From an uncultured Actinomycetota bacterium (GTDB lineage: Bacteria > Actinomycetota > Thermoleophilia > RBG-16-64-13): a stretch of DNA of 64,000 nt. The stretch spans positions 129,674 through 193,673 of the forward strand of contig CAWGGI010000010.1 of NCBI GenBank assembly GCA_963822135.1. Direction: 5' to 3'. The notes under the pieces were generated by a model. It saw only the letters and a program-made list of their open reading frames with translations, ran no database searches and had not been told where the DNA came from. The translations under genes and the position numbers were made by a program. Of the stretch, positions 1 to 64,000 are shown in pieces; positions within the stretch are counted from its first letter, which is position 1; each line of letters opens with the position of its first letter.

Positions 1-118
1 CCTGCTCGGGGTCTCATTCCACCCCGAGCTCACCGACGACACCCGGTTGCACGAGTACTTCCTGCGCGAGGTGGTGGCGGAGGCCCGCGCGGCGGCTCAT
101 TCTGCAATCAGTTCTTAG
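1..118 (+). CDS. pdxT: pyridoxal 5'-phosphate synthase glutaminase subunit PdxT, C-terminal fragment (5' end outside window)
   Basis: Frame 2 reads [32 protein letters not shown] and stops at TAG 116-118. FHPELT.D.R.H.YFL is the typical PdxT/SNO C-terminus. Confidence 0.6.
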
Positions 119-330
119 GCGTCAGGCTTCCCTCGACGTCTCCACGCTGGGTCGGAGACGAGACCGGCGCCGTGCTGCGATGAGGGAGACCCACGCGATG
201 CAGAGAACTGGTCGACTACCGCCTCGCTTTACTGCGACCATCACCCGGCGATACAGTAAGGGGCGCTGGTGACGGGTGGTTGGCCGGAGGCGCCGGGGGG
301 CGACGCTTCATGCCGGGAAAGGAGAAAGTC

Positions 331-1450
331 GTGATCGTCGGCTGCCCCAAAGAGATCAAGAACAACGAGAACCGGGTGGGCCTGACTCCGGGCGGGGTGT
401 GGGCTCTCAAGCAGGCGGGCCACACGGTGCTCGTAGAGCGGTCCGCCGGAGCGGGCAGCCACTTCTCCGACGACGAGTATGCCGCAAAGGGCGCGGAGAT
501 CGTCGATTCGGCGCGCAGAGGTCTGGTCGCGTGCGCACATGGTGGTCAAGGTCAAGGAGCCGCTGCCTTCGGAGTACGGCTACTTCCGCGATGATCTCGT
601 GCTGTTCACCTACCTCCACCTGGCCCCGGTCCCGGACCTCACCAAGGCTCTGCTCGACAGTGGGATCATGGGCATCGCCTACGAGACCGTGCAGATGGCC
701 AATGGCGAACTGCCCCTGCTCGTGCCCATGAGCGAGGTGGCCGGCCGGATGGCCGTCATCGTGGGAGCCTACTATCTGGGCTACCCTCACGGTGGCGGCG
801 GTCGTCTCATCGGCGGCGTGCCCGGGGTGTGCTCCGGCCGAGGTGCTGATCATCGGCGGGGGGATCGTGGGGATCAACGCTGCCAAGATGGCGGCGGGTC
901 TCGGGGCGCGTGTCACCATCCTGGACATCGATCGCCGACCGGATGAAGTACCTGGACGACGTGCTGCCGCAGCAACTGCGTGACCGTGCATTCGCGACCG
1001 GTCGGCCATCGAGCGGCACCTGCCGCGGCTCCGACCTGGTGATCGGCGCGGTGCTCGTCGCCGGCACGGTCGCGCCCAAGCTGGTGACCCGAGACATGCT
1101 TCATCTGATGCAGCCCCGCTCGGTCGTCGTGGACGTGGCCGTCGACCAGGGCGGCTGCTTCGAGACCACGCACGCCACCACCCATCAGGACCCCGTCTAC
1201 TACGAAGAGGGAGTCCTCCATTACGCGGTGGCCAACATGCCGGGCGCCTACCCGCGCACGTCCACGCTCGCCCTCACCAACGTGACGCTGAGGTATGTGC
1301 TCGATCTCGGCCAACAAGGGTGTGGTCGGGGCGGCCAGGGAGGACCGCTCTCTTCGGCTGGGCATCAACACCTGGCACGGGAAGCTGACGTGCAGGGGCG
1401 TGGCCGAATCGCAGGGCGCGCCCTGGCAAGATATCCCGGAATTGGCCTGA
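331..1450 (+). CDS. ald: alanine dehydrogenase (frame broken at least 4 times in this sequence)
   Basis: GTG 331 follows GGAGAAAG. Pieces [21 protein letters not shown] / [22 protein letters not shown] / [27 protein letters not shown] / [41 protein letters not shown] / [17 protein letters not shown] lie in frames 1>2>0>1>2. Stop is TGA 1448-1450. Confidence 0.85.
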
Positions 1451-1582
1451 TTCTTCGCCGGCGGAGTACAATCATCAACACGACGGTGAAGACATTCGCG
1501 CCGACTTCGTGTCCCCCATCCCCGGCTGCCGACGGCGGCCTCTCGGCTCGTTGTCGCCCTCTTTCTGTGTGAGGAGGTAGGT

Positions 1583-2280
1583 TTGATACGATACGACGCA
1601 GATCAAGCGGCACGTTATCGGGACAGACTGCTGGCCAAGAGGTGGAAGCGGACGTCCGCGACTGCTATCAGTGCGGCAACTGCTCGGCCAGTTGCCCGGC
1701 CGCCTTCACTTTCGACTACATGCCCAACCAGCTGATGCGCATGCTGCAGGTGGGGCTGGTCGACAAGGTCCTCGATTCCAAGGCCATCCAGCTGTGCGTC
1801 CAGTGCCTCACCTGCACGGCGCGCTGCCCGCGCAACATCGACATCGCGGGCATCTTCGAAGACCTGAAGACGGTCGCGACCGCCCAGGAGCGCAAGGTGC
1901 CCGAGCATGCCAAGACCTTCAACAAGGCCTTCATGGACGCGGTGGCCCGCTTCGGCCGGCTGCCCGAGCTCTACATGATGGGCATGTTCTACATGGGCAC
2001 CATGAACCCCAAGATGGCCATGGGCGACGTCGGTCTCGCCGTCCCCATGCTGACCAGGGGCAAGATGCAGCTCATCCCGCGCAAGTCCAAAGGCGCGGAC
2101 GAGGTGGGCCGCATCTACAAGAAGACCATGGAGCAGGGCCAAGGCGCGGGAGAAGGCCGATCGCCGAGGCGGCAGCCTGCGGCGGACGAGACCGCCGGCG
2201 CGCGCGGCCGCCAAGGCGGCGCACGGCGCCCCTGTGAGGCCTGCGGCGCCGCGGCGGCGGGCCCGCCACGCACCCGGTAA
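1583..2280 (+). CDS. hdrC: heterodisulfide reductase subunit C-like (HdrC), two 4Fe-4S motifs
   Basis: CYQCGNCSASCP and CVQCLTCTARCP motifs in ORF 1642-2280. TTG 1583 after GAGGAGG reads IRYDADQAARYRDRLLAK in another frame, so an indel near 1640 is likely (the alternative start is GTG 1642). The tail is Ala/Lys/Arg-rich and low-complexity, so the end is uncertain. Confidence 0.75.
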
Positions 2281-2303
2281 CGGCGCGAAGGCGAGGTGGC
2301 CGC

Positions 2304-3261
2304 ATGACCCTGGCCTACTACCCCGGCTGCTCGCTGCGCCACTCCTCGGCGGAGTTCGATGTCTCCACCCGCAAGGTGCTGGACGTCCTCGGGCGTGGAG
2401 TACAAAGAGGTGCCCGACTGGACCTGCTGCGGCTCCACTCCGGCGCACATGATGGACCATCTGCTGGCCCAGGCCCTGGCCGCCCGCAACCTGCGCCAGG
2501 CGGCCGAGGTGGGCGACGAGCTGCTGGCTCCCTGTCCCTCCTGCTATCAGCGGGAGAAGAACGCCGAGATCGAGATCCACGCGGAGCGACGCCTTCCGGG
2601 CCGAAGTCAACGAGGTGCTCGACAAGCCCTACACCGGCCGGGTGACCGTGTACGCGCTGCCCGAGTACCTGATGAAGTTCGTGGGCGAGGAGAAGATCGC
2701 CGCCCTGGTCAAGACCGACCTCTCCCAGCTCAAGGTGGTGCCCTACTACGGCTGCCTGCTCGGCCGCCCGGGCGAGCTGACCGGCGAGAGCGACAACGAG
2801 CAGCCCATGATGATGGACCTGCTGCTCCAGGCCGCCGGCGTCGACGTCAAGTGGTGGAACTACAAGACCGAGTGCTGCGGCGCCAGCGTGGGCATGCCCA
2901 AAGAGGAGATACAGCGGCAGCTGAGCGGCAAGATCATCGAGCAGGCGCTGGCCGCCGGCGCGGACGCCATCGTGGTGTGCTGCCCGCTCTGCCACGTGAA
3001 CCTGGACCTCAAGCAGGCCCAGATCAACAAGGCTCCTGGGCACCGACTACAAGGTGCCCATCCTCTATCTGCCGCAGGTGCTGGGCCTGGCCTTCGGCCT
3101 GAGCGACGACGACGTCATGCTGAGCAAGAACATCGTCGACCCGACGGCCGCTGGTGAAGCAGGCCATCGCCGAGGGCGCGGCCATCAGGGCCGAGGAAGA
3201 GCGCAAGGCGGCCGAGAAGGCCGCGAAGGAAGCGGCGCAAGGCCGCGAAGGCCGGCGCTGA
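2304..3261 (+). CDS. hdrB: heterodisulfide reductase subunit B-like (HdrB, two CCG domains), frame broken about 4 times
   Basis: MTLAYYPGCSL.., DWTCCGSTPAH, LAPCPSCYQ, VVPYYGCLLGRP, KTECCGAS, VVCCPLCHVNLD found in frames 0>1>2>0>1. The KA/E-rich tail is AIRAEEERKAAEKAAKEAA. The 3' end is approximate. Confidence 0.8.
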
Positions 3262-3342
3262 GGCGACGCCGCCCGGCCAAGGCCGCCGCCCCGGCCGCCG
3301 CCGCGCCGGCGCGACCGGCGCCGCGGATGAGGAGGCGCAGCC

Positions 3343-5329
3343 ATGAGGATCGGCGTCTTCGTCTGCCACTGCGGCAGCAACATCGCCGGCACCGTGGACG
3401 TGGCCGCCGCTCGCCGAGCGGGCGCTCACCCTCAAGGACGTGGTGCACGCCGACCACCCCATGTACACGTGCTCCGAGCCCGGCCAGGCCTCCATCCAGG
3501 ACGCCATCCGGGACAAGAAGCTCGACCGGGTGGTCGTGGCCGCCTGCTCGCCGCACATGCACGAGGTCACCTTCCGCCGCTGCGTCGAGAAGCGGCGGGC
3601 TCAACCCCTACCTGTTCGAGATGGCCAACATCCGCGAGCACTGCTCCTGGATCCACACCGACATGGCCGTGGCCACCGAGAAGGCCTGGGACATCATCAA
3701 GATGGCCGTGGCCAAGGCCCGCCAGCTGGAGCCCCTCTACTCCAACGAGGTGGAGGTCAACAAGGACGTGCTCGTCATCGGCGGCGGGGTGGCCGGCATC
3801 CAGGCCGCGCTCGACCTGGCCGACGCCGGCCTCAAGGTCACCATCGTCGAGAAAGAGACCACCATCGGCGGCGTGATGGCCAAGCTGGACAAGACCTTCC
3901 CCACCATCGACTGCTCGGCCTGCATCCTCACGCCGCGCATGGTGGACTGCTCGCAGCACGAGAACATCACCCTCATGGCCTACTGCGAGGTCGAGAAGGT
4001 CGCGGGCTACGTGGGCAACTTCACCGTGGACATCCGCAAGAAGGCCAGCCATGGTCGACTGGACCAAGTGCATCGGCTGCGAGATCTGCGTGCAGAAGTG
4101 CCCGTCGCAAAGCGCCCGATATGTTCAACGCCGGGCTGGAGCCGACCAAGGCCATCTACATCCCCTTCCCGCAGGCGGTGCCCAAGCGGGCCGCCATCCA
4201 GGTGGACTACTGCCGCTACTTCCAGACCGGCAAGTGCAAGGTGTGCGAGCGGGTCTGCCCGGCCGACGCCATCGACTACGAGCAGAAGGAAGAGATCGTC
4301 CAGAAGCAGTTCGGCGCCATCGTCGTCGCCACCGGCCTGGACGTCTTCCCCTGGGAGACAGGGCTACCGCGAATACGGCGCGGGCAAGATCAAGGACGTC
4401 ATCTCCGGGCCTGCAGTACGAGCGGATGCTCAACGCCTCCGGCCCCTACGGGCGGCCACGTGCATCGCCTCTCCAACGGCGAGGATCCCAAGACCGTGGT
4501 CTTCATCCAGTGCGTGGGCTCCCGGGACGAGTCGGTCAACCGGCCCTACTGCTCCGAGCGTGTGCTGCATGTACACGGCCAAGCAGGCGCTGCTGACCAA
4601 GGACCACTGCGGCATGGACACCGAGGTCTACGTCTTCTACATCGACATCCGCGCCAACGGCAAGGGCTACGAGGAGTTCGTCAAGCGCGTCCAGACCGAG
4701 TTCGGCGTCAAGTACGTGCGCGGCCGGGTGTCCAAGCTCTACGAGGATGGCGGCAAGGTCATGGTGCGCGGCACCGACACCCTGCTGGGCGAGCAGGTGG
4801 AGATGGCCGCCGACCTGGTGGTGCTGGCGAGCGGCATCGAGGCCGCCGCCGGGCGCCAAGGAACTCGCGCAGAAGCTCAACATCAGCTACGACGAGTTCG
4901 GCTTCATGAAAGAAGGCCATCCGAAGCTGCGCCCGGTGGAGACCAACACCGCCGGCGTCTTCCTGGCCGGCGTCTGCCAGGCGCCCAAGGACATCCCGGC
5001 CACGGTGGCGCAGGCCTCGCGGCACGGCCTCCAAGGTCATGGGCCTGCTGGCCAAGGACAAGCTCAAGACCAGTCCGATGATCGCCGTCGTCGACCAGAA
5101 GAACTGCGTAGTCCTGCTGGAAGTGCATCGAGGTGTGCCCGTTCAGCGCCCCCGAGAAGCAGGAGGTGCGCGACGGCGACTCAAGAGCCACGTGATCGAG
5201 ACGGTCTGCCAGGGCTGCGGCGTGTGCGTGGCCACCTGCCCGGTGAACTGCATCTCGCTGAAGGGATTCCCCACCGACGCGATCCTGGACCAGATCGAAG
5301 AAGTCCTCCTCGTCCTAGAAAGGCGGTGA
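3343..5329 (+). CDS. hdrA: heterodisulfide reductase subunit A-like FAD/Fe-S flavoprotein (HdrA), frame broken about 12 times
   Basis: ATG 3343 follows [150 protein letters not shown] read across all three frames. Confidence 0.85.
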
Positions 5330-5331
5330 AG

Positions 5332-5828
5332 ATGGCCGAAGCAATCAACAACCAAGCCAGCGGCGCCGCCACCAGGTGGGGCAGCGCCCGGGCCGACGCG
5401 GGCGCCTGCAGCGGCCGGCGACCGTCCGGTCAAGATCATGGGCATCGTCTGCAACTGGTGCAGCTACGCCGGCGCCGACACGGCCGGCGTGGGCCGCTTC
5501 AAGCAGCCCCCCAACCTCCGGCTGGTGCGCGTGCCCTGCACCGGGCCGCATCGACCCGCTGTTCGCCCTCAAGGCCTTCGAGAAAGGCGCCGACGGCGTG
5601 CTCATCAGCGGCTGCCATCCCGGCGACTGCCACTACTCCGAGGGCAACTACTACGCCCGCCGCAAGTTCGAGCTGGCCGAGCGGATGATCCACCACCTGG
5701 GCATCCCCAAGGAGCGCTTCAAGTGGACCTGGGTGTCGGCTTCCGAGGGGCAGCGCTGGCAGAAGGTGGTCACCGAGTTCGTGGCCGGCGTGGAGAAGCT
5801 GGGCCCGCGTGAAGGGAGGGCCCTGTGA
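5332..5828 (+). CDS. mvhD: MvhD/FlxD-like [2Fe-2S] electron-transfer subunit (2 frame changes)
   Basis: ATG 5332 lies 2 nt after the hdrA stop. [56 protein letters not shown] is the methyl-viologen-reducing hydrogenase delta subunit signature. Confidence 0.8.
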
Positions 5829-6800
5829 GCCGGCAGGACCACATCCGCGAGTTCGCCGCCAAGGCCCTCGCCGACGGCCGCGTGGACTACTTCATCGGCT
5901 GGAAGCAGGGCTACAACAGCTCCGAGGTCATCCCGGCGTTCGTCAAGGACCCGGCGACGGTCGACGAGCTCATCTGGAACCCGCTCTGCCACCACAACCT
6001 GGTCACCTTCATCAAGCGCAACATGCCCGACCCCGCCGGCGCCAAGATCGGCGTGTGTGTCAAGGGCTGCGACAGCCGCACCCTGGGCGCGTTGCTCCAG
6101 GAAGAACTGGTGGACAAGGACCAAGCTCTACGTCGTGGGCGTTCCTTGCGACGGCATCGTCGACCGGCGCAAGCTGGAGAAGGAGTTCGCCGACGAGATG
6201 GTCGCCATCGAGTTCCCCGAAAAGGGCAAGGTGGCGTCACCACCCGCGCCGGGGAGACGGAAAGAATTCGCCCAAAGAAGACGTCTAGCTCGAGGTCTGC
6301 AGCCACTGCCGCTACCCCAACCCGGTGTACTAGCGACGATACCGCCGGCCCGCTGGAGGCCGAGCCCGAGCGCGACCTGGTGCCGCCCGACTGGAGCGAC
6401 GTCGCCGACTACGAGAACCTCTCCGACGACGCCAAGCAGGACGCTGCTGGAGCGGATCTACTCAACCTGCGTGCGCTGTTTCGCCTGCATCAACGTGTGC
6501 CCGGTGTGCTTCTGCTGGGACAAGTGCGTGAACCGGTCCCGGCAGCCGGAACTGGTGAGCCAGAAGGTGGGCCCCAAGGAGAACCTGCTGTTCCAGATGG
6601 TGCACATGTTCCACGTGGCCGGCCGTTGCCCGTCGTGCGGGGCGTGTGACCGCGCCTGTCCGGTGGAGATCCCGCTCTACCTGCTGCACCGGAAGATGAA
6701 CAAGGAGATCTACGACATGTTCGGATTCGAGCCGGGCGTCAAGCTCGACGAGAAGCCGGTGTTCCAGGTGTTCGACCTCAAAGACCAGTTCGGCGACTGA
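5825..6800 (+). CDS. FlxC/FlxB-like Fe-S subunit (4Fe-4S dicluster protein), frame broken about 5 times and containing one in-frame TAG
   Basis: GTG 5825 overlaps the mvhD stop (GTGA). GVCVKGCDSRT, VVGVPCDGIVD, LEVCSHCRYPNP, CVRCFACINVCPVCFC and GRCPSCGACDRACPVEIP motifs. Naming follows Desulfovibrio flxABCD-hdrABC and is tentative. Confidence 0.6.
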
Positions 6801-6811
6801 AAGGAGGGACG

Positions 6812-8059
6812 ATGGCGATCAAGTACCTGAGAGCGGATCAGCTGCCGGCCCTTCTGGAGGGTCTTTGCGAAGAATGCTCGCGTGGTCGCTCCGTTCAAGA
6901 GGGACGGGGTGGTCCAGTTCGAGCCCTGGGCGTCCGGCAAGGAGGTCGAGCTCGACGTGCTGCTGGCCAAGCAGTCGCCCAAGGAATACGTGTTCCTGCC
7001 AGACCGAGACCTACCTCAAGATTCGGCTATGAGATGCGCCGGCCCCCGAGGGCGCCAGAGGGCGAAGTCAGCCATCCCCTACGAGACGGTGGAGGTGGAC
7101 GCCATCAACGAGGCGCCGGCCCAGGTGATCTTCGGCCTGCGCCCGTGCGACGCCCGAGGATTCGTCCAGATGGACCAGGTGTTCGGCGGCTACGGCGGTT
7201 TCTACTTCGACCCGCTCTACAACGCCCGGCGCGAAGCCACCACGTTGCTCGCGGTCACCTGCCGGGAACCGCGCTCCACCTGCTTCTGCACGACCATCGG
7301 GCGGCTGCCCGTCCGGCCGCGAGGGCGTGGACGCGCTCTTCACCCAGGTGGACGGCGGCTTCGCTGTCGAGCTCCTCACCGAGAAGGGCGAGGCGGCTCT
7401 CGCGGCGGCCGGCGCGGCGCTCGCCGACGCCACCGACGCCCAGACCGTGGAGGCCAACGAGGTCAAGGTGCTGGCCACCACCAAGGTGGACGTGCCCTTC
7501 GTCTCTCGAAGGCATCCGGGACAACCTGCACGACAACATCGCCGCGGACGGCTGGCACGACCTGGCCATGCGCTGTATCTCCTGCGGCACCTGCACGTAC
7601 GTGTGTCCCAACTGCTACTGCTTCAGCATCAACGACCAGATCGTGGAGACGAAAGGCGAGCGCTACCGCTGCTGGGACAACTGCTTCAACCCCCAGTACA
7701 CCGAGGAGACCTCGGGCCACAACCCGCGGGCGGCCAAGTCCAACCGGTTCCGCAACCGCTTCAGCCACAAGTTCTGGTACTACCCGGACAAATACGACAG
7801 TCTGCTGTGCTCGGGCTGCGGCCGCTGCATCATGCACTGTCCCACGCGCATCGACATCCGTGAGGTCCTGCGGGTGATGGGCTCGCCGGCCGGGCAACCG
7901 CCGGCCGAACCGGTGGCGGCTCCCGCCGCAGAATGCGGCGCGGCGACCGAGGCCGCCGCTCCCGCGGAAACGGCTGCGGCTGCGGCAGCAGTGCCGGGCG
8001 CGGCGATCCCGCTGGGCGCGCCGATCCCCGGGGGAAGTGAGGAGGGCATAGATGCCTGA
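6812..8059 (+). CDS. AsrA / sulfhydrogenase-beta-like Fe-S subunit (FlxB/FlxC-like), frame broken about 6 times
   Basis: ATG 6812 follows AAGGAGGG. FGLRPCDARG, REPRSTCFCTT, RCISCGTCTYVCPNCYCF, RYRCWDNCF, LLCSGCGRCIMHCPTRIDI motifs. The C-terminal tail is Ala/Pro-rich. Confidence 0.65.
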   Translation: MAIKYLRADQLPALLEGLCEECSRGRSVQEGRGGPVRALGVRQGGRARRAAGQAVAQGIRVPARPRPTSRFGYEMRRPPRAPEGEVSHPLRDGGGGRHQRGAGPGDLRPAPVRRPRIRPDGPGVRRLRRFLLRPALQRPARSHHVARGHLPGTALHLLLHDHRAAARPAARAWTRSSPRWTAASLSSSSPRRARRLSRRPARRSPTPPTPRPWRPTRSRCWPPPRWTCPSSLEGIRDNLHDNIAADGWHDLAMRCISCGTCTYVCPNCYCFSINDQIVETKGERYRCWDNCFNPQYTEETSGHNPRAAKSNRFRNRFSHKFWYYPDKYDSLLCSGCGRCIMHCPTRIDIREVLRVMGSPAGQPPAEPVAAPAAECGAATEAAAPAETAAAAAAVPGAAIPLGAPIPGGSEEGIDA

Positions 8060-8973
8060 CAATAGCGGCAGCGTCCAGAGCAAGACCCGCCTCACCTTCG
8101 CCGACGTCGTCCCCGGCGCCAGCACCGCCCGCGCGGGCAAGCTGGGCGGCAACCCCTACCTTCCCGAGGTCGCTACCGTCGTCCAGATCATCGAAGAGAC
8201 GCCCACCATCAAGACCCTGCGCATGCGTTTCGACGACCCGGTGGTGCAGGAGAGCTTCTCCTTCATGCCGGGGCAGGTGGGTCAGCTCGGGGTGTTCGGC
8301 GTGGGTGAGTCCACCTTCGCCATCACCTCCAAGCCGTCGGAGAAGGAGTTCATCCAGTTCTCGGTGATGAAGGCCGGCGAGGTCACCAAGGCCATCCACA
8401 ACCTGTCCGAGGGCGACAAGGTGGGCATCCGTGCCCCCATGGGCTGCGGCTTTCCCGTGGAGGCCTGGAAGGGCAAGAGGATCCTGTACGTGATGGGCGG
8501 CATCGGCTCGGCGGCTCTCAAAGCCACCATCGAGTACACCCTGGAGCACCGCGCCGACTATGCGGGTATCAGCATCCTGTACGGCGCCACGGCTCCCCAG
8601 AACTTCACCTACCAGTACGACATCGAACGAGTGGCAGAAGCGCAGCGACATCGACCTCACGCTCACCATCGACCGTGACTGCGACGGCTGGCAGTGTGAC
8701 GTGGGTCTCGTCCGCACCGTGCTCGAGCGCATGAATCCCGATCCGGCCGACACCGTCGCCATCACCTGCGGCCCGCCCATCATGATCAAGTTCGCGCTCA
8801 TCAGCTTCGCCAAGCTGGGCTTCACGCCTGAGCAGACCTACACCACCCTCGAGAAGCGCATGAAGTGCGGCATCGGCATCTGCGGCCGCTGCAACGTGGG
8901 ACCCAAGTATGTGTGCGTGGATGGGCCGGTGTTTTCGCTGGCGGAGTTGAACGAGCTGCCGGACGAGCTGTAG
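8052..8973 (+). CDS. FAD/NAD(P)-binding oxidoreductase with C-terminal [2Fe-2S] (FlxA / AsrB / PyrK / HydG-like), 1 frame change near 8625
   Basis: ATG 8052 follows GAGGAGGG. FSFMPGQVGQLGVFGVGESTFAITS (FAD barrel), ILYVMGGIGSAALKA (NAD fold), ITCGPPIMIKF, and the terminal KCGIGICGRCNVGPKYVCVDGPVF cluster motif. Confidence 0.75.
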
Positions 8974-9003
8974 GGTCTTCAGCCGAAGAATCAGCTGAGG
9001 TTC

Positions 9004-9025
9004 GGGGGCGCCGCGAAGGCGCCCC
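9004..9025 (+). terminator. GC hairpin downstream of the hdr-flx cluster
   Basis: GGGGGCGCC-gcgaa-GGCGCCCC lies 30 nt after the flxA-like stop. The T-tract is weak. Confidence 0.4.
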
Positions 9026-9183
9026 TCTGCGTTCGACAGGCTCGGCTTCCGTGGAGTGCTGGTCGACTCGCACCGGTCTTCGACGGACCAGGGGAGATCA
9101 TCTGTGGTACGGCGTTTGGTACGATGCCCAGAGCCGAGCAGAGGCAGCGCACGAATGGTACTAATGACTGCACATCGTTCCGG

Positions 9184-10220
9184 ATGTCCATCAACATGCT
9201 AGGCGCAAATCGGATGCAGTCTGCTCATTGCCATATGGGTTCTGGGGCGCTCTTGGTTCTCGCGATGGCTGGGTATGCCTTCATCAGTTCAGTCCGTGGC
9301 CCAGAGCGCTGCTCATCCGCAGGGCCTTCACCAGGGACGGCGCTGGAGAAGAATGCCGCAATGGCCCGCTTTGTCCCTTCCGGGATTTCGGTGATCAGGG
9401 ATTGTCAGTACGCTCGGGGGGACAAAGACGCAAAGCTGGACGTGTACTTCCCCTCGAACACCGAAAACTCGGCGACCGGCTCACCGACCATCGTCTGGGT
9501 TCACGGCGGCGCGTGGTTGGCGGAACAAGTCGGAGATTTCGAACTATCTGAAGATCCTGGCCTCACACGGCTTCACGGTCGTTGGAGTGAACTATTCACT
9601 CGCGCCCGGAGCCACCTTCCCAAGACCCGTCGCCCAACTTGGCGAAGCCCTCGAGTACCTGCAGGACAACGCCCAAGACCTTCACGTCGATCCAATCGGA
9701 TACTGATTGCCGGCGACTCGGCGGGGGCGCAAATATCGTCCCAATACGGGTTGATCGTGTCCGACCCGAGCTACGCCGCGAAGATCGGCATCAGGCCGGC
9801 GCTGGAGCGAAGTCAACTCAGAGGACTCATCCTATGCTGCGGCCCGTACGATGCCGGAGCCGTCAACATGAGCGGCGCCTTCGGCGGATTCCTCAGAATC
9901 GTGATGTGGTCCTACTCCGGCACTCGCGACTTCGCAACGACTCTCGCTTCGCGCTGCTGTCAACGGAGAGATTCGTGACGTCAGCATATCCTGCGGTATT
10001 CATCACCGGTGGGAATGACGACCCTCTCACGGTTCAGTCAAGAGCCTTGGCGGACACTCTGAGCCGCCTAGGAGTGAAAGTGGACGCGCTGTTCTTTCCG
10101 GACACCTACCTTCCCAAGCTCGCGCACGAATATCAGTTCGTTCTCGACAATGCCGCGGGCAAACAGGCACTCGACCGAATCGTGGGCTTCGCGAGCACTC
10201 AGACCACTACTGGTCGCTGA
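9184..10220 (+). CDS. alpha/beta hydrolase (esterase/lipase family) with N-terminal TM segment, about 3 frame changes
   Basis: IVWVHGGAW, FTVVGVNYSLAPGATFP, ILIAGDSAGAQ (GDSAG nucleophile elbow) and AVFITGGNDDPL lie in frames 1>2>1>0. The start is uncertain (ATG 9124 or 9184). Confidence 0.7.
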
Positions 10221-10497
10221 GCACTCGGTACTCCACTTGACGCGCTGTAGAGCGATATATACAGTCTGCGTGCCGCATCGACGGTGATACGCAGTACATT
10301 CGGTGGGATTCCGGGGCGCGTGAGGGCATACGGCTCGGGGCTGGTGATCGCCGACCTCCTTCTGCTGGCGGGATACACCCGCGGTTTGATGGTGACGCGA
10401 TGCCTACGTACGACCAGTCGGCAGTGCTCAAGGCGTCCGTTTTAGTCTTCGGAACGGTGCTTGCCGATGGCAATCCCGGACGATCGCGGCGCGCTGA

Positions 10498-11586
10498 GTG
10501 GAGCCCGTTCCCACTCATATCGTCGTCACGTGCCCGAACTGCGGCTTCGGCAACGTCTTTCGGCAGCCCCATCCCTATCACGCGGGCATCGCCGCCCAGG
10601 GGTTCCTCTATAGCGGGGATGGGCATCGCACGTTGACGTGGAGCTCGTACGACCCGGAGTATGCCGCTATCGTGGGAAAGCAACTCCCCTGGGCTCTTCC
10701 GCCCGAAGACCGGAAGAGGTTGGAGGAACGGCTTGCACCGGCGCCCGACGGGTCGCGGTGGCTCTTTTCGAATCCGGCCCGCTGTCTGCAGTGCGGCTAC
10801 CCGATATCGGGGCCGATCACCGACACCATCTACTATCTGCGCTATGAAGGAAGTGTCGATCGCGATCTCGTGTCGAGTGGCGGCCTTGGGATCAAGGATG
10901 TGCTCGTCCCGCGCCGGCCGACGGTCCCGTGGAACACCCGCGACGTATGGCTGGGGGTTCTCGCCGCTGTCCTGATAATCGCGGTTTCGTACGGCATTCT
11001 CATCGTGCTCGGCACTCTCTCGCTCGAGCTCGATATCGACCTGTGGGTCGGGCTGGTCCCGACCCTCCTGGAGCTGCTACTCCTCATCCCCGTGTGGTGG
11101 TTCTCGGTACGCAAGTACCATGCATCCCTCCGAACGCTCGGCTTCGTTGGTTTCAGGCCCTCCGTTCTAGGTGTGGGGCTGGCGCTGCTCTTCGGCGTCT
11201 ACATGTTCAACGGCGTCTACGCCTATCTGCTCGACGGCTTCGGCCTGCGGGTGCAGACCGATCTGACGCCGGTCGTGAACGAACTCTCGACCGTGTGGCC
11301 CCTGTTCTTCGCTACCGTGGTCGTCGCCCCTGTGACCGAAGAGATCTTCTTCCGCGGTTTCGTTTTCGCCGGGCTGCGCTCGCGTTACGACTGGCGCTGG
11401 GCGGCAGCGATCAGCTCCGTCCTGTTCGCCGCAGCGCACCTGCAGCTCACCTTCTTCATCCCCGCGTTCTTGCTGGGCTACCTGTTCGCGTTCCTCTATC
11501 AGCGATCGGACTCGATATGGCCGGGGCTGATCCTCCACACGGTGGTGAACGCCCTCGCGATGAGCCTCACGTTCTTGCTGGCCTAA
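10498..11586 (+). CDS. CPBP (CAAX) family intramembrane glutamic endopeptidase with N-terminal double CxxC zinc-ribbon-like domain
   Basis: Intact 362-aa ORF. N-terminal CPNCG...CLQCG, then multiple TM helices, with VTEEIFFRGF and FAAAHL (CPBP motifs 1 and 2) and a later ILHTVVN. Confidence 0.8.
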   Translation: MEPVPTHIVVTCPNCGFGNVFRQPHPYHAGIAAQGFLYSGDGHRTLTWSSYDPEYAAIVGKQLPWALPPEDRKRLEERLAPAPDGSRWLFSNPARCLQCGYPISGPITDTIYYLRYEGSVDRDLVSSGGLGIKDVLVPRRPTVPWNTRDVWLGVLAAVLIIAVSYGILIVLGTLSLELDIDLWVGLVPTLLELLLLIPVWWFSVRKYHASLRTLGFVGFRPSVLGVGLALLFGVYMFNGVYAYLLDGFGLRVQTDLTPVVNELSTVWPLFFATVVVAPVTEEIFFRGFVFAGLRSRYDWRWAAAISSVLFAAAHLQLTFFIPAFLLGYLFAFLYQRSDSIWPGLILHTVVNALAMSLTFLLA

Positions 11587-11958
11587 GTTGGATGGGTTCA
11601 GTCGGGCCCCAAGAAGAAATCGAACGTCCCCGTCTGGATGCCGTTCTGATCGGAGAACGTCACGAAATTGGCCGGCGGCAGGGCCGAGCGATCATGTCGG
11701 TGTCGGGTGTGGTGCCGTCGCCGGGCATCGCCGGGACGATGATCTGGGTACCCTTGACCGGAGCCGCGGAAACGGTCGCGGCAAACTGGCGCCCGAGGTG
11801 CCAACGTCCAACCAAGGCAGGAGAGGGCTCGCGGCAGAGCCAAGATAAGCTTGCGGGCAGGTCGGCTCCTGGATGCGCGGCGCTTAGCTCGCGCGTTGAC
11901 GCCCCATCTCTCCCGGGTTAGGATGTACATGTACACACATTTGACGGCAGTGGAGCCG

Positions 11959-12192
11959 ATGATCACCAGGATCTTCAAGAACGGCAACTCTCAGGCGGTG
12001 CGCATTCCCGCGGAGCTGGCCTACCAGCGCTCCGATCTCGACATGGAGATCGAACGCGTCGGCGATGAGATACGCATACGTCCGGCTCCGCGTGCCCTCG
12101 ACAGCGTGCTGACGAAGTTCGCCCTGTTCTCGGACGACTTCATGGGGCCGGGGCGAGGGGAGAACGTGGATTCTGAGCGAGACGCCCTGTGA
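11959..12192 (+). CDS. vapB: type II antitoxin VapB (AbrB/SpoVT-type)
   Basis: MITRIFKNGNSQAVRIPAEL... is the classic SpoVT/AbrB antitoxin N-terminus. The stop overlaps the vapC start (GTGA). Confidence 0.8.
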   Translation: MITRIFKNGNSQAVRIPAELAYQRSDLDMEIERVGDEIRIRPAPRALDSVLTKFALFSDDFMGPGRGENVDSERDAL

Positions 12193-12603
12193 GACCGCGC
12201 TACATGCTCGACACGAACATGTGCATCGACCTCATGAAGCACCATCCCCCTGAGATAGCCGCACGCTTTTCGCAGTGCTATGTCGGCGAAGTCGTCATCT
12301 CGGCCATTACGCAGGCCGAGCTGGAGTACGGGGTGGTCCGCTCGGGTGATAACGAAGACGGAGAACCGAGCGGCCCTGGCCTTGCTGCTCGAGGACATTC
12401 CTCCAATCCCGTTCGACGCGTCGGCGGCCCGTGCCTACGGTCCCGTTCGGGAAGCGACCCGTGATCGAAAGCGTGACGCACTCGACAAGCTCATCGCAGC
12501 GCATGCGGTTGCGTTGGACGTGGTACTTGTCACGAACAATCAGGCCGATTTCGCCGCCTACCCCGGCCTAACGACCGAGAATTGGGTGGCTGCGCAGGTG
12601 TGA
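12189..12603 (+). CDS. vapC: type II toxin VapC, PIN-domain ribonuclease (1 frame change near 12355)
   Basis: RYMLDTNMCIDLMK...ISAITQAELEYG then (+1) AALALLLEDIPPIPFDASAARAYGPVRE...LIAAHAVALDVVLVTNNQADF. Resembles enteric VapC/MvpT-type PIN toxins. Confidence 0.8.
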
Positions 12604-12666
12604 CCTGGCTTCAGCCCGGACGCACTCCGGGCCGCGTGCTTCTCGCGTGCGCCAACGTCAGCTTGG

Positions 12667-13435
12667 TCAGACGATGTCCAGACCCCCGTCCACCGACAGC
12701 ACGTTGCCCGTGACGAACGAGGCCTCGTCCGAGCACAGCCAGATGACCACGTTGACGACATCCTGCGGGTCCCCCATCAAGGCCCGAGGCGGGCCCTCTC
12801 CCTCTTCCATGCAACTCAGCATCCGATCGGACATGCCGGTTCCCTTGGTGGGGCCCGGAGCCACCACGTTCACCCGGATGCCCTTGTCCTTGTTCTCCAG
12901 CGCGGCCACCTTCGTCAGCGTGACGATCGCCGCCTTGCTGGGGCTGTAGGCGCGCGAAACCGGGCTTGACACACAGGCCGGCGGTCGAGGAGGTGTTGAC
13001 GATCACGCCCGAGCCCTGGAGCCGCATCTGCCGCAGCTCATGTTTCATGCAGAGGAACACACCTTTGAGATTGGTGTCGACGACCGCGTCCCAATCGGCC
13101 TCGGTGAGGTCGGACAGCGGGCTGAAGGGGATGGTCACGCCGTCCGGGCCCACGCCCGCGTTGTTGAAGGCGATGTCGACGCTGCCGAACAGCTCCAGTG
13201 CCTTCGCCACCATCGCGGCCACGTGGGCTTCGTCGCGCACGTCGCAGCAGACGTATGCGGCCTCGCCGCCGCCCGCTTGGATCTCGGCCACGGTCTGCTC
13301 CGCTGCGGCGATGCTCCGGGCCGTCGCGATGAGGACCCGCGCACCCTCCCGGGCAAGAGCGAGCGCGGCCGCTCTGCCTATGCCGGACGCTCCCCCGGTG
13401 ACGATCGCAGTCTTGCCTCGAATACCTGTCGCCAT
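12667..13435 (-). CDS. SDR family oxidoreductase (1 frame change near 12965)
   Basis: GKTAIVTGGASGIGRA (TGxxxGIG), NNAGV, then after the frame change YSPSKAAIVTLTK (YxxxK) and NVVAPGP. Paralogue of 52987-53769. Confidence 0.8.
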
Positions 13436-13440
13436 GATCC

Positions 13441-13869
13441 CTATTCACCCTCTCGTTCGTAGGCCTTCGTGCCCGTCCCCGTGGAGAAATGGAAGATGGG
13501 CCTGTCGACCCGGAGGAAGTTCATGGGACAGTGGTCGACGCCGGCCGGGATGAATACCAGACAGCTCTTGGTCAGCAGGTAACGTTCGTCTTCGAGGTAG
13601 AGCTCTATCTCGCCGTTCAATTCGAGCGGGTGCTCGGGGTCGCCTCCCATGAACGCGAGGACCTCGTCGAAGTCATGGGTGTGCTTCCTTGGGGAGTACT
13701 TGGTGGGCTTGTGGAACCAGTGGGTCTCCACGTAGAAGGCTCCGGGGATGACGGCTCCATCGAGATAGGCCATCGCCGACATGACATCCGGGCCGTCCTT
13801 GATCTCGTAGCCATGCTCCTCGGCCATCGGCAGGGTGATGATGTTCTTGGCGAATCTCGGTCCGGTCAT
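13441..13869 (-). CDS. uncharacterised metal-binding cupin (family recurs at 54260-55818)
   Basis: Intact 142 aa. Cupin motif 1 is HTHDFDEVLAFMG (HxHxxxE). Motif 2 is FIPAGVDHCPMN (PxGxxHxxxN). Lies 5 nt upstream of the SDR on the same strand. Confidence 0.6.
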   Translation of the reverse strand: MTGPRFAKNIITLPMAEEHGYEIKDGPDVMSAMAYLDGAVIPGAFYVETHWFHKPTKYSPRKHTHDFDEVLAFMGGDPEHPLELNGEIELYLEDERYLLTKSCLVFIPAGVDHCPMNFLRVDRPIFHFSTGTGTKAYEREGE

Positions 13870-14089
13870 GTCCGCGGCCTCCTCCTGCCGGCCCGTGAGG
13901 GCAGTGTGTCGAAATGGTCAAGATACTTATCCGATGTTCCCCATTATCCACCGTCCGGGCGACTTCAGGGACGCGGTCAGTCTCGCGGCTTGACACGTCA
14001 CGAGAACGCCCCGTAGAGTCACGCCCGTAGGTCCGTGGACGGCCGCCGGATCGCGCCCCGTGCAGACAGACGGCCGCAAAGGAGGAGCC

Positions 14090-14904
14090 ATGACCGGCCC
14101 GGCATCGGACCCTTTCAAGCCGCTCCAGCTTCCCACCGGGGAGAAACTGTGGATCCCGGCCGACCTGGATCTGCTGTTGCCTACATTCGGCCTCAGTCGA
14201 TCCGGAGTCTCTGCACTATCTGGCCTACATCCCCTGGGATCCGGGTTATCTCGACCGCGTCGATCCCGCCTATCGCGACTTCTTCTCCCTGGTTCTGCCC
14301 TATCTGCACGTGCGTACCACCGATGTCCAGGTGGCGACGTGTCTGCCCTACGCCCGAGAGCTGATTGGGGAGCACCCCGGACCTGTCGACGAGAGGGTGG
14401 TGTACGTCGCCTTCATCCTTCACGACTCCGGTTGGAGCCAGATGACGGAGACCGAGATAGCGGCCAGCCTGGGAGTCTCGGGTCTGGCCCTCTCGGGCGA
14501 GCGCGGTCGCGCCCAAGGCCAGGCACGTGGAGCTTGCGCGAGATCTGGCCGAACGTCTGCTGAGCGAGTACGCGTTCGATCCGCCGCTCACAGCCGAGCA
14601 GACCGGGATGATCTACACGGCCATCCTCTATCACGACAGGCCGGAAGAACTGGCGGCGATGGGAGGGGTGCCCGCCTCGATACAGGTGGTCTGCGACACC
14701 GACCATCTGTGGTCCTTCACTCACGAGAACTTCTGGCAGGATACCGTGAGGAAAGGGGTGGACCCTCGTGCCTACTTCGAGAACCTCCGCCGCGATCTGG
14801 ACAACTACTTCGTGACCGACGTTGGCAAACGCAGGGCTGCTCTCATGCTCGAGGAGCGCAGGGTGGAAGTGGACTCCTGGAGGGAATGGGTCGGTTCCAG
14901 CTAA
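14090..14904 (+). CDS. HD-domain protein (putative metal-dependent phosphohydrolase), 2 frame changes
   Basis: ATG 14090 follows AAGGAGG. YLHVRTTDVQVATCLPYARELI..VAFILHDSGW (H..HD) and VVCDTDHLWSF lie in frames 2>0>1. Confidence 0.5.
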
Positions 14905-14941
14905 CGGCGGATGGGCCGTTCGTGCCGGTGCCGCCGGTTCC

Positions 14942-15643
14942 CTAAAGGCGCTCCGCAGAGGCGCTCGGTGGCAGGGCTTCGGCGGCGCCGCAGGAGATCG
15001 CCCGGTCGCCTCCTAGGAAGCTCGCGATCGAGCACTTGAGCTGTGCAAAGACGGCGTCGTCGGTCACCCCGAAGTGCAGCATGTTCGTTGGGCCAAAGAA
15101 CACCAGCCTGCCGTGCAGCACCGCGGCGTACAGGGCGTAAGCCATGCCGATGGCCTCGTCCGGGTCCGGGTGTTTGATCTCGTCGCGGTGGGCAGCGAGC
15201 ACTGCCGCCAGCGCTCGGCGGCGTTCCTGGTTCAGTTGCTCACCTTTGTGGCGCATGACGGGGTCGAAAGCCGAGAGCATCATCATCGCCCGGTTCAACT
15301 CCCGCTCGCTGAGGGCGTGGTCGATCAGGATGCCGAAGGCATGATGAACCGCCGCCTCCAACGTCTCTTCAACCTGCGCCTGCGCTTGGAGAGCTGCGAG
15401 CGTAGAGGGCTGCAAGCGGGCGTGCAGGCGTTCCTGCACCGTGTGCAGCAGCGCCGTCTTACCCGTGAAACGGGCGTAGAAGGCTCCGACCGAGAGTCCG
15501 GTGCGATCGAGCACACGCTGGACGGTGAAGAGGTCGAGCTCCTCTTCGCGAAGCTGGTCTTCGGCAGCCGCGATCAGCCTCTCCAGAGACTTCCGGCCGG
15601 GCTTGCGGGCAGGCCTGTGGTAGGTGGTCTCAGTGACATCCAC
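14942..15643 (-). CDS. TetR/AcrR family transcriptional regulator
   Basis: Intact 233 aa. The N-terminal HTH is [28 protein letters not shown]. Divergent from the sugar ABC operon. Confidence 0.85.
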
Positions 15644-15669
15644 GGGACGGATTATAGACGACGCTCAAG

Positions 15670-15727
15670 GTTAATAGAATATTGATTCTGTTAACTTGCG
15701 TCGCGATGACAGAATCTGTATTCTGTC
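15670..15727. promoter_or_regulatory. two palindromic operator-like sites sharing the core AGAAT-N4-ATTCT
   Basis: O1 at 15670-15695 is GTTAAtAGAATattgATTCTgTTAAC. O2 at 15708-15727 is GACAGAATctgtATTCTGTC (perfect 8+8). Both lie in the TetR / binding-protein divergent intergenic region. Confidence 0.55.
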
Positions 15728-15776
15728 AGGCGGACCACCTGGTCCGTCGGACAACGCAGGAAGGGGGAACGCAACG

Positions 15777-17013
15777 ATGAAGCGTCTATGGATCATATTG
15801 GCGATTTTGGTGGTGGGGTCTGTGCTGCTGGTAGTGGCCTGCGGTGAAGCCGAGGAAAGCACTACCACCGGCGCGCCGACCACGGGGGCTCCCACGACAG
15901 GGGCTCCGACCACGGGAGCGCCCACCACGGGAGCGCCCACGACGCAGGCCGGCACCGGAGAGAAGCCGGTCATCGGGCTGTGTCTGCCGGCGCTGGACAA
16001 CCCGCTGATGCTGGAGATCAAGGACACCTTCGTGGAGTACTTCGGCGAGGACTATGACGTTCAGGTCTCCAGCGCCGACGGCAATCCCAACACTCAAGCC
16101 AGCCAGGTTGAGAACTACACTGCCATGGGTGCGAAGCTCCTCACCGTCATGGCGGTAGAGGCTACCAGCCTGCTGCCGAAGCTCGAGGCCGCACGTGATG
16201 CCGGGGTCTTGGTACTTGTTATCGGGGGCGAGCCCGGGGAGTCTGGCCGCGATGCCGTCATGAAGATGGACCAGTTCCTTGCGGGCGAATACTGCGCTTT
16301 CATGGGCAAGACCTGGGTCGAGAAGACCTTCCCCAGCAGCCGCGGCCGGCTCAATCGAGACGGCGGTGTTTACCTCTTCGCTGACGACCGAATCGGTTCA
16401 GCGCTCGAACGGACTCATGATGATCAGTGAGCCCTATCTCAAGAACTGGGAGGGCGCGTATATCGATGCTACCGGGACCCCCATCTCCGACTCCAAGGGC
16501 GCGTACGTCGCGGGCAAGTCCGACGCGGACAGGGTGGCAAACCCGGTCTTCTGCCCCGCAGTGAAGATCGTTCAGACCCCGACTGCGGAAATGTACCAGG
16601 CCGGACAGACCGCCATGCAGAACGTCCTTACCACCAACCCGAACGTGAAGTTGGTGCTGGCCTACGCGTCTGACGGCGGCAACGGCGCTTCGCAGGCCAT
16701 CATGGACGAGTTCGCCAAAGGGTCAACGAGCGTGGTCAAGGATCTCAACCAGATGGCCGTGTACGGCGTCGGCATGTTTGGGCCCGAGGGTGACGCCATC
16801 AAAGCGTCCGGCGAGGGCAAGAGCGTGTTCCGTGGCGCCATCGCCTTCGGCGGGGGCGACCTTCCCCAGGCTACCGCGGATCTGGTCAACAAGATGCTTA
16901 TCGGCACCGAGTTCCCCGAGGTCACCTGGGATGCGCTTGCCATCGCCACCCTTGTCGACGGCCAGCTCGTGATCAAGCCGATGGCCAATCAGGGCGTGAT
17001 CGTCGTCCAGTGA
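15777..17013 (+). CDS. sugar ABC transporter substrate-binding lipoprotein (periplasmic-binding-protein type I), 1 frame change near 16340
   Basis: Signal plus lipobox MKRLWIILAILVVGSVLLVVAC, a (TTGAP)x5 linker, then KPVIGLCLPALDNPLM..; continues in the +1 frame to VIVVQ*. Confidence 0.75.
15864..15938 (+). repeat. 15-bp tandem repeat x5 encoding the (TTGAP)5 linker
   Basis: ACCACSGGNGCNCCN repeated head to tail, in frame, inside the binding-protein gene. Confidence 0.9.
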
Positions 17014-17139
17014 TCCGGCAAGGATAAGAACGAAACAGGCCGAACCCCCCTGCAGTGGGCTTCCGGGCTTGGGCTCCCGCATTTGGAGGGGCCAAGCCCG
17101 GAGCCCGTCGCTCGAGGCAGCGCCACAAAGACTCTGAAC

Positions 17140-17928
17140 ATGGCAGAAGACTACATAGTCGAGCTGAAAGGCATCTGCAAGCGCTTCGGCAGCATCGATG
17201 CTCTCAAGGACGTCGACCTCGAACTGAGGCGCGGCGAGATCATGGGGATCGTCGGTGACAACGGGGCCGGCAAGTCCACGCTCATGAAGATCCTCTCCGG
17301 CGCCTACATTGCGGACGAAGGAGAGATCTGGGTGGACGGGCGGAGGGCTCACATCCGCAACCCGCAGGACTCGACCGACCTGGGCATCGGCATGATCTAT
17401 CAGGACCTGGCTCTGTTCAACAATTTCGACGTGGCCAAGAACATCTTCGTGGGCCGGGAGTACACGCGGGGGCCGCTCAACCTGTTCCTCGACAAGAAGC
17501 GGATGTACAAGAAATCCGAAGACCTCATCCGCGAGCTGAAGGTGGACATCAAGTCGCCGCGCCAGAGCGTGCTGACGATGTCTGGCGGTCAGCGGCAGAT
17601 GGTCGCCTGCGCCCGAGCCATCGCTTTCGAATCGAAGATCCTCATCATGGACGAGCCCACGGCTGCGCTGGGCGTGACCGAGGCGAACAAGCTCCTCAGC
17701 CTGATACGCAATCTGGCGGACGGCGGGCTGTCCATCCTGCTGATCACCCAGCGCATCCCCGACGTGCTTGCGATCGCCGACCGCGTGTTCGTCCTCAAGG
17801 GCGGGATGAGGCAGGGGATCCTCAAAGTCGGCGAGGTGACCCTCGACGACGTCGTCACGCTGATCGTCCGGGGCAAAGACCGGGTCGAGGACGCTCCGTC
17901 GGATGTCACGTACAAGTCGTTCGGGTGA
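17140..17928 (+). CDS. sugar ABC transporter ATP-binding protein (single NBD)
   Basis: Walker A GDNGAGKST, signature MSGGQRQ, Walker B ILIMDEPT. Intact. Confidence 0.85.
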   Translation: MAEDYIVELKGICKRFGSIDALKDVDLELRRGEIMGIVGDNGAGKSTLMKILSGAYIADEGEIWVDGRRAHIRNPQDSTDLGIGMIYQDLALFNNFDVAKNIFVGREYTRGPLNLFLDKKRMYKKSEDLIRELKVDIKSPRQSVLTMSGGQRQMVACARAIAFESKILIMDEPTAALGVTEANKLLSLIRNLADGGLSILLITQRIPDVLAIADRVFVLKGGMRQGILKVGEVTLDDVVTLIVRGKDRVEDAPSDVTYKSFG

Positions 17929-17962
17929 TCTACAGACAGGACCGCATGAGAAAAAGGCACAC

Positions 17963-19003
17963 ATGACGGACAAGCCCCAGACACCAGAACAGGCGCCGCA
18001 GGCGGCCACACAGCCCCAGGTGGGCGGACCGACCGGTACGGGGCGGCGCAAGGTCGACTGGGGCTTTCTGCGCAAGTATGCCGTCCTCTTCGTCTTGCTC
18101 GGCTTGGTTGTGCTCTTCTCCATCGCTAACCCGCAGTTCCTCACCGTCCGCAACCTGACGAACATCGTCACCCAGAACACCTACTTCATCATCGTCGCGA
18201 TCGGTCTCGCGTTCGTGCTCATCTCCGGGGGCATCGATCTTTCGGTCGGCTACCAGATGTCCCTCGTGGGGGTCATCATGGCGATGATGATGACCGAGTG
18301 GGGGCTGCCGGTCTGGCTGGCGCTGCTCACGGCCATCGTCCTGGGTACGTTCCTCGGAATGATCAACGGGCTGCTCGTCACGCGCATCCGGACCTTCCCC
18401 CTGATCGTCACCTTGGCCACCGCGGTGATCTTCCAGGGGATCTCGTACATGGTCTCCCAGGCCCGGACGTTCCGGGACTATCCCGAGTCATTCCAGGCCA
18501 TCACGAAGACTCGGTTTCTCGGCATCCCGTTGGACGTGTATCTGACCGTCGCGATCGTCGTCATCGCCTCGATCGTCTTCTATCAGACCAAGTGGGGGAC
18601 TCGGGTGGTCGCGCTCGGTGGCAACGAGGAAGCATTGCGCCTGTCCGGTGTCGGGACTCGGCGTCTCAAGACGCTCGTGTACACCACATGCGGCTTCTTC
18701 ACTGCCATCGCGACGATCGTCATGGTATCGAAGGCCAACTCGATGCAGTCGTCCTTCGGACCTGGGACTGAGTTCACAGCCCTTACCGCGGCCATTGTCG
18801 GGGGTGTGAGCTTCCTTGGAGGCGAGGGGAACATACCCGCTCTTGTCGCCGGCGTGTTCGTGCTTGCGGTGCTGGGCAACGGCATGCAACTTGCCGGCTG
18901 GAGTCCATACGCCCAATTCATCGTGAGAGGAATCATCCTGCTGGCCGCGGTGGCGTTCGACGAGTATCAGAAGAGTCTCAGAACAAGAACAAAGCACAGG
19001 TGA
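17963..19003 (+). CDS. sugar ABC transporter permease (ribose/CUT2-type)
   Basis: Intact polytopic membrane protein (..LISGGIDLSVGY.., ..FLGGEGNI..) directly after the ATPase. The start is taken at MTDKPQ. Confidence 0.8.
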   Translation: MTDKPQTPEQAPQAATQPQVGGPTGTGRRKVDWGFLRKYAVLFVLLGLVVLFSIANPQFLTVRNLTNIVTQNTYFIIVAIGLAFVLISGGIDLSVGYQMSLVGVIMAMMMTEWGLPVWLALLTAIVLGTFLGMINGLLVTRIRTFPLIVTLATAVIFQGISYMVSQARTFRDYPESFQAITKTRFLGIPLDVYLTVAIVVIASIVFYQTKWGTRVVALGGNEEALRLSGVGTRRLKTLVYTTCGFFTAIATIVMVSKANSMQSSFGPGTEFTALTAAIVGGVSFLGGEGNIPALVAGVFVLAVLGNGMQLAGWSPYAQFIVRGIILLAAVAFDEYQKSLRTRTKHR

Positions 19004-19009
19004 TCGACC

Positions 19010-19942
19010 GTGGATCCTTCTCCTCGACCTCCCTTCGCCCCGCCCCCTGGCTTCCCGGGGCTTGAAGGCCCGCCTCCCGACCTCCAGATCCCCGAGGCCG
19101 ACGTCAGTCACGTCGCGCGCAAGTGGCTGGACATCCCCTACGCCCACGTGTCTCCTGCCCAGCAGCTCGATATCTACGCGCCCGACACAGGTGATGGTCC
19201 GTTCCCGGTGCTATTCAGTATCCACGGTGGCGCCTTCGCGATCGGCGACAAGCGCGATATCCACATAGTGCCGTTCCTTCGGGCCCTCCCTCGAGGCTAC
19301 GCGGTGGTGAGCGTCAACTACCGGCTCAGTGGCGAGGCCGTGTTCCCTGCTGGCCTCCGGGACGTCAAAGCCGCCATCCGCTGGCTAAGGGCTCATGCCG
19401 ACGAATACTCGCTGGACGGAGACCGGCTTGTCGCCTGGGGCGGCTCCTCTGGGGCAAATTACGCAGCGATGGTGGCGGTCACAGCGCACGAGCCGCTCTT
19501 CGACGACCCCACCTTAGGCAACAAGCACTTCCCGTGCCACGTGCGCGCGGCGATCGATTGGTTCGGCCCTACCGACTTCCTGACCATGGACGAGCAACTC
19601 GCCGCGAACGGCCTGGGACCGACCGACCACAGTGAGGCCCTCTCGCCGGAGTCAAGATACCTTGGAGCGAAGATCACCGAGATCCCAGAGAGGGTAAGGC
19701 TCGCCAGCCCCATCACCTACGTCGATGAACACATGGCGCCCATCCTGATCCAGCACGGGTGCGCCGACAATCTGGTGCCCTTCCAGCAGTCCGTCCAGCT
19801 GGCGACGGCGATCGAAACGAGGGTGGGAAGAGAGGGGTTCGAGCTGGATCTCTTCAGCGACGCCGTGCACGACGATCCGCTCTTCGAGAGCGAGGAGAAC
19901 CTGGACAGGGTGTTCGACTTCATCGAGCTGCATCTGGCCTAG
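19010..19942 (+). CDS. alpha/beta hydrolase (carboxylesterase/lipase-like)
   Basis: Intact 310 aa. FSIHGGAFAIGDK, VNYRLSGEAVFP, AWGGSSGANYAA (GxSxG), IQHGCADNLVP. Last gene of the ABC operon. Confidence 0.8.
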   Translation: MDPSPRPPFAPPPGFPGLEGPPPDLQIPEADVSHVARKWLDIPYAHVSPAQQLDIYAPDTGDGPFPVLFSIHGGAFAIGDKRDIHIVPFLRALPRGYAVVSVNYRLSGEAVFPAGLRDVKAAIRWLRAHADEYSLDGDRLVAWGGSSGANYAAMVAVTAHEPLFDDPTLGNKHFPCHVRAAIDWFGPTDFLTMDEQLAANGLGPTDHSEALSPESRYLGAKITEIPERVRLASPITYVDEHMAPILIQHGCADNLVPFQQSVQLATAIETRVGREGFELDLFSDAVHDDPLFESEENLDRVFDFIELHLA

Positions 19943-20017
19943 GGAGGTCACTGACTCCCATTCGCGATCGCCCGGACTACACCTGCCGGCCTGCCCGCAG
20001 CCCTGGCGGCGAACAGG

Positions 20018-20725
20018 TTACTCTCGGAACGGCCTATCCGCCTCGTCGAGCATCCTGCTGCGAAGCTCGACTGCCCGGTCGGGGTCGCCCTCACAGATAG
20101 CCTCGATGAGCGGCCGGTGCATGGCCGGGATCAATACCGCGCGCTCGGCGACCGGGCGTAGATCGACAGGTGCGAACAGGTCCCCTCGGATCGTGGCCAT
20201 CGCGTTCTCCAGGTACCGGTTATGAGCGGCGGCGGCGAGGGCGTCGTTCAGCCCGAAGAACCATCGTACGAGCGCCGTACGGGTGGGCTCGGGTGGCTCA
20301 CAGCTGGCCTGCAAGATCTCGATGTCCTCGGGCGTGCGCTTCATCGCGGCCTGCCGAACCACCTCCAGCTCGACCCACCGCCTGAACTCGAGCATCTCTT
20401 CCAGTCTGTGGTGGTTGGCGTGCATCCAGTCGCGCCAGCGGCGACTGATGGTCTCGGCGTCGCTGATCCAGAAGCCACCCTTGGAGCCGATCCTGACCAC
20501 GACGAACCCAAGAGCTTCCAGGGCTCGGAGTGCCGTCCGCAGCGTCGGTCGCGAGGTGCTGAGCTGGAGAGCCAGCTCCCGCTCGGACGGCAACTTGTCG
20601 CCGGGGCCCAATTGCCCGGAGAAGATGAGGGCGCGGAGCAGGCTTTCGGTCTTGTCGCTGGCGGTGACCGGCTCGGTGTTTATCCCTATGTTTCCAGGGG
20701 GGAGAATGGTCCAGTGTGTCTCCAT
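20018..20725 (-). CDS. GntR/FadR family transcriptional regulator
   Basis: Start taken at METHW (cat 20723-20725). The HTH is LPSERELALQLSTSRPTLRTALRALEALGFV, followed by an FCD-type C-terminal domain. The longer track ORF to 21112 is antisense to the MBL gene. Confidence 0.8.
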   Translation of the reverse strand: METHWTILPPGNIGINTEPVTASDKTESLLRALIFSGQLGPGDKLPSERELALQLSTSRPTLRTALRALEALGFVVVRIGSKGGFWISDAETISRRWRDWMHANHHRLEEMLEFRRWVELEVVRQAAMKRTPEDIEILQASCEPPEPTRTALVRWFFGLNDALAAAAHNRYLENAMATIRGDLFAPVDLRPVAERAVLIPAMHRPLIEAICEGDPDRAVELRSRMLDEADRPFRE

Positions 20726-20750
20726 TGCCGAGATGGTAGCATGCCTTGAT

Positions 20751-21455
20751 ATGAATAATGAGCGCCTACTCACCCCACACGTAGCCCGGGTGCAGTCGGG
20801 AGACATGCAGGTGTTCCTCATAGTGCTCCCTGAGGGCATCACGGTGATCGACGCCGGGTTTCCCGGAGTGATGGCGCTCATCACGGAGGCGCTCACAGAG
20901 CTTGGGCGCCGCCCCGAAGACGTCCACGACGTGCTGGTGACCCACTGCCATCCGGACCATGCCGGCGGCCTCGCCGAGATCAAGCGGGCGACAGGAGCCG
21001 AGGTCTGGATGCATCCAGCCGACGCGGAGATGGTGAGGGCGGGGAAGGCTTTCCGGCCCTGGAAGCCCGCCCCGGGTCTGCGGAATCGCTGGTTTGCCAA
21101 CCGGGTGGTCAAGAAGGGCCCGAGCGAGTTCGAGCCCGCCGAAGTGGACCATGAGGTCCAGCACGGTCAGGTGATCCCGGCGGCGGGGGGTATCAAGGCG
21201 CTCGCCTCTCCGGGACACACCGCCGGACACCTGGTGTTCCTATGGCCTGGTGACGGCGGAGTCCTCTTCGTGGGTGACGCCGCCAACAATGTGAGGGGCC
21301 TGGCGACGCCCCCTATCTTCGAGGATCGGTCGCTCGGCTTGGACAGCCTGCGCCAGCTTGCCTACGAGGAGTTCGACATCGCCTGTTTTGCCCACGGCGA
21401 GCCCATCGTTGGCGGTGCCTCCTCCATGTTCATGGACAAGTGGGGCGGCCTGTAG
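20751..21455 (+). CDS. MBL-fold metallo-hydrolase
   Basis: Start taken at MNNERL. HxHxDH motif is [10 protein letters not shown], with a later SPGHTAGH. Confidence 0.8.
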
Positions 21456-21502
21456 CAGACCGCGGCTGTGGCGGACGCCTTCACTGCAACGGCGGGGTGC
21501 GT

Positions 21503-23176
21503 ATGCGTAGCGACGAACTGAGGACGGGCCCCGCAAGGGCGCCACATCGTGCGCTCCTTCGAGCTCTGGGGATCGCGAGGAGCGACCAAGAACGTCCTCT
21601 CATCGGGATCGCCAACTCCTTCAACGAGCTCATCCCCGGGCACATGCACCTGCGCTCCATCGCCGAGCAGGTCAAGTACGGTGTCTACCAGGCCGGAGGC
21701 ATCCCGCTCGAGTTCGGTGTCATCGGTGTCTGCGACGGGCTGGCGATGAACCACGAGGGCATGAACTACTCGCTGGTGAGCCGGGAAGTGATCGCGGATT
21801 CTGTGGAGATCATGGCCCGGGCCCATGCCCTCGACGGCCTCGTGCTCATCCCCAACTGCGACAAGGTGGTGCCGGGCATGGTGATGGCCGCGGCTCGCCT
21901 GGACCTTCCGGTGGCCGTCGTATCCGGAGGGCCCATGCTTGCCGGATCCCATCAAGGACGGAGGATCGAGAACAAGGACGTTCTCGAGGCGGTGGGGGCG
22001 TATTTCCGAGGACGTCTGAGCGCCGCCGACCTCGCCGAGCTCGAGGAGGCGGCCTGTCCCACATGCGGCTCCTGCGCGGGGCTGTTCACGGCCAACTCCA
22101 TGAGCTGTCTCACCGAGTGCCTGGGCCTCGCGCTGCCCGGAGACGGCACGATACCCGCGGTGTACTCGGCGCGGCTCGTCCTGGCCCGGGAGACGGGCTC
22201 CCGCGCGGTGGGGCTCGTGCATGCCGGCCGCAGTGCGCGCGACTTTCTCACGCCCCGCGCTCTTCACAACGCCTTGGTGCTCGACGCAGCGCTGGGATGC
22301 TCCACCAACACCGTTCTGCACCTCGTGGCCATCGCCCACGAGGCGGGCTTCGAGATCCCACTCGAGAGGTTCAACGAGGTGTCGGCACAGACCCCTCATC
22401 TGGTTAAGCTGTCGCCGGGAGGCTCCTGGTACATGGAGGACTTCCATCGCGCGGGTGGTGTCATGGCCGTGCTTCACCGGCTGGCGGAGGCAGGTCTTAT
22501 CGATGGCTCGGCGCCGACGATCTCCGGCGCGACCCTGGAAGAGCAGTTCGGCTCAGTCCGGGTGGCCGACGACGAAGTCATCCGTCCGCTCGACCGCCCC
22601 CACAGCCCCACCGGTGGTCTGGCGATCCTGTTCGGCAACCTGGCTCCATCGGGAGCCGTGGTCAAGGAGGCAGCCGTCCTGCCGCAGATGCTTCGCCATC
22701 GCGGCCCGGCCCAGGTGTTCGACGACGAGGCCTCCGCGGTAGAGGCTATCGCCTCCGACCGCGTCGCGCCCGGCGGTGTCGTCGTCATCCGCTACGTGGG
22801 ACCCAAAGGCGGTCCGGGGATGCCGGAGATGCTCACCCCCACGTCCACTCTGGCCGGTGTGGGTCTGGACGACCGGGTCGCGCTGGTGACGGACGGCCGC
22901 TTCAGCGGCGTCACCCGCGGCGCGTGCGTGGGCCACGTCGTGCCCGAGGCTGCCGACGGGGGCCCCATCGCCCTGGTTCGCGACGGCGACATCGTCGACA
23001 TCGACATCCCTGGACGGTCGCTCTCCCTGGTGGTGTCGGGGGAAGAGTTGGAGCGCCGCCGGGCGGCCTGGCGTGGTCCCCAGGGACGCTCCTCGAGTGG
23101 GCTGTCCGCTCACGGGGTGCTCGACCGCTACGTTAAGATGGTTTCGGGGGCGGACAAGGGAGCCGTGGTCGGCTAG
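21503..23176 (+). CDS. ilvD: dihydroxy-acid dehydratase / IlvD-Edd family dehydratase
   Basis: Intact 557 aa. [69 protein letters not shown]. The context (GntR, MBL, SDRs, sugar ABC) suggests a possible sugar-acid dehydratase role. Confidence 0.85.
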
Positions 23177-23236
23177 CCGCCCGGACAGCTCGTAGGCCGG
23201 CGCGGGCCGGTGAGGTTCCATCGAAAGGGGGTCGGC

Positions 23237-24053
23237 ATGCAGTTGGAGGGCAAGGTCGCGTTGATCACCGGGGGCGGTACGGGTATCGGCGCCGCCGTGG
23301 CCAAGCGGTTCGTGGAGGAGGGCGCGAAGGTCTGCATCACCGGCCGGCGTCGCGACAAGCTGGAGGAGGTGGCGCAGACCCTGCCTGCCGGCACCGTCAC
23401 CATCGCCCCGGGGGACTGCTGTGCCGACGACGGCCCCCCGATGATGGTGGAGACCGCGCTCGGTATCACCGGCCGGCTCGACATCCTCGTCAACAACGCC
23501 GCCATCGAGATGAACAAGAACGTCGTCGACATGGAGCCTGCGACCTGGCGTCACACGCTCGAGAACAACCTCACCGGGCCCTTCCTCATGATGAAGGCGG
23601 CCCTTCCGGCGATGATCGGGGCGGGCGGCGGATCCATCATCAACGTCTCGTCTCTGGCCGGGGTCCGGGCCGTTCCCGGCGGCCCCGCCTACTGCACCAC
23701 CAAGGCTGGGCTGATCCATCTGAGCAAGCAGGTGGCCCTCGATTACGGCAAGCACAACGTGCGCTGCAACGTGATCTGCCCCGGGCCCGCGCGCACCGCC
23801 CTGCTCGAGATGAACGTGCACCCGCTCACCGAGGTGCTGCACACCGACCTCGATGGCGTGTTCGACAAGATGTCGGCCTTCGTACCCGCTGCGCCGCATA
23901 GCCAAGCCGGAGGACATGACGGGCCTGTTCGTCTTCTTGGCAAGTGACGACTCGGACTTCATGACCGGGTCGACGCTGGTCATGGACGGCGGCATCCACA
24001 TCGTGGACGCCTTCGCTGCGGGTGTCGGCACTCTCGGAGGAGAGTGGGGCTAG
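23237..24053 (+). CDS. SDR family oxidoreductase (1 frame change near 23885)
   Basis: GKVALITGGGTGIGAA, NNAAI, YCTTKAG (YxxxK), then in the +1 frame PLRRIAKPEDMTGLFVFLASDDSDFMTGSTLVMDGG. Confidence 0.8.
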
Positions 24054-24138
24054 GACCGGCAGCGGACCGGCGCAGCGTCGCGGACCGGCGCGGCGTCGCG
24101 GAGCCTGGCGGCGTCGCGGAGCCTGGCGGCGAGACCGG
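24054..24138. repeat. degenerate 18-bp tandem repeat (about 4.5 copies) between convergent SDR genes
   Basis: GACCGGCGCAGCGTCGCG / GACCGGCGCGGCGTCGCG / GAGCCTGGCGGCGTCGCG / GAGCCTGGCGGCGA.. lying between stop codons at 24053 and 24145. Confidence 0.8.
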
Positions 24139-24144
24139 GGCCGC

Positions 24145-24955
24145 TCAACCCCACATGTTCATACCGCAGTTGACCGGGATGGTCTGACCCGTGATGGCGG
24201 CGGCATCGTCGGAGGCGAGGAAGACCGCCACGCGCCCCACTTCGTGCTCCTCAGCGGGGCGCCCGAGCGAGTACATCTTCATCTCGGCGGCAAGTGCCTC
24301 TTCATAGGTGATCCCCGCAGCCTGCGCCCTGCCGCCGATCATCCCCACGAAGCGCTCTCCCCGGACCGCCGCCGGGGTGATGCAGTTGACCCGGATTCTA
24401 TGGGGGCCGCACTCGCGGGCCAGGGTCTCGGTGAGGCCGATCAGGCCCATCTTCGCGCAGCAGTAGGGGGCGCGCATGGGGTAGCCCGAGCGGCCGTCAC
24501 CGGAACGGCCGCCCTCCGACCCGATGATGATGATGGTCCCTCCTCGGCCGGCCGGGCACCATGCGCCTGAGCACCTCGCGGGACGCCAGCATGCTGCCGG
24601 TCAGATCCACGGCGATGACCTCGTTCCACTCGTCGAGGGTGAGGTCCCACAGGTGTTTCGTCGGTCCGCCGATGCCGGAGTTGTTCACGAGCACGTCGAT
24701 ATGACCGAAGGCATCGACGACCCTCGCCACGCCATCGATGACATCCTGCTCGTGCCGCAGGTCCATGGGGACCGCCAGAGCCTCGACGCCGAGGGCCCGC
24801 GCCTCCGCGACCGCCGCCTCCAGGTTCTCGAGATTGCGGCCGGCTACGCAGACTGTCGCGCCTTCCTCCGCAAAGCACCTCGCGATCGCCCGACCGATGC
24901 CGGAGCCGCCGCCTGTTATGAGAACCGTCCTACCTTTCAACCTTCCACCTGACAT
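24145..24955 (-). CDS. SDR family oxidoreductase (1 frame change near 24500)
   Basis: GRTVLITGGGSGIGRA, NNSGIGG, then YCCAKMG (YxxxK), VNCITPAAV, ITGQTIPVNCG. Confidence 0.8.
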
Positions 24956-25087
24956 AGAGGTCTGCTCCTCCTCGTCGCGTTGACTCCCGGCGGACGCGCC
25001 CGAGAGCACCGGTCCCAGTCTAGTCCGACGTACAGCAGCGTACTATGCCCGTGTGCGCTCAGCAATGCTTAACGATGATGTAAATTA

Positions 25088-25116
25088 TTGACAACGTCAC
25101 GGTTTGTCGCTAGGCT
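25088..25116 (+). promoter_or_regulatory. sigma-70/SigA-like promoter of the corrinoid operon
   Basis: TTGACA (25088-25093), 17 nt spacer, TAGGCT (25111-25116), in an AT-rich island about 95 nt upstream of ATG 25210. Confidence 0.5.
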
Positions 25117-25209
25117 AGGTCGCACCCACCACCCAGCCGCCGGCAAGAACCGGGCGGGCGGAATCACTGTGGGCAGAAATGGTCGATCATCAAGAGGAGC
25201 AGGAAGCCG

Positions 25210-25845
25210 ATGAACGAGACCTCACCCCTCGCCCAGGCCGTGGGCGACCTCGAAGAAGACAAAGCCGTGGTCTTGGTCCAAGACAAGCTCGCCAAAGGAG
25301 AGCCGGCCCTTTCAATCCTGGAAGAACTGCAGGCCGGCATGGCGATCGTGGGCGAGAGGTTCGAGGAGGGCGAGTACTACCTCTCCGAGCTCATCTACGC
25401 CGCCGACATCTTCAAGAAGGCGGGAGCTCCGCTTCAGCAAGAACTGGCTCAGGCCGCCCAGACCAGCTGTGGCACCCTGGTCCTGGGTACGGTCAAGAAC
25501 GATATCCACGACTTCGGCAAGGACATCGTGGCTACCATCATGAGCTCCAATGGCCTCAGGGTCATCGACCTGGGGGTGAACGTGGAGCCGCAGGCCTTCG
25601 TCGATGCCATCAAGGAATCGGGCGCCACGCTCGTGGGCATGAGCTGTCTGCTCACCACCGTCTTCGATGACATGAAGCAGGCCATCCAGGCCATCAAAGA
25701 CGCCGGTCTCCGCGACAAGGTGACCATCCTCATCGGGGGCGGTCCCGTGGACCAGGCTACCGCCGACTTCGTGGGCGCCGACTACTACTGCAAGACTGCT
25801 CAAGACGGAGTGGCCGCCGCCAAGAAGGTACTGGGGGTGAGCTAG
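25210..25845 (+). CDS. cobalamin-binding corrinoid protein (MtaC/MtbC/OdmA-like)
   Basis: Intact 211 aa. N-terminal B12-binding-2 helical cap, then the Rossmann domain with the DxHxxG..SxL..GG signature (NDIHDFGKD ... GMSCLLTT ... ILIGGGPV). Confidence 0.85.
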   Translation: MNETSPLAQAVGDLEEDKAVVLVQDKLAKGEPALSILEELQAGMAIVGERFEEGEYYLSELIYAADIFKKAGAPLQQELAQAAQTSCGTLVLGTVKNDIHDFGKDIVATIMSSNGLRVIDLGVNVEPQAFVDAIKESGATLVGMSCLLTTVFDDMKQAIQAIKDAGLRDKVTILIGGGPVDQATADFVGADYYCKTAQDGVAAAKKVLGVS

Positions 25846-27012
25846 ATGTCTGAAATGCAGCACGATAGTGCACCGGCCGCCGCTCCGGGCAACGGAGCGC
25901 CCGGCTTCGCCCCGCCCCCGCTCTTCTTGGAGCGGATGACCCGGCTCCAGACCGCGATCGCCTGCGGCACTCCCGACCGGGTGCCCCTCTCCCTGGTGAT
26001 GGACCTCTTCGCCGCCAACACCATGGGCGTGAGCTATACGGACTTCGTCGCCGATGTCGACACCGCCGGACGCACCATGCTCGGCGCCATGGAGAAGCTG
26101 GGGGACGTCGATTCCATCCAGTTCCCCACCTACGCTCCCGATGTGCTCGGCATGCTGTGGCTCGCGCCCATGAAGCTCCCCGGCCGCGACCTGCCCGAGC
26201 ACGCGCAGTGGCAGATGGACGAGCAGGTGCGCATCCAGCGCGAGGACTACGACCGCATCCTCGAGATGGGCTGGACCCCCTGGCTGGGGCAGTACATCGG
26301 GAAGTACCTGGGCGCCGCCGCCGCCGCCGGCCAGGCGCTGGCCGAGGCCGGTCCTCGGTGGACCATTGAGTACATGAAGCGAGGCTATGTCGTCTTCTCG
26401 CCCTTGACAGTCGACCACCCCTTCGAGCACCTGGCGGGAGGGCGCACGGTCAAGGAGTTCACCCTCGACCTCTTCCAGATCCCCGACAAGATCGAGGCTG
26501 TTCTCGAAGTGATCATGGCCGAGAAGCGGGAGCAGTCTCGCCAGTTCGTGCGGGCCGTCGGGCAACCTGTCGGTTATTGGGTGGGAAGCTGGCGGACGGC
26601 TCCGGAGTTTCTCTCCCCGCGCCTGTGGGACCGTTTCGTGTGGCCGTATATGAAGGAGCTCGTGGAGATCGTGGCCGAAGAAGGCGGCACTCCCGTGCTC
26701 CATTACGACGCCAATTGGGACAGGGAGATCGAACGGCTGAGGGAGTTGCCCGCGCGCAGGTGCGTGCTCGAGCTCGACGGCAAGACCGACATCTTCCGGG
26801 CGAAGAAGATCCTGGCCGGCCATATGTGCCTGCTGGGCGACGTGCCCCCGGCGCTTCTCACCCTGGGCACCGCAGATGAGGTCAAGGCCTACTGCCACCG
26901 GCTGCTTACGGACGTCGGCCCCGACGGCTACATCATGGCCATGGGCTGCGCCATCCCACCCGACGCCAAGTTCGAAAACGTCAAGGCGATGGTCGACTCG
27001 GTCAAGGGGTGA
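25846..27012 (+). CDS. URO-D/MtaA-CmuA family methyltransferase (paralogue A)
   Basis: Intact 388 aa. The start abuts the corrinoid protein stop. The C-terminal half aligns with 35899-37005 (HYDANWD..LELDGKTDI..GDVPPALLTLGTADEV..GCAIPPDAKFENV). Confidence 0.7.
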   Translation: MSEMQHDSAPAAAPGNGAPGFAPPPLFLERMTRLQTAIACGTPDRVPLSLVMDLFAANTMGVSYTDFVADVDTAGRTMLGAMEKLGDVDSIQFPTYAPDVLGMLWLAPMKLPGRDLPEHAQWQMDEQVRIQREDYDRILEMGWTPWLGQYIGKYLGAAAAAGQALAEAGPRWTIEYMKRGYVVFSPLTVDHPFEHLAGGRTVKEFTLDLFQIPDKIEAVLEVIMAEKREQSRQFVRAVGQPVGYWVGSWRTAPEFLSPRLWDRFVWPYMKELVEIVAEEGGTPVLHYDANWDREIERLRELPARRCVLELDGKTDIFRAKKILAGHMCLLGDVPPALLTLGTADEVKAYCHRLLTDVGPDGYIMAMGCAIPPDAKFENVKAMVDSVKG

Positions 27013-27023
27013 CAGGCGGCGGC

Positions 27024-27947
27024 ATGCAGCCTTATACGATCTCAGAGGTGGAGCGCGCGACCGGTGTCGGCCGCGACACGATCTATTTCTACATTCGTGA
27101 AGGGCTGCTGCCCCCGGCTCAGAAGGCCAGCGCCACCCGGTCCATCTACTACCGGTCGCACGTAGAGCTGCTGCGGGAGATCGTCCGGCTGAAGGAGGAG
27201 GGTGTCAGCCTCAAAGCGATTCGAGCCCGTCTGCGTGATCGCATCGAGGCCGCAGCGGATGCCGGGGTCGATCTGGTGGCCAAGCAGAGCGAGGACGCGC
27301 GCAACGCAATCCTGCAGGCAGCCGCGCGCCGTTTCGCCCAACGAGGGTACGAGCGGACCCGGATAGCGGATCTGTGCGAGGAGGTCGGCATCACCGCCCA
27401 AGTGCTCTACAGTCACTTTCCCAGCAAGCGGCATCTTTTCATCAACTGCTACGAGGTCTACTTCGCCTGGATGTACGCGCGTGTTCAGCCGGCCATCGAC
27501 GATACCGACGATCTCAACGCCCGTCTTGCTTGGCGCAGCTGGGCATCGTATGGCATCCAGGCGTTCAGTCCAGATCTCCAGGCGATGGCGCGAGCAGAGG
27601 CGATCCATCCCGAGAGCGACCTGCGTCCGCTGGTACGAGAGCTCTACGGCAAGATCCTGGAGAGCACGGTACAGGAACTCAGTGCGGAGCGGCGCCCAGG
27701 AGCCAATCCCGGGCTCTTCGAAGACGAACTCGTGGCTTATGCATTCGAGGGCGCGTTGGGGAACATGCAGATGCGGGCGTCGTGGGACGAGAGGTACAGC
27801 AGACGCGACGTCATGCGTACACTCCTCTCCATGTACATGGCCGTGCGTGCTGCCTATGACGGCCGGGTCGACCTGAGTGACGAGTGGCGGGTTGTCTCCG
27901 GAGTGGTCGACACACTGGCTGCCAGCAGCCCGACGCGAGCGACGTGA
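27024..27947 (+). CDS. MerR-TetR fusion transcriptional regulator
   Basis: Residues about 4-70 form a MerR HTH (YTISEVERATGVGRDTIYFYIREGLL..Y..HVELLREIVRLKEEGVSL). Residues about 95-140 form a TetR HTH (ARNAILQAAARRFAQRGYERTRIADLCEEVGITAQVLYSHFPSKRHLF), followed by a TetR-like C-terminal domain. Confidence 0.75.
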   Translation: MQPYTISEVERATGVGRDTIYFYIREGLLPPAQKASATRSIYYRSHVELLREIVRLKEEGVSLKAIRARLRDRIEAAADAGVDLVAKQSEDARNAILQAAARRFAQRGYERTRIADLCEEVGITAQVLYSHFPSKRHLFINCYEVYFAWMYARVQPAIDDTDDLNARLAWRSWASYGIQAFSPDLQAMARAEAIHPESDLRPLVRELYGKILESTVQELSAERRPGANPGLFEDELVAYAFEGALGNMQMRASWDERYSRRDVMRTLLSMYMAVRAAYDGRVDLSDEWRVVSGVVDTLAASSPTRAT

Positions 27948-28040
27948 CGCCCGACGTGCTGATTGCAGGGGCCGGTCTTTCTATACGCGTGGCTATCGTG
28001 ATTCCCAAGTCGGCGAAACCAAATAGATGGGAGTGACAGA

Positions 28041-29045
28041 GTGAAAGTTCTTGGCATCTCGTGCGGCCGGCGCATGAGCAACACCGAGATCATGGTCAAA
28101 GAGGCCCTGATGGGGGCCGAGGAAGCGGGTGCCGAGGTCCAGTTCCTGCGCCTGCAGGACTACTACATCAAGCCCTGCACCGGGTGCAACTCCTGTGTGG
28201 TCGATCTTATGGAGAAGCACGGCGGCGGCGCCTGCGTGCTCCGCAACGACGACTTCCCTTTCATCGACGACCTGATCATGGACTGCGACGCCCTCATCCT
28301 GGGCTCGCCCATCTACGAGAAATCCCCGAGTGGCCAGCTGAAATCGCTGCAGGACCGCATGGGCCCCAGCCACGACGTCGGCTTCCGCATGATCGCCCAG
28401 AAGATGCGCGAGGAGAAAGGCATCACCACCGGCACGGGTCCCGACCCGCGGGCGTTCAAGCCCCGCACCGCTTCGCTGATCGCCGTCGGCGGGAGCGAGT
28501 GGGATACCCTGGCGCTACCCACCATGGGCATGTTCGCTCTCACGCACCAGATGACCGTCGTCGACCAGATCCTCATCAACTGGATCGGGCTGCCCAAAGT
28601 CGTCACCTTCCACGAGGACAAGCTGGCGCGGGCGCACCGCTCCGGCAAGCACGTGGTGGAGAGCTATTTTAAGGGCGTGGAGAACGCGGAGTACATCGGT
28701 GAGGAAGGTCTCTGCCCGATGTGCCACTGCAAGCTCATCGAGATCCGCAACGGCCACGATCCCTATCCGGCTGTCTGTGGTATGTGCGGCGTGCGCGGCA
28801 CGTTGACCACCGACGCCGACGGCAAAGTCTTCTTCGACGTCAAGGAAGAGGACAGAGTCCACTCGCACCTGCTGCTCTCGGGCAAGTTCGAGCATCTGCA
28901 GGAGCTGGCGGACGTGTCCCTCAAGCCGCCGGCGAACTACCACGAGGTCAACGACCGGGCTAAGAAGTACCGCGAGTATCTGACTCCGATCAAGCCTCCG
29001 GCGCGCGACAAGGGCGAGAAGCCGGAACAGGGCGAAGAGGTCTAG
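28041..29045 (+). CDS. iron-sulfur flavoprotein (Isf)-like, flavodoxin-fold, with C-terminal 4-Cys ribbon domain (paralogue 1)
   Basis: Intact 334 aa. GISCGRRMSNTE, Cys cluster CTGCNSC..(12)..C, then the flavodoxin-like LILGSPIYEKSPSG. The C-terminal pair is CPMCHC...CGMCG. Confidence 0.6.
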   Translation: MKVLGISCGRRMSNTEIMVKEALMGAEEAGAEVQFLRLQDYYIKPCTGCNSCVVDLMEKHGGGACVLRNDDFPFIDDLIMDCDALILGSPIYEKSPSGQLKSLQDRMGPSHDVGFRMIAQKMREEKGITTGTGPDPRAFKPRTASLIAVGGSEWDTLALPTMGMFALTHQMTVVDQILINWIGLPKVVTFHEDKLARAHRSGKHVVESYFKGVENAEYIGEEGLCPMCHCKLIEIRNGHDPYPAVCGMCGVRGTLTTDADGKVFFDVKEEDRVHSHLLLSGKFEHLQELADVSLKPPANYHEVNDRAKKYREYLTPIKPPARDKGEKPEQGEEV

Positions 29046-29047
29046 CC

Positions 29048-29881
29048 ATGGCGTACTTCCCGGAATTCCGCCCCATGCGGAGCTTCATCCTGCAGAACTT
29101 CCGCTCCGACAACGATCGCCCGGCCATCTGGCGTTGGCTCTACAAGCAGCACGTGCCGGAGAGCATCTCTCAGTTCATGCCCTACTGCACCAAGTACTGC
29201 ACATACCACGCCCTGCCGCTACCCGAGGGCGCCAAGGACTTCGGTACCTACAACGGGATGATGACCGAGCACTACTGGCTCTTCAACATCTTCCAGGACA
29301 AAGGCACCGGCATGCCCCGCGGCCTGGCCTTTGGCGAGGAGTTCCCGGAAGACTTCATGGAGCGCACGAGCCAGCCGCCCAGCAAGGAACTGCGGCAGTC
29401 CGGTTGGCAGGGAAGCCGCGACGGTTACCATCCCATAGTCTTCTCGTTCGCACCCATCTTCTGGGAGGACGACTTCAAGGGGGAGGGCCGGCTCACCGAC
29501 GCCGGGCCCAACTACCGCTGGCTCTTCTTACTGAAATACCCGGACGGCGTCTCCGTCGATGAGGGCGACGCCTGGTTCAAGGAAGTGTTCGCGCCCGAGA
29601 TCTGCGCCAACCCCGAGGTGAACCGCATGATCTCCAGCCGCCAGCTGGACGACCCGCGGATCAACCCCTTCCAGCGCATCGTCGAGGTCTGGTTCGACGA
29701 CTCGGAGGGGTGGCGCCGCGCGATGGTGAAGAAGGCGGACACGTACACCAAGCCGGCGTGGGCGACCTGGGACCGGGCGCCCTTCTTCGAGCCCTACAAG
29801 GACTTCGTGGGGATCTTCATCCTCGACCGGCCCGACTCCGACCACCTGCAGCAATGGCGGGGGTATATCACGACGAGGTAG
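29048..29881 (+). CDS. hypothetical protein, possibly tandem EthD-like (dimeric alpha/beta-barrel) domains
   Basis: Intact 277 aa, 2 nt after the Isf-like gene. The second half (LKYPDGVSVDEGDAWFKEVFAPEI...RIVEVWFDDSEGWRRAM) resembles EthD-type domains. Recognised by eye only. Confidence 0.35.
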   Translation: MAYFPEFRPMRSFILQNFRSDNDRPAIWRWLYKQHVPESISQFMPYCTKYCTYHALPLPEGAKDFGTYNGMMTEHYWLFNIFQDKGTGMPRGLAFGEEFPEDFMERTSQPPSKELRQSGWQGSRDGYHPIVFSFAPIFWEDDFKGEGRLTDAGPNYRWLFLLKYPDGVSVDEGDAWFKEVFAPEICANPEVNRMISSRQLDDPRINPFQRIVEVWFDDSEGWRRAMVKKADTYTKPAWATWDRAPFFEPYKDFVGIFILDRPDSDHLQQWRGYITTR

Positions 29882-29935
29882 GCACGGGCCGCCGGTGGGC
29901 GTCTTGGCGATGAGGCACGCGCGGGGTCGAAGACA

Positions 29936-30580
29936 CTAGATTTCGGACTCCACGTCGTCTTGCGGCACCCGTTCTGGGCGGAGGGAGTCAAGCATCCGCT
30001 TGACGTTGCGGCTGAGGATGCCTTCGTCGATGAACTCTCGGGCGCCGGCCATGACGGAAATGTCCTCGACCCAGGCGAACATCTGCAGGGCCCAGGCCAC
30101 GTCTTCGGGGAGAACATCCTCGCTGATGGAGCCTTGACGCTTGCCTTCCTCGGCGATGGCGACAAGGGCCTTGTGGATGCGGAAGTCGGTGATCCTCAGA
30201 GGGGGGTCGCCGCTGTCTGGGTGTCTGGAGGCCAGTTCCAGAAAGAACGGGCGCACCACGCTATTGAAGTGCTCCCTCGCCCATGCGGCATGAGTCTTGG
30301 TCAACTCCTCCAGACGCTGCAGTGCATCTGGGTTTGCCGAGGAATCCACCCAGTTCATCGCGCGCTCGTTGGCCAACTGATTCGCCTCCGATAGCAACGC
30401 TGCTCGGTTATCGAAGTGCCGGTAGAGCGCCCCGGGGGTGACTCCGACGGCAGCCGCGATCCGCGATACCGTCGCACCCTCGAGGCCATGTTCGCTGATG
30501 ACCCGGAGCGTGGCGTCGAGTATCTCCTCGCGCCGCTCCTGCTGGCTCTTCCGCGTATGGCTCTTCACGTAGCTGGACAT
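29936..30580 (-). CDS. TetR/AcrR family transcriptional regulator (paralogue of 57500-58189)
   Basis: Intact 214 aa. The HTH is ATVSRIAAAVGVTPGALYRHFDNRAALL. Divergent from the liv-type operon. Confidence 0.85.
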   Translation of the reverse strand: MSSYVKSHTRKSQQERREEILDATLRVISEHGLEGATVSRIAAAVGVTPGALYRHFDNRAALLSEANQLANERAMNWVDSSANPDALQRLEELTKTHAAWAREHFNSVVRPFFLELASRHPDSGDPPLRITDFRIHKALVAIAEEGKRQGSISEDVLPEDVAWALQMFAWVEDISVMAGAREFIDEGILSRNVKRMLDSLRPERVPQDDVESEI

Positions 30581-30652
30581 GGCCTCACTCGTTCTGGATG
30601 TATCGACACCAGTCGACCAACGTTGGGTGGGAATCGACTGCGGGTCTGGCTC

Positions 30653-30681
30653 TTGACAGCATACAGTCCAACCGGTAGTTT
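30653..30681 (+). promoter_or_regulatory. promoter of the Liv-type ABC operon
   Basis: TTGACA (30653-30658), 17 nt spacer, TAGTTT (30676-30681). The perfect palindrome CCAACGTTGG at 30617-30626 is a candidate TetR site. Confidence 0.5.
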
Positions 30682-30781
30682 AGTAAAGCAGCATTTACGT
30701 GAATAAATTTTACGAGAAGTCTGGTCGCGTCCCTGACGCGATGCGAGCGTGGTAATTGCGGTATCCGCCAGGGGGGACCGA

Positions 30782-31659
30782 TTGGTCAAGTGGATCCAGT
30801 TGCTGGTCACCGGGATCACGGTGGGGAGCATCTACTCCCTGATCGCGCTGGGCTACGTGACCATCTACCGGACCTCACGCATCGTCAATATGGCCCAGGG
30901 CGCCTTTGTCATGTTCGGCGCCTTCTTCGCGTTTTCGTTCCTGTCTGAGCTCGGTCTGCCCTACTGGCTCTCAGCCATCCTCTCGATCGTGTGCGTGGTG
31001 CTCTGGGTGTGGTCATGTACCTGTTGGTGCTGCGGCCTCTCGTCAAGATCTCGCTCGTCTCCATCATCTTGGCCACCATGGCGCTGAGCATCCTGTTCGA
31101 GAACGTCGCGCTGCTCAAGTGGGGGGGCTACGGTAAGAGCGTCCCGGCTTTCACCGGCGACCAAGCCCTCTTCATCGGCAAGGTGGCGGTCTTCCCGCAG
31201 AGCCTGTGGGTGATCGGGCTGATGATCCTGGTGCTCATTGGCCTCTACGCGCTCATCAACCTGACCCGCGTGGGCAAGCAGATGACTGCGACGGCCAACG
31301 ACCCCGGCGCCGCCAGTCTGTCCGGCGTTAACACGGGCAGGATGATCCTCCTGGCCTTTGCCATCTCGGCCGCCATCGGGGCCCTGGGCGGTATCGCCAT
31401 CACTCCCATCAACTCGACCTCGTACCTTTCGGGAGGCATCTTTGCTCTGAGCGGCTTCGTGGCCGCCATCCTGGGGGGGTGGGGGTCGAGCGTAGGGGCT
31501 GTGGTGGGCGGCCTCACCCTGGGGATCATCCAGTCTTTGACCACGGGCTTCCTGCCCGCGGGATATCAGGACGCCATCGCCTATCTCGTGCTCATCCTCA
31601 TCCTCTACTTCCGGCCCGGCGGTATCATCGGTCAGCCTTCGGCCGAGGGCGAGGCGTGA
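30782..31659 (+). CDS. livH: branched-chain-amino-acid-type ABC transporter permease LivH (1 frame change near 31000)
   Basis: LVTGITVGSIYSLIALGYVTIYRTSRIVNMAQGAF.. then VMYLLVLRPL..ATANDPGAASLSGVN..LYFRPGGI. TTG 30782 is taken as the start. Confidence 0.8.
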
Positions 31660-32729
31660 TGCAGCGTCTCGCCTTCATGAAGAGCCAAAGCTTCCTCTTC
31701 AAGGCTCTGCTCCTCGTCATCCTGTTGATATGGCCACTCCTCTATCAGAGCGGATACGCCATGCGCATAATGACCACGGGTGGTCTCTACACCATCATCA
31801 CCATCGCGGTGGTCATCATCCTGGGCCAGGCCGGGCAGCTGTCGTTCGGCCATTCGGCCTTCTACGGCATCGGCGCGTACACCGCCGCGATGCTTACCAT
31901 GAAGGCCGGGTTCCCCACCCTGGCCGCTCTGGTCATCGGGGCCTTGGTGGCCGGTGTCATCGCTCTCATCGTGGGCCGGCCGGTGCTCAGGCTGCGCTAC
32001 TTCTATCTGGCCTTGGCTACCATCGGCCTGGGCCAGATCTTCCTGGTGCTGATCCAGCAACTTCGGACCATCACCGGCTCGACCACCGGGCTCGCCCCCG
32101 TGCCCTATCTCAGCATCTTCGGCTTCGATTTCAACACCAACCTCCGCCAGTACTACCTGGTGTGGGTGGCGGCCGCGATCATCATCGTCTTCATCGACCG
32201 GGCCCTCAAGTACCGGGCCGGGCGGGCTCTGCGCGCCATCGCCACCAGTGAGATCGCCTCCAAGAGCTTGGGCGTCCGCACGGCCAACTGGAAGCTTCTC
32301 GCCTTCGTTGCGAGCGCCATCATCTGCGGGTTGGCCGGTGGCTTCTACGCCTTCGTCAGCATGGCCGTCACGCCCGGGGCTTTCACCTTCACCGCCGCCA
32401 TCCTCCCCATCGTCATGATGCTGCTGGGCGGGGGGACCGTCTGGGGGTCGGTCGTGGGGGCCATCCTCATGACCTGGGTCATCAACGGGTTCTCCGGCGT
32501 CCAGCAGTACAGCGGAGTGCTCTATTCGGTCATCATGATCCTCCTGCTCATATTCCTTCCCGCCGGGCTGCTGCTGCGGCCCGATCAGCGGGCTCGTCTC
32601 AAGGCCCTGGTTCGGCGGGAGAGACTGCAAGAGCCGGCCCAATGCCTCGTCGCGGCCGAGGAAGGGCGAGGCTGCCGGCCAGTGCACCACGACGGTGGGC
32701 ATGCCCCTGGCCGTATCGCCGGGGGTTGA
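31658..32729 (+). CDS. livM: branched-chain-amino-acid-type ABC transporter permease LivM
   Basis: ATG 31658 overlaps the livH stop (ATGA). ILGQAGQLSFGHSAFYGIGAYTAA, RAGRALRAIATSEIASKSLGV. Confidence 0.8.
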
Positions 32730-33650
32730 GCCGGTCGGCCGCGGCCGAGATCGCCGGCGCGGGACAGGCTGCTGCAGCGGCGCCCGCCACGCGGACCGAG
32801 ACCTTGGATACTGCGGGCGCGCCGCTCCTGGCCATCAAAGACGTCTCTGTCCACTTCGGCGGACTCAAGGCTGTCGATGAGGTCTCGCTCGAGGTGCATG
32901 AGGGACAGATCGTGGCCCTCATCGGTCCCAATGGCGCCGGCAAGACCACGCTGTTCAACGCGGTCAGCCGCCTGCAGAAGCTTACCGGGGGTACGGTGGA
33001 GTTCGCTGGGCAAGAGGTCATCAAGCTTTCGACCGCGAACACCGCCCGCTTGGGTATGGCCCGGACCTTCCAGAACCTGCGCATCTACGTGAACATGACC
33101 GTGCTCGAGAACGTCCTGGTGGGCTGCCATCAGCACGAGCGCTCCGGGTTCTGGGCGGGCGGCCTGGGTCTGCCGCATCAGCGGCGCGAGGAGAAGGCAT
33201 CGCGCGAGCGGGCCCTTCGAGCCTTGGCGGCGGTGGGCTTGGCCGACAAGGCCTTCCTGCCGGCCGCCAGTCTGCCCTATGGCTCTCAGCGCCTGGTGGA
33301 GATCGCTCGGGCGCTCGCGTCTGAACCCCGGCTTGCTTCTTCTCGACGAGCCGGCTGCCGGCATGAACGCGGCGGAACGCGCCCATCTGGTGGAGCAGAT
33401 CCGCGGCATCCGGGACTCCGGCATCACCGTGCTGCTGGTCGAGCACGATATAGAACTGGTCATGGGGATCTCCGAGCAGGTCTACGTCCTCGACTACGGG
33501 CGGTTGATCGCCCAGGGCAGGCCCGAGGTGGTGCAGAACGACCCGGCCGTCATCGAAGCCTACTTGGGGGTCAAGCTGGAGCATCGGCAGGACCTGTGCC
33601 AGACGCGGGAGCTCACGGACGGCAGTTGTCCCGAGCCGGAAGACCTCCTG
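32726..33650 (+). CDS. livG: ABC transporter ATP-binding protein LivG (1 frame change near 33320); no stop before livF
   Basis: TTG 32726 overlaps the livM stop. Walker A GPNGAGKTT, signature LPYGSQRLVEIARAL, Walker B LLLLDEPAAG, C-terminus VIEAYLG. The frame then runs on uninterrupted into the LivF module. Confidence 0.75.
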
Positions 33651-34361
33651 GTGGTGGAGGGTCTCACCACCTCATATGGCTCCATCGAAGCCCTGCACGG
33701 GGTCTCGTTCGCCGTTCCCAAGGGAGAGGTGGTCACGATCCTGGGTGCGAACGGAGCGGGCAAGAGCACGCTGCTCCACACCATTTCCGGCCTGCTGCGG
33801 CCCAAAGCCGGCAGCGTCACCTACCAGGGGACCGACATCACCCATCTGGCGCCGGAGAAGATCGCGGCCCGCGGGCTGTGCCAGGTACCCGAGGGGCGGC
33901 GGCTCTTCCGGGAGCTCTCGGTGCAGGACAACCTGGTTGTGGGGAGTTCGGGCCGCAAGGATTGGCGGGGGACCCTGGCCGACGATATCGCCTACGTGTA
34001 TGAGCTGTTCCCCATCCTGGGCGAGCGGCGCAGGCAACCGGCGGGGACTCTCTCCGGCGGGGAGCAGCAGATGCTGGCCATCGGCCGGGCCCTCATCGGC
34101 CGGCCCCGATTGCTGCTCCTTGACGAGCCCTCCATGGGGCTGGCTCCGCTGGTGGTGGAGCGCATATTCGAGGCGCTGGCCCAACTCAACAAGGACGGTC
34201 TCACCATGCTGATGGTGGAGCAGAGCGCCGAGATGGCGCTCTCGCTGGCCCACCGCGGCATCGTCCTGCAGACCGGCCAGGTGGTCGTCTCCGGTCTGGC
34301 GGAGGTTCTCAAGACGGACGATCGCGTGCAGGCGAGCTATCTCGGCACAGCTCGACAGTAG
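33651..34361 (+). CDS. livF: ABC transporter ATP-binding protein LivF module (in frame with livG)
   Basis: LLVVEGLTTSYG, Walker A GANGAGKST, LSGGEQQMLAIGRAL, LLLLDEPSMG. An internal GTG at 33651/33654 could act as an independent start. Confidence 0.75.
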   Translation: MVEGLTTSYGSIEALHGVSFAVPKGEVVTILGANGAGKSTLLHTISGLLRPKAGSVTYQGTDITHLAPEKIAARGLCQVPEGRRLFRELSVQDNLVVGSSGRKDWRGTLADDIAYVYELFPILGERRRQPAGTLSGGEQQMLAIGRALIGRPRLLLLDEPSMGLAPLVVERIFEALAQLNKDGLTMLMVEQSAEMALSLAHRGIVLQTGQVVVSGLAEVLKTDDRVQASYLGTARQ

Positions 34362-34417
34362 AACGCACGCTTTCAGATAAAGGGGGAGGTAACGACGTGA
34401 AAGACAGGGAGGATCGG

Positions 34418-35722
34418 ATGAAGAAGCGTTATCTGACAATCGGGCTTCTCGTGCTCATGCTGGTGGTCGCCTTGGCGGCGGCAGCCTGCGGGGAGACTGA
34501 GGAGACCACCACCACGGCTGCTCCGAGCACCGAAACCACGGCTGCGCCGAGCACCGAAACCACGGCTGCTCCGAGCACCGAAACCACCGAGCCGGGCGGC
34601 CCGGCCACCGGAGCGCCGATCAAGGTCGGGTTCTCTAACAGCCTCACGGGGTTCAGCGCCGCCCCGGGCGTATCGACCGGTAATGGCGTCTCTCTGATGG
34701 TCGAACTCGTCAATGCCGACGGCGGTGTCAACGGTCGGCCGATCGAGGTCATCATGCTTGATGACAAATCGGACGTGCCGCCCGCCATCGCCAACATCAA
34801 CAAGTTGATCCAGGAAGACAAGGTCGCCGCGACCATCGGTCCGTTCGCCCAGTTCATGCAGGAACCGGCTCGAGGCATCGCCGAGCAGACCGGGACTCCC
34901 ATGGTGGGGATGGGCCCGGCCACTCTGGAGCAGTTGGCGGCCACCCCGCAGTATCAGATGAGCGTCATGCTGTCGGCGGGCCCGAACATCCAGGCCGACG
35001 CCCTGACCAAGATCATCAAGGCCAATGGTTGGACAAACATCATCGGCATCGCCGACGTGCTAGCGATTCATCAGGAGACTCTGGACGTGTTGGTGGAGAA
35101 CGGCCCGGCCGAAGGCTTCACCTTCACCAAACTGCCCGACACCTTCGGCTTCGACCAGACCGACTTCCAGCCGATCTTGAACAAGATCATGGAGGTCTAC
35201 AACGCACAGAAGCCTGACGCCGTCGTCCTCTACGTGAACCCGATCGCAGCGCCACCTCTATACAAAGGTCTGCGTTCGCTCGGCGTGGATGTTCCTATCC
35301 AAGGTAGCCCCGCTGCAGCTCACCCAGCGATCTTCGCCATGGGTCCGGAGGCTATCGAAGGCTTCCTGGTGCTGGACTCGGGCGGCCTGGTCAATCCCGC
35401 GAGCCTGCCGGATGACTGGCCTTTGAAGACCGGTCAGCTGAGCTTCTTCGATGCCTACAACGCCAAGTACGGCCAGCCGCCGGACTTCTTCGCCGCGGCA
35501 GGCGCCGACCTGGTCGCCGTGCTCGTTGAGGCCATGGAGCAGGCGGGAGGCCCGGACGACAAAGCCGCAATCGCGCAGGCGCTGATCAACCTGAAGGACT
35601 TTGTCGCCTTGCAGGGCATCATCAACTTCACTCCTGAGGCGACCTCTCAGGGCGTGACCGGTCAGATGGTGGAGTGGAAGGTGGAGGGCGGCCAGTTCGT
35701 GCTGGTGAACACCGTCAACTAG
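34418..35722 (+). CDS. Liv-type (family 4) ABC substrate-binding lipoprotein
   Basis: Intact. MKKRYLTIGLLVLMLVVALAAAAC lipobox, (TTAAPSTE)x3 linker, then IKVGFSNSLTG...GGVNGRPIEV. Confidence 0.8.
   Translation: MKKRYLTIGLLVLMLVVALAAAACGETEETTTTAAPSTETTAAPSTETTAAPSTETTEPGGPATGAPIKVGFSNSLTGFSAAPGVSTGNGVSLMVELVNADGGVNGRPIEVIMLDDKSDVPPAIANINKLIQEDKVAATIGPFAQFMQEPARGIAEQTGTPMVGMGPATLEQLAATPQYQMSVMLSAGPNIQADALTKIIKANGWTNIIGIADVLAIHQETLDVLVENGPAEGFTFTKLPDTFGFDQTDFQPILNKIMEVYNAQKPDAVVLYVNPIAAPPLYKGLRSLGVDVPIQGSPAAAHPAIFAMGPEAIEGFLVLDSGGLVNPASLPDDWPLKTGQLSFFDAYNAKYGQPPDFFAAAGADLVAVLVEAMEQAGGPDDKAAIAQALINLKDFVALQGIINFTPEATSQGVTGQMVEWKVEGGQFVLVNTVN
34511..34582 (+). repeat. 24-bp tandem repeat x3 encoding the (TTAAPSTE)3 linker
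   Basis: ACCACGGCTGC(T/G)CCGAGCACCGAA repeated three times, in frame. Confidence 0.9.
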
Positions 35723-35740
35723 AGACTGTACCAAGTGGCG

Positions 35741-35814
35741 CGGGACCGTCTCCCACCCCCCGGGGGCGGTCTCGACCAAGCGAACCGGGCCGGCGGCGGC
35801 GCCGCCGCCGGCCC
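35741..35814 (+). terminator. two GC-rich hairpins or palindromes after the binding-protein gene
   Basis: CGGGACCG..CCCCCCGGGGG..CGGTCTCG (35741-35774) and a perfect 28-bp palindrome GGGCCGGCGGCGGC|GCCGCCGCCGGCCC (35787-35814). No U-tract. Confidence 0.4.
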
Positions 35815-35898
35815 CGGCTCCTCGGACCACGTCGGCGTTTGGGTCAGCCAGAGAGCGTCGCTGCGAAGCCAAGCCAAGACGGCAAGGACAAAACGACC

Positions 35899-37005
35899 AT
35901 GGACTCATTCGAGAAGCTGCACCGGGCGATAGCCCTCCAGCCTACGCCGGAGATCCCGGTGTACCCGCATATCGTTACGTTCGCCGGCCGCTGCGCCGGC
36001 ATCACCCAGGAGAGACTGTTCAGCAGCAATCAGGCCTGGCTCGATGCCTGCGACAGGACCTTCGCCCGGGTTGGCAAACCCGACGTGGTCTTTCCCCTCA
36101 ACCCCCGCGACACCGCCTACATCGAGTCGATGCGGGTGAAGCTTCCCGGCAAGGAACTCGGCCCCGACGAGCCCTTCCAGTTCGTGGAAGACGAGTTCAT
36201 GCTGGCCTCCGACTACGACGTGATCCTCACGAAGGGCTGGAACGCCTGGAACACCGAGTTCATGAAGAAGATCCAGAATCCGCCGCTCACCGGACCCCTG
36301 GCCAAGTACAAGGTCCTGTGGGGCTTCATCCGCACCGGTATGAACACCGGCAAGAACATCAAGCATTGGGCGGAGCACGGGATGCCGGTGATGTTTCACG
36401 TCGGAGTGGCTCCGCCGTTCGACGTGTTCTCGCTGTCGCGCTCGCTTCGTCCCTTCTACCGCGATCTGTTCGACAACCCGGACAAGGTCAAGAAGGCCGT
36501 CGAGGTGGGCACCGACGCCATGATCGAGCTGGGCATCGCCAACGCCAAGCGGGCCAAGGGCGACCGGGTGGCCATCTTCGCCATGCGCTCGAGCGCCAGC
36601 TTCATCTCGCCCACGATCTTCGACGAGATCTCTTTCCCCTCGATCAAGCGGATGGTGGAGGCCTACCACGCCGCCGGCCTCACCTCGGTGCTTCACTGCG
36701 ATGGTAACTGGGACCTCATGATCCCCCGCTTCCTCGAGCTGCCCAAAGCAAGCTGCGTGGTGGAACTGGACGGAGCCACCGACATCCGCAAGGCTCGGGA
36801 GGTACTCAAGGGCCACCTGTGCATCAAAGGCGACGTCCACCACGCGCTGCTCGCCCTCGGCACCGCTGAGGAAGTCACCGCCTACTGCGGCGAGCTCCTC
36901 GAGTTCATGGGCCATGACGGCGGCTTCATCCTGGGCTCCGGCTGCGAGGTGCCCATCACGGCCAAGGTGGAGAACGTGGCGGCGCTCATCGCCGCGGTGC
37001 GGTAG
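35899..37005 (+). CDS. URO-D/MtaA-CmuA family methyltransferase (paralogue B)
   Basis: Intact 368 aa from MDSFEKLH. LHCDGNWD..VELDGATDI..GDVHHALLALGTAEEV..GSGCEVPITAKVENV is collinear with paralogue A. Confidence 0.7.
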   Translation: MDSFEKLHRAIALQPTPEIPVYPHIVTFAGRCAGITQERLFSSNQAWLDACDRTFARVGKPDVVFPLNPRDTAYIESMRVKLPGKELGPDEPFQFVEDEFMLASDYDVILTKGWNAWNTEFMKKIQNPPLTGPLAKYKVLWGFIRTGMNTGKNIKHWAEHGMPVMFHVGVAPPFDVFSLSRSLRPFYRDLFDNPDKVKKAVEVGTDAMIELGIANAKRAKGDRVAIFAMRSSASFISPTIFDEISFPSIKRMVEAYHAAGLTSVLHCDGNWDLMIPRFLELPKASCVVELDGATDIRKAREVLKGHLCIKGDVHHALLALGTAEEVTAYCGELLEFMGHDGGFILGSGCEVPITAKVENVAALIAAVR

Positions 37006-37046
37006 CAAGGCAAGGGAACAGACCTTTTTAGGATAGGAGAAGAAGC

Positions 37047-37961
37047 GTGAGCAAGACGATCGTCGGCCTCTCGTGTGGCCGCCGGAACAGCAACAGCGAG
37101 GTTCTCCTCAAGGCGGCGCTCATGGCCGCGGAGGAAGAGGGCTGCGAGACCAAGATCATCCGGGCGATGGACCACAAGGTGACGCCCTGTAACTCCTGCT
37201 GGACCTGCATGAAGACCGGCACGTGCGCCAAGGACGATACCGACTGGATCCTCGAACAGACCCTGCTCGGAGACGCCGGCGTCATCGTATCGGCCCCGGT
37301 CTACCACCTGCGCGCCTGCAGCTACCTCATGATCATCGCCGAGAAGACCAACCACATGTTCTCCCGCAAAGAGAACATCTTCGAGCGCAAGCGCCCGGGC
37401 GCGGCCATCTCCGTGGGCGGCTCCGGCTATGACGGCTGGACCAGCCTGGGGCTCACCTCCATCAACCTGTTCCTGCAGCACTTCACCACCCTCGTCGACC
37501 AAGTGCAGGTGGACCACTGCGCCAACATCGCCGCCGCGCTCACCCCCGACAACGCCTGGGCCATCGAGCGCTGCCGGCAGCTGGGCAAGAACATGGCCAA
37601 GACCCTGGACACGCCCTTCGAGGAGTGGAAGTTCCTCGGCCAGGACCCGGCCGTGGCCTGCCCGGTGTGTCACTGCAACATCCTCTACGTGGAGAAGGAC
37701 TTCCCGGAGATCATGTGCCCCACCTGCGAGGTGCACGGCACGATCTCGCCCGACGCGAACGGCAAGTACTCCGTCGCCTGGAACGAAGACGACGTCCGTG
37801 AGCCGCGCTTCTCCGGCCCCAAGGAGGCCCATCACCTGCACTGGATAACCGAGCACGAGTGGGTGGAGGAGCCCAAGCAACTGGCGCTGCCGGAGGTGCA
37901 GGCCAAGATCGCCGAGTTCAACGCTTGGGGCGCCTACATATCGGCGCCGAAGAAGCGGTAG
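37047..37961 (+). CDS. iron-sulfur flavoprotein (Isf)-like with C-terminal 4-Cys ribbon domain (paralogue 2)
   Basis: Intact 304 aa. GLSCGRRNSNSE, compact Isf cluster motif CNSCWTCMKTGTC (Cx2Cx2Cx5C). The C-terminal pair is CPVCHC...CPTCE. Confidence 0.6.
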   Translation: MSKTIVGLSCGRRNSNSEVLLKAALMAAEEEGCETKIIRAMDHKVTPCNSCWTCMKTGTCAKDDTDWILEQTLLGDAGVIVSAPVYHLRACSYLMIIAEKTNHMFSRKENIFERKRPGAAISVGGSGYDGWTSLGLTSINLFLQHFTTLVDQVQVDHCANIAAALTPDNAWAIERCRQLGKNMAKTLDTPFEEWKFLGQDPAVACPVCHCNILYVEKDFPEIMCPTCEVHGTISPDANGKYSVAWNEDDVREPRFSGPKEAHHLHWITEHEWVEEPKQLALPEVQAKIAEFNAWGAYISAPKKR

Positions 37962-37987
37962 GGGCGGCCGGCGGCCGCCCGCCTCAG

Positions 37988-38231
37988 ATGGCCGACTCAG
38001 AGCCACTATGAAGCCAAGACCCAACTCTCGCGCATGGTCGATCGGGCTGCCGCCGGCGAGGAAATCGTGATCTCTCGCAACGGCAGGCCGGTAGCCCGTC
38101 TGTGTCCGCTCGAGCCTAGGAAGCGGAACACAGTGAAGTTCGGGCTGCTCGACGGACTCATCGAGGTGGCAGACGATTTCGACGCGCCGCTCCCCGATGA
38201 CATCCTTGCGGCGTTCGAGGGGCGGGACTGA
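37988..38231 (+). CDS. Phd/YefM family type II antitoxin (1 frame change near 38010)
   Basis: ATG 37988 reads MADSEPL, then in the +1 frame YEAKTQLSRMVDRAAAGEEIVISRNGRPVARL..DFDAPLPDDILAAFEG. Confidence 0.7.
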
Positions 38232-38604
38232 GAGTTCTCTTGACACCCATCTGTTCCTCTGGGCAGTGGGGGTGAGTTCGAGGCTCACTCCTGCGGCGAA
38301 GACTGCGATCGAAGGCGCGGATGAGGTGTATGTGAGCGCGGCGTCGCTCTGGGAGATCGCCGTCAAGGCTGGTACCGGAAAACTGCGGGCAGATGTGGAC
38401 CGACTGATCGCAACAGTCGATTCGAGCGGCTTCCTCGAACTCTACGTCACAGCGGAGCACGCGGCGTTCGTGGCGCAGTTGCCTCATTATCACCACGATC
38501 CCTTCGATCGACTGCTGATCGCTCAGGCCATGACAGAGCCCCTCGTTCTTCTCACAGCCGACGAGTCGCTCGTTCAGTACACGGATCTGGTGCGGCTTGT
38601 CTAG
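38197..38604 (+). CDS. PIN-domain (VapC-like) type II toxin; start uncertain
   Basis: LDTHLFLWAV...ASLWEIAVKAGTGKL...HHDPFDRLLIAQAMTEPLVLLTAD. The expected start at the antitoxin stop (about 38229) is not in frame, so either an indel or the upstream ATG 38197 applies. Confidence 0.7.
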   Translation: MTSLRRSRGGTESSLDTHLFLWAVGVSSRLTPAAKTAIEGADEVYVSAASLWEIAVKAGTGKLRADVDRLIATVDSSGFLELYVTAEHAAFVAQLPHYHHDPFDRLLIAQAMTEPLVLLTADESLVQYTDLVRLV

Positions 38605-38738
38605 CCAGGGATGACGACGCCCCGCATCCCGCCGCGCGCGAAAGGCGCTGCAACGACGGCATCGCGCTGCGGAAGCCCGACCGGGTCCCGTTGTGGCATA
38701 GCGGGCGAGCTTCTCGATCGAAGTCCGGTCCGGGAAGC

Positions 38739-38768
38739 GAACGGCCCGGGATGTCTCCCGGGCCGTTC
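38739..38768. terminator. perfect 13-bp-stem hairpin between convergent transcription units
   Basis: GAACGGCCCGGGA-tgtc-TCCCGGGCCGTTC, located between the PIN gene (+) and the CMD gene (-). Confidence 0.55.
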
Positions 38769-38843
38769 GGTCCTTGCTGGTACAGAGGCGCGTCGGCCGT
38801 ATTCATCCGCGGGGCGGGACCGCTCGGCGCCGCCGCCTGACTA

Positions 38844-39299
38844 CTAGTCCTTCTTCAGCGGGGCAATCGCCTGGAAGGTCGGGTTGTTGAAGACGGAGTC
38901 CAGGCACTGGCCGCTCTCCTGCAGCTTGGCCTTGCCTACCGAGTAGCACACGCAGAAGGCCACTTCCATCAGCTCTTCGTCGGTTGCGCCGGCAGCCTTG
39001 GCGTTGCAGGCCTGCGGCAGAACGCCGTCCCAGTGGTTGTTCATCATGTACAGGCCGACCAGCAGCAGATATCGGGTCTTCGGCTCGAGGATCCCGCGAT
39101 CGAGCAGCCCAGTGAGCTGGTTCTGCGCGTACGTCTGCAGCATGTCGGGGCGGTTCTTCACCCAGAAGTCCAGGGACGGGTCACCCTTGTCTCCCGGCTT
39201 GTAGCCCGGGCGTTGCATGGCCCAAGACGCGAGGATCTCCTCCCCGGTCGTGGCTGCCTTCATGGCCTTGACGACTTCTTCTTCTTCCGGTCTTGGCAT
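38844..39299 (-). CDS. carboxymuconolactone decarboxylase (AhpD-like) family protein
   Basis: Intact 151 aa. LEPKTRYLLLVGLYMMNNHWDGVLPQACNAKAAGATDEELMEVAF is a CMD-domain-like core. Starts 2 nt after the upstream Fe-S oxidoreductase stop. Confidence 0.55.
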   Translation of the reverse strand: MPRPEEEEVVKAMKAATTGEEILASWAMQRPGYKPGDKGDPSLDFWVKNRPDMLQTYAQNQLTGLLDRGILEPKTRYLLLVGLYMMNNHWDGVLPQACNAKAAGATDEELMEVAFCVCYSVGKAKLQESGQCLDSVFNNPTFQAIAPLKKD

Positions 39300-39300
39300 C

Positions 39301-41535
39301 TCAGTTTTCCTCCTCGGCCTTGTTTGGTTCCGTTTGTCCAGTGGTGTCCGCTACCGCGGGTGCCTGCGCCGGTTCCGCGGTCTGCGCCGGCTCGGGTTGC
39401 TCGGCCGCGGCCGGCTCCGGCTGTGAGGCCAGCCGCGAGACCAGGATCTCCGCCAGGTCCATGGCCTTGACGGTCTCGCTCTTGCCCGCAGTGCCGATCC
39501 CATCTTCCATCATGGTGAGGCAATAGGGGCAGTTCACCCCGATGACCTCGGGCTGTTTCTCGAGCAGTTGGCCCGCCCGCATCTCGTTGACGCGATGGCC
39601 GGTCTCCTCCTCCATCCACATGCGTCCGCCGCCTGCTCCGCAGCAGATACTCTTGCTCTTGTTGCGGTCGGCCTCCAGCACGGTGACGCCGGGCACGGCT
39701 CTGAGCACCTGCCGGGGAGCGTCGTACTCCTGCTGGTAGCGGCCCAGGTAGCAGGAATCGTGATAGGCCACGCGCGACGGGGTCGCCGAAGTCCCAGCCC
39801 CGGATCGGCTGCCGGACCCATCGCCGGCCGCCACCGCGCCGCCATTACCGGCGGCGCCGAGCTTCAGTCTGCCCTGCTCCAGCAGCTGGGCCAGAAGCTG
39901 GGTATGGTGGACCACCTCGTAGGTGCCGCCGAAGCCCGGATACTCGTTCTTGAGCGTGTTCACGCAATGGGGGCAGGTGGCCACTATCTTGGTGACCCCC
40001 AGGGAGTTCAGAGTCTCGACGTTCTCCTGCGCGAGCGACTGGAACAGGTACTCGTTCCCGATCCGCCGCGCGGGATCGCCGCAGCACTTCTCCTCTTTGC
40101 CCAGGATCGAGAAGGTGACCCCGGCCTCGGTGAGCAATCGAGCCACAGCCTTGCTCACTTTGACGTTGCGGTCGTCGAAAGCGCCGGCGCACCCGACCCA
40201 GTAGAGGTACTCGCCCACCTCGCCGTCGCCGGCGAGCGGGATGCCGAGCTCCTTGGCCCAGTTGCCCCGGTTCTGATTGCCGACACCCCAGGGGTTGGAG
40301 TTCTTCTCGATGTTGCGCAGAGCGAGTTGGGCCTCTTTCGGGAAGTCGCCCACGTCGAGCACCAGGTTGCGGCGCATGTCGATGATCTTGTTGATGTGCT
40401 CGTTCTGGACCGGGCACTGTTCCTGGCAGGAATAGCAGGTGGTACAGGCCCATATCTCGTCCTCGGAGATGACATCGCCGATCAAGGTCTTTTCCGCTTC
40501 GGCGACGGCTGTCGCAGCGCCGGCCTTCGCTGCCGTGCCGGCCGCTGTGCCCGCTGCCGCACCGTCCGACCCGGCTTCGGCAGTGGCCTTGCCGTTCCGC
40601 TTCCGGGCGGCGCCCGTCTCGTCGAGGTGGTCTTTGAGCTTGGTCATCAGCAGCTTGGGATTGAGGGCCTTGCCGCTCTGCGTGGCCGGGCAGTGCTCCT
40701 GGCAGCGCCCGCATTCCGCGCAGGCGTACACATCGAGTAGCTGCTTGCGGGTGAAGCCCTCGATCTTGCTGACGCCGAACTCCTCGATGTCCTCGTTCTC
40801 CAGGTCGAGGGCGACGATCTGTGCGCCCCGCGGTTTGAGGTTACGGAACCACTCGTTGACCGGGCACATGATCAGGTGCATGTGCTTGGACACGGGGATG
40901 TAGACGAGGAACGCGAGGAGCAGGACGACGTGTATCCACCACAAGACCAATCTGCCGGTCTCCAGCGCCTCGGTGCTCAGCGACGTGAGAGCGTTCCCGA
41001 TGGCTGCGGAGATGAAAGCGCCGTCCATGGCGTCGGTGTAGTCGAGCGCGTAGTTGAAGCCGCTGTAGAGGAGCTCCGAGACGATGAGGAAGAAGATGAG
41101 CCCGAGGATGATCCCCGCCTCGGCACTCGGCTCCAGCCGCGTCTTTCTCACGACATAGCGGATGTAGGCGATGACGATGAGTCCCACCAGCACGATCAGG
41201 CTGAGCAGATCCTTGATGAACAGGAAGGTGTAGTTGTCTGCCCAGGGGAAGGTGAAGCCCGGGCTGATCCCCTCCGCGATGATCTGCAGCGTGCCGAAGG
41301 CGATGACGATGAAGCCCCAGAAGATGAAGAAGTGGATGACCCCCACTCTCTCCTTGAAGAGCTTCTTCTGGCCGAAGACCAGGGTGACGAAGCCGGCCGT
41401 CCGCGCGACAGGACGGTCCCACCTGGATTCCGGCCGACCCAGCATGACGAACCCCACGCGCCGGGCGAGGGCGTAGGCGAAGAAAGCCAGCGAGAGGACC
41501 AGGACCGCTATGAAGATGGCGCCCGAGACGGTCAA
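39301..41535 (-). CDS. membrane-anchored HdrD-like Fe-S oxidoreductase (Etf-associated, DUF224/CCG type)
   Basis: Intact 744 aa. About 6 N-terminal TM helices, CAECGRCQEHCP and CTTCYSCQEQCP clusters, two CCG regions (WVGCAGAF..EKCCGDP; HDSCYLGRY..SICCGAGGG). Ala/Gly-rich inserts and a Pro/Ala/Glu tail. Confidence 0.8.
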   Translation of the reverse strand: MTVSGAIFIAVLVLSLAFFAYALARRVGFVMLGRPESRWDRPVARTAGFVTLVFGQKKLFKERVGVIHFFIFWGFIVIAFGTLQIIAEGISPGFTFPWADNYTFLFIKDLLSLIVLVGLIVIAYIRYVVRKTRLEPSAEAGIILGLIFFLIVSELLYSGFNYALDYTDAMDGAFISAAIGNALTSLSTEALETGRLVLWWIHVVLLLAFLVYIPVSKHMHLIMCPVNEWFRNLKPRGAQIVALDLENEDIEEFGVSKIEGFTRKQLLDVYACAECGRCQEHCPATQSGKALNPKLLMTKLKDHLDETGAARKRNGKATAEAGSDGAAAGTAAGTAAKAGAATAVAEAEKTLIGDVISEDEIWACTTCYSCQEQCPVQNEHINKIIDMRRNLVLDVGDFPKEAQLALRNIEKNSNPWGVGNQNRGNWAKELGIPLAGDGEVGEYLYWVGCAGAFDDRNVKVSKAVARLLTEAGVTFSILGKEEKCCGDPARRIGNEYLFQSLAQENVETLNSLGVTKIVATCPHCVNTLKNEYPGFGGTYEVVHHTQLLAQLLEQGRLKLGAAGNGGAVAAGDGSGSRSGAGTSATPSRVAYHDSCYLGRYQQEYDAPRQVLRAVPGVTVLEADRNKSKSICCGAGGGRMWMEEETGHRVNEMRAGQLLEKQPEVIGVNCPYCLTMMEDGIGTAGKSETVKAMDLAEILVSRLASQPEPAAAEQPEPAQTAEPAQAPAVADTTGQTEPNKAEEEN

Positions 41536-41552
41536 GACTTCCGCCCCGGTCC

Positions 41553-42542
41553 CTAAGACGCGGCCTTACGGCGGCGGATCTCTTCCGTCAGCGCCGGCAG
41601 GACCTTGAACACGTCGCCCACCACGCCGAAGTCGGCGAAGGAGAAGATGGGGGCGTCGGGATCCTTGTTGATGGCCACGATGTACTGCGAGGTCTGCATG
41701 CCGGCACGATGCTGGATGGCGCCCGAGATGCCGCAGGCGATGTACAGCTGCGGAGAGACGGTCTTGCCCGTCTGGCCTACCTGCTGCTGATGGTGCTTCC
41801 AGCCGGCATCCACCGCCGCGCGGCTGGCGCCGACCGCGGCCCCGAGCTCGGCGGCCAGTTCCTCGACGATGGCAAAGCTCTCGGCGTTGCCCATCCCCCG
41901 GCCGCCCGAGACGATGATGGAGGCTTCCTCGAGGCTGATGACGCCCAGGTTCTCGCAGACCACGTCGACGATCTTGGTCAGGAGGCTGGAGGCGGCGAAG
42001 TCCACCGTCAAGGGGACGATCTGCGGGTCGCCCGCGACTTCTTCCCGCGCGAACGAGCTGGGCCGCACGGTGGCGATGACCGGCTCGGACGCCACTTCTT
42101 TCTCGGCGATGATGCCGCCGCCGAAGCACGGATGCGTCGCGACCACACGGCCGTCTCTCACGTCCAGCCCGGTGACGTCGACCAGGACGCCCACACCGAG
42201 GCGGGCCGCGCACGCGGCCGCCAGGTCGCGCCCGTCGGGCGAGCCGGCGAACAGCACCACTGCGGGATCGGCCGCTTTGATAGCCGCCATCGCCGCGTCG
42301 GTATAGGCCCCGGAGCGGAAGGTCTCGAGTTCAGGGCTCGTGGCGGTGTAGACCTTTGCCGCCCCGTAGCGGCCGGCCTGTACGGCCAACGGCTCGGTAT
42401 CGGCACCGATGACCGCCGCGCATACGTCGCCCCCGATATCGCCGGCGAGCGCACGGGCGCGGGTGAGACTCTCGAGCGATACGTTGGCGAGCCGGCCCTG
42501 GACCGCATCGCCGACGACAAGGATCCCCATCTTGTTACCCAC
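41553..42542 (-). CDS. etfA: electron transfer flavoprotein subunit alpha
   Basis: Intact 329 aa. [44 protein letters not shown]. Confidence 0.9.
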
Positions 42543-42555
42543 GGCTATCTCCTCT

Positions 42556-43332
42556 CTAGACGAGCTTTTCGCTCGCCAGGAAGTCGGCGATCTGCTTGGC
42601 CCCGTCGCCGTCGTCCTCGATCTTGACCCCGGCTTTGCGCGCCTCGGCTACGCGGGCGGTGGTGACGCGGGTCGCGGCGCCGGCCAGTCCGATGCGGGCG
42701 CTATCGAGACCGAGGGAGGCGGCGTCCTTGGCATCCACCGGCTTGCGCTTGGCTCCGAGGATGCCCTTCATGGTGGGGTAGCGGGGCTCGTTGATGCCCT
42801 TGATCACCGAGATGACGGCGGGCAACGGGCATTCATACGCGACGTAGCCCAGTTCCGTCTCCCGCCGTACGGCCAGGCTGGAGCCGTCCGCTTCCACCTT
42901 GGCCAGCGAGGAGAGCAGGGGCAGGCCCAGCAACTCCGCCACGGCAGCCGGCACGCAGCCGGTCTCGCCGTCGGTGGAGCGGTTGCCGAAGATCACGAGG
43001 TCGAACTGGAGAGTCTTGAGAGCCTCGGCCAGCGCATAGGCCGTACCCTGGACATCGGATCCGGCGAGAGCCGCGTCGGAGACCAGCACGGCGCCGTCGG
43101 CGCCCATCGCCAAGGCCTTGCGGATGGCCTCCTCGGCCTCTTCCGGGCCCATGCAGAGCACCGTGACCTCGCCACCGTGCGCCTCCTGGAGTAGGAGCGC
43201 CTCCTCGACCGCGTACTCGTCGTACGGGTTGAGGACGGAATCGACGCTACGGTCGAGCCGCCAGGATTCAGGGTCGAGCCGCTTCTCGGCTTCGGTGTCG
43301 ACCACCTGTTTCACGCAAACGACGATGTTCAC
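42556..43332 (-). CDS. etfB: electron transfer flavoprotein subunit beta
   Basis: Intact 258 aa with a GTG start. MNIVVCVKQVVDTEA..LNPYDEYAVEEAL..DLVIFGNRSTDGETG. Confidence 0.9.
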   Translation of the reverse strand: MNIVVCVKQVVDTEAEKRLDPESWRLDRSVDSVLNPYDEYAVEEALLLQEAHGGEVTVLCMGPEEAEEAIRKALAMGADGAVLVSDAALAGSDVQGTAYALAEALKTLQFDLVIFGNRSTDGETGCVPAAVAELLGLPLLSSLAKVEADGSSLAVRRETELGYVAYECPLPAVISVIKGINEPRYPTMKGILGAKRKPVDAKDAASLGLDSARIGLAGAATRVTTARVAEARKAGVKIEDDGDGAKQIADFLASEKLV

Positions 43333-43348
43333 CAGTATTCCCTTCTTT

Positions 43349-43378
43349 CGCGTGGGGACAGTCCCCGCGTGGGGACAG
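43349..43378. repeat. 13-bp direct repeat CGCGTGGGGACAG x2 with embedded hairpin GGGGACaGTCCCC
   Basis: Copies at 43349-43361 and 43366-43378, immediately upstream of the etfB start (43332, minus strand). Confidence 0.8.
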
Positions 43379-43418
43379 CCCTACATGATACCTAGTATGA
43401 GAAGTGCGGGGTGATTTC

Positions 43419-43452
43419 CGATAACTTTTCATCGAGGGCAGGAAGTATTACG
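43419..43452. promoter_or_regulatory. candidate LysR operator, copy A (inverted relative to copy B)
   Basis: The reverse complement CGTAATACTTCCTGCCctcgATGAAAAGTtatcg matches 44391-44420 (CGTAATACTTCCTGCCagccATGAAAAGTa). It contains ACTT-N-AAGT dyad ends. Confidence 0.55.
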
Positions 43453-43463
43453 ATGGTGTATAG

Positions 43464-44357
43464 ATGGAGTTGGACCTCTTCAGATCCTTTCTGGCGGTAG
43501 CCGACGCGCGCAGCTTCAGCCGCGCGGCGCGGGTCACCCATTCGACCCAGCCCACGCTCAGCCGGCAGATCGCCCGTCTCGAGGGCGAACTGGGCACCAG
43601 GCTGTTCGAGCGTTACGGACGCCACGTGGAACTCACCTTCAGCGGACAACTCCTCGTGCCCCTCGCCCAGGCGATCGTGGCGCGGACAGAGGACGCCATC
43701 AGCCTCATGCGGGAGCAGGCGGGGGCCGGAGCAAGCACCATCCGCTTCGGCGCAGTGGGCAACGTCTTCGCCCTGGTCCTCACCCCCATCCTGGTCTCGT
43801 TTCTCGCCACGTATCCTCGGGTGACGGTCGACCTCATCGAGAAGGACGACGCCGCTCTCGAAGAAGCCGTGATCAGCGGGGAACTCGACTGTGCCGTCAT
43901 CACTCCTTGGGGCTCCAGCCGGGTCGCGACACAGTACCTCCTGACCGAAGAGATCCTCCTCGTGGTCCCGTCGGGGCATAGATTGGCCGGCCTGAGTGCT
44001 GTGACGCTCGAGATGGCCGCCCACGAGCCGATACTCCTGCCCCGGGCGACCATGAACGCGGGCAACGTGATCGTCGACGCGTTTCGCCGGGCGGGCGTCG
44101 AACCCAAGTTCTCCGCCTACCGGGCCAACTATCCGGAACTGACCAAGGCGCTGGTGCGCAAAGGTCTGGGAGTGGCCCCCATGCCCAAGATGCTGGCAGC
44201 CCCCGACACCCTCGACGGACTGGTCGCCATCCCCTTCCAGAAGCCCCTGTCCCGAGATCTCGTCTTCATCTATCCGCGCGACCGGCCGCTGACGGCCGCG
44301 GCCCGCGCTCTCATGGCGCATGTCCGCGCCGGCGTGCAGCACCCCGGCGGCTCCTGA
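43464..44357 (+). CDS. LysR family transcriptional regulator
   Basis: Intact 297 aa. MELDLFRSFLAVADARSFSRAARVTHSTQPTLSRQIARLEGELGTRLFER. Confidence 0.9.
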   Translation: MELDLFRSFLAVADARSFSRAARVTHSTQPTLSRQIARLEGELGTRLFERYGRHVELTFSGQLLVPLAQAIVARTEDAISLMREQAGAGASTIRFGAVGNVFALVLTPILVSFLATYPRVTVDLIEKDDAALEEAVISGELDCAVITPWGSSRVATQYLLTEEILLVVPSGHRLAGLSAVTLEMAAHEPILLPRATMNAGNVIVDAFRRAGVEPKFSAYRANYPELTKALVRKGLGVAPMPKMLAAPDTLDGLVAIPFQKPLSRDLVFIYPRDRPLTAAARALMAHVRAGVQHPGGS

Positions 44358-44391
44358 TCCGCGCCGGGTCGGGCCTCACCCATACGCAGCC

Positions 44392-44420
44392 GTAATACTT
44401 CCTGCCAGCCATGAAAAGTA
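44392..44420. promoter_or_regulatory. candidate LysR operator, copy B, upstream of the acyl-CoA dehydrogenase
   Basis: GTAATACTTCCTGCCAGCCATGAAAAGTA (TACTT-N15-AAGTA dyad) lies 74 nt upstream of ATG 44494. Confidence 0.55.
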
Positions 44421-44493
44421 CGGGTGAAGGGCCTTGCGTTGATAGGCGGGGGACTATCATGTGCGCTGGAGTACAAGAGCAGAAGGAGCACGC

Positions 44494-45723
44494 ATGGACT
44501 TTAGACTGACCGACGTGCAGGAAATGACGCGCGACATGGTGCGCGACTTCGCCCAGAACGAAGTCAAGCCCGCCGCCCTGGAGCTGGACAAGAAGACCAA
44601 GCCTGAGGACTGTATCCCGTGGGATCTTCTCAAGAAGGCCTCCAAACTGGGCCTGCGGACCGCCGCTATCCCGGAAGAGTGGGGCGGCGAAGGCGCCGAT
44701 TACACCACGCTGGCCATCATCCTCGAAGAACTGGGTGCGGCCGACCACGGTTTCGCCAGCATCATCCGCGGCTGTTTCACCGAGTCGCCGCGGCTCGTGC
44801 ATGAGCTCAACCCCGAGCAACGGGACGAGTTCCTGCCCAAGTTCCTCAAAGACGACACCTTCCTGCTCGGTCTGGCCCGCACCGAGCCCGATGCCGGCAC
44901 CGACTCGCACTTCCTGTACGACGTGCCGGGCGCGTCCATCCAGACCTACGCCGAGAAGCAGGGCGACGAGTACGTCATCAACGGCACCAAGCACTTCATC
45001 TCCAGCGGCGGCGTGGCCAAGCTGTACTTCCTCTACGCCCGCACGGACAAGAAGGGCCCCATCTCCACCAGCATGAGCGTGTTCCTGGTGCCCTCCGACA
45101 CGCCCGGTTTCACCATCGGCCGCTTCCACAACAAGTTAGGACGTCGACTACTGCCCAACGCCGAACTGGTGTTCCAGAACGCCCGCATCCCCGCCCGCTA
45201 CCTCATCGGCAAAGAGGGCGAGGCCTGGGGTACCGAGGGCGAAGGCGGAGGCGGTCCACAGAAGGACTGGACCAAGGGTCCCGGCGCTCCCCCGCCGTTC
45301 GGACTGCTCGGTGCCGCCGTCAACCTGGGCACCGTCCGCGCCTGTTACGACGAGGCTCTCGCCTACTGCCGGCAGCGCATCCAGGGCGGCCGGCCGGTCA
45401 TCGAACAGCAGCACGTGGCCATCGACCTCGCGCGCATGAAGGTACAGATCGCGGCTGCTCAGGCCCTGCTGTACAAGTCGTGCTGGGCCTGGGAGACGCG
45501 CACCGATTACGATCCCAAGATGGGCATGCTGTTCAAGGCCTACGTCGACGAGATCGGCGTGCAGATCGCCAGCAAGGCCATCGGGCTCTTCGGCGGGATG
45601 GGCACCGGGGACGACGACTTCCCCATCCAGAAGTATCTCCGCGACGTGTACACGTTCCTCCACGGCTTCTCCACCACCGAGGTGGCGCTGCTCATCGGCG
45701 CCCCGACCGTGGACAAGGGCTGA
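44494..45723 (+). CDS. acyl-CoA dehydrogenase family protein
   Basis: Start MDFRLTD after GAAGGAG. ARTEPDAGTD, YVINGTKHFISSGG, FPIQKYLRDV. Carries an unusual Gly/Pro-rich insert GTEGEGGGGPQKDWTKGPGAPPP. Confidence 0.8.
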   Translation: MDFRLTDVQEMTRDMVRDFAQNEVKPAALELDKKTKPEDCIPWDLLKKASKLGLRTAAIPEEWGGEGADYTTLAIILEELGAADHGFASIIRGCFTESPRLVHELNPEQRDEFLPKFLKDDTFLLGLARTEPDAGTDSHFLYDVPGASIQTYAEKQGDEYVINGTKHFISSGGVAKLYFLYARTDKKGPISTSMSVFLVPSDTPGFTIGRFHNKLGRRLLPNAELVFQNARIPARYLIGKEGEAWGTEGEGGGGPQKDWTKGPGAPPPFGLLGAAVNLGTVRACYDEALAYCRQRIQGGRPVIEQQHVAIDLARMKVQIAAAQALLYKSCWAWETRTDYDPKMGMLFKAYVDEIGVQIASKAIGLFGGMGTGDDDFPIQKYLRDVYTFLHGFSTTEVALLIGAPTVDKG

Positions 45724-45789
45724 TCAGGTCCGGCTGTCGGCGAGCGACGAGGACCGAACGAGCACTTCAACAGAAGAAGGGACGACGGG

Positions 45790-48321
45790 ATGGCAGAGAA
45801 GACCTTCGTGAACTGTACCGGTGGGGGCCCGATACGGGTCCATGTGGACGACGGCAAGATAACCAAGGTCCGTCCGCTGGTCTTTGACAAGACCGACGCA
45901 CCCTCGTGGACCATCGAGGCCGACGGCAAGAAGTACTCGCCGCCGCGCAAGGCCTGCGTGGCCACGTTCACCCTCACCGAGCGGGCACGCATCTACTCCG
46001 ACGACCGCATCATGTATCCCATGAAGCGGGTGGATTTCGATCCCAAGGGCGCTCCCGGCTCGACCGGAAAGGGCGGCCGCAACGCTCAGAACCGGGGCAA
46101 GTCGCCGTACGAGCGCATCAGCTGGGAGGAGGCGTTCGAGCTGGTGGGGAGCGAGATGATCCGCATCCGCGAGACCTACGGGCCCGAAGCCATCACCTCC
46201 CGCGCCTCCTCGCACCACAACTGGGGCAACGTCGGTTACCGCACCGGGGCCTGGGCCCGCTTCTTCAGCCTCATCGGCTTCACCGACATCTTCGACAACC
46301 CGGACAGCTGGGAAGGCTGGCATTGGGGCGCCACTCACACGTTCGGCTTCTACTGGCGGCTGGGCAATCCCGAGCATTACGACATGCTCGAGGACAACCT
46401 CAAGCACACCGAGCTCATCATCCACTGGGGCAACGACTGCGACACCACCCACGGCATCTACGGCGGCAACGAGTCGGCGCAGTGGCGGCTGTGGTTCCGG
46501 GACAAGGGTGTCAAGCAGATCTTCCTCGATCCCTATTTCAACTACACCGCCGCCCACGTGGGCGACAAGTGGATCTCGTACCGGCCGGGCACCACGTCGG
46601 CCCTGGCGCTCGGCATCGCCCACGTCTGGCTGACGGAGGGCACCTACGACAAGGAATACGTGGCTGCCAAGACCCTCGGCTTCGACGAGTTCAAGGCCTA
46701 TGTCCTTGGCGAGAGCGATGGCGTGCCCAAGACGCCGGAATGGGCGGCCGAGGTCTCCGACGTACCGGCCCGCACCATCGTCGCGCTGGCTCGGGAATGG
46801 GCGTCGCACCGCACCTGCCTCGCCGGCGGCACCAAAGGCGGCGAGGGCGGCTACTGCCGTCAGGCGTACGCCACCGAGCACGCCCGGATGCTGGTGCTTC
46901 TGCAGGCGATGCAGGGACTGGGCAAGCCGGGTGTGGCCATCTGGGGGACGGCCAACGGGCCGCCCTACAACCACACCCTCGACTTCCCCGGCTACGCGAG
47001 CGGGGCCTGCTTCAACCTGATGGCCGAGAAGCCGGTCAACAACCCGGTCAAGCAGCGCCTGTACCGGCTGACGGTGCCCGACGCGATCCTGGACGGGTCG
47101 ACGAGCTGGCTCGGCCAGACCTTCTGCGGCCAGTCGCTGGAACAGCAGTTCATGCCTTACACGTATCCGATGCCGGGTCATTCCGAAGTCAAGATGTTCT
47201 ACCGCTATGGCGGCGCCTTCCTTTCGACCATGGTCGACACCAACAAGTGGGTGCGGATGTACCAGAGCCCGAAGTTGGAGTTCGTGGTCAACCAGGACTG
47301 CTGGTTCTCCACCGAGACCCGGATGGCCGACGTCATCCTGCCGGCCTGCACCAACCTGGAGCGGGACGACATCAGCGAGTATGCGAGTTCGGGCGGCTAC
47401 TCGCTGCACGCTTCGGGCAGCGCCAACCATCGGATCATCATCTACCAGCAGAAGTGCATCGAACCCATCGGCGAGTCCAAGTCCGACTACGACATCTTCT
47501 GCGGCCTGGCCAAGAAGCTCGGCGTGTACGAGGAGTACACGGAGGGCAACACCTGGGAGCAGTGGATCGAGAAGATGTTCTACAAGTCGGACCTGCCCCA
47601 GTACGTCAAGTTCAAGGACTTCAAGAAGAAGGGCTACTTCCTGGTCCCGCAGATCGCCGACTACAAGCCCACCCCGGCGCTTCGCTGGTGGTATGAGGAC
47701 CGGGAGTGCGACACCCCCGACTTCGGCAACCCGAAGCGCGGCACCCAGAAGGCCAACGAGCTGGGCACCTACAGCGGCAAGATCGAGTTCGTGTCGCAGA
47801 GTCTGAAGGCCCATCTGCCCGACGACGAAGAACGGCCGCCCCTGCCGCGATACATCCCGAGCTGGGAAGGTCACGAGTCGGAGGCGTTCAAGCAGTATCC
47901 GCTTGCGCTCATCTCGCCGCACCCGCGGTTCACCTTCCACACCCACCACGACCACCATGTGCCCTGGTTGTCGGAGATCCCCGGACACCGCCTGCCCAAC
48001 GGCGGCTACTACTACTGGGTCGCCCGGGTACACCCGACCGATGCCGAGGCCAGGGACATCAAGCACGGCGACGTCATCGAGCTGTACAACGACAGGGCCT
48101 CGGTCCTCTGCGTGGCTCACGTGACCGAACGAGCCCGGCCGGGAGTGGTGCATTCGTACGAAGGCTCCGCCAGCTACGATCCCATCGAGCCGGGCAAGGC
48201 CGGGACCACCGACCGTGGCGGCTGCGTCAACCTGCTCACGCCGGGACGCATGCTCTCCCAGAACGTGCCGGGTATGGCTCCCAATTCCTGTCTGATCGAG
48301 ATCCGGAAGTGGGAGGCCTGA
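45790..48321 (+). CDS. molybdopterin oxidoreductase, pyrogallol-phloroglucinol transhydroxylase large-subunit (AthL)-like / resorcinol hydroxylase-like
   Basis: Intact 843 aa with no TAT signal and no N-terminal Cys cluster. YERISWEEA, SSHHNWGNVGYR, NPDSWEGWHWG, ILPACTNLERDDISE, SPHPRFTFHT and DRGGCVNLLTP match, from memory, blocks of the Pelobacter acidigallici enzyme. Confidence 0.7.
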   Translation: MAEKTFVNCTGGGPIRVHVDDGKITKVRPLVFDKTDAPSWTIEADGKKYSPPRKACVATFTLTERARIYSDDRIMYPMKRVDFDPKGAPGSTGKGGRNAQNRGKSPYERISWEEAFELVGSEMIRIRETYGPEAITSRASSHHNWGNVGYRTGAWARFFSLIGFTDIFDNPDSWEGWHWGATHTFGFYWRLGNPEHYDMLEDNLKHTELIIHWGNDCDTTHGIYGGNESAQWRLWFRDKGVKQIFLDPYFNYTAAHVGDKWISYRPGTTSALALGIAHVWLTEGTYDKEYVAAKTLGFDEFKAYVLGESDGVPKTPEWAAEVSDVPARTIVALAREWASHRTCLAGGTKGGEGGYCRQAYATEHARMLVLLQAMQGLGKPGVAIWGTANGPPYNHTLDFPGYASGACFNLMAEKPVNNPVKQRLYRLTVPDAILDGSTSWLGQTFCGQSLEQQFMPYTYPMPGHSEVKMFYRYGGAFLSTMVDTNKWVRMYQSPKLEFVVNQDCWFSTETRMADVILPACTNLERDDISEYASSGGYSLHASGSANHRIIIYQQKCIEPIGESKSDYDIFCGLAKKLGVYEEYTEGNTWEQWIEKMFYKSDLPQYVKFKDFKKKGYFLVPQIADYKPTPALRWWYEDRECDTPDFGNPKRGTQKANELGTYSGKIEFVSQSLKAHLPDDEERPPLPRYIPSWEGHESEAFKQYPLALISPHPRFTFHTHHDHHVPWLSEIPGHRLPNGGYYYWVARVHPTDAEARDIKHGDVIELYNDRASVLCVAHVTERARPGVVHSYEGSASYDPIEPGKAGTTDRGGCVNLLTPGRMLSQNVPGMAPNSCLIEIRKWEA

Positions 48322-48322
48322 G

Positions 48323-49144
48323 ATGACCCGGTATGGAATGGTCATAGACGTCACCAAGTGTAACGGCTGCTACAACTGCTTCATCACCTGCAAGGACGAG
48401 CACTGCGAGATCGACCACAAGCCCTACGCGGTCGGCCAGCCTCTGACCGGTCAGACCTGGATGAAGGTCATCGAGAAGGAACGGGGTCGTTATCCCAAGG
48501 TCAAGGTCGACTACATCGCGATCCCCTGCATGCAGTGCGAGGACCCCGCGTGCGCCGTGGCCGATCCGAAAGCCGTCACCAAGCGGAAGGACGGCATCGT
48601 CATCATCGACCCGGGCAAGGCCGTCGGCAACAAGGACGTGGTCACTCACTGCCCCTACCGCGCGGTCTACTGGAACGAAGAGAAGCAGGTCGGGCAGAAA
48701 TGCACCTTCTGCGCCCACCTGCTCGACAAGGGCTGGAAGGAGCCCCGCTGCGTGGAGGCCTGTCCCACCGGCGCCTTGATCTTCGGTGACCTCGACGATC
48801 CCAACAGCGAGGTGGCCACGCTGGTCGCCTCCGGCAAGACCGAGGCCTTCGGTCCCTACGGACTGGAGGAGAAGGTCCGTTACATCGGTCTGCCCAAGGA
48901 GTTCGTGGCCGGTGCGGTGGTGTTCGGCGACAAGGACGAGTGCGCCAAGGGTGTGACCGTGACCCTGGTGGGCCCGGATGACGCCGCCGCCACGACCGTG
49001 ACCGACGGCTTCGGCGACTTCGAGTTCGAGGGCCTGCCGGCCAACACGGCCTACACGGTGAAGATCGCTGCTGCGGGCTACGCGGCGAAGGAGATCCCGG
49101 TCAAGACCTCCCGGTCGGTGTACCTGGGGGACATCATCCTGTAG
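48323..49144 (+). CDS. Fe-S subunit, transhydroxylase small-subunit (BthL)-like: three 4Fe-4S motifs plus a C-terminal Ig-like/carboxypeptidase-regulatory-like domain
   Basis: Intact 273 aa, starting 1 nt after the large subunit. CNGCYNCFITCKDEH, CMQCEDPAC, CTFCAHL...CVEACP. The tail GVTVTLVG..TDGFGDFEFEGLPANTAYTVKIAAAGY is a typical beta-sandwich. Confidence 0.75.
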   Translation: MTRYGMVIDVTKCNGCYNCFITCKDEHCEIDHKPYAVGQPLTGQTWMKVIEKERGRYPKVKVDYIAIPCMQCEDPACAVADPKAVTKRKDGIVIIDPGKAVGNKDVVTHCPYRAVYWNEEKQVGQKCTFCAHLLDKGWKEPRCVEACPTGALIFGDLDDPNSEVATLVASGKTEAFGPYGLEEKVRYIGLPKEFVAGAVVFGDKDECAKGVTVTLVGPDDAAATTVTDGFGDFEFEGLPANTAYTVKIAAAGYAAKEIPVKTSRSVYLGDIIL

Positions 49145-49171
49145 GACTACCGTTAGACGCGGTACCCAACC

Positions 49172-49219
49172 GGGCGCCGGGCCGCCGCCGAGAGGCGGCG
49201 CCCGGCGCCTGTCGTTTTT
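49172..49219 (+). terminator. rho-independent terminator
   Basis: GGGCGCCGGGCCGCCGCC-gaga-GGCGGCGCCCGGCGCC followed by TGTCGTTTTT, 28 nt after the stop. Confidence 0.75.
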
Positions 49220-49268
49220 CCCAGGACCTCCCTGCACGGATCGAGCGTCGGTTGCGTATAGTCTGGCC

Positions 49269-49731
49269 ATGACCACTATCTTCGTCGACGCCGATGCCTG
49301 TCCGGTCACGCGCGATGCCATCGCCGCGGCCCGATCTCGGTCGCTCCCCGTAGTGCTGGTCGCCAACCAGTCCCAGAACCTTTCTCGCTTTGCCGGACGC
49401 GCGGGGGTGGAGATCCTCCAGGTAGCGTCGGGACAGGACTCGGCGGATTTCGCCATGGTGCCCCGCCTGGCTCCGGGAGACGTCGTGGTGACAGGCGACA
49501 CCGGGCTTGCAGCCATGGCCCTGAGTCGAGGGTGCCGCGTCTTGAGTCCGCGAGGGCGCGAGTTTCTTGTCCGCAACCATCGATGCCGAACTGGCCATCC
49601 GTTATGCGGAGCAGCGCCATCGACGGGCGGGCGGCCGCACGACCGGACCCAGCCCCTTCCGCGAGGAAGATCGGGAACGGTTCCGAGAGGTGCTGACACG
49701 CCTGCTGGATGAGAGGGCCGACGCCGGCTGA
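49269..49731 (+). CDS. UPF0178 (YaiI/YqxD) family protein (1 frame change near 49570)
   Basis: MTTIFVDADACPV...LVANQSQ..VASGQDSADFAMV..GDVVVTGDTGLAA, then in the +1 frame IDAELAIRYAEQRHRRAGGRTTGPSPF. Confidence 0.7.
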
Positions 49732-50830
49732 TCGGGGGAGCTCCTCACGACCACGACGCAGCAGCCTACGACCGACCACGCAGCAGCCTACGACCACGGC
49801 GCAGGCTCCTGCGACCACGACTACGACGCAGCGGCCTACGACGACGACATTGGCGGCTAACACGTGGAGTGAACTCGGTCCTACTCCCCCGCCGCCCGCC
49901 AGCGTATATGGCTCGATGGTGTACGACTCTGTCCGCCATGTGGCCCTCTATTTTGGCGGTGAGCTTGCGGGGGGCTACTCCAACAGCACCTGGGCCTACG
50001 ATCCGGCCGCCAACACCTGGGCCGATCTGAAGCCCAGCGGCGTCGTTCCGTCCACCCGCAGCAACGCATCGATGGCCTACGACCCGATCGGGGACAGGTT
50101 CATCCTCTTCGGCGGGCAGGTGTACGAGCAGAAGAAGGATGAATCGGTTTGGTCCAATGACACCTGGGCCTACGATCCCGCCGCCAATACCTGGGCTGAG
50201 CTGAAGCCAAGCGGCGCTGTTCCCTCGCCCCGTTCAATGACCTCGCTGGTGTATGACCCGGCAGGCAAGAAGATGATCCTATTCGGTGGCGGGAACGGAC
50301 AGACGGCCTTCAACGACACCTGGACCTACGATCCGGCGGAAAACCGATGGACTGAGCTGGAGCCGAGCGGTTCACCGTCAAAATGCCTAGGATTTGCGAC
50401 GGCGTATGACCCTGCCCGCCGAGCGGTCCTCCTGTTTGGCGGCGAGGGCATGGAAGGGTACCTGAACGATACTTGGTCCTATGACCCGGCTGCAAACACG
50501 TGGACCGAATTGAAGCCCGTTGCCGCCCCCAGCGCCCGCTTCGGCTCCGCGATGGTCCACGACCCCGCCGGGAACAGGTTCATCCTTTTCGGCGGCGGAG
50601 TCTATGTCTCTAGGCTCGAAATGGAGTGCTTCGGCGACACTTGGTCCTATGACCCGGTGGCAAACACCTGGACGGAGCTGAAGCCCGATGCCGCCCCCAC
50701 CGCCCGCTTCGGTTCCGCTATGGTCTTTGATCCCGTGTCCGCTGTGGCCATCCTCTTTGGCGGCGCGGTCGTACAACTGAACGAGTCATCGATCTACGAC
50801 GACACTTGGTCCTTCTACCCCGGGGAGTAG
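49709..50830 (+). CDS. Kelch-repeat (beta-propeller) protein with Thr/Pro/Gln-rich N-terminal linker and no signal peptide
   Basis: Six repeats of the type (D/S)TW.YDPAANTW.ELKPSG..P..R...MVYDP...FILFGG. The first 23 nt overlap the yaiI end. Confidence 0.75.
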   Translation: MRGPTPADRGSSSRPRRSSLRPTTQQPTTTAQAPATTTTTQRPTTTTLAANTWSELGPTPPPPASVYGSMVYDSVRHVALYFGGELAGGYSNSTWAYDPAANTWADLKPSGVVPSTRSNASMAYDPIGDRFILFGGQVYEQKKDESVWSNDTWAYDPAANTWAELKPSGAVPSPRSMTSLVYDPAGKKMILFGGGNGQTAFNDTWTYDPAENRWTELEPSGSPSKCLGFATAYDPARRAVLLFGGEGMEGYLNDTWSYDPAANTWTELKPVAAPSARFGSAMVHDPAGNRFILFGGGVYVSRLEMECFGDTWSYDPVANTWTELKPDAAPTARFGSAMVFDPVSAVAILFGGAVVQLNESSIYDDTWSFYPGE

Positions 50831-51157
50831 CTGAAACATCGCGGAAGGAGCCGTACGCGTCGCCAGCTTTCTCACCCCTTCCCCAAACCTTGCGCGTAGG
50901 CTCGAGTCCCAACCGGGCCAAGATTCAGGACCCCTTCTGGCGCCCGTCGACCCGGTTTGCTAGTGTGCCAGTCGGAGAGGAGCAGCTAGGTCGGGATGAT
51001 CAGGTGGATCCGTCACAGGTAGACGAGGGGGAGGTCCCGGGGAGCCCCGTCCCGGAAGCTGACGCCTCGGACGCTAGCGCGGCCGAGGCTACCGCGGTAG
51101 AGGACACACTCGGAGGCGACACCGTCCCAGGGCGGGCGCTCGCGGAGCCGCGTTCCT

Positions 51158-51595
51158 TTGTGGGTGATCCTGGCGCTGGCCGGTCTGTTCGGCGGCGTCG
51201 TCGGCCTCGGCCTCTTCACTATCGACTATGCCTCTGGGGCGTCGTACCTGTCCAACGATCCCGAAGCATGCGCAAACTGCCACATCATGTGGGACCAATT
51301 CGACGGGTGGAATCGTGGTCCCCACCACACGGTCGCTACGTGCAACGATTGTCACGCGCCTCACGACAGCCTCATCCGCAAGTACGTGGTCAAGGCGATC
51401 AACGGGGTGAGGCACAGCTACGCGTTCACCACGGGCGACTTCCCGGAGCCCATCCGGATCACGCCCATGAATGAAGACATCGCGCGCGAGGCCTGCCTGT
51501 ATTGTCACGGCTCGCTGACGAACGATATCAACCACGCCGACACTGCAGGGCCCACCGACTGTCTGCGGTGTCACAGTGGTGTGGGCCACGGATGA
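51158..51595 (+). CDS. nrfH: cytochrome c nitrite reductase small subunit NrfH (NapC/NirT tetraheme)
   Basis: One TM segment (WVILALAGLFGGVVGLGLF) then four CxxCH motifs: CANCH, CNDCH, CLYCH, CLRCH. TTG start. An acidic upstream stretch in another frame (from GTG about 51004) could be an N-terminal extension if an indel is present. Confidence 0.85.
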   Translation: MWVILALAGLFGGVVGLGLFTIDYASGASYLSNDPEACANCHIMWDQFDGWNRGPHHTVATCNDCHAPHDSLIRKYVVKAINGVRHSYAFTTGDFPEPIRITPMNEDIAREACLYCHGSLTNDINHADTAGPTDCLRCHSGVGHG

Positions 51596-51628
51596 TAACG
51601 GGGACAGGGCGCCTGTGGAGGAGGAATC

Positions 51629-52927
51629 GTGAAGACTAAGCGTGTGTGGTTGTGGATCGGCGTGGCCTTCGTGGTCGGCCTTGTCCTTGCGGGGGGCATC
51701 GCCGCCGTGCTCACGAGTGTCCAGACGCACAAGAATGAGGAAGCGGTCGCGTCGATCACGGTCACACCGGTGGGCGATAAGGAGCTCGATCCGGCGGTCT
51801 GGGGGCAGAATTTCCCCCGCGAGTACGAGTCCTTCCAGCAGACCGAGATCGACGGCGTTGCGACGCCCTACGGCGGCTCCGACCCGATCGACAAGCTGGC
51901 GCGGTATCCAATCCTGAAGCGGATATGGGCCGGCAACGCGTTCAGCGTCGATTTCAACGAGGACCGCGGCCACTACTACGCGCTGATCGACCAGAAAGAG
52001 ACGGAGCGTCAGGAAGTCGTCAAGCAACCGGGCGCGTGCGCCAACTGCCACGCGGCCGAGGCGCCGCTCCTGATCGAGTCGATGGGCTGGGAAGCGTTCA
52101 ACTCGACGCCGTACAAGGAGCTCGAAGGGCAGCTGACCATGGGTTCGACGTGCCGCGACTGCCACGATCCGCAGACGATGGATCTCTGGATCAGCCGGCC
52201 CGCGTTCAAGAACGCGATGGCGGCGCGCGGGGTCGATCTCTCCCAGGCGACGCGGCAGGAGATGCGGACCTACGTCTGCGCGCAGTGCCACGTGGAGTAC
52301 TACTTCAAGGGAGACCAGAAGCTACTGACCTTCCCTTGGGACAAGGGCCTGCAGATCGAGAACATCAACCAGTTCTACGACGAGTACGGTTTCAAGGACT
52401 GGGTGCACAAGGAAACCGGCGCGCCGATGCTCAAGATGCAGCACCCCGAGTTCGAGATGTTCTCCACAAGCCTGCACTATCGCTCGGGAGTGTCCTGCGC
52501 GGACTGCCACATGCCGTACGTACGCGAGGGCGCGACCAAGGTCTCGGATCACTGGCTGCGCAGCCCCCTGACCAACGTGAACGCGGCCTGCGGGACGTGC
52601 CACAAGGAAGATGAGCAGGCGCTGAAGGACCGGATCGCCGTGATCCAGGACAACACTGCCCAGCTTCTCCGCACGACCGAAGGGGCTCTGGAAGCCGCGA
52701 TCGATGCGCTGGCGAAGGCCAAGGCCGGCGGATTCACCGACGATCAGTTGAAGGAGGCGCAGAACTTCCACCGCCAGGCGTCGATGCGGTATGACTTCGT
52801 CATGTCGGAGAATTCCACCGGGTTCCATAGCCCGCAGGAGTCCGCCCGGGTGCTGGGGAACGCGATCGACCTCGCGCGGCAGGCCCAGATCACGGCTGAA
52901 CGCCTGATGGCGGCCGCTCAGCAATAA
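51629..52927 (+). CDS. nrfA: pentaheme cytochrome c nitrite reductase NrfA (CxxCH at heme 1)
   Basis: GTG follows GGAGGAGG. N-terminal TM anchor. Heme motifs are CANCH, CRDCH, CAQCH(VEYYF), CADCH, CGTCH. KMQHPEFEMF matches the NrfA Ca-site region. No CxxCK is present. Confidence 0.9.
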   Translation: MKTKRVWLWIGVAFVVGLVLAGGIAAVLTSVQTHKNEEAVASITVTPVGDKELDPAVWGQNFPREYESFQQTEIDGVATPYGGSDPIDKLARYPILKRIWAGNAFSVDFNEDRGHYYALIDQKETERQEVVKQPGACANCHAAEAPLLIESMGWEAFNSTPYKELEGQLTMGSTCRDCHDPQTMDLWISRPAFKNAMAARGVDLSQATRQEMRTYVCAQCHVEYYFKGDQKLLTFPWDKGLQIENINQFYDEYGFKDWVHKETGAPMLKMQHPEFEMFSTSLHYRSGVSCADCHMPYVREGATKVSDHWLRSPLTNVNAACGTCHKEDEQALKDRIAVIQDNTAQLLRTTEGALEAAIDALAKAKAGGFTDDQLKEAQNFHRQASMRYDFVMSENSTGFHSPQESARVLGNAIDLARQAQITAERLMAAAQQ

Positions 52928-52986
52928 GACCCTGCGCGCGTCCGGGACAGGGACTGCCGATACGTGCACGAGTAGAAGGAACGGGA

Positions 52987-53769
52987 ATGACTCAGAGATT
53001 CAGCGGCAAAGTGGCACTTGTGACCGGCGGCGCGTCCGGTATCGGGCGGGCGGGCGCGTTGTTGTTTGCCCGGGAGGGAGCCCAGGTGGTGGTATCCACC
53101 GACGCCAACCGCCTGGGCTGCGAAGAGACCTGCGACATGATCGCCGACGCCGGCGGGGAAGCCTCGTACGTCCAGTGCGACGTCTCCAAGGAAGCCGACG
53201 TGAAGGCGCTGGTGGAGGAGTGCATCCGGCGGCATGGCCGGCTGGACTTCGCCTTCAACAACGCCGGCATCGGACCCGACGGCAAACGCGTGCCCGTCGT
53301 GCCGATCGTGGATATGCCCGAAGACCTCTGGGACCGCACGCTCGACATCAACCTCAAGGGCGTGTTTCTGTGCCTCAAGTATGAGCTGCGGCAGATGATC
53401 GCGCAGGGGTCCGGCGCCATCGTCAACACCTCATCCGTGGGGGCTCTGAAGCCCTTGCCGGGATTCTGCGCCTACGGCGCCAGCAAAGGGGGCCTCAACG
53501 TGCTCACCAAGACGGCGGCGCTGGAAGGGGCCGAGCACAACGTGCGGGTGAACACCATCATGCCCGGTCCCACACAGAATACGCTGCTCTTCGACTATCT
53601 CACCACGGCCGACCCGGCCATGAAGACCGACATGGAGAAGTCCGTCCCGCTGGGGCGCCTAGGCTTCGCTACCGACATGGCCGAAGCGGTGATCTGGCTG
53701 TGCTCCGATGCGGCGAACTTCATCACCGGACAGTGCATCGGCGTCGACGGGGGCCTCACAGCACGGTAG
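52987..53769 (+). CDS. SDR family oxidoreductase
   Basis: Intact 260 aa. GKVALVTGGASGIGRA, NNAGIG, YGASKGG (YxxxK), ITGQCIGVDGG. Close paralogue of 12667-13435. Confidence 0.85.
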   Translation: MTQRFSGKVALVTGGASGIGRAGALLFAREGAQVVVSTDANRLGCEETCDMIADAGGEASYVQCDVSKEADVKALVEECIRRHGRLDFAFNNAGIGPDGKRVPVVPIVDMPEDLWDRTLDINLKGVFLCLKYELRQMIAQGSGAIVNTSSVGALKPLPGFCAYGASKGGLNVLTKTAALEGAEHNVRVNTIMPGPTQNTLLFDYLTTADPAMKTDMEKSVPLGRLGFATDMAEAVIWLCSDAANFITGQCIGVDGGLTAR

Positions 53770-53814
53770 GCGCGTCGGTCCGGCAGACAAGACCGAGCGA
53801 CCGAAGGAGTCGAC

Positions 53815-54255
53815 ATGGCGGACAGCAGCACCAACAAGGACGTCGTCCTGCACTTCCTCACCGAAGTCTTCGTCAACCATGACATGACCCGGCTGGACGA
53901 ATACATGCGCGACGACTACATCCAGCACAATCCCGACTGTCCGCAGGGTAAGGCCGGCTTTGTGAAGTTCTTCGATGTCATCTTCCGGGCCATGCCGGAC
54001 TTTCGCTACCACGTAAGAGAGGTTGTGGCCGACGGTGACATGGTGATGGCCTGGGTCACGACGCAGGGCACCCACACCGGGAGCGAATTCCTGGGACAGG
54101 CGGCCGGCGGCAATCAGGTGAAGTTCGACGCAGTGGACATCTTCCGCATGCAGGACGGCCTCATAGCCGAGCACTGGGATGTAGCCGACACCTTCACCTT
54201 CTTCTCGCAGCTGGGCATCGTCCAGGGGGCGGAGGATCGGCAGAGGAAGGAGTGA
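53815..54255 (+). CDS. SnoaL-like / NTF2-fold protein (predicted ester cyclase family)
   Basis: Intact 146 aa. NKDVVLHFLTEVFVNHDMTRLDEYMRDDYIQHNP...DIFRMQDGLIAEHWDV. Confidence 0.7.
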   Translation: MADSSTNKDVVLHFLTEVFVNHDMTRLDEYMRDDYIQHNPDCPQGKAGFVKFFDVIFRAMPDFRYHVREVVADGDMVMAWVTTQGTHTGSEFLGQAAGGNQVKFDAVDIFRMQDGLIAEHWDVADTFTFFSQLGIVQGAEDRQRKE

Positions 54256-54259
54256 AACG

Positions 54260-55259
54260 GTGACCTTTTCGCCCTCACCCTCGTCTTCGGCGGCTCCGTC
54301 GCCCTTCGAGAGGTATGTCGTGAGGAGGCCTCTCGCGGAAGGCGGCTGTCCCGGCGTGCAGGGGCGCGATGCGTCACGGCGGGTGTTTCTGAGCGAGGCT
54401 CAGGTCCCAGGCTGCGGCCATTATCTGGACATGACCTGGATCGATTCGAGCTCGGAACCGGGCAGCTTCGCCACCGAAAGAGTGCTCGAGCACGACCAGC
54501 TCATATTGAGCATCGGGATGGACTGGCGGCGACCCCAGAAGCTCGGGGCCACGGCGGAGTTCTATCTCGGCGGACAGTCCATCGTCTTCAACACCACCAC
54601 GTCCCTCTTCATTCCCAAGGGCACGCCGTATGGGCCCCTGGGGTGGAAGGAGGTCAGGCTACCTTACGTGATGCTGTGCGCTGGTCTTCGGAAGCGGCGA
54701 GGAACCTGTCGGTCGGTGGTGGGACGCAGAGGCCGCCCGGGCGCACTCCGCGCCCCCCGTGCCCATCCCTGGGACGGCGGCCCCCGGCGCCGGCATCGAC
54801 TACGAGCAGTACGTCGTCCGCAGTCCGCTACGCGAGGCCGGTCCGGTGCACGTGGACGGCCGGCAGAACCCCACGATGACGTATCTGAGCGCGAATCAGA
54901 TCCCCGGGCTGAAGACGTACCTGGAGTTCGGGTGGATCTGGGACGTTCCCCAGCCGCCCATCCCCAAGATGCGCCACGATGACTTCGACGAGATCGTGGT
55001 GCACATCGGCAGCGACCCCGACTGTCCCGAGGACCTGGGCGGCATCCTGCAGTTCGGGGTGGGCGAGGATATGCTGGAGTTCGACACCACGCACTGCGCC
55101 TATCTGCCGCGAGGCCTGGACCACGGTCCCCTCGCGTGGACGGAGGTCCGTCGGCCGCTGATCGAGTTCGCCCTGATGCTGGGGGCCGGCACTCTGGCCG
55201 AGGGTTGGGCCAACAGCTTCTTCGACCTGCCCGACGGCGGGCGCCGAGGACCGAAATAG
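54260..55259 (+). CDS. bicupin-like protein of the uncharacterised cupin family (1 frame change near 54690)
   Basis: N-terminal half ..EHDQLILSIGMD..LFIPKGTPYGPLGW. C-terminal half (+1 frame) RHDDFDEIVVHIGSDPD..AYLPRGLDHGPLAW. Both halves are collinear with 13441-13869 and 55333-55818 but the metal ligands are partly replaced. Confidence 0.5.
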
Positions 55260-55332
55260 GAGCCGCGCGCGACCGGCTCGCTCGGCGCGCCGCATGAGCT
55301 GACCACCATGCCTGTGACTACGGAGGCTTGAG

Positions 55333-55818
55333 ATGAGCGACGAGGCCGGCGGATCGAAGTACGGCAAATACATCGTCACCGAGCGGAGGTTCGACTCCCG
55401 CGACGCGGCTCTGCCCCCGGGGGTGGATCCAGAAAGCATCACCAACACCGCTTCCCACCGCAAGATCATAGGCTTGGACGACTACGTGCTCAAAGGCTCC
55501 ATGTACACCGAGACGGTGTGGATGTGGCCGGGCGGCAGCGACATCTACCCCGAGACGGCCGAGCCCGCCTCCCACGCCCATGATTACGACGAGATCCTGG
55601 GGTTCTTCGGGACCGACTTCGCGGATCCCTATGATCTGGGCGGCGAGATCGAGCTGTGGATCGAGGACGAGAAGTTCCTGCTCACCAGGAGCAGCCTCAT
55701 CTTCATCCCCAAGGGCACCTACCACTGCCCGCTGGTGATCCATCGGGTGGACCGCCCGATCTTCCACTTCTCCTCGGGCCCGGGCGGCGCATACGCACAG
55801 GAGATGGCCGAGAAATGA
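55333..55818 (+). CDS. uncharacterised metal-binding cupin (paralogue of 13441-13869)
   Basis: Intact 161 aa. SHAHDYDEILGFFGTD (HxHxxxE), IFIPKGTYHCPLV, RVDRPIFHFSSGPG (compare RVDRPIFHFSTGTG in the paralogue). Confidence 0.6.
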   Translation: MSDEAGGSKYGKYIVTERRFDSRDAALPPGVDPESITNTASHRKIIGLDDYVLKGSMYTETVWMWPGGSDIYPETAEPASHAHDYDEILGFFGTDFADPYDLGGEIELWIEDEKFLLTRSSLIFIPKGTYHCPLVIHRVDRPIFHFSSGPGGAYAQEMAEK

Positions 55819-56730
55819 GCGACGACCGCCCCGACGGCCGCAGCCGCGCCGGCGACGGCGCGGGCCTGCAAGACGGCATCGGCGGCCCGGCCGCACCAGC
55901 GCTGGGCGTCCCTCCCATGACAACGCCCATCGGCGATCTTTCGAACCCTATGGACGTGGCGGGGAAGAACGTCGTGATCACAGGGGGGAGCGGGGGGATC
56001 GGGCTGGGTATCGCCCAGGCGTTCGCGCAGCGGGGAGCGCGGGTGGCCATCCTCGACGTGGATGTCGACGGGGGCAGGGCGGCGGCCGAGGGGCTTGCCG
56101 AGCGGGGGTCCGGCGAGGACGGTCCTCATCTCTCTGCCGCCTGCGATATCACCGACCGGAAGTCGGTCCGGGCGGCCGTGGACGCGGTGCTCGAGGCCTT
56201 CGGCCACATCGACATACTCGTGAACAACGCCGGCATCTCCGCGGTGAAGCCCTTTCTCGACATGGAAGACGACCTTCCCGAGTGGCACCGGGTCATCGAC
56301 GTGAACCTGCACGGCACCGCCAACATGACCCACGCCGTGGGCAACGCCATGCGGGCCGCCGGCCGGGGCGGGCTGATCATCAACATCTCCTCGGTGGGCG
56401 GGGCGACCTGCTCCGGGTCCAGAGAGATGCCCATGGTGGGATACGTGGCCTCGAAGGCGGCGCTCAACCATCTCACGCGGTCTTGGGCCATCGAGTTCGC
56501 CGAGTACGACATCCGCGTGAACTGCATCATGCCCGGTCCCACCCATTCCCGCCTGGACGCGCAACTCACTCCCGAGATGAGAGAGAGGAACAGTCCGCAG
56601 CATGCTCGACCGCCGGTGGGGCGAGCCGTTGGAGATCGGGGCGCTGTGCGTGTTCATGGCGTCGCCGGAGGGAGCGCATCTCGACGGGGTCGTGATTCAG
56701 CACGACGGCGGCTTCCTCTGCATCAACTGA
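55815..56730 (+). CDS. SDR family oxidoreductase (1 frame change near 56600)
   Basis: ATG 55815 overlaps the cupin stop (ATGA); the alternative start is ATG 55917. GKNVVITGGSGGIGLG, NNAGIS, YVASKAA (YxxxK), then in the +1 frame RRWGEPLEIGALCVFMASPEGAHLDGVVIQHDGG. Confidence 0.8.
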
Positions 56731-56835
56731 GCCGGCCGCCACGGCAGCGAGCCGGCGGCCCCAGCAGCGAGCCTGCCCTCGCGCCGGCAGTCGGCCGCGG
56801 CGCCGCAGGTCGGCCGCACCGGAGGCCGGACGCGG

Positions 56836-57498
56836 TCAGGCCGAGTCGGCGGCCAGCGCCTCGAGTCTCTCCTGGATGAACCGCTCGGCGTCCTGCAGGT
56901 CCTGCTCGTTGGGCCGGTCGCGGATGTCGCCGTGATAGGTGAGGGGCGTGGGGTCGTCGAGATATCGGCCCGGGCACGAGAAGCGGCCGACGCACTCGAA
57001 GCCGAGGTGCATGATCTCGAGCTCGAGCAGCGACAGGGTCGGCTCCGCCTCCTTGGGGCCGAACTCGTACCCGCTATACGTGGCGAAGACGACTGCTTTC
57101 GGCGAATCGGGGGCGAGTTCGATCCGGCTATGGCGGGCCACCAAGCTCTTGTCCTGCCAGGGCGACGGTGTCTCCGGCAATGGCTCGGTGATGTAGGGGA
57201 TGGTCTCGTCCCGCCAGCGCAGGGCATGCCGCGGGTCGACCCCGAGCCGCAGCCGGCGAAGGACGTTGAGGACCTCGTTGTAGGGCAGGTGTGATCTGAT
57301 GCCCGAGCCCACGCACACGAAGTCGTAGTCACGCGGGTCGAACTGGGGTCGCAGGATGTCGTCGGCGGTCTTGCGCACCTTGAAGCGGTCGCACTCCCAG
57401 CCGTTCCTCTCGAAGGTGGTCTGGAACCTCGCGGCCACCTTGTCGGTGTTCCCGGTGACGGACGCGTAGAAGATGAGGCTCCTCTTGCCCGCTTCCAT
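56836..57498 (-). CDS. flavodoxin-like protein
   Basis: Intact 220 aa. SLIFYASVTGNTDKVA is a flavodoxin FMN-phosphate loop. Starts 2 nt downstream of the TetR gene on the same strand. Confidence 0.6.
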   Translation of the reverse strand: MEAGKRSLIFYASVTGNTDKVAARFQTTFERNGWECDRFKVRKTADDILRPQFDPRDYDFVCVGSGIRSHLPYNEVLNVLRRLRLGVDPRHALRWRDETIPYITEPLPETPSPWQDKSLVARHSRIELAPDSPKAVVFATYSGYEFGPKEAEPTLSLLELEIMHLGFECVGRFSCPGRYLDDPTPLTYHGDIRDRPNEQDLQDAERFIQERLEALAADSA

Positions 57499-57499
57499 G

Positions 57500-58189
57500 T
57501 CAGCCCTCCTTGCCTGTTCGGGTCCCGGTGGAGTAGGTGGCCAGCAGCCGTTCGAAGATCCGGTTGGACGCGCCCTCAGAGATGAACTGGTCGACCCCCA
57601 TCATCCGAGCGATGTCCTCGCCCCACGCGTGAAGGAAGAGCGACCACGCGACATCGCCCGAGTCGACGTCCGGGTGGATGCCTCCCTGGCGCTTGCCTTC
57701 GTCCACCAACCCTATCAGGTAGCGGAAGTCCTTCTGCTGGTGTCTGGTGATGGTCCGGCTGAGACTCGTCTGCCGGTTGGAAGCGATCAGCTGGAAGAAC
57801 GGACGAACGAAGGTGTTGTACTCGGAGAGCGCCCAGGAGGAGTGCGCCTCGCCGATCTCGAGCAGCCGCTGGGCCACGTCCGGGTTGGTGGACACGGCCA
57901 TCCATCCCGACGACCGCTCGTGCCAGAGATCCAGCGCCGCCTCAAGCACGGCCTCTCGGTCGGGGAAGTGCTGGTAGAGGGCCCCTCGGGAGATACCTGC
58001 AGCCTGCGCGATGCGCGACACCGTCGTTCCCTGCCACCCGTACTTGCCGATCAAGTCGACGGTCGCCTCGACGATCTCGCGCTGCCGTTCGGCCTTCGGC
58101 TTGCGCACGAACTTCTTGGCGCCGCTCTTCTGGGCCTTCTCAGACATCCCCGGCATCCACCGGCCCTCCTTCGCCTCCGCCTTTGGCAA
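57500..58189 (-). CDS. TetR/AcrR family transcriptional regulator (paralogue of 29936-30580)
   Basis: Intact. TTVSRIAQAAGISRGALYQHFPDREAVL. Shares VRPFF.L.AS and EGKRQG.I..DV...DVAW.L blocks with the other TetR. Confidence 0.85.
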   Translation of the reverse strand: MPKAEAKEGRWMPGMSEKAQKSGAKKFVRKPKAERQREIVEATVDLIGKYGWQGTTVSRIAQAAGISRGALYQHFPDREAVLEAALDLWHERSSGWMAVSTNPDVAQRLLEIGEAHSSWALSEYNTFVRPFFQLIASNRQTSLSRTITRHQQKDFRYLIGLVDEGKRQGGIHPDVDSGDVAWSLFLHAWGEDIARMMGVDQFISEGASNRIFERLLATYSTGTRTGKEG

Positions 58190-58222
58190 CCCGCTCCAGT
58201 CAGTCCGCGCCCCGCCGGGTCA

Positions 58223-58268
58223 TTGACAGGCCACCGGCGCCGGTGCTACGTTGTTGAACGTGCGTTCA
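58223..58268 (+). promoter_or_regulatory. promoter plus overlapping palindromic operator upstream of the ADH operon
   Basis: TTGACA (58223-58228), 18 nt spacer, TACGTT (58247-58252), then the palindrome TGAACGtgCGTTCA (58255-58268). Confidence 0.5.
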
Positions 58269-58343
58269 GGATAACTCATTTCTGAGGCCGCGCGTCAAGC
58301 TTCGGACGGCGACAGGCAAGCAGCGAACGAAGGGGAGTGAGCG

Positions 58344-59453
58344 ATGAGTCCCATCCCGGAGACCTGTAAGGCGGCGGTTCTCGTGGAATACGGCAGACCG
58401 CTGGAGATCCAGGAGGTCGCCATCCCCGAGATCGGGCCCGGGGCCATCCTGGTCAAGGTGCTCATGGCCGGTATCTGCGGCACCGACGTCCATCAGCAGA
58501 AGGGCGAGCTGACCATCAAGAGCCCGCTCCCCAACATCCAAGGCCACGAGACAATCGGGCGGATCGTCACGCTGGGCGAAGGCCGGGTCAAGGACGCGGC
58601 GGGTGCGCCTCTCGCGGTGGGCGACCGCATCATGTGGGCTCACGCCGATTGCGGTGAATGCTACTGGTGCAACATCGCCCGCGATCCGGTGCTGTGCGCC
58701 CGCAGATCCGGGTACGGCTGGGCTCCGCCTGTCGCGCTGCGCGGCGGGTTCGCCGAGTACGAGTACGTCACCCCGGCCACCAATGTCGTCCGGGTACCCG
58801 ACGAGCTCACCGAGGAAGAGGCGGTCGGGGTCGGCTGCGCGTTCCGCACGGTGATGGCTGGGTACGAGCGCTTCGGCCGGGTGGGTCTTATGGAGGACTT
58901 CGTCATCCAGGGCTGCGGTCCCATCGGGCTGTACTGCACCGTGGTCGCCCGGGAGAGCGGCGCGCGCACGGTGATCGTGGTCGGCGCGCCGGCGAACCGA
59001 TTGGAGCTGGCGAAGCGGTGGGGAGCCGACCATGTGATCGATATCGAGCAGGTCCCCTCGGCCGACGAGCGTCGGCAGATGATCCTCGATCTCACTCAAG
59101 GCCGGGGTCCCGAGAACGTGGTCGAGGCCACGGGGGTGCCGGTGGCCTTCAACGAAGGGCTGGACATGATCCAGAAGGGCGGCAAGTATCTGATCCTGGG
59201 TCAGACCTCGGCCCGCACCACGGAGTTCATGCCCAGCAAGATCAACGAGAAGGGGCTCACCATCGTGGGCAGCGTCTCGGCTCACATCGTCCACTTCTAC
59301 AAGGCGCTGCAGTTCGTCAAGACGCATCGGGCGAAGTACCCGTTCGCCGATATCGTCAGCCGCAAGTACCAGCTCGAGGACATCAACCAAGCGCTGGCCG
59401 ATATGGCGGCCGGCAAAGAGATCAAGCCGGTCATCGACAGCCGGGGACGCTGA
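58344..59453 (+). CDS. zinc-dependent alcohol dehydrogenase (MDR family)
   Basis: Intact 369 aa. GICGTDVH, GHETIG, CGECYWC (structural Zn), GCGPIGL (NAD fold). Confidence 0.85.
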   Translation: MSPIPETCKAAVLVEYGRPLEIQEVAIPEIGPGAILVKVLMAGICGTDVHQQKGELTIKSPLPNIQGHETIGRIVTLGEGRVKDAAGAPLAVGDRIMWAHADCGECYWCNIARDPVLCARRSGYGWAPPVALRGGFAEYEYVTPATNVVRVPDELTEEEAVGVGCAFRTVMAGYERFGRVGLMEDFVIQGCGPIGLYCTVVARESGARTVIVVGAPANRLELAKRWGADHVIDIEQVPSADERRQMILDLTQGRGPENVVEATGVPVAFNEGLDMIQKGGKYLILGQTSARTTEFMPSKINEKGLTIVGSVSAHIVHFYKALQFVKTHRAKYPFADIVSRKYQLEDINQALADMAAGKEIKPVIDSRGR

Positions 59454-59502
59454 CCAGGCGCCAAGGAGCAGCCGGCGACCCCCACAGACGCGAGGCGGGA
59501 AG

Positions 59503-60504
59503 ATGCAATATCGGAGGATGGGCAAGTCCGGCCTCAAGCTCTCGGCTATCACTCTCGGCACGCTCTGGTTCGGGTCGAAGATCGATGAGGCGGCCTCTAT
59601 CCGGATCGTCCATCACGCGCTCGATGCCGGAGTGAACTGCGTCGACACCGCCGACATCTACGGCAAGGATCGGTGGGACACCCCGTGCCGGGGCCCGGCC
59701 GAAGAGATCGTGGGGAAGGCCCTCAAGGGCCGCCGGCAGTCGGTGGTGCTCGCTACCAAGGTGGCCGCCCTCACCGGTCCCGGCGCCAACGACCGGGGAC
59801 TCAGCCGCAAGCACATCACTGAGGGCGTGCACGAGAGTCTCAGGCGGTTGCAGACCGACTATATCGACATCTACTACCTTCACGAGCCCGACTACACGAC
59901 TCCTCTCGAGGAGTCGCTGGAGACCCTGGGCGACCTGGTCCGGCAGGGGAAGATCCTCTACATAGGGTTGTCCAACTACTATGCCTGGCAGGTCTGTAAG
60001 GCCCTCTGGTACGCCGACAAGGCGAATCTCGCCGGAGTCGCCTGCATCCAGATGGTCTACAACCTCATCGCCCGCGACAGCGAGCTGGAGATGACCCGCT
60101 TGTGCGAGGCCGAGGGGATCGGGATCAACGCGTGGGGCGCGCTCGCCGGGGGCATGCTGTCGGGGAAGTATCTGGAGTGCGATCCGACCCAGCCCCCGCC
60201 GCCGGGCGTCAAGCCCTATCCCGCCACGTGGGAGCCAAGGTACTTCGAGGCGGTCAAGCGCCTTCAAGAGATCGCCGGCGACAGAAGCCTGGCGCAGCTC
60301 TCCTTGGCCTGGCTGTTGCACGACCCCCTGGTGAGCTCGATCGTCTGCGGGGTCTCTTCCCGGGAGCAACTCGAGGAGAACCTCGGTGCCCTCGACCTGG
60401 AGCTGAGCGCAGACGATCTCGAGGCATGTGACGAGGTGTGGCGGAGGCTCAGACCCACCCCCACCATGTTCTACGCGAGGGGCTACGGCATCGAGTTCAA
60501 GTAG
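59503..60504 (+). CDS. aldo/keto reductase
   Basis: Intact 333 aa. MQYRRMGKSGLKLSAITLGT, DTADIYG, IDIYYLHEPD, YIGLSNY. Confidence 0.85.
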   Translation: MQYRRMGKSGLKLSAITLGTLWFGSKIDEAASIRIVHHALDAGVNCVDTADIYGKDRWDTPCRGPAEEIVGKALKGRRQSVVLATKVAALTGPGANDRGLSRKHITEGVHESLRRLQTDYIDIYYLHEPDYTTPLEESLETLGDLVRQGKILYIGLSNYYAWQVCKALWYADKANLAGVACIQMVYNLIARDSELEMTRLCEAEGIGINAWGALAGGMLSGKYLECDPTQPPPPGVKPYPATWEPRYFEAVKRLQEIAGDRSLAQLSLAWLLHDPLVSSIVCGVSSREQLEENLGALDLELSADDLEACDEVWRRLRPTPTMFYARGYGIEFK

Positions 60505-60578
60505 GGCAGACACGCGGCATCGAGGTCAGGAAGACCGCCGGTGCGCGAAACCGGCACGCGACCCGAGGAGGGGTGATC

Positions 60579-61388
60579 GTGAGCTTCAAACCGTTTCTAC
60601 GGCCCAACAAGGTGCTCGAGGCACTGGCGCGAGGCGACACACCGCTCGGCATGCAGATGTACACGCACGATCCCGACCTGGTGGAGATCGTGGGCTACAC
60701 GGGCTTCGACTTCGTCATGCTCGACATGGAGCACAACCGGACCAACCCGGAGACCATGGTGCATCTCATTCGGGCGGCGGAGGTCTCGGGACTTACGCCT
60801 CTGGTGCGGGTGGGGGCCAACGACGCCTTCCTCATCCGCTCAGCGGTCGAATCTGGGGCGCAGGGGATCGTCGTGCCCCACGTGAAGACCGCCGATGAGG
60901 CCAGAGCCGCGATGGCCGCCGGCCACTATCCGCCCGAGGGGCGCTGCGGCATCTGTCCGGCCATCCGGGCTTCCGGCTATTCCCAGGGCAACTGGGAGGA
61001 GTACATGGCGGCCTCCAACCGGCAGATCATGTTCATCCCTCTGCTGGAGGACGTGGAGGCCATCGACAACGCGGAGGAGATCATCGCCGTCCTCAAGCCC
61101 GGCCGCGACGCGGTCGGGGTCGGCGGGGCCGACATCAGCAACGCGCTGCTCAAAGAGCCGGGCGAACGGGTGCAGTGGGCACACCCCTATCTGCGCGAGG
61201 CCAACCAGAAAGTGAAGGCCATCTGCGAGGCGAAGAGCATCCCCATCATGGGTATGGCCTTCCCCACGTCCGACAAGGCAGGCGTCGAGACCGCCAAGGC
61301 CAACGGCACCAAGATCGTCATCTTCTACCCCGATAGTCACATCTTCTACGAGGCATGCCGCCAGATCATCGCCGAAGTCCGCGGATGA
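60579..61388 (+). CDS. HpcH/HpaI aldolase / citrate-lyase-beta family protein
   Basis: GTG 60579 follows GAGGAGGGG. GFDFVMLDMEHN, PLVRV, GAQGIVVPHVKTADEA, IPLLEDVEAIDN. Confidence 0.75.
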   Translation: MSFKPFLRPNKVLEALARGDTPLGMQMYTHDPDLVEIVGYTGFDFVMLDMEHNRTNPETMVHLIRAAEVSGLTPLVRVGANDAFLIRSAVESGAQGIVVPHVKTADEARAAMAAGHYPPEGRCGICPAIRASGYSQGNWEEYMAASNRQIMFIPLLEDVEAIDNAEEIIAVLKPGRDAVGVGGADISNALLKEPGERVQWAHPYLREANQKVKAICEAKSIPIMGMAFPTSDKAGVETAKANGTKIVIFYPDSHIFYEACRQIIAEVRG

Positions 61389-61425
61389 GCCGCGCGGGTG
61401 CCGGGCGCGGAGCCGGGAGCAGCGC

Positions 61426-62170
61426 ATGAAGCTCTACGTGTTCGATTGCGGGCACGCGCATCTGCCCGACCTGAGCCATCTGACTCCCGACCGCAACGTG
61501 GGAAGGCCGGTCACCATCCCCATCCTCACGTTCCTCATCGACCACCCGAAAGGGCTGGTGCTCTTCGATACCGGTGTCGACACCGACCAGGCCGACGACC
61601 CTGTCTTGGAGGTCTCGCCCGAGCTGCGCGTGGACAGGCAGATGAGGCGGCTCGGATACGACCCGGGAGACGTGCGGTACGTCATCCTCTCCCATCTGCA
61701 TCTGGACCACGTCGGCTGCATGCCGCTCTTCCCGGATGCCACCTTCATCGTCCGGCGGCAGGAGTTGCGAGCTGCCTGGTGGCCGGACGCCTACGAGCGG
61801 GGCTACGACTTCGAGGCGCTCTTGAAGACGCGTCGTCTGAAGTACCTGCAGCCGGGGGCGGACGAGGCGTTCGATGTCTTTGGGGATGGCTCGCTGGTCT
61901 GCATCGACACCAAGGGACACACCGAGGGCCACCAATCGCTGGTGGTGGACCTGCCCCAATCCGGCAGGGTCGTTCTGGTGGGAGATGCCGCCCAGGTCCT
62001 GGAGAACTTCACCGACCTGGTCCCCCCGGGCGTCTGCTGGAACAGCCAGCTGGCCGTCGAGGCCATACAGAGACTGCGGCACCTGGAGGCCAACGGGGCG
62101 CTGGTGATTCTGGGTCACGAGATGTCGGCCCTCGCCGGGCTGCAGGCTCGCGCCGGAGTACTACGAATGA
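61426..62170 (+). CDS. MBL-fold N-acyl-homoserine-lactonase (AiiA)-like hydrolase (frame change near 62130)
   Basis: MKLYVFDCG, LIDHPKGLVLFDTG, SHLHLDHVG (HxHxDH), TKGHTEGH, VLVGDAA. The expected C-terminus LAPEYYE* is in the +1 frame and ends at TGA 62168-62170. Confidence 0.75.
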
Positions 62171-62443
62171 GCCCGGGCGCCCGCCTCGGCGATGGCCACA
62201 ACGAGTGCCGATGCTGCACGTTGACAAGAGAAGGCCGGGTGCGTAAGCTGGCGGCATTGGGGGCAATGCTGAACCAAGTTCCGCCTACACAACTTCGGAA
62301 CTGCGGAGTGGACGTATCGCGGTGGGCAAGATCGTGCTCGAAGGACATATCGAGGAAATGATGTCCAACGACTCGGTGCGCCGGGGCATTCTCGGACTGA
62401 ACCCCGCGTTGTGCAGGGGGTTTTATGGTGCTGCATCACCGAC

Positions 62444-62472
62444 TTGACAGGGAACCTCCAACTCTCTAGGAT
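62444..62472 (+). promoter_or_regulatory. promoter of iclR, probably giving a leaderless mRNA
   Basis: TTGACA (62444-62449), 17 nt spacer, TAGGAT (62467-62472). ATG 62480 begins 7 nt after the -10 element and has no Shine-Dalgarno sequence. Confidence 0.5.
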
Positions 62473-62479
62473 GTGGGGC

Positions 62480-63382
62480 ATGGACGCTATGCTGAACTCG
62501 ATATCGTCTACTGAACAGCAAGCGGCAGAAGCAGTGGAGGGGGGCGGCAAGGATTCCTACCTTCAGCTGGTCCCTGCCGTCGATCAGGCCGTCCGCCTTC
62601 TCGTTTCCCTGGCCAACACCGTGGGCGGCGAAGCCTCTCTGACCCAGTTGACCAAAGAGGTCGGGATCAGCAAGAGCAAAGGGCTCGCCATTCTCAACAC
62701 TCTGCGCAACGCGGGGCTTGTGGACCGTGACGACCGGTCAAAGAACTACTCGCTGGGGCCGAATCTGCTGCTGCTCAGCCGGGCCTTCATCAACAACACC
62801 GATCTGGCCCGCGCGGCCACGCCGTACCTGGAAGACCTTGCGGCCAAGACCGGCTGCAGCATCCACCTGGGTGTCGTCTCCGGTGAGACCTTGTTCGTCG
62901 TCGCCCGCCGCCACGCGCCCGGGGGCTCCTACATCCCCATCGACGTGGGACACCGCTATCCGCTGACCTGGGGCGCGCACGGTCGGGCGTATCTGGCCAC
63001 CCTTCCCCCGGAAGAATTGGAACGTCGTCTGAGCCACTCGGCGATCATTCAGGCGGGCGAGACCGATCGTGACCAGATCGATCGGGATACGCTGCGGATC
63101 CAGGTAGAGGAAGCGAGGCGGGTGGGCTACGGCAAGAGCCTGGGGACCACCTGGTCGGGGCTGAACGCGGTGAGCGCGGTGCTGACCTCCGAGACCCCCG
63201 ACACCCTCGATGGGCGGCGTGTAGTCGGGTGTCTGGTGGCGGTGGGCTCTTTCGAGCCTGAGCGCGTCGCCCAGGCCGGAGAACTGCTGGTGCAGGCTGC
63301 CGCCGAGATGAGCAAACGGCTGGGCCCCCTGCTCCAGTCGGTCAACCTTCACTTCCCCCTCACGAGGCCGCTGTTGATGTAG
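62480..63382 (+). CDS. IclR family transcriptional regulator
   Basis: Intact. VDQAVRLLVSLANTVGGEASLTQLTKEVGISKSKGLAILNTLRNAGLV (wHTH) plus an IclR effector domain. In-frame alternative starts at 62471 and 62489. Confidence 0.85.
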   Translation: MDAMLNSISSTEQQAAEAVEGGGKDSYLQLVPAVDQAVRLLVSLANTVGGEASLTQLTKEVGISKSKGLAILNTLRNAGLVDRDDRSKNYSLGPNLLLLSRAFINNTDLARAATPYLEDLAAKTGCSIHLGVVSGETLFVVARRHAPGGSYIPIDVGHRYPLTWGAHGRAYLATLPPEELERRLSHSAIIQAGETDRDQIDRDTLRIQVEEARRVGYGKSLGTTWSGLNAVSAVLTSETPDTLDGRRVVGCLVAVGSFEPERVAQAGELLVQAAAEMSKRLGPLLQSVNLHFPLTRPLLM

Positions 63383-63424
63383 CACGTGCGCGTGCTCGGG
63401 ATCCCTTCGGAAGACAAGGACGTC

Positions 63425-64000
63425 ATGACAAGCGCCAAACCCAGCGACAAGCAGCCCGACGCCACGCAACTGTTCGTCACGAACTTCCATGGCGTCACGT
63501 TCGACGACCTGCCGCCGGAGGTGGTCAGCATCACCAAGGACCAGGTGCTTGACTTTTTCGGGGTGGCTCTGGGTGGTTCGGGCGAGGCCGGGGTCACAGA
63601 GATGAGGGATCTGGTGCTGGAGTGGGGCGGGACCCCGCAGAGCACCATCCTTCGCTTCGGGGACAAGCTGCCGGCACCCAATGCCGCCCAGGTGAACGCC
63701 ACCATGGCCCACTCTCTGGACTTCGACGACGTGCACGAAGACGCCATCATGCACCCGGGGGTCGTGGCCATCCCGACCGCCCTGGCCATGAGTGAATACG
63801 TGGGGGGCGTGAGCGGCAAGGAATTCATCGCGGCGGTGGCGGTCGGCACGGATTTCATCTGCCGGCTGGGTCTTGCCACCCGGCCGGGCGAGAGCATCCA
63901 CCAGTACGGGTGGCATCTCACCACGCTGTTCGGCTACATGACGGCGGCCGGAATCGCCGCGCGGCTCCTCGGTCTGGACGAAGTGGGCATCACCAACGCG
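63425..64000 (+). CDS. MmgE/PrpD family protein (2-methylcitrate dehydratase-like), 3' end outside window
   Basis: An open frame from ATG 63425 runs to the window edge. DLPPEVVSITKDQVLDFFGVALGG, NATMAHSLDFDDVHEDAIMHPG. Confidence 0.75.
   Translation, partial: MTSAKPSDKQPDATQLFVTNFHGVTFDDLPPEVVSITKDQVLDFFGVALGGSGEAGVTEMRDLVLEWGGTPQSTILRFGDKLPAPNAAQVNATMAHSLDFDDVHEDAIMHPGVVAIPTALAMSEYVGGVSGKEFIAAVAVGTDFICRLGLATRPGESIHQYGWHLTTLFGYMTAAGIAARLLGLDEVGITNA

Follow-up and report, generated by a model that had tools for sequence, protein, structure and literature searches.

Among the described systems closest to the locus considered here, the corrinoid methyltransferase CdmB falls into a clade of the UroD superfamily together with the O-demethylases MtvB, OdmB, VdmB and MtoB. 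In E. callanderi, one system contains two genes for substrate-side corrinoid methyltransferases (MT I) that share a single corrinoid protein (PMC12915777). Split methionine synthase and MtgBCD systems have unlinked RamA-like (DUF4445) and DUF1638 re-activation genes (PMC5764234, PMC12478193). On the side of flavonoid degradation, structures of the flavone reductase (FLR) of F. plautii are available (PDB 7D38/7D39/7D3A/7D3B; Yang et al. 2021, PMC7862272), and chalcone isomerase (CHI) is the next enzyme of flavone catabolism, acting right after FLR in the gut pathway.

The interval 25088-37961 lies in a 64-kb window, which is the whole stretch of DNA analysed, and probably represents an island of genes for the breakdown of methoxylated flavones or related polyphenols. 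On the evidence of the sequence, we give this reading a probability of about 0.6. The encoded functions are most likely flavone uptake, vitamin-B12-dependent O-demethylation and ring-opening, with plant flavones as the substrates, and the host is most likely an uncultured, anaerobic soil actinobacterium of the Thermoleophilia/Gaiellales. No description of a combined flavonoid and corrinoid cluster of this kind was found in the literature searched. All features listed in the first-pass annotation were recovered in the sequence at the coordinates given there, and they form two operons running in the same direction, each with its own regulator. Operon 1 encodes, in order, the corrinoid protein (CP), the methyltransferase MT A, a MerR-TetR regulator, FLR-A and CHI, with intergenic gaps of 0, -4, 93 and 2 nt. 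Operon 2 consists of LivH, LivMGF, SBP, MT B and FLR-B, with a divergent TetR gene.

The initial view of the interval as a corrinoid methyl-transfer cluster is borne out. CP (25210-25845, plus strand) matches Pfam B12-binding at 3.2e-23 and B12-binding_2 at 6.2e-15, carries the motifs D98-I-H-D-F-G (DxHxxG), S145-C-L (SxL) and G176-G-G, and scores below the cutoffs of the MtbC, MtgC and MtaC equivalogs in the profile search. The start codon of MT A (25846-27012, plus strand; Pfam URO-D 9.1e-28) lies immediately 3' of the CP stop codon, and this pairing is kept in relatives. The best solved match of MT A is the MT I CdmB (3e-21, versus 5.6e-6 for HemE). MT B (35899-37005, plus strand; URO-D 2.4e-27), whose start at 35899 agrees with orthologues of 368-369 aa, matches CdmB at 4.4e-19 over residues 79-367 and MtaA at 2e-5. 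The two proteins share 33% identity (E 1e-55), with the motifs LHYDANWD...GC in MT A and LHCDGNWD...GC in MT B, and both are predicted to be substrate-side corrinoid methyltransferases. A HemE identity was rejected, in agreement with the first-pass annotation, as the hemE equivalog scores are 53.6 and 23.7 bits against a cutoff of 303. A zinc-thiol MtaA identity was rejected as well. Because the HxCxnC zinc motif reads HYD in MT A and HCD in MT B, the MtaA-type thiol acceptor proposed earlier as a possibility is disfavoured.

The first of the two flavoproteins, FLR-A (28041-29045, plus strand), earlier called Isf-like A, is a flavone reductase homologue that matches PDB 7D38 at E 4.9e-64. Its residues 1-319 align with residues 1-307 of F. 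plautii FLR at 38% identity, a higher value than the 29.7% found for the FLR of C. ljungdahlii, which has been validated genetically (PMC7862272). The equivalent of the substrate-contacting His271 is kept and invariant, while Thr279 and Lys282, which are not strictly conserved, are replaced by Ser and Pro. FLR-A contains the cysteine motifs CX2CX2CX11C and C-terminal CX2C...CX2C, with eight cysteines common to it and F. plautii FLR, and its close homologues carry the JGI name 'flavone/flavonol reductase'. Beginning 2 nt after FLR-A, and translationally coupled to it, is a gene that had gone unrecorded, encoding a bacterial chalcone isomerase of 277 aa (29048-29881, plus strand; Pfam Chalcone_N 9.3e-26). 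This protein matches E. ramulus CHI (PDB 4D06/3ZPH) over its full length at E 1.5e-52 and keeps equivalents of catalytic His33 as well as Tyr48, Thr71 and Arg125 (residue roles as in PMC8361940). The duplicated Isf-like proteins had been put forward as a new route to Co(I). FLR-A, as a full-length FLR homologue coupled to CHI, speaks against this, and to judge from its sequence at least this protein is most likely a flavone reductase rather than a new B12 re-activation route.

The second flavoprotein, FLR-B (37047-37961, plus strand; earlier Isf-like B), shares 27% identity with FLR-A (E 1e-31), both being FMN_red flavoproteins, and matches 7D38 at E 2.1e-15. In a Foldseek search with its AF2 model (pLDDT 86.9), 7D38 was the top match at 1.1e-15, followed by the next at 5e-6. 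His263, which corresponds to the substrate-binding His271 of FLR, is invariant. With FLR as the top match by sequence and by modelled fold, FLR-B is identified as a divergent FLR paralogue, most likely a second ene-reductase with another flavonoid or enone specificity; these matches and the retained histidine count against its proposed part in Co(I) formation as well. FLR-B contains an Isf-type CX2CX2CX5C motif and a C-terminal CX2C..CX2C. The extra C-terminal four-cysteine ribbon noted in the first-pass annotation is present in both flavoproteins. The crystallised FLR has both this ribbon and the Isf-type motif, which makes them family traits and no novelty of the cluster.

The remaining genes encode regulation and transport. 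The MerR-TetR fusion (27009-27947, plus strand) has a MerR_1 domain (residues 9-76) followed by a TetR_N domain (101-145), while the TetR-family regulator (29936-30580, minus strand; TetR_N 1.6e-16) is divergent from the transporter operon. This operon encodes a LivH-type ABC permease (30749-31659, plus strand), a LivM-LivG-LivF fusion of a permease with two ATPase domains (31656-34361, plus strand), and a lipoprotein-type substrate-binding protein (SBP) of the Liv-type importer (34397-35722, plus strand; Peripla_BP_6 1.1e-45). The importer had been regarded as inserted between two modules. Against this, it shares a strand with MT B and FLR-B, from which only short gaps separate it, and Liv genes are found again in 19 of 22 related loci. 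In tblastn comparisons, LivH is 94-98% identical to the intact L001 orthologue in two frames, with one frameshift near 31003, and LivMGF, a single 906-909-aa protein in relatives, is 90-95% identical in three frames, with shifts at ~32660-32792 and ~33324-33334.

Comparison with relatives places these genes in a recurrent context. In a set of 22 non-redundant Thermoleophilia/Gaiellales loci, of which the window itself is one, FLR, CHI, URO-D, corrinoid protein, Liv transporter and MerR-TetR genes recur in shuffled order. FLR occurs in 22 loci, URO-D in 18, CHI and SBP in 16 each, CP in 10, and MerR-TetR homologues in 12. CHI adjoins FLR-A in 14 of the 22, and URO-D adjoins it directly in 11. 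These counts bear out, within this lineage, the expected genomic tie between the flavoprotein family and corrinoid genes. FLR-CHI pairs are also found where no corrinoid gene is present, as in L005, which again speaks against the proposed Co(I) route. A phloretin/DAPG-hydrolase-like reading frame also recurs next to FLR or CHI. In L007 and L010, an OYE-type enoate reductase gene lies 3' of CHI. FLR, CHI and EnoR there form the trio of gut bacteria.

The reported absence of an activase and a pterin-binding MT II was confirmed for the cluster and the 64-kb window: none of the GC3-supported ORFs across the window contains a RACo/RamA, Pterin_bind or MtrH domain, and a related pterin MT II used as tblastn query gave no match in it. 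DUF1638 is likewise absent from the window, and no B12 riboswitch was found. A canonical pterin MT II is present in one related locus, L062, where a triad of URO-D, CP and Pterin_bind genes lies beside FLR genes. The genome of A. dehalogenans encodes 26 methyltransferase systems versus 4 activases, with cdmBCA having no activase of its own, so a cluster without an activase is ordinary; activases are commonly unlinked from corrinoid methyltransferase genes.

In the proposed pathway, the aromatic substrate would be imported by the Liv-type ABC system. MT A and MT B, judged by homology, would act as substrate-specific MT I enzymes presenting aryl methyl ethers to Co(I) CP, yielding CH3-Co(III) and the free phenol. 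The methyl group would then be passed on by an MT II encoded outside the window, and occasional Co(II) would be re-reduced by an activase likewise encoded outside it. As strong homology suggests, FLR-A would reduce the flavone C2=C3 bond to give the flavanone, and CHI would open the C ring to give the chalcone. Ene-reduction, hydrolysis and phloroglucinol/pyrogallol metabolism would be encoded nearby or elsewhere. The window also encodes a pyrogallol-hydroxytransferase-like enzyme (45790-49144), feruloyl-esterase-type BD-FAE enzymes (19010-19942 and ~8974-10220) and SDRs, a context that fits polyphenol catabolism, and an Etf/acyl-CoA-dehydrogenase set adjoins the cluster.

The esterases, the pyrogallol enzyme and the Etf set would also suit non-flavonoid methoxylated phenylpropanoids or lignin monomers (ferulate, sinapate, syringate) as the main substrates, with MT I and CP demethylating them, FLR-B reducing a cinnamoyl-type double bond, and FLR-A with CHI forming a separate flavonoid module. 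Substrates known for the MT I clade are simple methoxylated aromatics, and aromatic acids are common ligands of Peripla_BP_6 binding proteins. However, FLR-A and CHI share an operon with CP and MT A, at the spacing given above, and URO-D and FLR-A are direct neighbours in the 11 loci already mentioned; this reading is unlikely. It is very improbable that the cluster is decaying, with the transporter and possibly the pathway non-functional in the host. The Liv genes carry three frameshifts and the adjacent SDR gene another, which would fit decay, but identity to intact orthologues is 90-98% on either side of every shift, shifts are also dispersed across unrelated window genes (Ald, HdrA, esterase), and the relatives are long-read 'MFD' MAGs, a pattern typical of indel sequencing errors.

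Two other readings concern the cobalt chemistry of the proposed flavone island. FLR-B could serve the URO-D/CP module as its dedicated redox partner, an Fe-S flavoprotein that returns or keeps the corrinoid at Co(I) by replacing or feeding a RamA/RACo-type activase. This role is unlikely and is kept as a candidate because genes of the FLR-B clade have a URO-D or CP gene as their immediate same-strand neighbour in 12 of 17 loci, in several orders, a closer association than pathway linkage alone needs; in 15 of the 17 such a gene lies no more than 5 kb away. Additionally, some FLR-B modules show no CHI or FLR-A within visible range (no CHI is in range in L044, L046 or the L041 module SBP, UROD, FLR-B, CP, UROD), no RACo was seen in the scanned ORFs of ~30 loci holding CP or URO-D, the canonical Isf motif is present, and flavodoxin re-activates MetH cobalamin. 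On the other hand, FLR-B is strongly homologous only to a substrate ene-reductase, the flavone A-ring-binding histidine is accompanied by a highly conserved substrate-pocket tail, and FLR-B occurs without corrinoid genes in L040 and L042. Its distant relatives adjoin enoate reductases, FAD_binding_2 proteins or CHI, with CP/URO-D near only 8 of 50. Moreover, Co(II)/Co(I) reduction is normally coupled to ATP or SAM, for which FLR-B has no domain, and a distant MT A-CP locus contains DUF1638, a family co-occurring with RamA-like activases. Methyl transfer might instead be self-contained, with one URO-D subtype serving as MT II to a thiol or other acceptor and the other paralogues as MT I; the MT A type would be the MT II candidate, given its His/Asp/Cys site and the CobW metallochaperone gene 3' of MT A-type genes in L020, L041 and L122. 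MT A and MT B keep a His and a distal Cys aligning with the MtaA zinc ligands, absent from other related-locus URO-D proteins and zinc-free CdmB, and a pterin MT II occurs in just one related locus. Yet the thiol-activating motif is altered as described, zinc also occurs in some MT I O-demethylases, the MtaA/MtbA equivalog scores are far under the cutoff, the window has A and B types alone, so that MT I would be absent, and the sole URO-D of L122 is MT A-like beside two CP genes. Such self-sufficiency is improbable.

Compared with Isf of Methanosarcina thermophila, the flavoproteins have a common FMN_red/flavodoxin-like fold and compact N-terminal cysteine motif, and the FLR-B motif fits the Isf pattern CX2CX2CX4-7C. 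The extension by which FLR is defined, a C-terminal ribbon with a long helix, is missing from Isf; no significant sequence match to Isf structures was returned, and no Fe-S binding has been reported for FLR. MT A and MT B share the UroD fold with MtaA/MtbA (MT II, PDB 4AY7), together with the His and distal Cys, but differ in HxC and score 39-52 bits against a cutoff of 400; moreover, Actinomycetota are not expected to contain CoM, the MtaA/MtbA acceptor. Split methionine synthase and MtgBCD systems are precedents for a distant activase, and L122, the distant MT A-CP locus, carries DUF1638, although their MttB/MtgB-type MT I, from aerobic proteobacteria, belongs to another family.

As in MtvABC (Moorella), OdmABCD/Vdm (Acetobacterium), MtoABCD (archaea) and CdmBCA, a UroD-fold MT I lies beside an MtbC/MtgC-like corrinoid protein, and, as in the E. 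callanderi system, a single CP serves several MT I genes. Unlike those O-demethylase systems, this one has no MT II or activase in the cluster or window, its MT A and MT B subtypes (H-x-D...C motif) are known from uncultured Actinomycetota and similar MAGs only, and genes for flavonoid enzymes, a Liv transporter and a MerR-TetR fusion are interspersed among its own. FLR-A has the architecture of F. plautii FLR, with a WrbA-like FMN domain, a four-strand subdomain with CX2C..CX2C, a long C-terminal helix, the N-terminal CX2CX2CXnC motif and the His271 equivalent. FLR-B shares this architecture at ~22-27% identity, lacking an insertion of ~20 residues found in the FLR-A/FLR group and with Glu or His near Thr279. 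The two occur in Actinomycetota and in corrinoid methyltransferase operons, unlike the FLR of gut Clostridia. CHI is close in length to the 282-aa E. ramulus enzyme and also keeps His73 and Trp75, with a shorter lid region and changed A-ring contacts (Gln69 to Met, Gln101 to Thr). These changed contacts count against the flavone reading, as do the replacements at Thr279 and Lys282 in FLR-A and the transporter frameshifts. Its gene adjoins that of FLR, the enzyme with which it acts consecutively in the gut pathway.

Strong homology identifies FLR-A, the flavoprotein encoded at 28041-29045, as a probable flavone reductase homologue that would convert flavones to flavanones. The single solved structure matched by this protein along its whole length is PDB 7D38 (phmmer E 4.9e-64, residues 1-319 against 1-307 of 310, 38% identity). 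Entries 7D38-7D3B represent the flavone reductase (FLR) of Flavonifractor plautii, an FMN enzyme that hydrogenates C2=C3 of flavones and flavonols in the first catabolic step (PMC7862272). The identity of FLR-A is higher than that of the C. ljungdahlii FLR, which stands at 29.7% and whose deletion abolishes flavone consumption (PMC7862272). Full-length FLR homology, comprising a WrbA-like FMN domain, a C-terminal beta subdomain and a long helical 'tail', is present in FLR-A and also in FLR-B, the second flavoprotein (37047-37961). Some close homologues of the two proteins have already been named 'flavone/flavonol reductase' by JGI.

Both flavoproteins carry CX2CX2CXnC near the N terminus and CX2C...CX2C towards the C terminus, the latter regarded in the first-pass annotation as an extra four-cysteine ribbon. 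Alignment places the same cysteines in the crystallised F. plautii FLR, which has both motifs (CTGCTAC...C and CPHCH...CCLCG); the ribbon is thus part of the FLR architecture, in which it forms beta-strand subdomain 1, ahead of the long substrate-binding helix. In a family alignment of 26 sequences, composed of the FLR-A and FLR-B clades and the F. plautii enzyme, the eight cysteines (CX2CX2CXnC and CX2C..CX2C) are invariant or nearly so. The equivalent of His271, a residue that hydrogen-bonds the flavone A ring in FLR (PMC7862272), is kept in 26/26 sequences of both clades. Comparison of the substrate-pocket tail was extended to Ile275, Thr279 and Lys282 of the F. plautii enzyme. Ile275 is replaced by Leu in FLR-A and kept as Ile in FLR-B, Thr279 corresponds to Ser in FLR-A and to Glu or His in FLR-B, and Lys282 is not conserved in FLR-A. 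The paper describing FLR mentions no cysteines, Fe-S cluster or metal, and FMNH2 was fed via Fre (PMC7862272). This may constitute a gap in the FLR literature, as eight invariant cysteines are present, yet without a described metal centre or physiological electron donor.

The reading of the whole cluster is altered by a gene at 29048-29881, on which the first-pass annotation was silent. On the basis of strong homology, its 277-aa product is predicted to be a bacterial chalcone isomerase (CHI), which would open the C ring. The protein matches Pfam Chalcone_N (9.3e-26) and, over its full length, the E. ramulus enzyme of PDB 4D06 (E 1.5e-52). It shows the two ferredoxin-like domains of the CHIera type, and equivalents of the catalytic His33 and of Tyr48, Thr71 and Arg125 are present in the alignment; the roles of these four residues in bacterial CHI have been described (PMC8361940). 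In the gut flavone pathway, CHI acts after FLR, and here the CHI gene begins 2 nt past FLR-A. FLR genes are found linked to those of the next pathway enzymes, CHI and enoate reductase, and a small DAPG/phloretin-hydrolase-like ORF recurs beside FLR or CHI in related loci. A 282-aa EthD protein of the metagenome locus L041 was rejected as a hidden CHI, similarity being absent, and the SDR encoded at 23210-23947, considered as a phloroglucinol reductase, gave generic SDR matches only.

Since the G+C content of the window is 62-69%, genes were picked by third-position G+C, and domain and motif scans recovered all the genes that had been listed for the interval from the sequence alone. The corrinoid protein gene CP (25210-25845) is followed by the URO-D family gene MT A (25846-27012), whose start codon lies directly after the CP stop codon, and by a MerR_1 and TetR_N fusion regulator (27009-27947); together with FLR-A and CHI, these genes form the first operon. 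A divergent TetR gene (29936-30580) precedes a Liv-type ABC importer (Liv genes 30749-34361) with a Peripla_BP_6 binding protein (34397-35722), followed by MT B, the second URO-D family gene (35899-37005), and FLR-B. The methyltransferase pair shares 33% identity (E 1e-55), and the flavoprotein pair 27% (E 1e-31).

Three frameshifts interrupt the Liv genes, and several unrelated genes of the window are frameshifted as well. The split genes encode LivH, a LivM-G-F fusion, an SDR, alanine dehydrogenase, HdrA and a BD-FAE esterase; the affected regions are 30749-34361, 1-1572, 3000-5329, 8974-10220 and 24145-25009 on the minus strand. Because identity to intact orthologues remains undiminished (90-98%) on both sides of every shift, these frameshifts are probably indel errors of long-read assembly and not signs of pseudogenisation.

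The methyltransferase side of the cluster would be of the O-demethylase kind. CP combines a B12-binding_2 cap with a Rossmann-type B12-binding domain, which carries the motifs DxHxxG (residue 98), SxL (145) and GG (176); its scores fall under the MtbC, MtgC and MtaC equivalog cutoffs. The best solved relative of MT A and MT B is CdmB (3e-21 and 4.4e-19, versus 5.6e-6 and 3.6e-4 for HemE), a chloromethane-specific substrate-side methyltransferase (MT I) of Acetobacterium dehalogenans that belongs to the UroD superfamily, beside the O-demethylase MT I proteins MtvB, OdmB, VdmB and MtoB (PMC13222342). Both proteins match the UroD TIM-barrel family and lie closer to MT I than to HemE, and the MT A gene adjoins CP, as is typical of UroD-superfamily MT I enzymes. 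An identity as HemE was rejected, as MT A and MT B reach 53.6 and 23.7 bits against a TIGR01464 cutoff of 302.95. The same applies to a thiol-methylating acceptor-side enzyme (MT II) of the MtaA/MtbA type, since the MtaA_Meth model, whose cutoff is 400 bits, gives only 39 and 52 bits. In the alignment to MtaA, the zinc/thiol HxC motif is replaced by H-Y-D (MT A) or H-C-D (MT B); both proteins keep the distal Cys but lack HxCxnC, the defining trait of this MT II class. The His and Cys are absent from other URO-D paralogues in related loci, as they are from the zinc-free CdmB. MT A and MT B, acting with CP, would be candidates for the demethylation of aryl methyl ethers. A CobW-type G3E GTPase gene and a conserved ORF of ~140 aa lie right behind MT A-type genes in three loci (L020, L041 and L122, e.g., L122 11104-12188), and the presence of this metallochaperone hints that MT A may be a metalloenzyme that needs metal insertion; some MT I O-demethylases are metalloenzymes (PMC13222342). 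The homologues of MT A, all of them generically named, come exclusively from uncultured Actinomycetota-type MAGs.

The earlier observation that neither an activase nor a pterin-binding methyltransferase accompanies the cluster holds for the scanned ORFs of the 64-kb window, in which scans for RACo/RamA, Pterin_bind, MtrH and DUF1638 domains were negative; a complete four-component O-demethylase (MT I, CP, MT II and activase) is thus not encoded within it. The scanned ORFs of related loci likewise contain no activase. When 20 unassigned ORFs neighbouring CP or URO-D in these loci were scanned for activase and MT II, Pterin_bind was found in L062 only, where a canonical triad of URO-D, CP and Pterin_bind genes adjoins FLR genes; the others encode acyl-CoA ligases, PepX-type hydrolases, histidine kinases, NuoF-like and flavodoxin-Fer4 proteins. 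An ORF that starts with a Fer2 domain 3' of FLR-B (L003, L016 and L025) was considered as a RACo-type activase and rejected, since Pfam assigns it to NuoG/GltD-like Fe-S flavoproteins. The distant MT A-CP locus L122 contains DUF1638 (7005-7751), as do L123-L126, which are identical to it; the neighbours are two CP genes and one for a URO-D protein of MT A-like type. Genetic evidence ties DUF1638 to B12 re-activation, and its distribution mirrors that of RamA-like proteins in alpha-proteobacteria (PMC5764234). A. dehalogenans has 26 methyltransferase systems and four activases, and its cdmBCA cluster, which has no activase, uses one encoded elsewhere (PMC13222342). In Phaeobacter and Ruegeria, the genes for re-activation, RamA-like and DUF1638, are not linked to that of the corrinoid protein (PMC5764234, PMC12478193). 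Judged by these systems, which encode re-activation genes elsewhere, the absence of an activase from the cluster is not unusual and provides no evidence of new chemistry.

The search for FLR-A relatives of high identity (68-95%) led exclusively to MAGs assigned to Thermoleophilia, Gaiellales or unclassified Actinomycetota, many of which stem from one long-read survey. In a non-redundant set of 22 loci, which includes the window, FLR is present in 22/22, the Liv ATPase in 19, URO-D in 18, CHI and the binding protein in 16 each, the MerR-TetR fusion in 12 and the corrinoid protein in 10. Gene order differs from locus to locus. In L001, it runs CP, MT A, MerR-TetR / Liv / FLR-A, CHI, FLR-B / ... 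/ URO-D, so FLR-A, CHI and FLR-B stand together with both methyltransferase genes elsewhere; L005 contains TetR / FLR, CHI and no corrinoid gene. The proposal that each methyltransferase module has its own flavoprotein is therefore not borne out as a conserved pattern.

HMMs derived from the cluster proteins were applied to 80 metagenome loci of the FLR-B-like family. At ≥65% identity, CP or URO-D genes lie within 5 kb in 16 of 22 members of the FLR-A clade (abutting in 12, with CHI abutting in 14) and in 15 of 17 of the FLR-B clade (abutting in 12). None of the six FLR-B-like members at 50-65% identity has such a gene within 5 kb or abutting, and four have FAD_binding_2. Below 50% identity, CP or URO-D is found within 5 kb in 8 of 44 members and abutting in five, while enoate reductase, FAD_binding_2 or CHI accompanies 17; FLR-B-like genes abut enoate reductase in 9 of these 44 distant loci. 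These counts indicate that the corrinoid-gene link is real but clade-specific. The suspected co-occurrence of flavoprotein and corrinoid genes consequently stands for the FLR-A and FLR-B clades and is absent or uncommon in the wider family (0/6 and 8/44 within 5 kb), which keeps company with ene-reductases, not corrinoid genes.

Other genes also recur in this comparison. An LVIVD-repeat beta-propeller protein of ~450 aa is encoded beside FLR or URO-D in eight related clusters (e.g., L007 8582-9943, L041 14648-15958 and L046 4005-5345). In distant metagenome loci, a protein of ~320 aa with Flavodoxin_3 and a 4Fe-4S dicluster is encoded beside FLR-like genes (L082 198-1190, L120 10141-11094, L097, L100 and L066) and, where visible, also beside CP/URO-D (L082 and L120).

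The function of FLR-B is the point at which another explanation has to be weighed. The first-pass annotation had proposed that the two Isf-like proteins provide a new route to Co(I), a view that loses its support with FLR-A being a full-length FLR homologue encoded beside CHI. A narrower version concerns the FLR-B clade, which would not be, or not only be, a flavonoid reductase, and would serve as an Isf-type Fe-S flavoprotein that donates electrons for the reduction of Co(II) to Co(I) in the adjacent URO-D/corrinoid module. Isf proteins bind a [4Fe-4S] cluster in an FMN protein through a compact CX2CX2CX4-7C pattern. The FLR-B spacing, X5, falls within this pattern, whereas FLR-A (X11) and F. 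plautii FLR (X10) have expanded spacings. The FLR-B clade is very tightly coupled to URO-D and CP genes, more so than pathway linkage fully accounts for, and in some loci (L041, L044 and L046) no CHI lies in the visible range. FLR-B nonetheless matches 7D38 (E 2.1e-15), and its AlphaFold model, built from 51 homologues (pLDDT 86.9), has 7D38 as its best PDB match in Foldseek (1.1e-15, 319 columns), with generic WrbA/azoreductase folds following at 5e-6 and worse. An electron-donor role for the FLR-B clade is thus improbable. Equally doubtful is its extension, an ATP-independent or activase-feeding route in a lineage whose O-demethylase clusters never hold an activase. The preferred reading, in which FLR-B would be a second ene-reductase of different specificity, has moderate support.

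The remaining content of the window fits a polyphenol island in an anaerobe, with a pyrogallol-hydroxytransferase-like molybdoenzyme, feruloyl-esterase-type hydrolases, SDRs, Etf and a membrane Fe-S oxidoreductase, Flx/Hdr-like proteins and NrfHA among the context genes. The molybdopterin enzyme (45790-48321, AhtL-like in its first domain) and its Fe-S beta subunit (48323-49144) suggest trihydroxybenzene metabolism near the cluster. The genes for NrfH-like (NapC/NirT) and NrfA (cytochrome c552) nitrite reductase proteins (51101-52927) point to an anaerobic respiratory lifestyle. EtfBA, a CMD-like protein and an HdrD-like membrane CCG/Fe-S oxidoreductase of 744 aa are encoded in the regions 38844-43332 (minus strand) and 43464-45723 (plus strand), beside a LysR regulator and an acyl-CoA dehydrogenase; L001, L021 and L023 have likewise conserved the CMD, HdrD-like and Etf genes next to the cluster. 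An Flx/Hdr-like electron-bifurcation set (1642-8973) comprises HdrC, HdrB (CCG), HdrA, MvhD/FlpD, Fer4_22 proteins and a DHODB-type NAD/FAD subunit, several of them frameshifted.

Downstream of FLR-B, a PIN-domain toxin gene (38197-38604, plus strand) shares 78% identity with the PIN gene after FLR-B in L001, there paired with a PhdYeFM antitoxin. Two small paralogues with no Pfam match (13441-13869, minus strand, and 55333-55818, plus strand) end in 'VDRPIFHFS(S/T)G' and flank the polyphenol island, one on each side. A Kelch-repeat beta-propeller protein (49697-50830) has a Pro/Thr-rich N-terminal linker similar to those of two binding proteins (34397-35722 and 15696-16430). No cobalamin riboswitch was detected by an Rfam scan of the window, and no tRNA genes were found in it.

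Taken together, homology and gene context suggest a pathway in which the Liv-type system would import a methoxylated flavone or related polyphenol, to be demethylated by MT A and MT B together with CP. The methyl group would pass to tetrahydrofolate or another acceptor through unlinked genes, which may also provide the occasional re-reduction of Co(II). FLR-A would then supply the flavanone, CHI would act on its C ring, and FLR-B may reduce other substrates, while TetR and the MerR-TetR fusion would control the two operons.

All components come from known families. What is new is their conserved combination, in which an uncultured soil lineage joins FLR and CHI to a Liv importer, a MerR-TetR fusion and MT I/CP modules. 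MT A and MT B, as two uncharacterised URO-D subtypes, are new as well, as is the second clade of FLR; these proteins would be candidates for biocatalysis. A full-text literature search found no description of the combined FLR/CHI/corrinoid cluster. If the proposed pathway is correct, it would offer a genetic handle on the anaerobic turnover of methoxylated plant flavonoids in soils, which would be relevant to rhizosphere signalling and to the 'enzyme latch' of polyphenols. An OYE-type enoate reductase gene follows CHI in L007 and L010, which reproduce the FLR-CHI-enoate reductase set of gut bacteria. On the proposed reading, the flavone enzymes of gut Clostridia, FLR and CHI, would also be widespread in uncultured Thermoleophilia and Gaiellales of soil and sediment, where they would be wired to B12-dependent O-demethylases and a dedicated importer.

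Follow-up and report, generated by a model that had tools for sequence, protein, structure and literature searches.

A patchwork of gene sets with a probable role in plant polyphenol breakdown without oxygen in an uncultured wetland actinobacterium

Introduction

A 64-kb stretch of DNA from an uncultured actinobacterium (hereafter, the window) raises the question of whether neighbouring genes for methoxy-aromatic and trihydroxybenzene chemistry make up one catabolic pathway. A preliminary description had listed a corrinoid methyltransferase set, a Liv-type importer, a transhydroxylase-like pair, an acyl-CoA dehydrogenase with Etf and a membrane oxidoreductase, and several SDRs with cupin and SnoaL-fold partners, and had proposed that they could be parts of a fixed route for gallate-type compounds. 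Pfam searches located all five sets at roughly the coordinates given for them. The analysis presented here resolves the interval at 25.2-56.7 kb into four separable modules, A-D, and does not support a single pathway.

Results

The sequence of the window recurs among wetland, sediment and soil metagenomes, and the closest genome is an uncultured Gaiellales MAG with an AthL identity of 93%. The features of the interval are collected in Table 1. Some of its genes, which encode DUF188, Kelch and PIN proteins as well as NrfH/NrfA, have no relation to aromatic catabolism. In the window, the reading frames of at least five genes appear to be broken by frameshifts. As near-identical contigs from other metagenomes show 1-base indels at or near every apparent frameshift, these are probably assembly errors and the genes are probably intact. 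The Liv genes are interrupted near 30998 and 33330 (1-base indels at 30691, 30998 and 33330 in other runs), the two-domain cupin-like gene near 54682-54766 (1-base indel in other runs; 316 aa in relatives, intact in locus L001) and the C-terminus of SDR2 at ~56595 (indel in runs X2 and X3; the 288-aa orthologue of L001 is intact).

Table 1. Modules and features of the interval, with the two SDR genes lying just upstream of it
Module	Feature	Position	Strand	Basis
	SDR	23210-23947	-	
	SDR	24145-25009	-	
A	Whole module: flavonoid/methoxy-aromatic genes (predicted)	25.2-38.0 kb		
A	Corrinoid protein	25210-25845	+	Pfam B12-binding_2 + B12-binding
A	MT1, UroD-superfamily methyltransferase (MT I type)	25846-27012	+	Pfam URO-D 9e-28, C-terminal half
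A	MerR_1 + TetR_N fused regulator	27009-27947	+	Pfam
A	FLR1, flavone reductase homologue	28041-29045	+	Pfam FMN_red; PDB 7d38
A	Bacterial chalcone isomerase (CHI) homologue	29048-29881	+	Pfam Chalcone_N; PDB 4d06/3zph
A	TetR regulator	29936-30580	-	Pfam TetR_N
A	LivH, LivM, LivG-LivF ABC importer genes	30749-34361	+	Pfam BPD_transp_2; ABC ATPase motifs in translation
A	Periplasmic solute-binding protein (SBP; Peripla_BP_6)	34397-35722	+	Pfam 1e-45
A	MT2, UroD-superfamily methyltransferase	~35899-37005	+	Pfam URO-D 4e-27
A	FLR2, second FLR-like FMN reductase	37047-37961	+	Pfam FMN_red
B	Whole module: EtfAB, membrane ETF dehydrogenase (putative), LysR, ACAD, AthL/BthL	38.8-49.2 kb		
B	150-aa CMD/AhpD-like protein	38844-39299	-	Weak Pfam CMD match
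B	Membrane FeS/CCG oxidoreductase, putative EtfD-like ETF dehydrogenase	39301-41535	-	Pfam 2x CCG + Fer4
B	EtfA (41553-42542), EtfB (42556-43332)	41553-43332	-	Pfam ETF, ETF_alpha
B	LysR regulator	43464-44357	+	Pfam
B	Non-canonical acyl-CoA-dehydrogenase-fold flavoprotein (ACAD)	44461-45723	+	Pfam ACAD N, M, C domains
B	AthL homologue, large Mo-bisPGD subunit of pyrogallol-phloroglucinol transhydroxylase	45790-48321	+	4v4c_A; Pfam AhtL-like_1st
B	BthL homologue, small FeS subunit	48323-49144	+	4v4c_B; Fer4_11 + CarboxypepD_reg
C	Whole module: strain-specific DUF188/Kelch/NrfHA insert	49.3-52.9 kb		
C	DUF188 (frameshifted), Kelch (49709-50830), NrfH (51158-51595), NrfA (51629-52927)	49269-52927	+	Pfam
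D	Whole module: SDR-SnoaL-bicupin-cupin-SDR cassette	53.0-56.7 kb		
D	SDR1	52987-53769	+	Pfam adh_short
D	SnoaL-like protein	53815-54255	+	Pfam SnoaL 1.7e-31
D	Two-domain cupin-like protein	54260-55259	+	Paralogy to 157-aa cupin
D	157-aa metal-cupin (c157), unannotated family	55333-55818	+	Motif + model
D	SDR2	55815-56700	+	Pfam adh_short

The corrinoid methyltransferase set is present as described, but two flavone-reductase homologues, and a chalcone isomerase in its middle, had been overlooked. Because of these enzymes, on which the cluster is centred, we read module A from its sequence as a flavonoid/methoxy-aromatic module. FLR1 aligns with PDB 7d38, the FLR of Flavonifractor plautii (PMC7862272), at an E-value of 4.9e-64 (residues 1-319 on 1-307 of 310), and FLR2 and FLR1 share 27% identity in a 279-residue alignment. 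The CHI homologue matches the E. ramulus CHI over its full length (1.5e-52) and keeps the catalytic His33 as well as Tyr48, Thr71, His73, Trp75, Glu91 and Arg125 (residues according to PMC8361940 and PMC9694015), which demonstrates its family membership. In contrast, the E. ramulus pocket residues that bind the 7-OH, 6'-OH and 4-OH groups are replaced (Gln101 by Thr, Gln69 by Met, Asp79 by Ile and Lys87 by Leu), so the substrate of this CHI is uncertain. The best solved relative of MT1 is CdmB, an MT I enzyme of Acetobacterium (9rui, 3e-21), and enzymes of this UroD type demethylate methoxy-aromatics (PMC13222342). MT2, the ORF of which opens at 35674 with Met76 as the likely start, is 33% identical to MT1 and has an HxC motif. 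The corrinoid protein carries a DxHxxG motif (residues 98-103) and matches the NCBIfam methyltransferase-cognate corrinoid protein below the cut-off.

A related FLR/CHI/phloretin-hydrolase cluster, L008 (CHI identity 85%), holds Liv-SBP-FLR-CHI-MT-Fd-FAD reductase-DAPG_hydrolase-MerR/TetR. The MerR_1/TetR_N regulator of the window is 59% identical to the one found there, the LivGF part 79% to the transporter adjoining FLR-CHI, and the SBP, with which the whole importer spans 30749-35722, 51%. FLR-CHI is also present at L009. On a third contig with CHI, genes for an OYE/Pyr_redox_2 reductase and for BKACE are found. The TetR regulator of module A is 43% identical to another TetR at 57500-58189.

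A tblastn search of every frame of the 64-kb window gave no homologue of DPGC, TAL, TfD, phloretin hydrolase or UbiD; the missing UbiD-type decarboxylase had been rightly pointed out before. The window is also without MT II, corrinoid activase, ene-reductase and PGR. Thus, both proposed routes, for flavonoids and for phloroglucinol, are incomplete here.

The assignment of the transhydroxylase-like pair in module B held. AthL is 50.7% identical over its full length to chain A of the Pelobacter pyrogallol transhydroxylase (PDB 4v4c; E-value 3.8e-264), and BthL matches chain B over its full length (1.7e-53) with a Cys pattern that fits three clusters. All seven pocket residues compared with the Pelobacter enzyme (His144, Tyr152, Arg153, Asp174, Ser175, Tyr404 and Tyr560) are kept in AthL, whereas in the AthL2 paralogues most of the four residues Tyr152, Arg153, Tyr404 and Tyr560 are missing. 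All members of the environmental clade stand at about the same distance from the Pelobacter enzyme (47-54%). Orthologues with 60-70% identity lie at most 10 kb from DPGC-, BKACE- or 3HCDH-type (3-hydroxyacyl-CoA dehydrogenase family) genes at 16 loci of Dehalococcoidia, Desulfobacterota or Proteobacteria; in the first two groups these genes of the phloroglucinol pathway adjoin AthL, in support of the assignment. None of the 16 Actinomycetota loci has a phloroglucinol-pathway gene within 10 kb of AthL.

Of the 16 related loci in Actinomycetota, 14 carry the block of CMD-like protein, ETF dehydrogenase, EtfAB, LysR, ACAD, AthL and BthL, which none of some 65 loci from other phyla contains. As it is conserved across 14 related loci, this juxtaposition exceeds chance. 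The LysR gene, divergent from etfBA and in the same direction as ACAD-AthL-BthL, keeps its position in relatives; the ACAD-AthL gap is 14-66 bp, and the CMD/AhpD-like protein stands at the same position at 13 related loci (72-90% conserved). The membrane FeS/CCG oxidoreductase is a putative EtfD-like ETF dehydrogenase, for which mycobacterial EtfD is a precedent (PMC8593149), and a canonical ETF-QO takes its place at L004 and L007. ACAD reached no NCBIfam equivalog. It has His at the position of MCAD Glu376 and no IVD/CaiA-type Glu, both features being conserved in its orthologues. Since the canonical catalytic Glu is lacking, the reading of ACAD as part of beta-oxidation-like steps is uncertain. 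RNA contigs, identical for AthL and near-identical for ACAD, demonstrate that both genes are transcribed in situ, in a metatranscriptome too sparse for co-expression analysis.

A terminator-like hairpin (49193-49210) lies 3' of BthL and is followed by module C, where the translation of NrfH displays its heme motifs. This insert is strain-specific: the loci L001-L003 carry an MFS gene in its place, and the Kelch gene is missing from runs X2 and X3.

Instead of the five SDRs claimed we found four, one pair within the interval and the other a short way upstream of it. SDR1, generic by PDB and NCBIfam, and SDR2 show 29-31% identity over 150 residues to the characterised PGR of Clostridium scatologenes (CsPGR peptides) and 31-40% to the AthL-linked SDR group of other phyla. 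By sequence, both ranges correspond to family background, and the suggested grouping with phloroglucinol reductases was not borne out. The two-domain cupin-like protein gave no match in Pfam and PDB searches; its halves are paralogous to one another and to c157. Of these three paralogous domains, all without a Pfam match, c157 was the one aligned and modelled. None of its 804 homologues has a Pfam match, the metal motif HxH...E...H is conserved, and the AF2 model (pLDDT 67) matches small cupins. Module D occurs alone on one distant contig.

At L001-L003 (AthL identity ~88%), modules B and D are found without module A, which means that the 30-kb A-B adjacency is not conserved. Genes for methyltransferases and corrinoid proteins or chalcone-isomerase-like genes nevertheless recur beside AthL/BthL in relatives, in differing arrangements. 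Two UroD methyltransferases lie immediately 3' of BthL at L013; MT-CP-MT stands immediately upstream of the ETF block at L021, with a further MT downstream; a Chalcone_N protein is encoded near AthL at L018. A MerR/TetR regulator and an Fd-FAD reductase pair are present at L014 and L046, and a cupin occurs near an AthL-like pair and an Fd-FAD reductase pair at L010. Homologues of the MerR_1/TetR_N regulator (32-45%) adjoin AthL2 paralogues at L014, L046 and L024. As AthL/BthL is repeatedly joined by regulators of this same family and by genes for methyltransferases, corrinoid proteins and chalcone-isomerase-like proteins, a polyphenol theme shared by the modules is plausible. Demethylation and trihydroxybenzene chemistry may plausibly be linked in function as well, because the closest relatives, L013 and L021, again have components of corrinoid O-demethylases next to AthL/BthL.

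Discussion

The one-pathway proposal is partly supported: the transhydroxylase assignment stands and a link between demethylation and trihydroxybenzene chemistry is plausible, but the fixed gallate route is not supported. We consider it unlikely that the whole interval encodes a single methoxylated gallate-type route running through O-demethylation, decarboxylation to pyrogallol, transhydroxylation, SDR-type phloroglucinol reduction, ring opening and beta-oxidation-like ACAD/ETF steps. The strong AthL/BthL identity, the methyltransferase and corrinoid genes at L013 and L021, and the SDRs that come after BthL on the same strand in relatives would fit such a route. However, FLR and CHI form the core of the methyltransferase cluster, UbiD-type decarboxylase, DPGC, TAL and TfD are absent from every frame, SDR1 and SDR2 are distant from both CsPGR and the AthL-linked SDRs, ACAD is without the catalytic Glu, L001-L003 have module B without an adjoining module A, and between BthL and the SDRs of this strain lie the terminator-like hairpin and the Nrf insert. 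We likewise doubt that the modules are metabolically unconnected and lie together only via local rearrangement in a variable genome region. In spite of the unconserved A-B adjacency, the solitary module D, the unrelated insert and PIN gene between modules and the strain-dependent Kelch gene, all of which speak for this, UroD methyltransferases, corrinoid protein, Chalcone_N, MerR/TetR, the Fd-FAD reductase pair and cupins stand beside AthL/BthL in several relatives in differing orders. Recurrence of the same classes is hard to obtain without selection for a shared theme.

Transhydroxylation is redox-neutral, so a transhydroxylase role leaves the strict linkage of AthL/BthL to ACAD and ETF without explanation. 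The actinobacterial AthL/BthL might instead be a net hydroxylase, or the reverse dehydroxylase, on another phenolic or a CoA ester, acting jointly with ACAD and exchanging electrons with menaquinone through ETF and the membrane ETF dehydrogenase. The lineage-specific ACAD/ETF/LysR linkage, the short ACAD-AthL gap, the non-canonical ACAD and the Actinomycetota loci free of phloroglucinol-pathway genes (16 of 16) are consistent with this, and RhL, a resorcinol hydroxylase, is a precedent in the same Ser-ligated clade (PMC10100899). Yet the complete set of compared pocket residues and the orthologues inside phloroglucinol clusters elsewhere make it very unlikely. Moreover, no electron exchange is known between ETF and the FeS subunits of Mo enzymes.

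The reading that we favour, with moderate confidence and from sequence comparison, is a mosaic "polyphenol island" of a Gaiellales-like actinobacterium of anoxic wetland or sediment, in which at least three catabolic modules, each inherited independently, stand together with an unrelated insert and do not make up one linear gallate pathway. We infer substrates and the order of steps as follows. Module A would most likely take up methoxylated flavonoids or related aromatics via the Liv-type ABC system, and the two UroD-type MT I enzymes would move O-methyl groups onto the corrinoid protein, with genes for the activase and for the enzyme that accepts the methyl group presumably lying elsewhere. 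FLR1 and FLR2 would act on flavones or flavonols by reducing their C2=C3 bond, and the chalcone isomerase would use acid-base catalysis of the His33 type to open the C ring. Chalcone ene-reduction and then C-C hydrolysis to phloroglucinol and phenylpropionate would follow outside the window; ferredoxin, FAD reductase and the DAPG-hydrolase-family gene of L008 are candidate suppliers of these steps. The cytoplasmic AthL/BthL would most likely convert 1,2,3-trihydroxybenzenes of the pyrogallol type into 1,3,5-trihydroxybenzenes by hydroxyl transfer. The pair is co-inherited with LysR, the unusual ACAD-fold flavoprotein and an electron chain that could lead from ETF via the membrane ETF dehydrogenase to the quinone pool. 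Module D, with its two SDRs, SnoaL-like protein and three cupin domains, would be an autonomous cassette, possibly for a phenolic or cyclic-ketone substrate, and metabolites might be handed over between modules. With such a patchwork, this uncultured actinobacterium of wetlands would probably be able to degrade plant polyphenols anaerobically.

Gene Content and Sequence Quality of the Interval 25088-56730

The genes were called by codon-position G+C and annotated by Pfam, NCBIfam, and PDB sequence searches. The G+C content of the window is ~65%, so simple ORF lists are crowded with shadow ORFs. The resulting map falls into modules A (25.2-38.0 kb), B (38.8-49.2 kb), and D (53.0-56.7 kb) and an insert C (49.3-52.9 kb). 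All the gene sets listed in the preliminary description were recovered in the interval by codon-position calls and Pfam. Its count of five short-chain dehydrogenases/reductases (SDRs) had to be corrected to two inside the interval and two just upstream of it. The first cluster, described as a methyltransferase set, does contain methyltransferases, but its two most informative genes had gone unrecognised. No equivalog-level NCBIfam name was obtained for any key protein.

Predicted genes of the interval
Feature	Coordinates	Strand
Corrinoid protein	25210-25845	+
UroD-type methyltransferase MT1	25846-27012	+
MerR+TetR fused regulator	27009-27947	+
Flavone reductase-like FLR1, FMN_red protein	28041-29045	+
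Chalcone isomerase-like CHI, Chalcone_N protein	29048-29881	+
TetR regulator	29936-30580	-
LivH, LivM, LivG-LivF	30749-34361	+
Peripla_BP_6 binding protein	34397-35722	+
MT2, second UroD-type methyltransferase	about 35899-37005	+
FLR2, second FMN_red protein	37047-37961	+
PIN protein	38197-38604	+
CMD-like protein, 150 aa	38844-39299	-
FeS/CCG membrane oxidoreductase	39301-41535	-
EtfA, EtfB	41553-43332	-
LysR regulator	43464-44357	+
ACAD, acyl-CoA-dehydrogenase-fold flavoprotein	44461-45723	+
AthL, Mo-bisPGD protein with AhtL-like first domain	45790-48321	+
BthL, FeS partner of AthL	48323-49144	+
DUF188	49269-49712	+
Kelch protein	49709-50830	+
NrfH, NrfA	51158-52927	+
SDR1	52987-53769	+
SnoaL protein	53815-54255	+
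Three ORFs without Pfam match	54260-55818	+
SDR2	about 55815-56700	+

The reading frame breaks in LivH, LivG, DUF188, SDR2, and the gene of 316 aa at 54260-55259. Metagenomic contigs from wetland, sediment, and factory samples that share 30-70% of the window's 31-mers were aligned onto it. Near-identical contigs from separate metagenomes showed 1-base indels at 30691, 30998, 33330, 49563, 54682, and 56595, and an RNA-labelled run showed one at 54766. Because these indels lie at or near the frame breaks and the affected genes are intact in relatives, we attribute the frameshifts to errors of assembly or to rare variants among strains and not to decay, regard the window assembly as error-prone, and do not call the genes pseudogenes. 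The PIN-domain (VapC-like) gene between modules A and B has a 1-base insertion at 38237 in other runs.

The first ~9 kb of the window (437-8973) carry alanine dehydrogenase followed by HdrC-, HdrB-, HdrA-, and MvhD-like genes and further FeS and FAD/NAD oxidoreductase subunits. About a dozen frame changes interrupt this region, matching the 1-base indel problem found elsewhere in the window. The gene content of this stretch (an esterase, alanine dehydrogenase, and Hdr/Mvh-like and FeS/flavin oxidoreductase genes) led us to reject the possibility that the frameshifts of the first 10 kb conceal a phloretin hydrolase or an ene-reductase. Just upstream of the corrinoid set, within 9000-10200 and 16279-25009, lie two alpha/beta-hydrolase esterases, one of which (19010-19942) belongs to the BD-FAE feruloyl/acetyl-xylan esterase family, together with a sugar-type ABC transporter, a metallo-beta-lactamase-fold protein, an IlvD/Edd-type dehydratase, and two SDRs. 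These genes could serve the release and processing of esterified or glycosylated phenolics, which fits a polyphenol theme.

AthL and BthL Match the Pelobacter Transhydroxylase

The AthL protein aligned with the alpha subunit of the Pelobacter acidigallici enzyme (PDB 4v4c_A) over its full length (E 3.8e-264, query 7-842 to chain 8-868, 50.7% identity over 833 aligned positions), and BthL aligned with 4v4c_B (E 1.7e-53, residues 1-271 to 1-272). The first domain of AthL is AhtL-like (Pfam PF21423). As in the Pelobacter enzyme, its N-terminus, MAEKTFVNCTGGGPIRV, has neither a twin-arginine (Tat) signal nor a Cys (FS0/FeS) motif, as expected of a cytoplasmic large subunit, and BthL has three FeS Cys motifs and a C-terminal Ig-like domain. 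His144, Tyr152, Arg153, Asp174, Ser175 (the Mo ligand), Tyr404, and Tyr560 are all identical to those of Pelobacter, while Trp354 is replaced by Glu. The roles of these active-site residues, including that of the Ser ligand, were reportedly assigned by Messerschmidt et al. in 2004.

The paralogues AthL2 in related loci (denoted here by L and a number) are 31-40% identical to AthL (L018: 38% over aligned columns). They always keep His144, Asp174, and Ser175 and have lost most of Tyr152, Arg153, Tyr404, and Tyr560. As the window AthL keeps these four residues, its match to the transhydroxylase is specific. A catechol-dehydroxylase or lignan-type role for this Mo enzyme was set aside because the AthL-specific pocket residues are conserved. 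An AthL2/BthL2 pair, 31-37% identical by tblastn and judged from sequence to be Mo enzymes of the AthL/BthL family, adjoins AthL/BthL in Thermoleophilia MAGs (L014, L015, L016, L018, L024, L038, and L046; mostly at ~13.4-16.9 kb).

The closest homologues of AthL are metagenomic (88% identity, and 93% in an uncultured Gaiellales MAG), followed by those of Actinomycetota and Thermoleophilia MAGs (74-91%), Dehalococcoidia (64-70%), and Desulfobacterota and Proteobacteria (60-62%). Pelobacter AthL is equally distant, at 47-54% identity, from all members of this environmental clade. Hug et al. 2013 (PMC3971608) had earlier described AthLS homologues in Chloroflexi from sediment. The sequencing runs containing the window sequence are wetland, freshwater-sediment, and soil metagenomes, and no paper in our literature search pairs these genes with Thermoleophilia.

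The ACAD and the Putative Electron-Transfer Chain of Module B

Unlike the Pelobacter pair, AthL and BthL of the window stand in an actinomycetotal operon with a non-canonical ACAD and are linked to electron-transfer flavoprotein (ETF) genes. The CMD-like protein, the ETF dehydrogenase, and EtfAB are divergent from LysR-ACAD-AthL-BthL in 14 of the 16 Actinomycetota loci. The ETF dehydrogenase is of the FeS/CCG type in the window and in L001, L012, L014, L021, and L046, and L004 and L007 have a canonical ETF-QO instead; such an exchange argues for retention of the function itself and not of the gene alone. The mycobacterial EtfD is a precedent for a membrane FeS/CCG ETF dehydrogenase (PMC8593149). 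As in that ACAD-EtfAB-EtfD chain, EtfAB of the window adjoins a membrane FeS/CCG oxidoreductase, of a type interchangeable with ETF-QO in relatives. The window set differs from it in being tied to a Mo enzyme operon and in the catalytic site of the ACAD.

The ACAD has the three-domain fold (Pfam N, M, and C), matches PDB ACADs at 5e-49, and has no NCBIfam equivalog. Direct alignment with CaiA showed no catalytic Glu at the CaiA position, and none stands at the positions that we assign to the Glu of MCAD and IVD. Where MCAD has YEGT, the protein has LHGF[S/A]TT with a His, and where CaiA has DHER, it carries a Gly/Pro-rich insert, GPQKDW[S/T]K...PPPF. Both the His and the insert are conserved in the correctly aligned orthologues (L004, L012, L017, L038, and L046).

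Both ACAD and AthL are transcribed, as RNA contigs identical or nearly identical to them were present in metatranscriptomes of sediment and wetland. The RNA runs contained just 6-11% of the AthL words, which is too sparse for conclusions on co-regulation. A terminator-like hairpin lies 3' of BthL (49193-49210), and a sigma-70 promoter scan gave no more matches than expected by chance.

The Canonical Phloroglucinol Pathway

The only likeness of the window to the canonical phloroglucinol pathway of Clostridium scatologenes (PMC10470551) is the enzyme class of the reductase PGR, an SDR. For the comparison, 150 residues of the C. scatologenes enzyme (CsPGR) were rebuilt from the mass-spectrometry peptide table of PMC10470551. 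SDR1 and SDR2 were 29-31% identical to these residues, which is the value for unrelated SDRs; every SDR tested gave 27-32%. In PDB and NCBIfam searches SDR1 and SDR2 were generic, with no PGR-named structure or family among the top matches. A group of SDRs linked to AthL in other loci has 45-83% internal identity across phyla and is 31-40% identical to the window SDRs, again as unrelated SDRs are. This group is itself ~30% identical to CsPGR, and the top PDB matches of one member were generic (such as gluconate 5-dehydrogenase), none being named PGR; the comparison with CsPGR thus does not validate its members as putative PGR orthologues. The clustering of the window SDRs with phloroglucinol reductases, on which the preliminary description depended, was not found.

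The window also lacks the cyclase-family DPGC, the BKACE-type TAL, and the 3HCDH-type TfD of this pathway. In tblastn searches of all six frames of the 64 kb, C. scatologenes DPGC and the BKACE and 3HCDH proteins of locus L062 gave no match at E <= 0.01, and phloretin hydrolase gave none in any frame. No Pfam UbiD was present in the called genes, and a UbiD_C fragment, a weak test as a query, gave no tblastn match. The absence from the window of a UbiD/LpdC-type gallate decarboxylase and a BKACE-type lyase, already remarked on in the preliminary description, is in line with these searches.

Meanwhile, AthL orthologues of 60-70% identity have DPGC-like, BKACE, or 3HCDH genes <=10 kb away in 16 loci of other phyla, for instance AthL-BthL-ATP-grasp-BKACE-3HCDH-...-SDR in L062 and AthL-BthL-Cupin_2-SDR-CoA ligase-ECH-DUF35-thiolase in L072. 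These neighbourhoods speak for the function assigned to AthL/BthL. No phloroglucinol-pathway genes were found by AthL/BthL in the window, unlike in Pelobacter, or in the 16 Actinomycetota loci. A Cupin_2 protein (109 aa; L072 13624-13953) lies directly 3' of BthL in many Desulfobacterota loci (n=16, 37-87% mutual identity), including L072, L081, L063, L066, and L069, so that cupins occur beside AthL/BthL in two unrelated lineages.

Flavone Reductase, Chalcone Isomerase, and O-Demethylase Parts of Module A

FLR1 matched PDB 7D38 with E 4.9e-64, its residues 1-319 aligning to 1-307 of the 310-aa protein, which covers the FMN_red core and the FLR-specific C-terminal extension. The enzyme in 7D38, a flavone reductase from Flavonifractor plautii, acts on flavones and flavonols by reducing their C2=C3 bond; its substrate and catalytic residues are His271, Ile275, Thr279, and Lys282 (PMC7862272). 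FLR2 is just 27% identical to FLR1; both have a C-terminal four-Cys pattern, CPxCHC...CxxCG.

CHI aligned with the chalcone isomerase of Eubacterium ramulus (PDB 4D06/3ZPH) over both ferredoxin-like domains (E 1.5e-52, query 6-277 to chain 5-283). Its residues were judged from this alignment against the residue lists of PMC8361940 and PMC9694015. The catalytic His33, regarded as the clear marker of CHI activity (PMC8361940), is kept together with Tyr48, Thr71, His73, Trp75, Glu91, and Arg125, and Asp36 is replaced by Glu. The residues by which the E. ramulus enzyme binds the hydroxyls of its substrate (PMC8361940, PMC9694015) are changed, several of them to hydrophobic ones (Gln69 to Met, Asp79 to Ile, Lys87 to Leu, Gln101 to Thr, and Asn122 to Ser), and its lid is shorter by 11 residues. 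In view of the altered hydroxyl-binding residues, the substrate range probably differs from that of the E. ramulus enzyme, and the pocket would suit less hydroxylated or methoxylated substrates. An exact-sequence look-up of CHI returned no record, and the family is rare, with 82 matches among 5.8 billion clusters.

FLR and CHI genes are adjacent in the window, as in three related loci. Locus L008 has the order LivH-LivMGF-SBP-FLR-CHI-UroD MT-ferredoxin-FAD_binding_2 reductase-DAPG_hydrolase-MerR/TetR, with identities to the window of 85% for CHI, 79% for LivGF, 51% for SBP, and 59% for the regulator. Phloretin hydrolase belongs to the DAPG_hydrolase family, and the L008 cluster comes close to a complete flavone-to-phloroglucinol set. 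FLR-CHI is also present in L009, and another CHI contig carries an OYE/Pyr_redox_2 reductase, BKACE, thiolases, and a Kelch gene. These genomic contexts support a flavonoid reading of module A.

The corrinoid protein has a B12-binding domain with DxHxxG and, as in the acetogen O-demethylases (MtvABC, OdmABCD, VdmB, MtoB, and structurally Cdm), lies side by side with MT I-type enzymes of the UroD superfamily. MT1 and MT2 score above the Pfam URO-D gathering threshold, and their best solved relative is CdmB; the alignment to URO-D or CdmB covers the C-terminal half alone. CdmB is an MT I whose family includes the methoxy-aromatic O-demethylases MtvB, OdmB, VdmB, and MtoB (PMC13222342). Unlike in the acetogen systems, neither an MT II (the tetrahydrofolate methyltransferase) nor an ATP-dependent activase was found in the 64 kb. 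None of the called and scanned ORFs had a pterin-binding domain or an activase domain; parts of the window, including 1-10 kb except two ORFs, were inspected by eye alone. MT II and the activase may be located elsewhere in the genome. A further difference is that the window host carries cytochrome c nitrite reductase genes.

By its sequence relationships, module A is a putative flavonoid/methoxy-aromatic module. Its substrates would be taken up by the Liv-type importer and O-demethylated onto the corrinoid protein, FLR would reduce the C2=C3 bond, and CHI would open the ring. In comparison with the gut flavone pathway (FLR of F. plautii and CHI of E. ramulus), the module adds the corrinoid O-demethylase parts and the importer, and its host is an environmental Gaiellales-like actinobacterium, not a clostridium. 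The later steps of the gut pathway, enoate reductase and phloretin hydrolase, are lacking, and those of module A would be encoded outside the window.

Insert C and the SDR-SnoaL-Cupin Cassette of Module D

DUF188, Kelch, and NrfH/NrfA occupy the place of an MFS transporter in L001-L003. The Kelch gene is cleanly absent (a 1196-base skip, 49738-50935) in near-identical contigs of two runs. Its Kelch-repeat product has a Thr/Pro-rich N-terminal linker, and in a different contig another Kelch gene adjoins CHI. NrfH/NrfA, a cytochrome c nitrite reductase between BthL and the SDR cassette, suggests a capacity to reduce nitrite to ammonium; it points to a respiratory lifestyle and not to a part in aromatic catabolism.

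The three ORFs without Pfam match are paralogues with 28-36% identity. The first two form one 316-aa protein (a bicupin) in relatives, for which no match to PDB sequences was obtained even at E 1. The third, a 157-aa cupin, falls into an unannotated family of 804 proteins and shows the cupin metal motif HxH...E...H in invariant or near-invariant form; its AlphaFold model (pLDDT 67, core 75-88) matched small cupins such as MarH, KdgF, TcmJ, and quercetinase at E ~3e-4. The four-gene core SDR-SnoaL-bicupin-cupin lies 3' of BthL in L001 and L012 and occurs without AthL in one distant contig. In L010, a cupin homologue is found near an AthL-like pair and a ferredoxin-FAD reductase pair. Module D is a candidate for transforming a substrate that is possibly phenolic or a cyclic ketone.

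Linkage of the Modules

The preliminary description had proposed one gallate-type route for the whole interval. Against such a linkage, L001-L003 have modules B and D with a glycosyltransferase and an unknown gene at the place of module A, and in the window strain insert C and the terminator-like site separate B from D. In its favour, two UroD methyltransferases lie directly 3' of BthL in L013, and in L021 an MT-corrinoid protein-MT set is directly upstream of the ETF block, with another MT downstream. A Chalcone_N protein is encoded near AthL in L018, and L014 and L046 carry module A-type MerR/TetR regulators together with the ferredoxin-FAD reductase pair that in L008 sits between the MT and the phloretin hydrolase. 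The same functional classes thus recur around AthL/BthL in varied orders, which we interpret as selection for a common theme and not as a fixed pathway. The single-pathway proposal is not supported as a fixed route: adjacency varies, and L001-L003 lack module A beside module B. We read the shared theme from gene content as probable polyphenol catabolism, and the substrates, the order of the steps, and the hand-over between the modules are predictions.

Discussion

AthL/BthL of module B would most likely isomerise pyrogallol-type to phloroglucinol-type rings by hydroxyl transfer. The His-variant ACAD and AthL/BthL may act jointly on a phenolic substrate, with EtfAB and the membrane ETF dehydrogenase connecting them to menaquinone. 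A possible role of this set is the making of the cosubstrate 1,2,3,5-tetrahydroxybenzene, on which hydroxyl transfer by the transhydroxylase depends; net anaerobic hydroxylation is another possibility. For the SDR-SnoaL-cupin cassette, a reduction followed by a dehydration could be envisaged by analogy with the fungal tetrahydroxynaphthalene reductase and scytalone dehydratase, or the metal cupin could open the ring. Either would stand in for the PGR/DPGC/TfD/TAL route missing in the window. Taken jointly, these proposals would mean that Gaiellales/Thermoleophilia recruited the transhydroxylase into an ETF-coupled, respiration-linked system and process its phloroglucinol-type product in a non-canonical manner with the cassette, a combined reading that we consider rather unlikely.

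Every enzyme family in the interval is already known. What is new is the host lineage (Gaiellales/Thermoleophilia), the joint occurrence of O-demethylase parts, FLR, and CHI, the ACAD-AthL-BthL-ETF block, which is specific to the lineage and whose ACAD lacks the catalytic Glu, and the unannotated cupin cassette. Until now, Holophaga, Sporomusales, and clostridia have been regarded as the main agents of anaerobic polyphenol breakdown (PMC8084988, PMC10470551). How plant polyphenols are degraded without oxygen matters for the "enzyme latch" view of the carbon stored in peat and wetlands. If our reading is true, abundant uncultured Gaiellales/Thermoleophilia of soils and wetlands would carry flavone reductase, CHI, O-demethylase parts, and transhydroxylase. 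The conserved ACAD-AthL-BthL-ETF block would then represent an unstudied wiring of a Mo transhydroxylase into electron transport, and the SDR-SnoaL-cupin cassette, with its 804-homologue unannotated family, would be a defined target for function discovery.

Follow-up and report, generated by a model that had tools for sequence, protein, structure and literature searches.

Flavone reductase (FLR) of Flavonifractor plautii ATCC 49531, the product of A4U99_05915, is a homodimeric FMN enzyme for which four crystal structures are available (7D38, 7D39, 7D3A, and 7D3B), 7D38 being the complex with chrysin (Yang et al. 2021, PMC7862272). FLR comprises a flavodoxin-like core and a C-terminal domain that mediates dimerisation and places a lid across the active site of the neighbouring subunit: a beta-ribbon packs on the twin, and a bent helix extends over the neighbour's FMN and acts as the substrate lid (PMC7862272). 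In particular, the H271A exchange on this helix abolishes activity, and I275A nearly does so. NAD(P)H is not accepted by the enzyme, whose electron chain the authors describe as unknown (PMC7862272); in vitro, FLR works with FMNH2 produced by Fre. The original discovery of FLR was based on a genomic link to chalcone isomerase (CHI), and in C. butyricum the gene order is flr-fcr-phy. The published survey comprised 391 homologues and 12 assayed enzymes; all 11 assayed homologues with at least 30% identity reduced apigenin, and the family was delimited operationally at ≥30% identity and ≥80% coverage (PMC7862272). The validated FLR of C. ljungdahlii, which is not among the 120 family matches listed in the present analysis, is only approx. 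28-30% identical to the F. plautii enzyme, so activity spans that range as well. According to reviews, polymethoxyflavones are not reduced by FLR.

The iron-sulfur flavoproteins (Isf) of Methanosarcina thermophila and Archaeoglobus fulgidus combine the FMN_red/flavodoxin-like fold with a CX2CX2C...C motif. Isf is a single-domain protein of approx. 190-200 aa and has no C-terminal ribbon, lid, or tail. A [4Fe-4S] cluster is believed to be bound by its cysteine motif, CX2CX2CX5-7C (as cited in PMC3164229). WrbA and other FMN_red proteins of the NAD(P)H:quinone oxidoreductase type share the core fold with FLR but possess neither the cysteine motifs nor the C-terminal domain; they were the second-best structural matches in this work, and the FLR authors drew a like comparison, reporting no flavone reductase activity for WrbA of E. 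coli (PMC7862272). A further parallel is offered by HcrA and HcrB of Lactiplantibacillus plantarum, described as an FMN-reductase-family protein and a fumarate-reductase-like FAD enzyme that act in phenolic metabolism (PMC10295242); no FLR-type tail or cysteine motifs have been reported for HcrA.

The locus and its two flavoprotein genes

The window, i.e., the whole stretch of DNA that was analysed (64,000 nucleotides), contains two genes for flavoproteins, P0001 and P0002, which belong to clades A and B of the FLR-like proteins, respectively. They are embedded in the following arrangement:

25210..25845, + strand: corrinoid (B12-binding) protein of an O-demethylase-type module (Pfam B12-binding and B12-binding_2; NCBIfam MtbC/MtgC-like matches below cut-offs)
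25846..27012, + strand: URO-D/MtaA-family methyltransferase A (Pfam URO-D, E 9e-28; NCBIfam MtaA/CmuA-like match below cut-off)
27009..27947, + strand: hybrid regulator with MerR and TetR_N parts, lying between the methyltransferase genes and flr-chi (Pfam MerR_1, residues 9-76; TetR_N, residues 101-145)
28041..29045, + strand: P0001, predicted FLR orthologue of clade A, 334 aa (FMN_red core, C-terminal beta-ribbon, and bent-helix lid)
29048..29881, + strand: bacterial CHI (Pfam Chalcone_N, E 9.3e-26), starting 2 nt past the P0001 stop
29936..30580, − strand: TetR regulator divergent from the ABC transporter (Pfam TetR_N; same position filled in the related locus L002)
30749..35722, + strand: Liv-type ABC importer consisting of LivH, LivM-G-F, and a binding protein (frame shifts in LivH and LivM-G-F)
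35899..37005, + strand: URO-D/MtaA-family methyltransferase B (Pfam URO-D, E 2.4e-27; NCBIfam MtaA-like match below cut-off), ending 41 nt before P0002
37047..37961, + strand: P0002, FLR-like flavoprotein of clade B, 304 aa (FLR homology and fold match)

The CHI matches the Eubacterium ramulus enzyme (4d06/3zph) over its full length (E 1.5e-52, residues 6-277 against 5-283), and the pair formed by a clade A gene and CHI recurs in five related loci (L016, L017, L019, L021, and L026). The window also encodes a transhydroxylase-like Mo enzyme, SDRs, and esterases, which are typical of polyphenol catabolism. The segment 28041-29881 is the known flr-chi pair, located inside a flavonoid/polyphenol island that includes corrinoid O-demethylase parts. 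Neither Fcr/EnoR nor phloretin hydrolase was found within the window, and thus the pathway is incomplete here. The locus is nevertheless mostly explained, as a flavone reductase and a chalcone isomerase among O-demethylase parts, and it widens the range of the flavonoid pathway from gut bacteria to uncultured Actinomycetota of soil or sediment. P0002 lies in the same locus, though CHI is not adjacent to it within the window.

Both flavoprotein reading frames are open and intact, and both begin with a GTG codon preceded by a Shine-Dalgarno sequence (GGGAG for P0001, AGGAG for P0002). An initial reading of this DNA from its sequence alone (below, the sequence-only reading) had remarked on two intact copies among frameshifted neighbours. 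The breaks are real in the assembled sequence: LivH, LivM-G-F, and an SDR at 24145-25009 are interrupted, and tblastn with intact homologues from L002 places the frame switches of the importer near 30964-31003, 32669-32816, and 33327-33334. However, similar gene splits occur on related MAG contigs, so the frame shifts in the window may be assembly indels rather than signs of decay.

Relationship of P0001 and P0002 to flavone reductase

P0001 and P0002 share 27% identity over 279 columns (BLASTP, E 2e-31), well above chance similarity, and are collinear from the N-terminus to the C-terminal cysteine pairs, which bears out the paralogy recognised in the sequence-only reading. The motifs quoted there are also present at both ends, namely GISCGRRMSNTE and GLSCGRRNSNSE at the N-termini and CPMCHC...CGMCGVRGT (P0001) and CPVCHC...CPTCEVHGT (P0002) near the C-termini, together with the cysteine spacings. 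The flavodoxin-like core is likewise found in both proteins as FMN_red (PF03358), which is the only Pfam domain of either and covers the N-terminal approx. 150-175 residues. The pair is not the product of a recent duplication, which is ruled out by 26% identity between the copies and by their placement in separate, well-supported clades with their own orthologues in several phyla; what had been taken for a duplicated gene is an old divergence.

The best fold match of both proteins is to FLR. They share with it the flavodoxin-like FMN core, a long loop, the beta-ribbon subdomain, the bent-helix lid, the tail, and eight cysteines. In a phmmer search, F. plautii FLR (7d38_A) aligns with P0001 at E 1.2e-63 (P0001 residues 2-319 against 2-307), a match that includes the C-terminal domain; identity is 38.5% over 304 columns, within the family limits used by the FLR authors. 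Moreover, 7d38 is the top Foldseek match (E 7.2e-26) of the AF2 model of P0001 (pLDDT 87.8). For P0002, the corresponding phmmer match has an E value of 2.4e-15, and a clade B profile aligns with 7d38 over its full length (E 1.5e-32, positions 4-300 against 2-309), although identity to FLR, at 25.9%, falls under the authors' 30% threshold. Its AF2 model (pLDDT 88.8) also has 7d38 as its top Foldseek match (E 6.9e-18). The global rmsd to 7d38 is large for both models because the monomer models put the extended arm in a different position.

Both genes are therefore members of the known FLR family with solved structures and not novel Isf proteins. An Isf-like flavoprotein with an added C-terminal domain had been proposed; the Isf-style N-terminal cysteine motif and the additional four-cysteine domain are indeed present, but in sequence and fold the proteins match FLR, and no match to Isf was obtained. 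Isf membership was considered and rejected: there is no NCBIfam match, and no Isf chain appears among the PDB sequence matches at E ≤ 1 or the top 50 Foldseek matches, in a PDB set that may hold no Isf chains. Nor is the architecture new, since the C-terminal extension is already present in the four FLR crystal structures. The known functions of this extension are unrelated to corrinoid enzymes, which for P0001 is essentially the outcome that the sequence-only reading had itself named as its refutation.

Conservation of individual residues was followed in clade A (n = 119), clade B (n = 99), the F. plautii clade, and 107 representatives of the broad family. Among the latter, H271 of the lid is retained in 102, I275 in 53 (with Leu, Val, or Met in a further 43), and the tail residue P307 in 80. 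The lid helix of P0001 has the following position:

28875..28919, + strand: lid helix of P0001 with H285 and L289, aligned to FLR H271 and I275

H285, L289, and P319, the equivalents of FLR H271, I275, and P307, are conserved in clade A, as are all seven FLR pocket residues (E91, K92, D103, G106, G146, S147, and W149), which P0001 retains. P0001 differs from FLR in belonging to a separate clade (35-43% identity), in a charged C-terminus that is 24 aa longer, and in its source, which is an uncultured actinobacterium of high GC content and not a gut Firmicute; the replacement of FLR K282 and T305 by Leu and Ile counts against its assignment to FLR. Clade A includes proteins of Caloramator sp. 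E03 and Paenibacillus, and both taxa stand in the FLR paper's list of 72 FLRs. End-to-end homology, the FMN- and substrate-binding residues, the lid, and the pairing with CHI indicate that P0001 is a flavone/flavonol reductase. The probability of this assignment, taken jointly with those of P0002 as an ene-reductase and of the metals discussed below, is estimated at approx. 0.75.

P0002 resembles FLR in its fold, the lid His and Ile, the Trp149 equivalent, and the tail Pro, whereas it is only 26% identical, has a shorter insertion behind helix alpha-4 (by approx. 20 residues), and has a rebuilt flavin pocket. This pocket bears the signature H87-L88-E99-N102 where FLR has E91-K92-D103-G106; throughout clade B, the exchanges E91 to H, K92 to L, V, or I, D103 to E, and G106 to N are near-invariant, and G146, S147, and W149 are retained. 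The lid and tail residues of P0002 are H263, I267, and P301 (FLR H271, I275, and P307) and are conserved in the clade: of 99 sequences, 98 have the lid His, 98 the Trp149 equivalent, and 91 the tail Pro. Judged by its position among related sequences, P0002 is an anciently diverged paralogue and falls in a sister clade seen only in uncultured anaerobes (MAGs). Most likely it, too, is an ene-reductase, with some other flavonoid or phenylpropanoid as its substrate. The G106 position is altered in P0002, and the G106A mutant of FLR loses approx. 97% of its activity (PMC7862272), an observation that counts against FLR-like catalysis.

It is proposed that a flavone would stack in P0001 with the flavin on one side and the lid (His285 and Leu289) on the other, and that hydride transfer from reduced FMN to its C2=C3 bond would yield the flavanone, whose C-ring would next be opened by the CHI encoded 2 nt downstream. 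Methoxylated flavonoids, which are poor substrates of FLR, most likely lose their methyl groups through the action of the corrinoid protein and the two URO-D-type methyltransferases, and the presumed order of reactions would be demethylation, reduction, and ring opening. P0002, with its fold, lid histidine, and tail retained around a different flavin pocket, would probably contribute a second ene-reductase activity towards another substrate. In both proteins, a putative N-terminal [4Fe-4S] cluster would feed the FMN, and a putative C-terminal zinc ion would brace the ribbon.

The eight cysteines and their possible metals

The cysteines of P0001 and P0002 are arranged in an N-terminal and a C-terminal site of four residues each:

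28176..28235, + strand: N-terminal motif of P0001, C46-x2-C49-x2-C52-x12-C65, candidate [4Fe-4S] ligands (putative metal)
28713..28787, + strand: C-terminal four-cysteine site of P0001, C225-x2-C228...C246-x2-C249, candidate zinc ribbon in FLR subdomain 1
37188..37226, + strand: compact motif of P0002, C48-x2-C51-x2-C54-x5-C60, with Isf-type spacing
37659..37727, + strand: C-terminal four-cysteine site of P0002, C205-x2-C208...C224-x2-C227, recognised by conservation

All eight are invariant in clade A, the F. plautii clade, and clade B. The N-terminal four are present in 119/119 clade A sequences and in 90-95 of the 107 broad-family representatives, and the compact motif in 98-99 of 99 clade B sequences; the C-terminal four are present in 99/99 clade B sequences and in 104-107 of the 107 representatives. 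None of the terms zinc, iron, metal, Cys, and cysteine appears in the accessible text of the FLR paper and its supplements (PMC7862272), and no explanation of the eight cysteines was found in the searchable FLR literature; they are a loose end in a structurally solved family with an unknown electron donor.

The C-terminal cysteines sit among short strands in both AF2 models, which in P0001 correspond to the 4-strand subdomain 1 of FLR. On the C-terminal approx. 120 aa, all curated Pfam models stay below threshold: P0001 gives nothing there and P0002 only sub-threshold zinc-ribbon matches. The PDB sequence search returned a weak match to the LysW zinc ribbon (E 0.76), and PF08271 is among the precomputed annotations of a few FLR homologues. 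Motif and conservation indicate that these four cysteines most likely hold a structural zinc ion in the ribbon.

At the N-terminal site, the same kinds of evidence make it plausible that the four cysteines bind an Isf-type [4Fe-4S] cluster that feeds the FMN. The spacing of P0002 is exactly the CX2CX2CX5C of Isf, whereas P0001, with x12 before the fourth cysteine, falls outside CX2CX2CX4-7C. Tentatively, and at somewhat less than even odds, this idea may be extended to the whole FLR family, whose members would then be iron-sulfur flavoproteins that took the N-terminal CX2CX2C...C from an Isf-like ancestor and in which a labile [4Fe-4S] cluster would be the physiological point of electron entry, e.g., from ferredoxin. 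If so, the cluster would account for both the failure of FLR with NAD(P)H and its unknown electron chain. As a corollary, clade B, with its compact Isf spacing and rebuilt pocket, may have come to serve partner enzymes as an input module for low-potential electrons, among them the activase-less corrinoid O-demethylase of the actinobacteria considered here.

A substantial minority possibility is that all eight cysteines are purely structural, whether as a pair of Zn(Cys)4 sites or as disulfides, and that reduced free flavin or another diffusible reductant serves the enzyme without any Fe-S cluster. The FLR crystals contain no modelled cluster; three ligand atoms are left in every structure once FMN and substrate are subtracted, which are too few for Fe4S4 or Fe2S2 and are ambiguous, possibly representing a formate ion from the crystallisation solution. 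The UV-vis spectrum reported for purified FLR shows flavin peaks alone, at 373 and 449 nm, and standard E. coli cultures in LB yielded active enzyme, the accessible text mentioning no anaerobic step in the purification (PMC7862272); thus, the N-terminal cysteines may bind zinc or nothing essential. The activity with Fre-generated FMNH2 and the x12 spacing of P0001 are also in keeping with a structural role. On the other hand, the first three cysteines have the exact Isf spacing, the full compact motif is present in clade B, and the inability of FLR to use NAD(P)H leaves its electron supply to be accounted for. Moreover, a labile cluster could have been lost from the LB-grown protein, approx. 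20 of whose 310 residues are unmodelled in the crystals.

Genomic contexts and possible roles of clade B

Clade B genes occur in two conserved operon contexts. In 14 of 18 actinobacterial loci, as well as in the window, they directly adjoin genes for URO-D methyltransferases or B12-binding proteins on the same strand. Outside Actinomycetota, the clade B gene is followed by a fumarate-reductase-like FAD enzyme and then by a CocE/NonD hydrolase; in 11 such loci it lies directly 5' of the gene for a 482-aa FAD_binding_2 protein, the two genes overlapping in L011. The alignment of this FAD protein with flavocytochrome c3 and urocanate reductase is confined to their FAD/clamp part, and the protein has no electron-input domain of its own. 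No FAD_binding_2 gene stands beside P0002 in the window. The order of clade B gene, FAD enzyme, and hydrolase parallels flr-fcr-phy of C. butyricum, and the latter two could be read as non-homologous replacements of Fcr and Phy. The conserved neighbours of P0002-type genes vary by phylum, and this variation is also in keeping with an electron-donor role.

Such a role has been considered for P0002 and its clade, which might be Fe-S/FMN electron-input partners that hand low-potential electrons to a neighbouring enzyme rather than reduce a substrate; in Dehalococcoidales, Chloroflexia, and Acidobacteriota they would supply the fumarate/urocanate-reductase-like FAD protein, and in Actinomycetota some component of the corrinoid methyltransferases. 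The gene pairs, the missing input domain of the FAD protein, and a flavin pocket systematically unlike that of catalytic FLRs point in this direction, and L. plantarum HcrA, the heterodimer partner of the FRD-like hydroxycinnamate reductase HcrB, is a precedent (PMC10295242), although pairing of this kind is absent from the window. Nonetheless, the proposal is unlikely: clade B retains the lid His, the substrate-stacking hydrophobic residue, the Trp149 equivalent, and the tail to the same degree as catalytic FLRs do, electron transfer from protein to protein is hard to picture with a flavin that is covered by a lid, and the FAD enzyme and hydrolase are equally readable as the later steps of an FLR-type pathway.

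In E. coli methionine synthase, cob(II)alamin is reactivated by flavodoxin, and a flavodoxin-fold activator of a corrinoid protein is therefore not absurd. It is very improbable, however, that the FLR-like proteins are the missing Co(II)-to-Co(I) reductive activators, as the sequence-only reading implied, even though no RACE/RamA-type activase was found among the ORFs of the window or in the inspected flanks of relatives and clade B genes adjoin corrinoid genes: P0001 is already accounted for by its pairing with CHI, neither protein has a RACo domain or the ATPase (ASKHA-type) module with Fe-S domain of known activases (Pfam finds FMN_red alone), the lid over the substrate is retained, in at least five other phyla clade B genes have no corrinoid genes beside them, and the actinobacterial loci are so closely related (66-90% identity) that their corrinoid adjacency is essentially one evolutionary event.

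With P0002 most likely a second ene-reductase, this sister clade of FLR, known from MAGs alone and distinguished by its pocket and operon contexts, is a target for substrate discovery in anaerobic polyphenol turnover. The clade of P0002 does lie within corrinoid methyltransferase operons in Actinomycetota, and the Liv-type importer gene order is also found upstream of clade B genes in relatives.

Two proteins of the flavone reductase family

The two flavoprotein paralogues of the window are encoded by the following reading frames:

28041-29045, +, P0001 (copy 1, clade A, FLR_A): 334 aa, open, GTG start, good Shine-Dalgarno sequence
37047-37961, +, P0002 (copy 2, clade B, FLR_B): 304 aa, open, GTG start, good Shine-Dalgarno sequence

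All motifs quoted in the sequence-only reading are found when the frames are read directly, and pairwise alignment bears out its claim of collinearity, with a match across nearly the full length (27% identity, E 2e-31). The N-terminal cysteine motif is C46-x2-C49-x2-C52-x12-C65 in P0001 and C48-x2-C51-x2-C54-x5-C60 in P0002, and each protein contains two more CxxC pairs approx. 160-180 residues further towards the C-terminus. Pfam detects FMN_red alone, confined to the N-terminal half of both proteins, and no curated Pfam model scores above threshold in their C-terminal approx. 120 residues.

A PDB sequence search gives a single strong match for both proteins: chain 7d38_A, the flavone reductase (FLR) of Flavonifractor plautii in complex with chrysin (Yang et al. 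2021, PMC7862272). P0001 aligns at E 1.2e-63 (residues 2-319 vs 2-307 of 310), unbroken across the C-terminal cysteine pairs up to the final residues, P0002 at E 2.4e-15, and a clade B profile at E 1.5e-32 (positions 4-300 vs 2-309). 7d38 is also the top PDB fold match of both AlphaFold models (pLDDT 87.8 for P0001 and 88.8 for P0002), followed by WrbA, azoreductase and NQO-type FMN_red proteins. In FLR, residues 1-202 form an alpha-beta-alpha N-terminal domain, which is followed by a long loop; a four-stranded subdomain 1 packs onto its twin within the dimer, while a bent helix (subdomain 2) wraps around the adjacent monomer and shuts its FMN/substrate pocket, and FLR that lacks the last 11 residues is inactive (PMC7862272). 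The C-terminal extension, regarded at first as a novel domain architecture, is thus already present in the FLR structure paper. The likeness to iron-sulfur flavoprotein (Isf) is real at the level of the motif, but the sequence and fold searches gave no Isf match and the domain architecture differs; P0001 and P0002 are not to be filed as Isf.

The flr-chi pair and its surroundings

P0001 is 38.5% identical to FLR, whose family was defined by at least 30% identity and at least 80% coverage (391 proteins); all 11 assayed homologues, from Firmicutes, Fusobacteria, Spirochaetes, Streptomyces and fungi, reduced apigenin (PMC7862272). Among the members of the P0001 clade are proteins from Caloramator sp. 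E03 and Paenibacillus polymyxa/peoriae, taxa also represented in the 72 FLRs that the authors list (PMC7862272). The FMN and substrate residues named in that paper (E91, K92, D103, G106, G146, S147, W149, H271, I275 and P307; PMC7862272) are kept in P0001 and in 117-119 of the 119 clade A members, the sole change being a conservative one, I275 to Leu. A chalcone isomerase (CHI) gene begins 2 nt past the P0001 stop codon, and its product is homologous over the full length to the Eubacterium ramulus enzyme (4d06/3zph, E 1.5e-52, 6-277 vs 5-283). FLR itself was discovered via its genomic association with CHI, and the FLR_A-CHI pair occurs again in five related actinobacterial loci. P0001 thus adds a member to a known family with solved structures and occurs in the pairing expected of that family; we accordingly read 28041-29881 as an flr-chi operon predicted to convert flavone via flavanone to chalcone.

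On its 5' side lie genes for a B12-binding corrinoid protein, an MtaA-type (URO-D) methyltransferase and a MerR/TetR hybrid regulator. The hybrid gene (27009-27947) encodes a MerR-type HTH at residues 9-76 followed by a TetR_N HTH at 101-145, shares a 4-nt overlap with the stop of the methyltransferase gene before it, and is itself followed by flr-chi. On the 3' side are a TetR regulator, a Liv-type ABC importer, a second URO-D methyltransferase and P0002. According to reviews, polymethoxyflavones, tangeretin and nobiletin among them, are not reduced by F. plautii FLR; an O-demethylase beside flr-chi would therefore make metabolic sense. The rest of the window encodes EtfAB with an HdrD-like membrane protein, several SDRs, esterases, an aldo-keto reductase and an HpcH-type aldolase. 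It also contains, at 45790-49144, a pyrogallol-transhydroxylase-like molybdopterin enzyme with its Fe-S/CarboxypepD_reg small subunit, which adjoins an acyl-CoA dehydrogenase, EtfAB and the HdrD-like Fe-S protein and supports a polyphenol-catabolic setting. The window as a whole looks like an anaerobic polyphenol island; Fcr/EnoR and phloretin hydrolase were not found within its 64 kb.

The frameshifts reported among neighbouring genes were confirmed by comparison with intact homologues for LivH, a fused LivM-G-F (30749-34361; one frame switch sits at a CCCC run near 33327-33334) and one SDR (24145-25009). As related MAG contigs contain similarly split genes, these shifts may be assembly indels rather than gene decay.

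Eight conserved cysteines

All eight cysteines are invariant across the three clades of the family (119/119, 98-99/99 and 39/39). A search of 1.8 billion cluster representatives with the clade B profile recovered 112 proteins with E<=1e-30 and 879 with E<=1e-10. Of 107 full-length representatives from this broader family, 104-107 keep the four C-terminal cysteines, 90-95 the four N-terminal ones and 102 the lid His. The words zinc, iron, metal, Cys and cysteine appear nowhere in the FLR paper or its supplements, and metal sites or a Cys-rich loop are not discussed there (PMC7862272). A literature search found no paper that links flavone reductase to iron-sulfur or ferredoxin.

The refinement table lists 34 (apo), 53 (chrysin), 54 (apigenin) and 55 (luteolin) ligand atoms (PMC7862272 Supplementary Table 3). 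Once FMN (31 atoms) and the bound flavone (19, 20 or 21) are accounted for, exactly three atoms remain in all four structures; the models therefore contain neither an Fe4S4 nor an Fe2S2 cluster. These three could represent ions, or a single formate taken up from the magnesium formate used for crystallisation. The models comprise 290 of 310 residues, approx. 20 being missing, and the purified protein displayed only flavin peaks, at 373 and 449 nm; it had been produced in ordinary LB cultures (PMC7862272). In the activity assay, FMNH2 was supplied by Fre. For Isf, the motif CX2CX2CX5-7C is considered to bind a [4Fe-4S] cluster (PMC3164229), and the CX2CX2CX5C spacing of P0002 is exactly of this type. 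We tentatively read the N-terminal site as a putative electron entry point with an oxygen-labile Fe-S cluster, which would be bypassed when Fre supplies FMNH2 in the assay, and the C-terminal site as a candidate zinc ribbon with a structural role where the dimer halves meet.

Clade B and its genomic contexts

A tree of three homologue samples resolves F. plautii-type, P0001-type and P0002-type proteins as monophyletic groups (supports 1.0, 0.89 and 1.0). P0002 shares 25.9% identity with FLR and 26% with P0001. Clade B retains G146, S147, W149, the lid His (98/99), the stacking Ile/Leu and the tail Pro, and E91-K92-D103-G106 is replaced by a nearly invariant H-[L/V/I]-E-N; in FLR, G106A abolishes approx. 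97% of activity (PMC7862272). P0002 thus belongs to the same superfamily, but, lying below the identity threshold (at least 30%) and differing at four pocket residues, it does not warrant the name flavone reductase without an assay. All 44 clade B loci recovered come from uncultured MAGs, the taxa including Actinomycetota (Gaiellales and Thermoleophilia among them), Dehalococcoidales, Chloroflexia, Acidobacteriota, Desulfobacterales and Phycisphaerae.

Features in relatives (contig locus:positions)
L019:13147-14262, L026:15986-17320, L027:15226-16560, L045:10895-12217, L002:14648-15958: LVIVD beta-propeller
L032, L033, L036-L039, L041, L044; e.g. L011:8001-12117: three-gene unit of FLR_B, FAD protein and hydrolase
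L002:11105-11800, L002:12837-13685: O-demethylase-type operon

In Actinomycetota, the clade B gene directly adjoins URO-D and/or B12-binding genes in 14 of 18 loci, typically in the order TetR(-), LivABC, binding protein, URO-D, FLR_B, corrinoid protein, URO-D, and FLR_A-CHI and an LVIVD beta-propeller are often close by. The propeller (approx. 440 aa), found with FLR and CHI genes in several relatives, is absent from the window. On the 3' side of its clade B gene, the L002 operon encodes the corrinoid protein, one URO-D methyltransferase, a GTPase of the CobW type and an EthD-annotated protein whose 282 aa equal the length of bacterial chalcone isomerase.

In 11 loci from non-actinobacterial phyla, FLR_B precedes genes for an FAD_binding_2 protein of 482 aa and a hydrolase of 570 aa that matches CocE/NonD structures. 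This unit is conserved in Dehalococcoidales, Chloroflexia, Acidobacteriota and relatives, and its genes are often translationally coupled. Similarity of the FAD protein to flavocytochrome c3 fumarate reductase and urocanate reductase is limited to the FAD/clamp part. In gene order and logic the triad corresponds to the flr-fcr-phy genes of Clostridium butyricum, though its proteins are unrelated to theirs.

This order, the conserved lid and the fact that validated FLRs already extend to approx. 28-30% identity favour clade B as a catalytic ene-reductase acting on a different substrate, to which we assign a probability of about 0.5. That clade B instead donates electrons to a partner enzyme is rather unlikely; in favour of such a role are the lack of an electron-input domain in the FAD protein of the triad and the precedent of HcrA/HcrB. 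The corrinoid link survives as a minority hypothesis for copy 2 only, copy 1 being an FLR paired with CHI: activation of corrinoid enzymes would be a narrower version of electron donation and is improbable. Inspection of the window and of flanks in relatives revealed no activase of the RACE/RamA type.

Directly after the clade B gene of L021 (= L008), a 2Fe-2S ferredoxin-type (Fer2) ORF (10989-11208) begins and is truncated by the contig end; its product may be a ferredoxin or the N-terminal part of some larger redox protein. Shortly 3' of the clade B gene, both the window (38197-38604) and a Gaiellales relative (L016:11255-11632) carry a gene for a PIN-domain (VapC-like) toxin.
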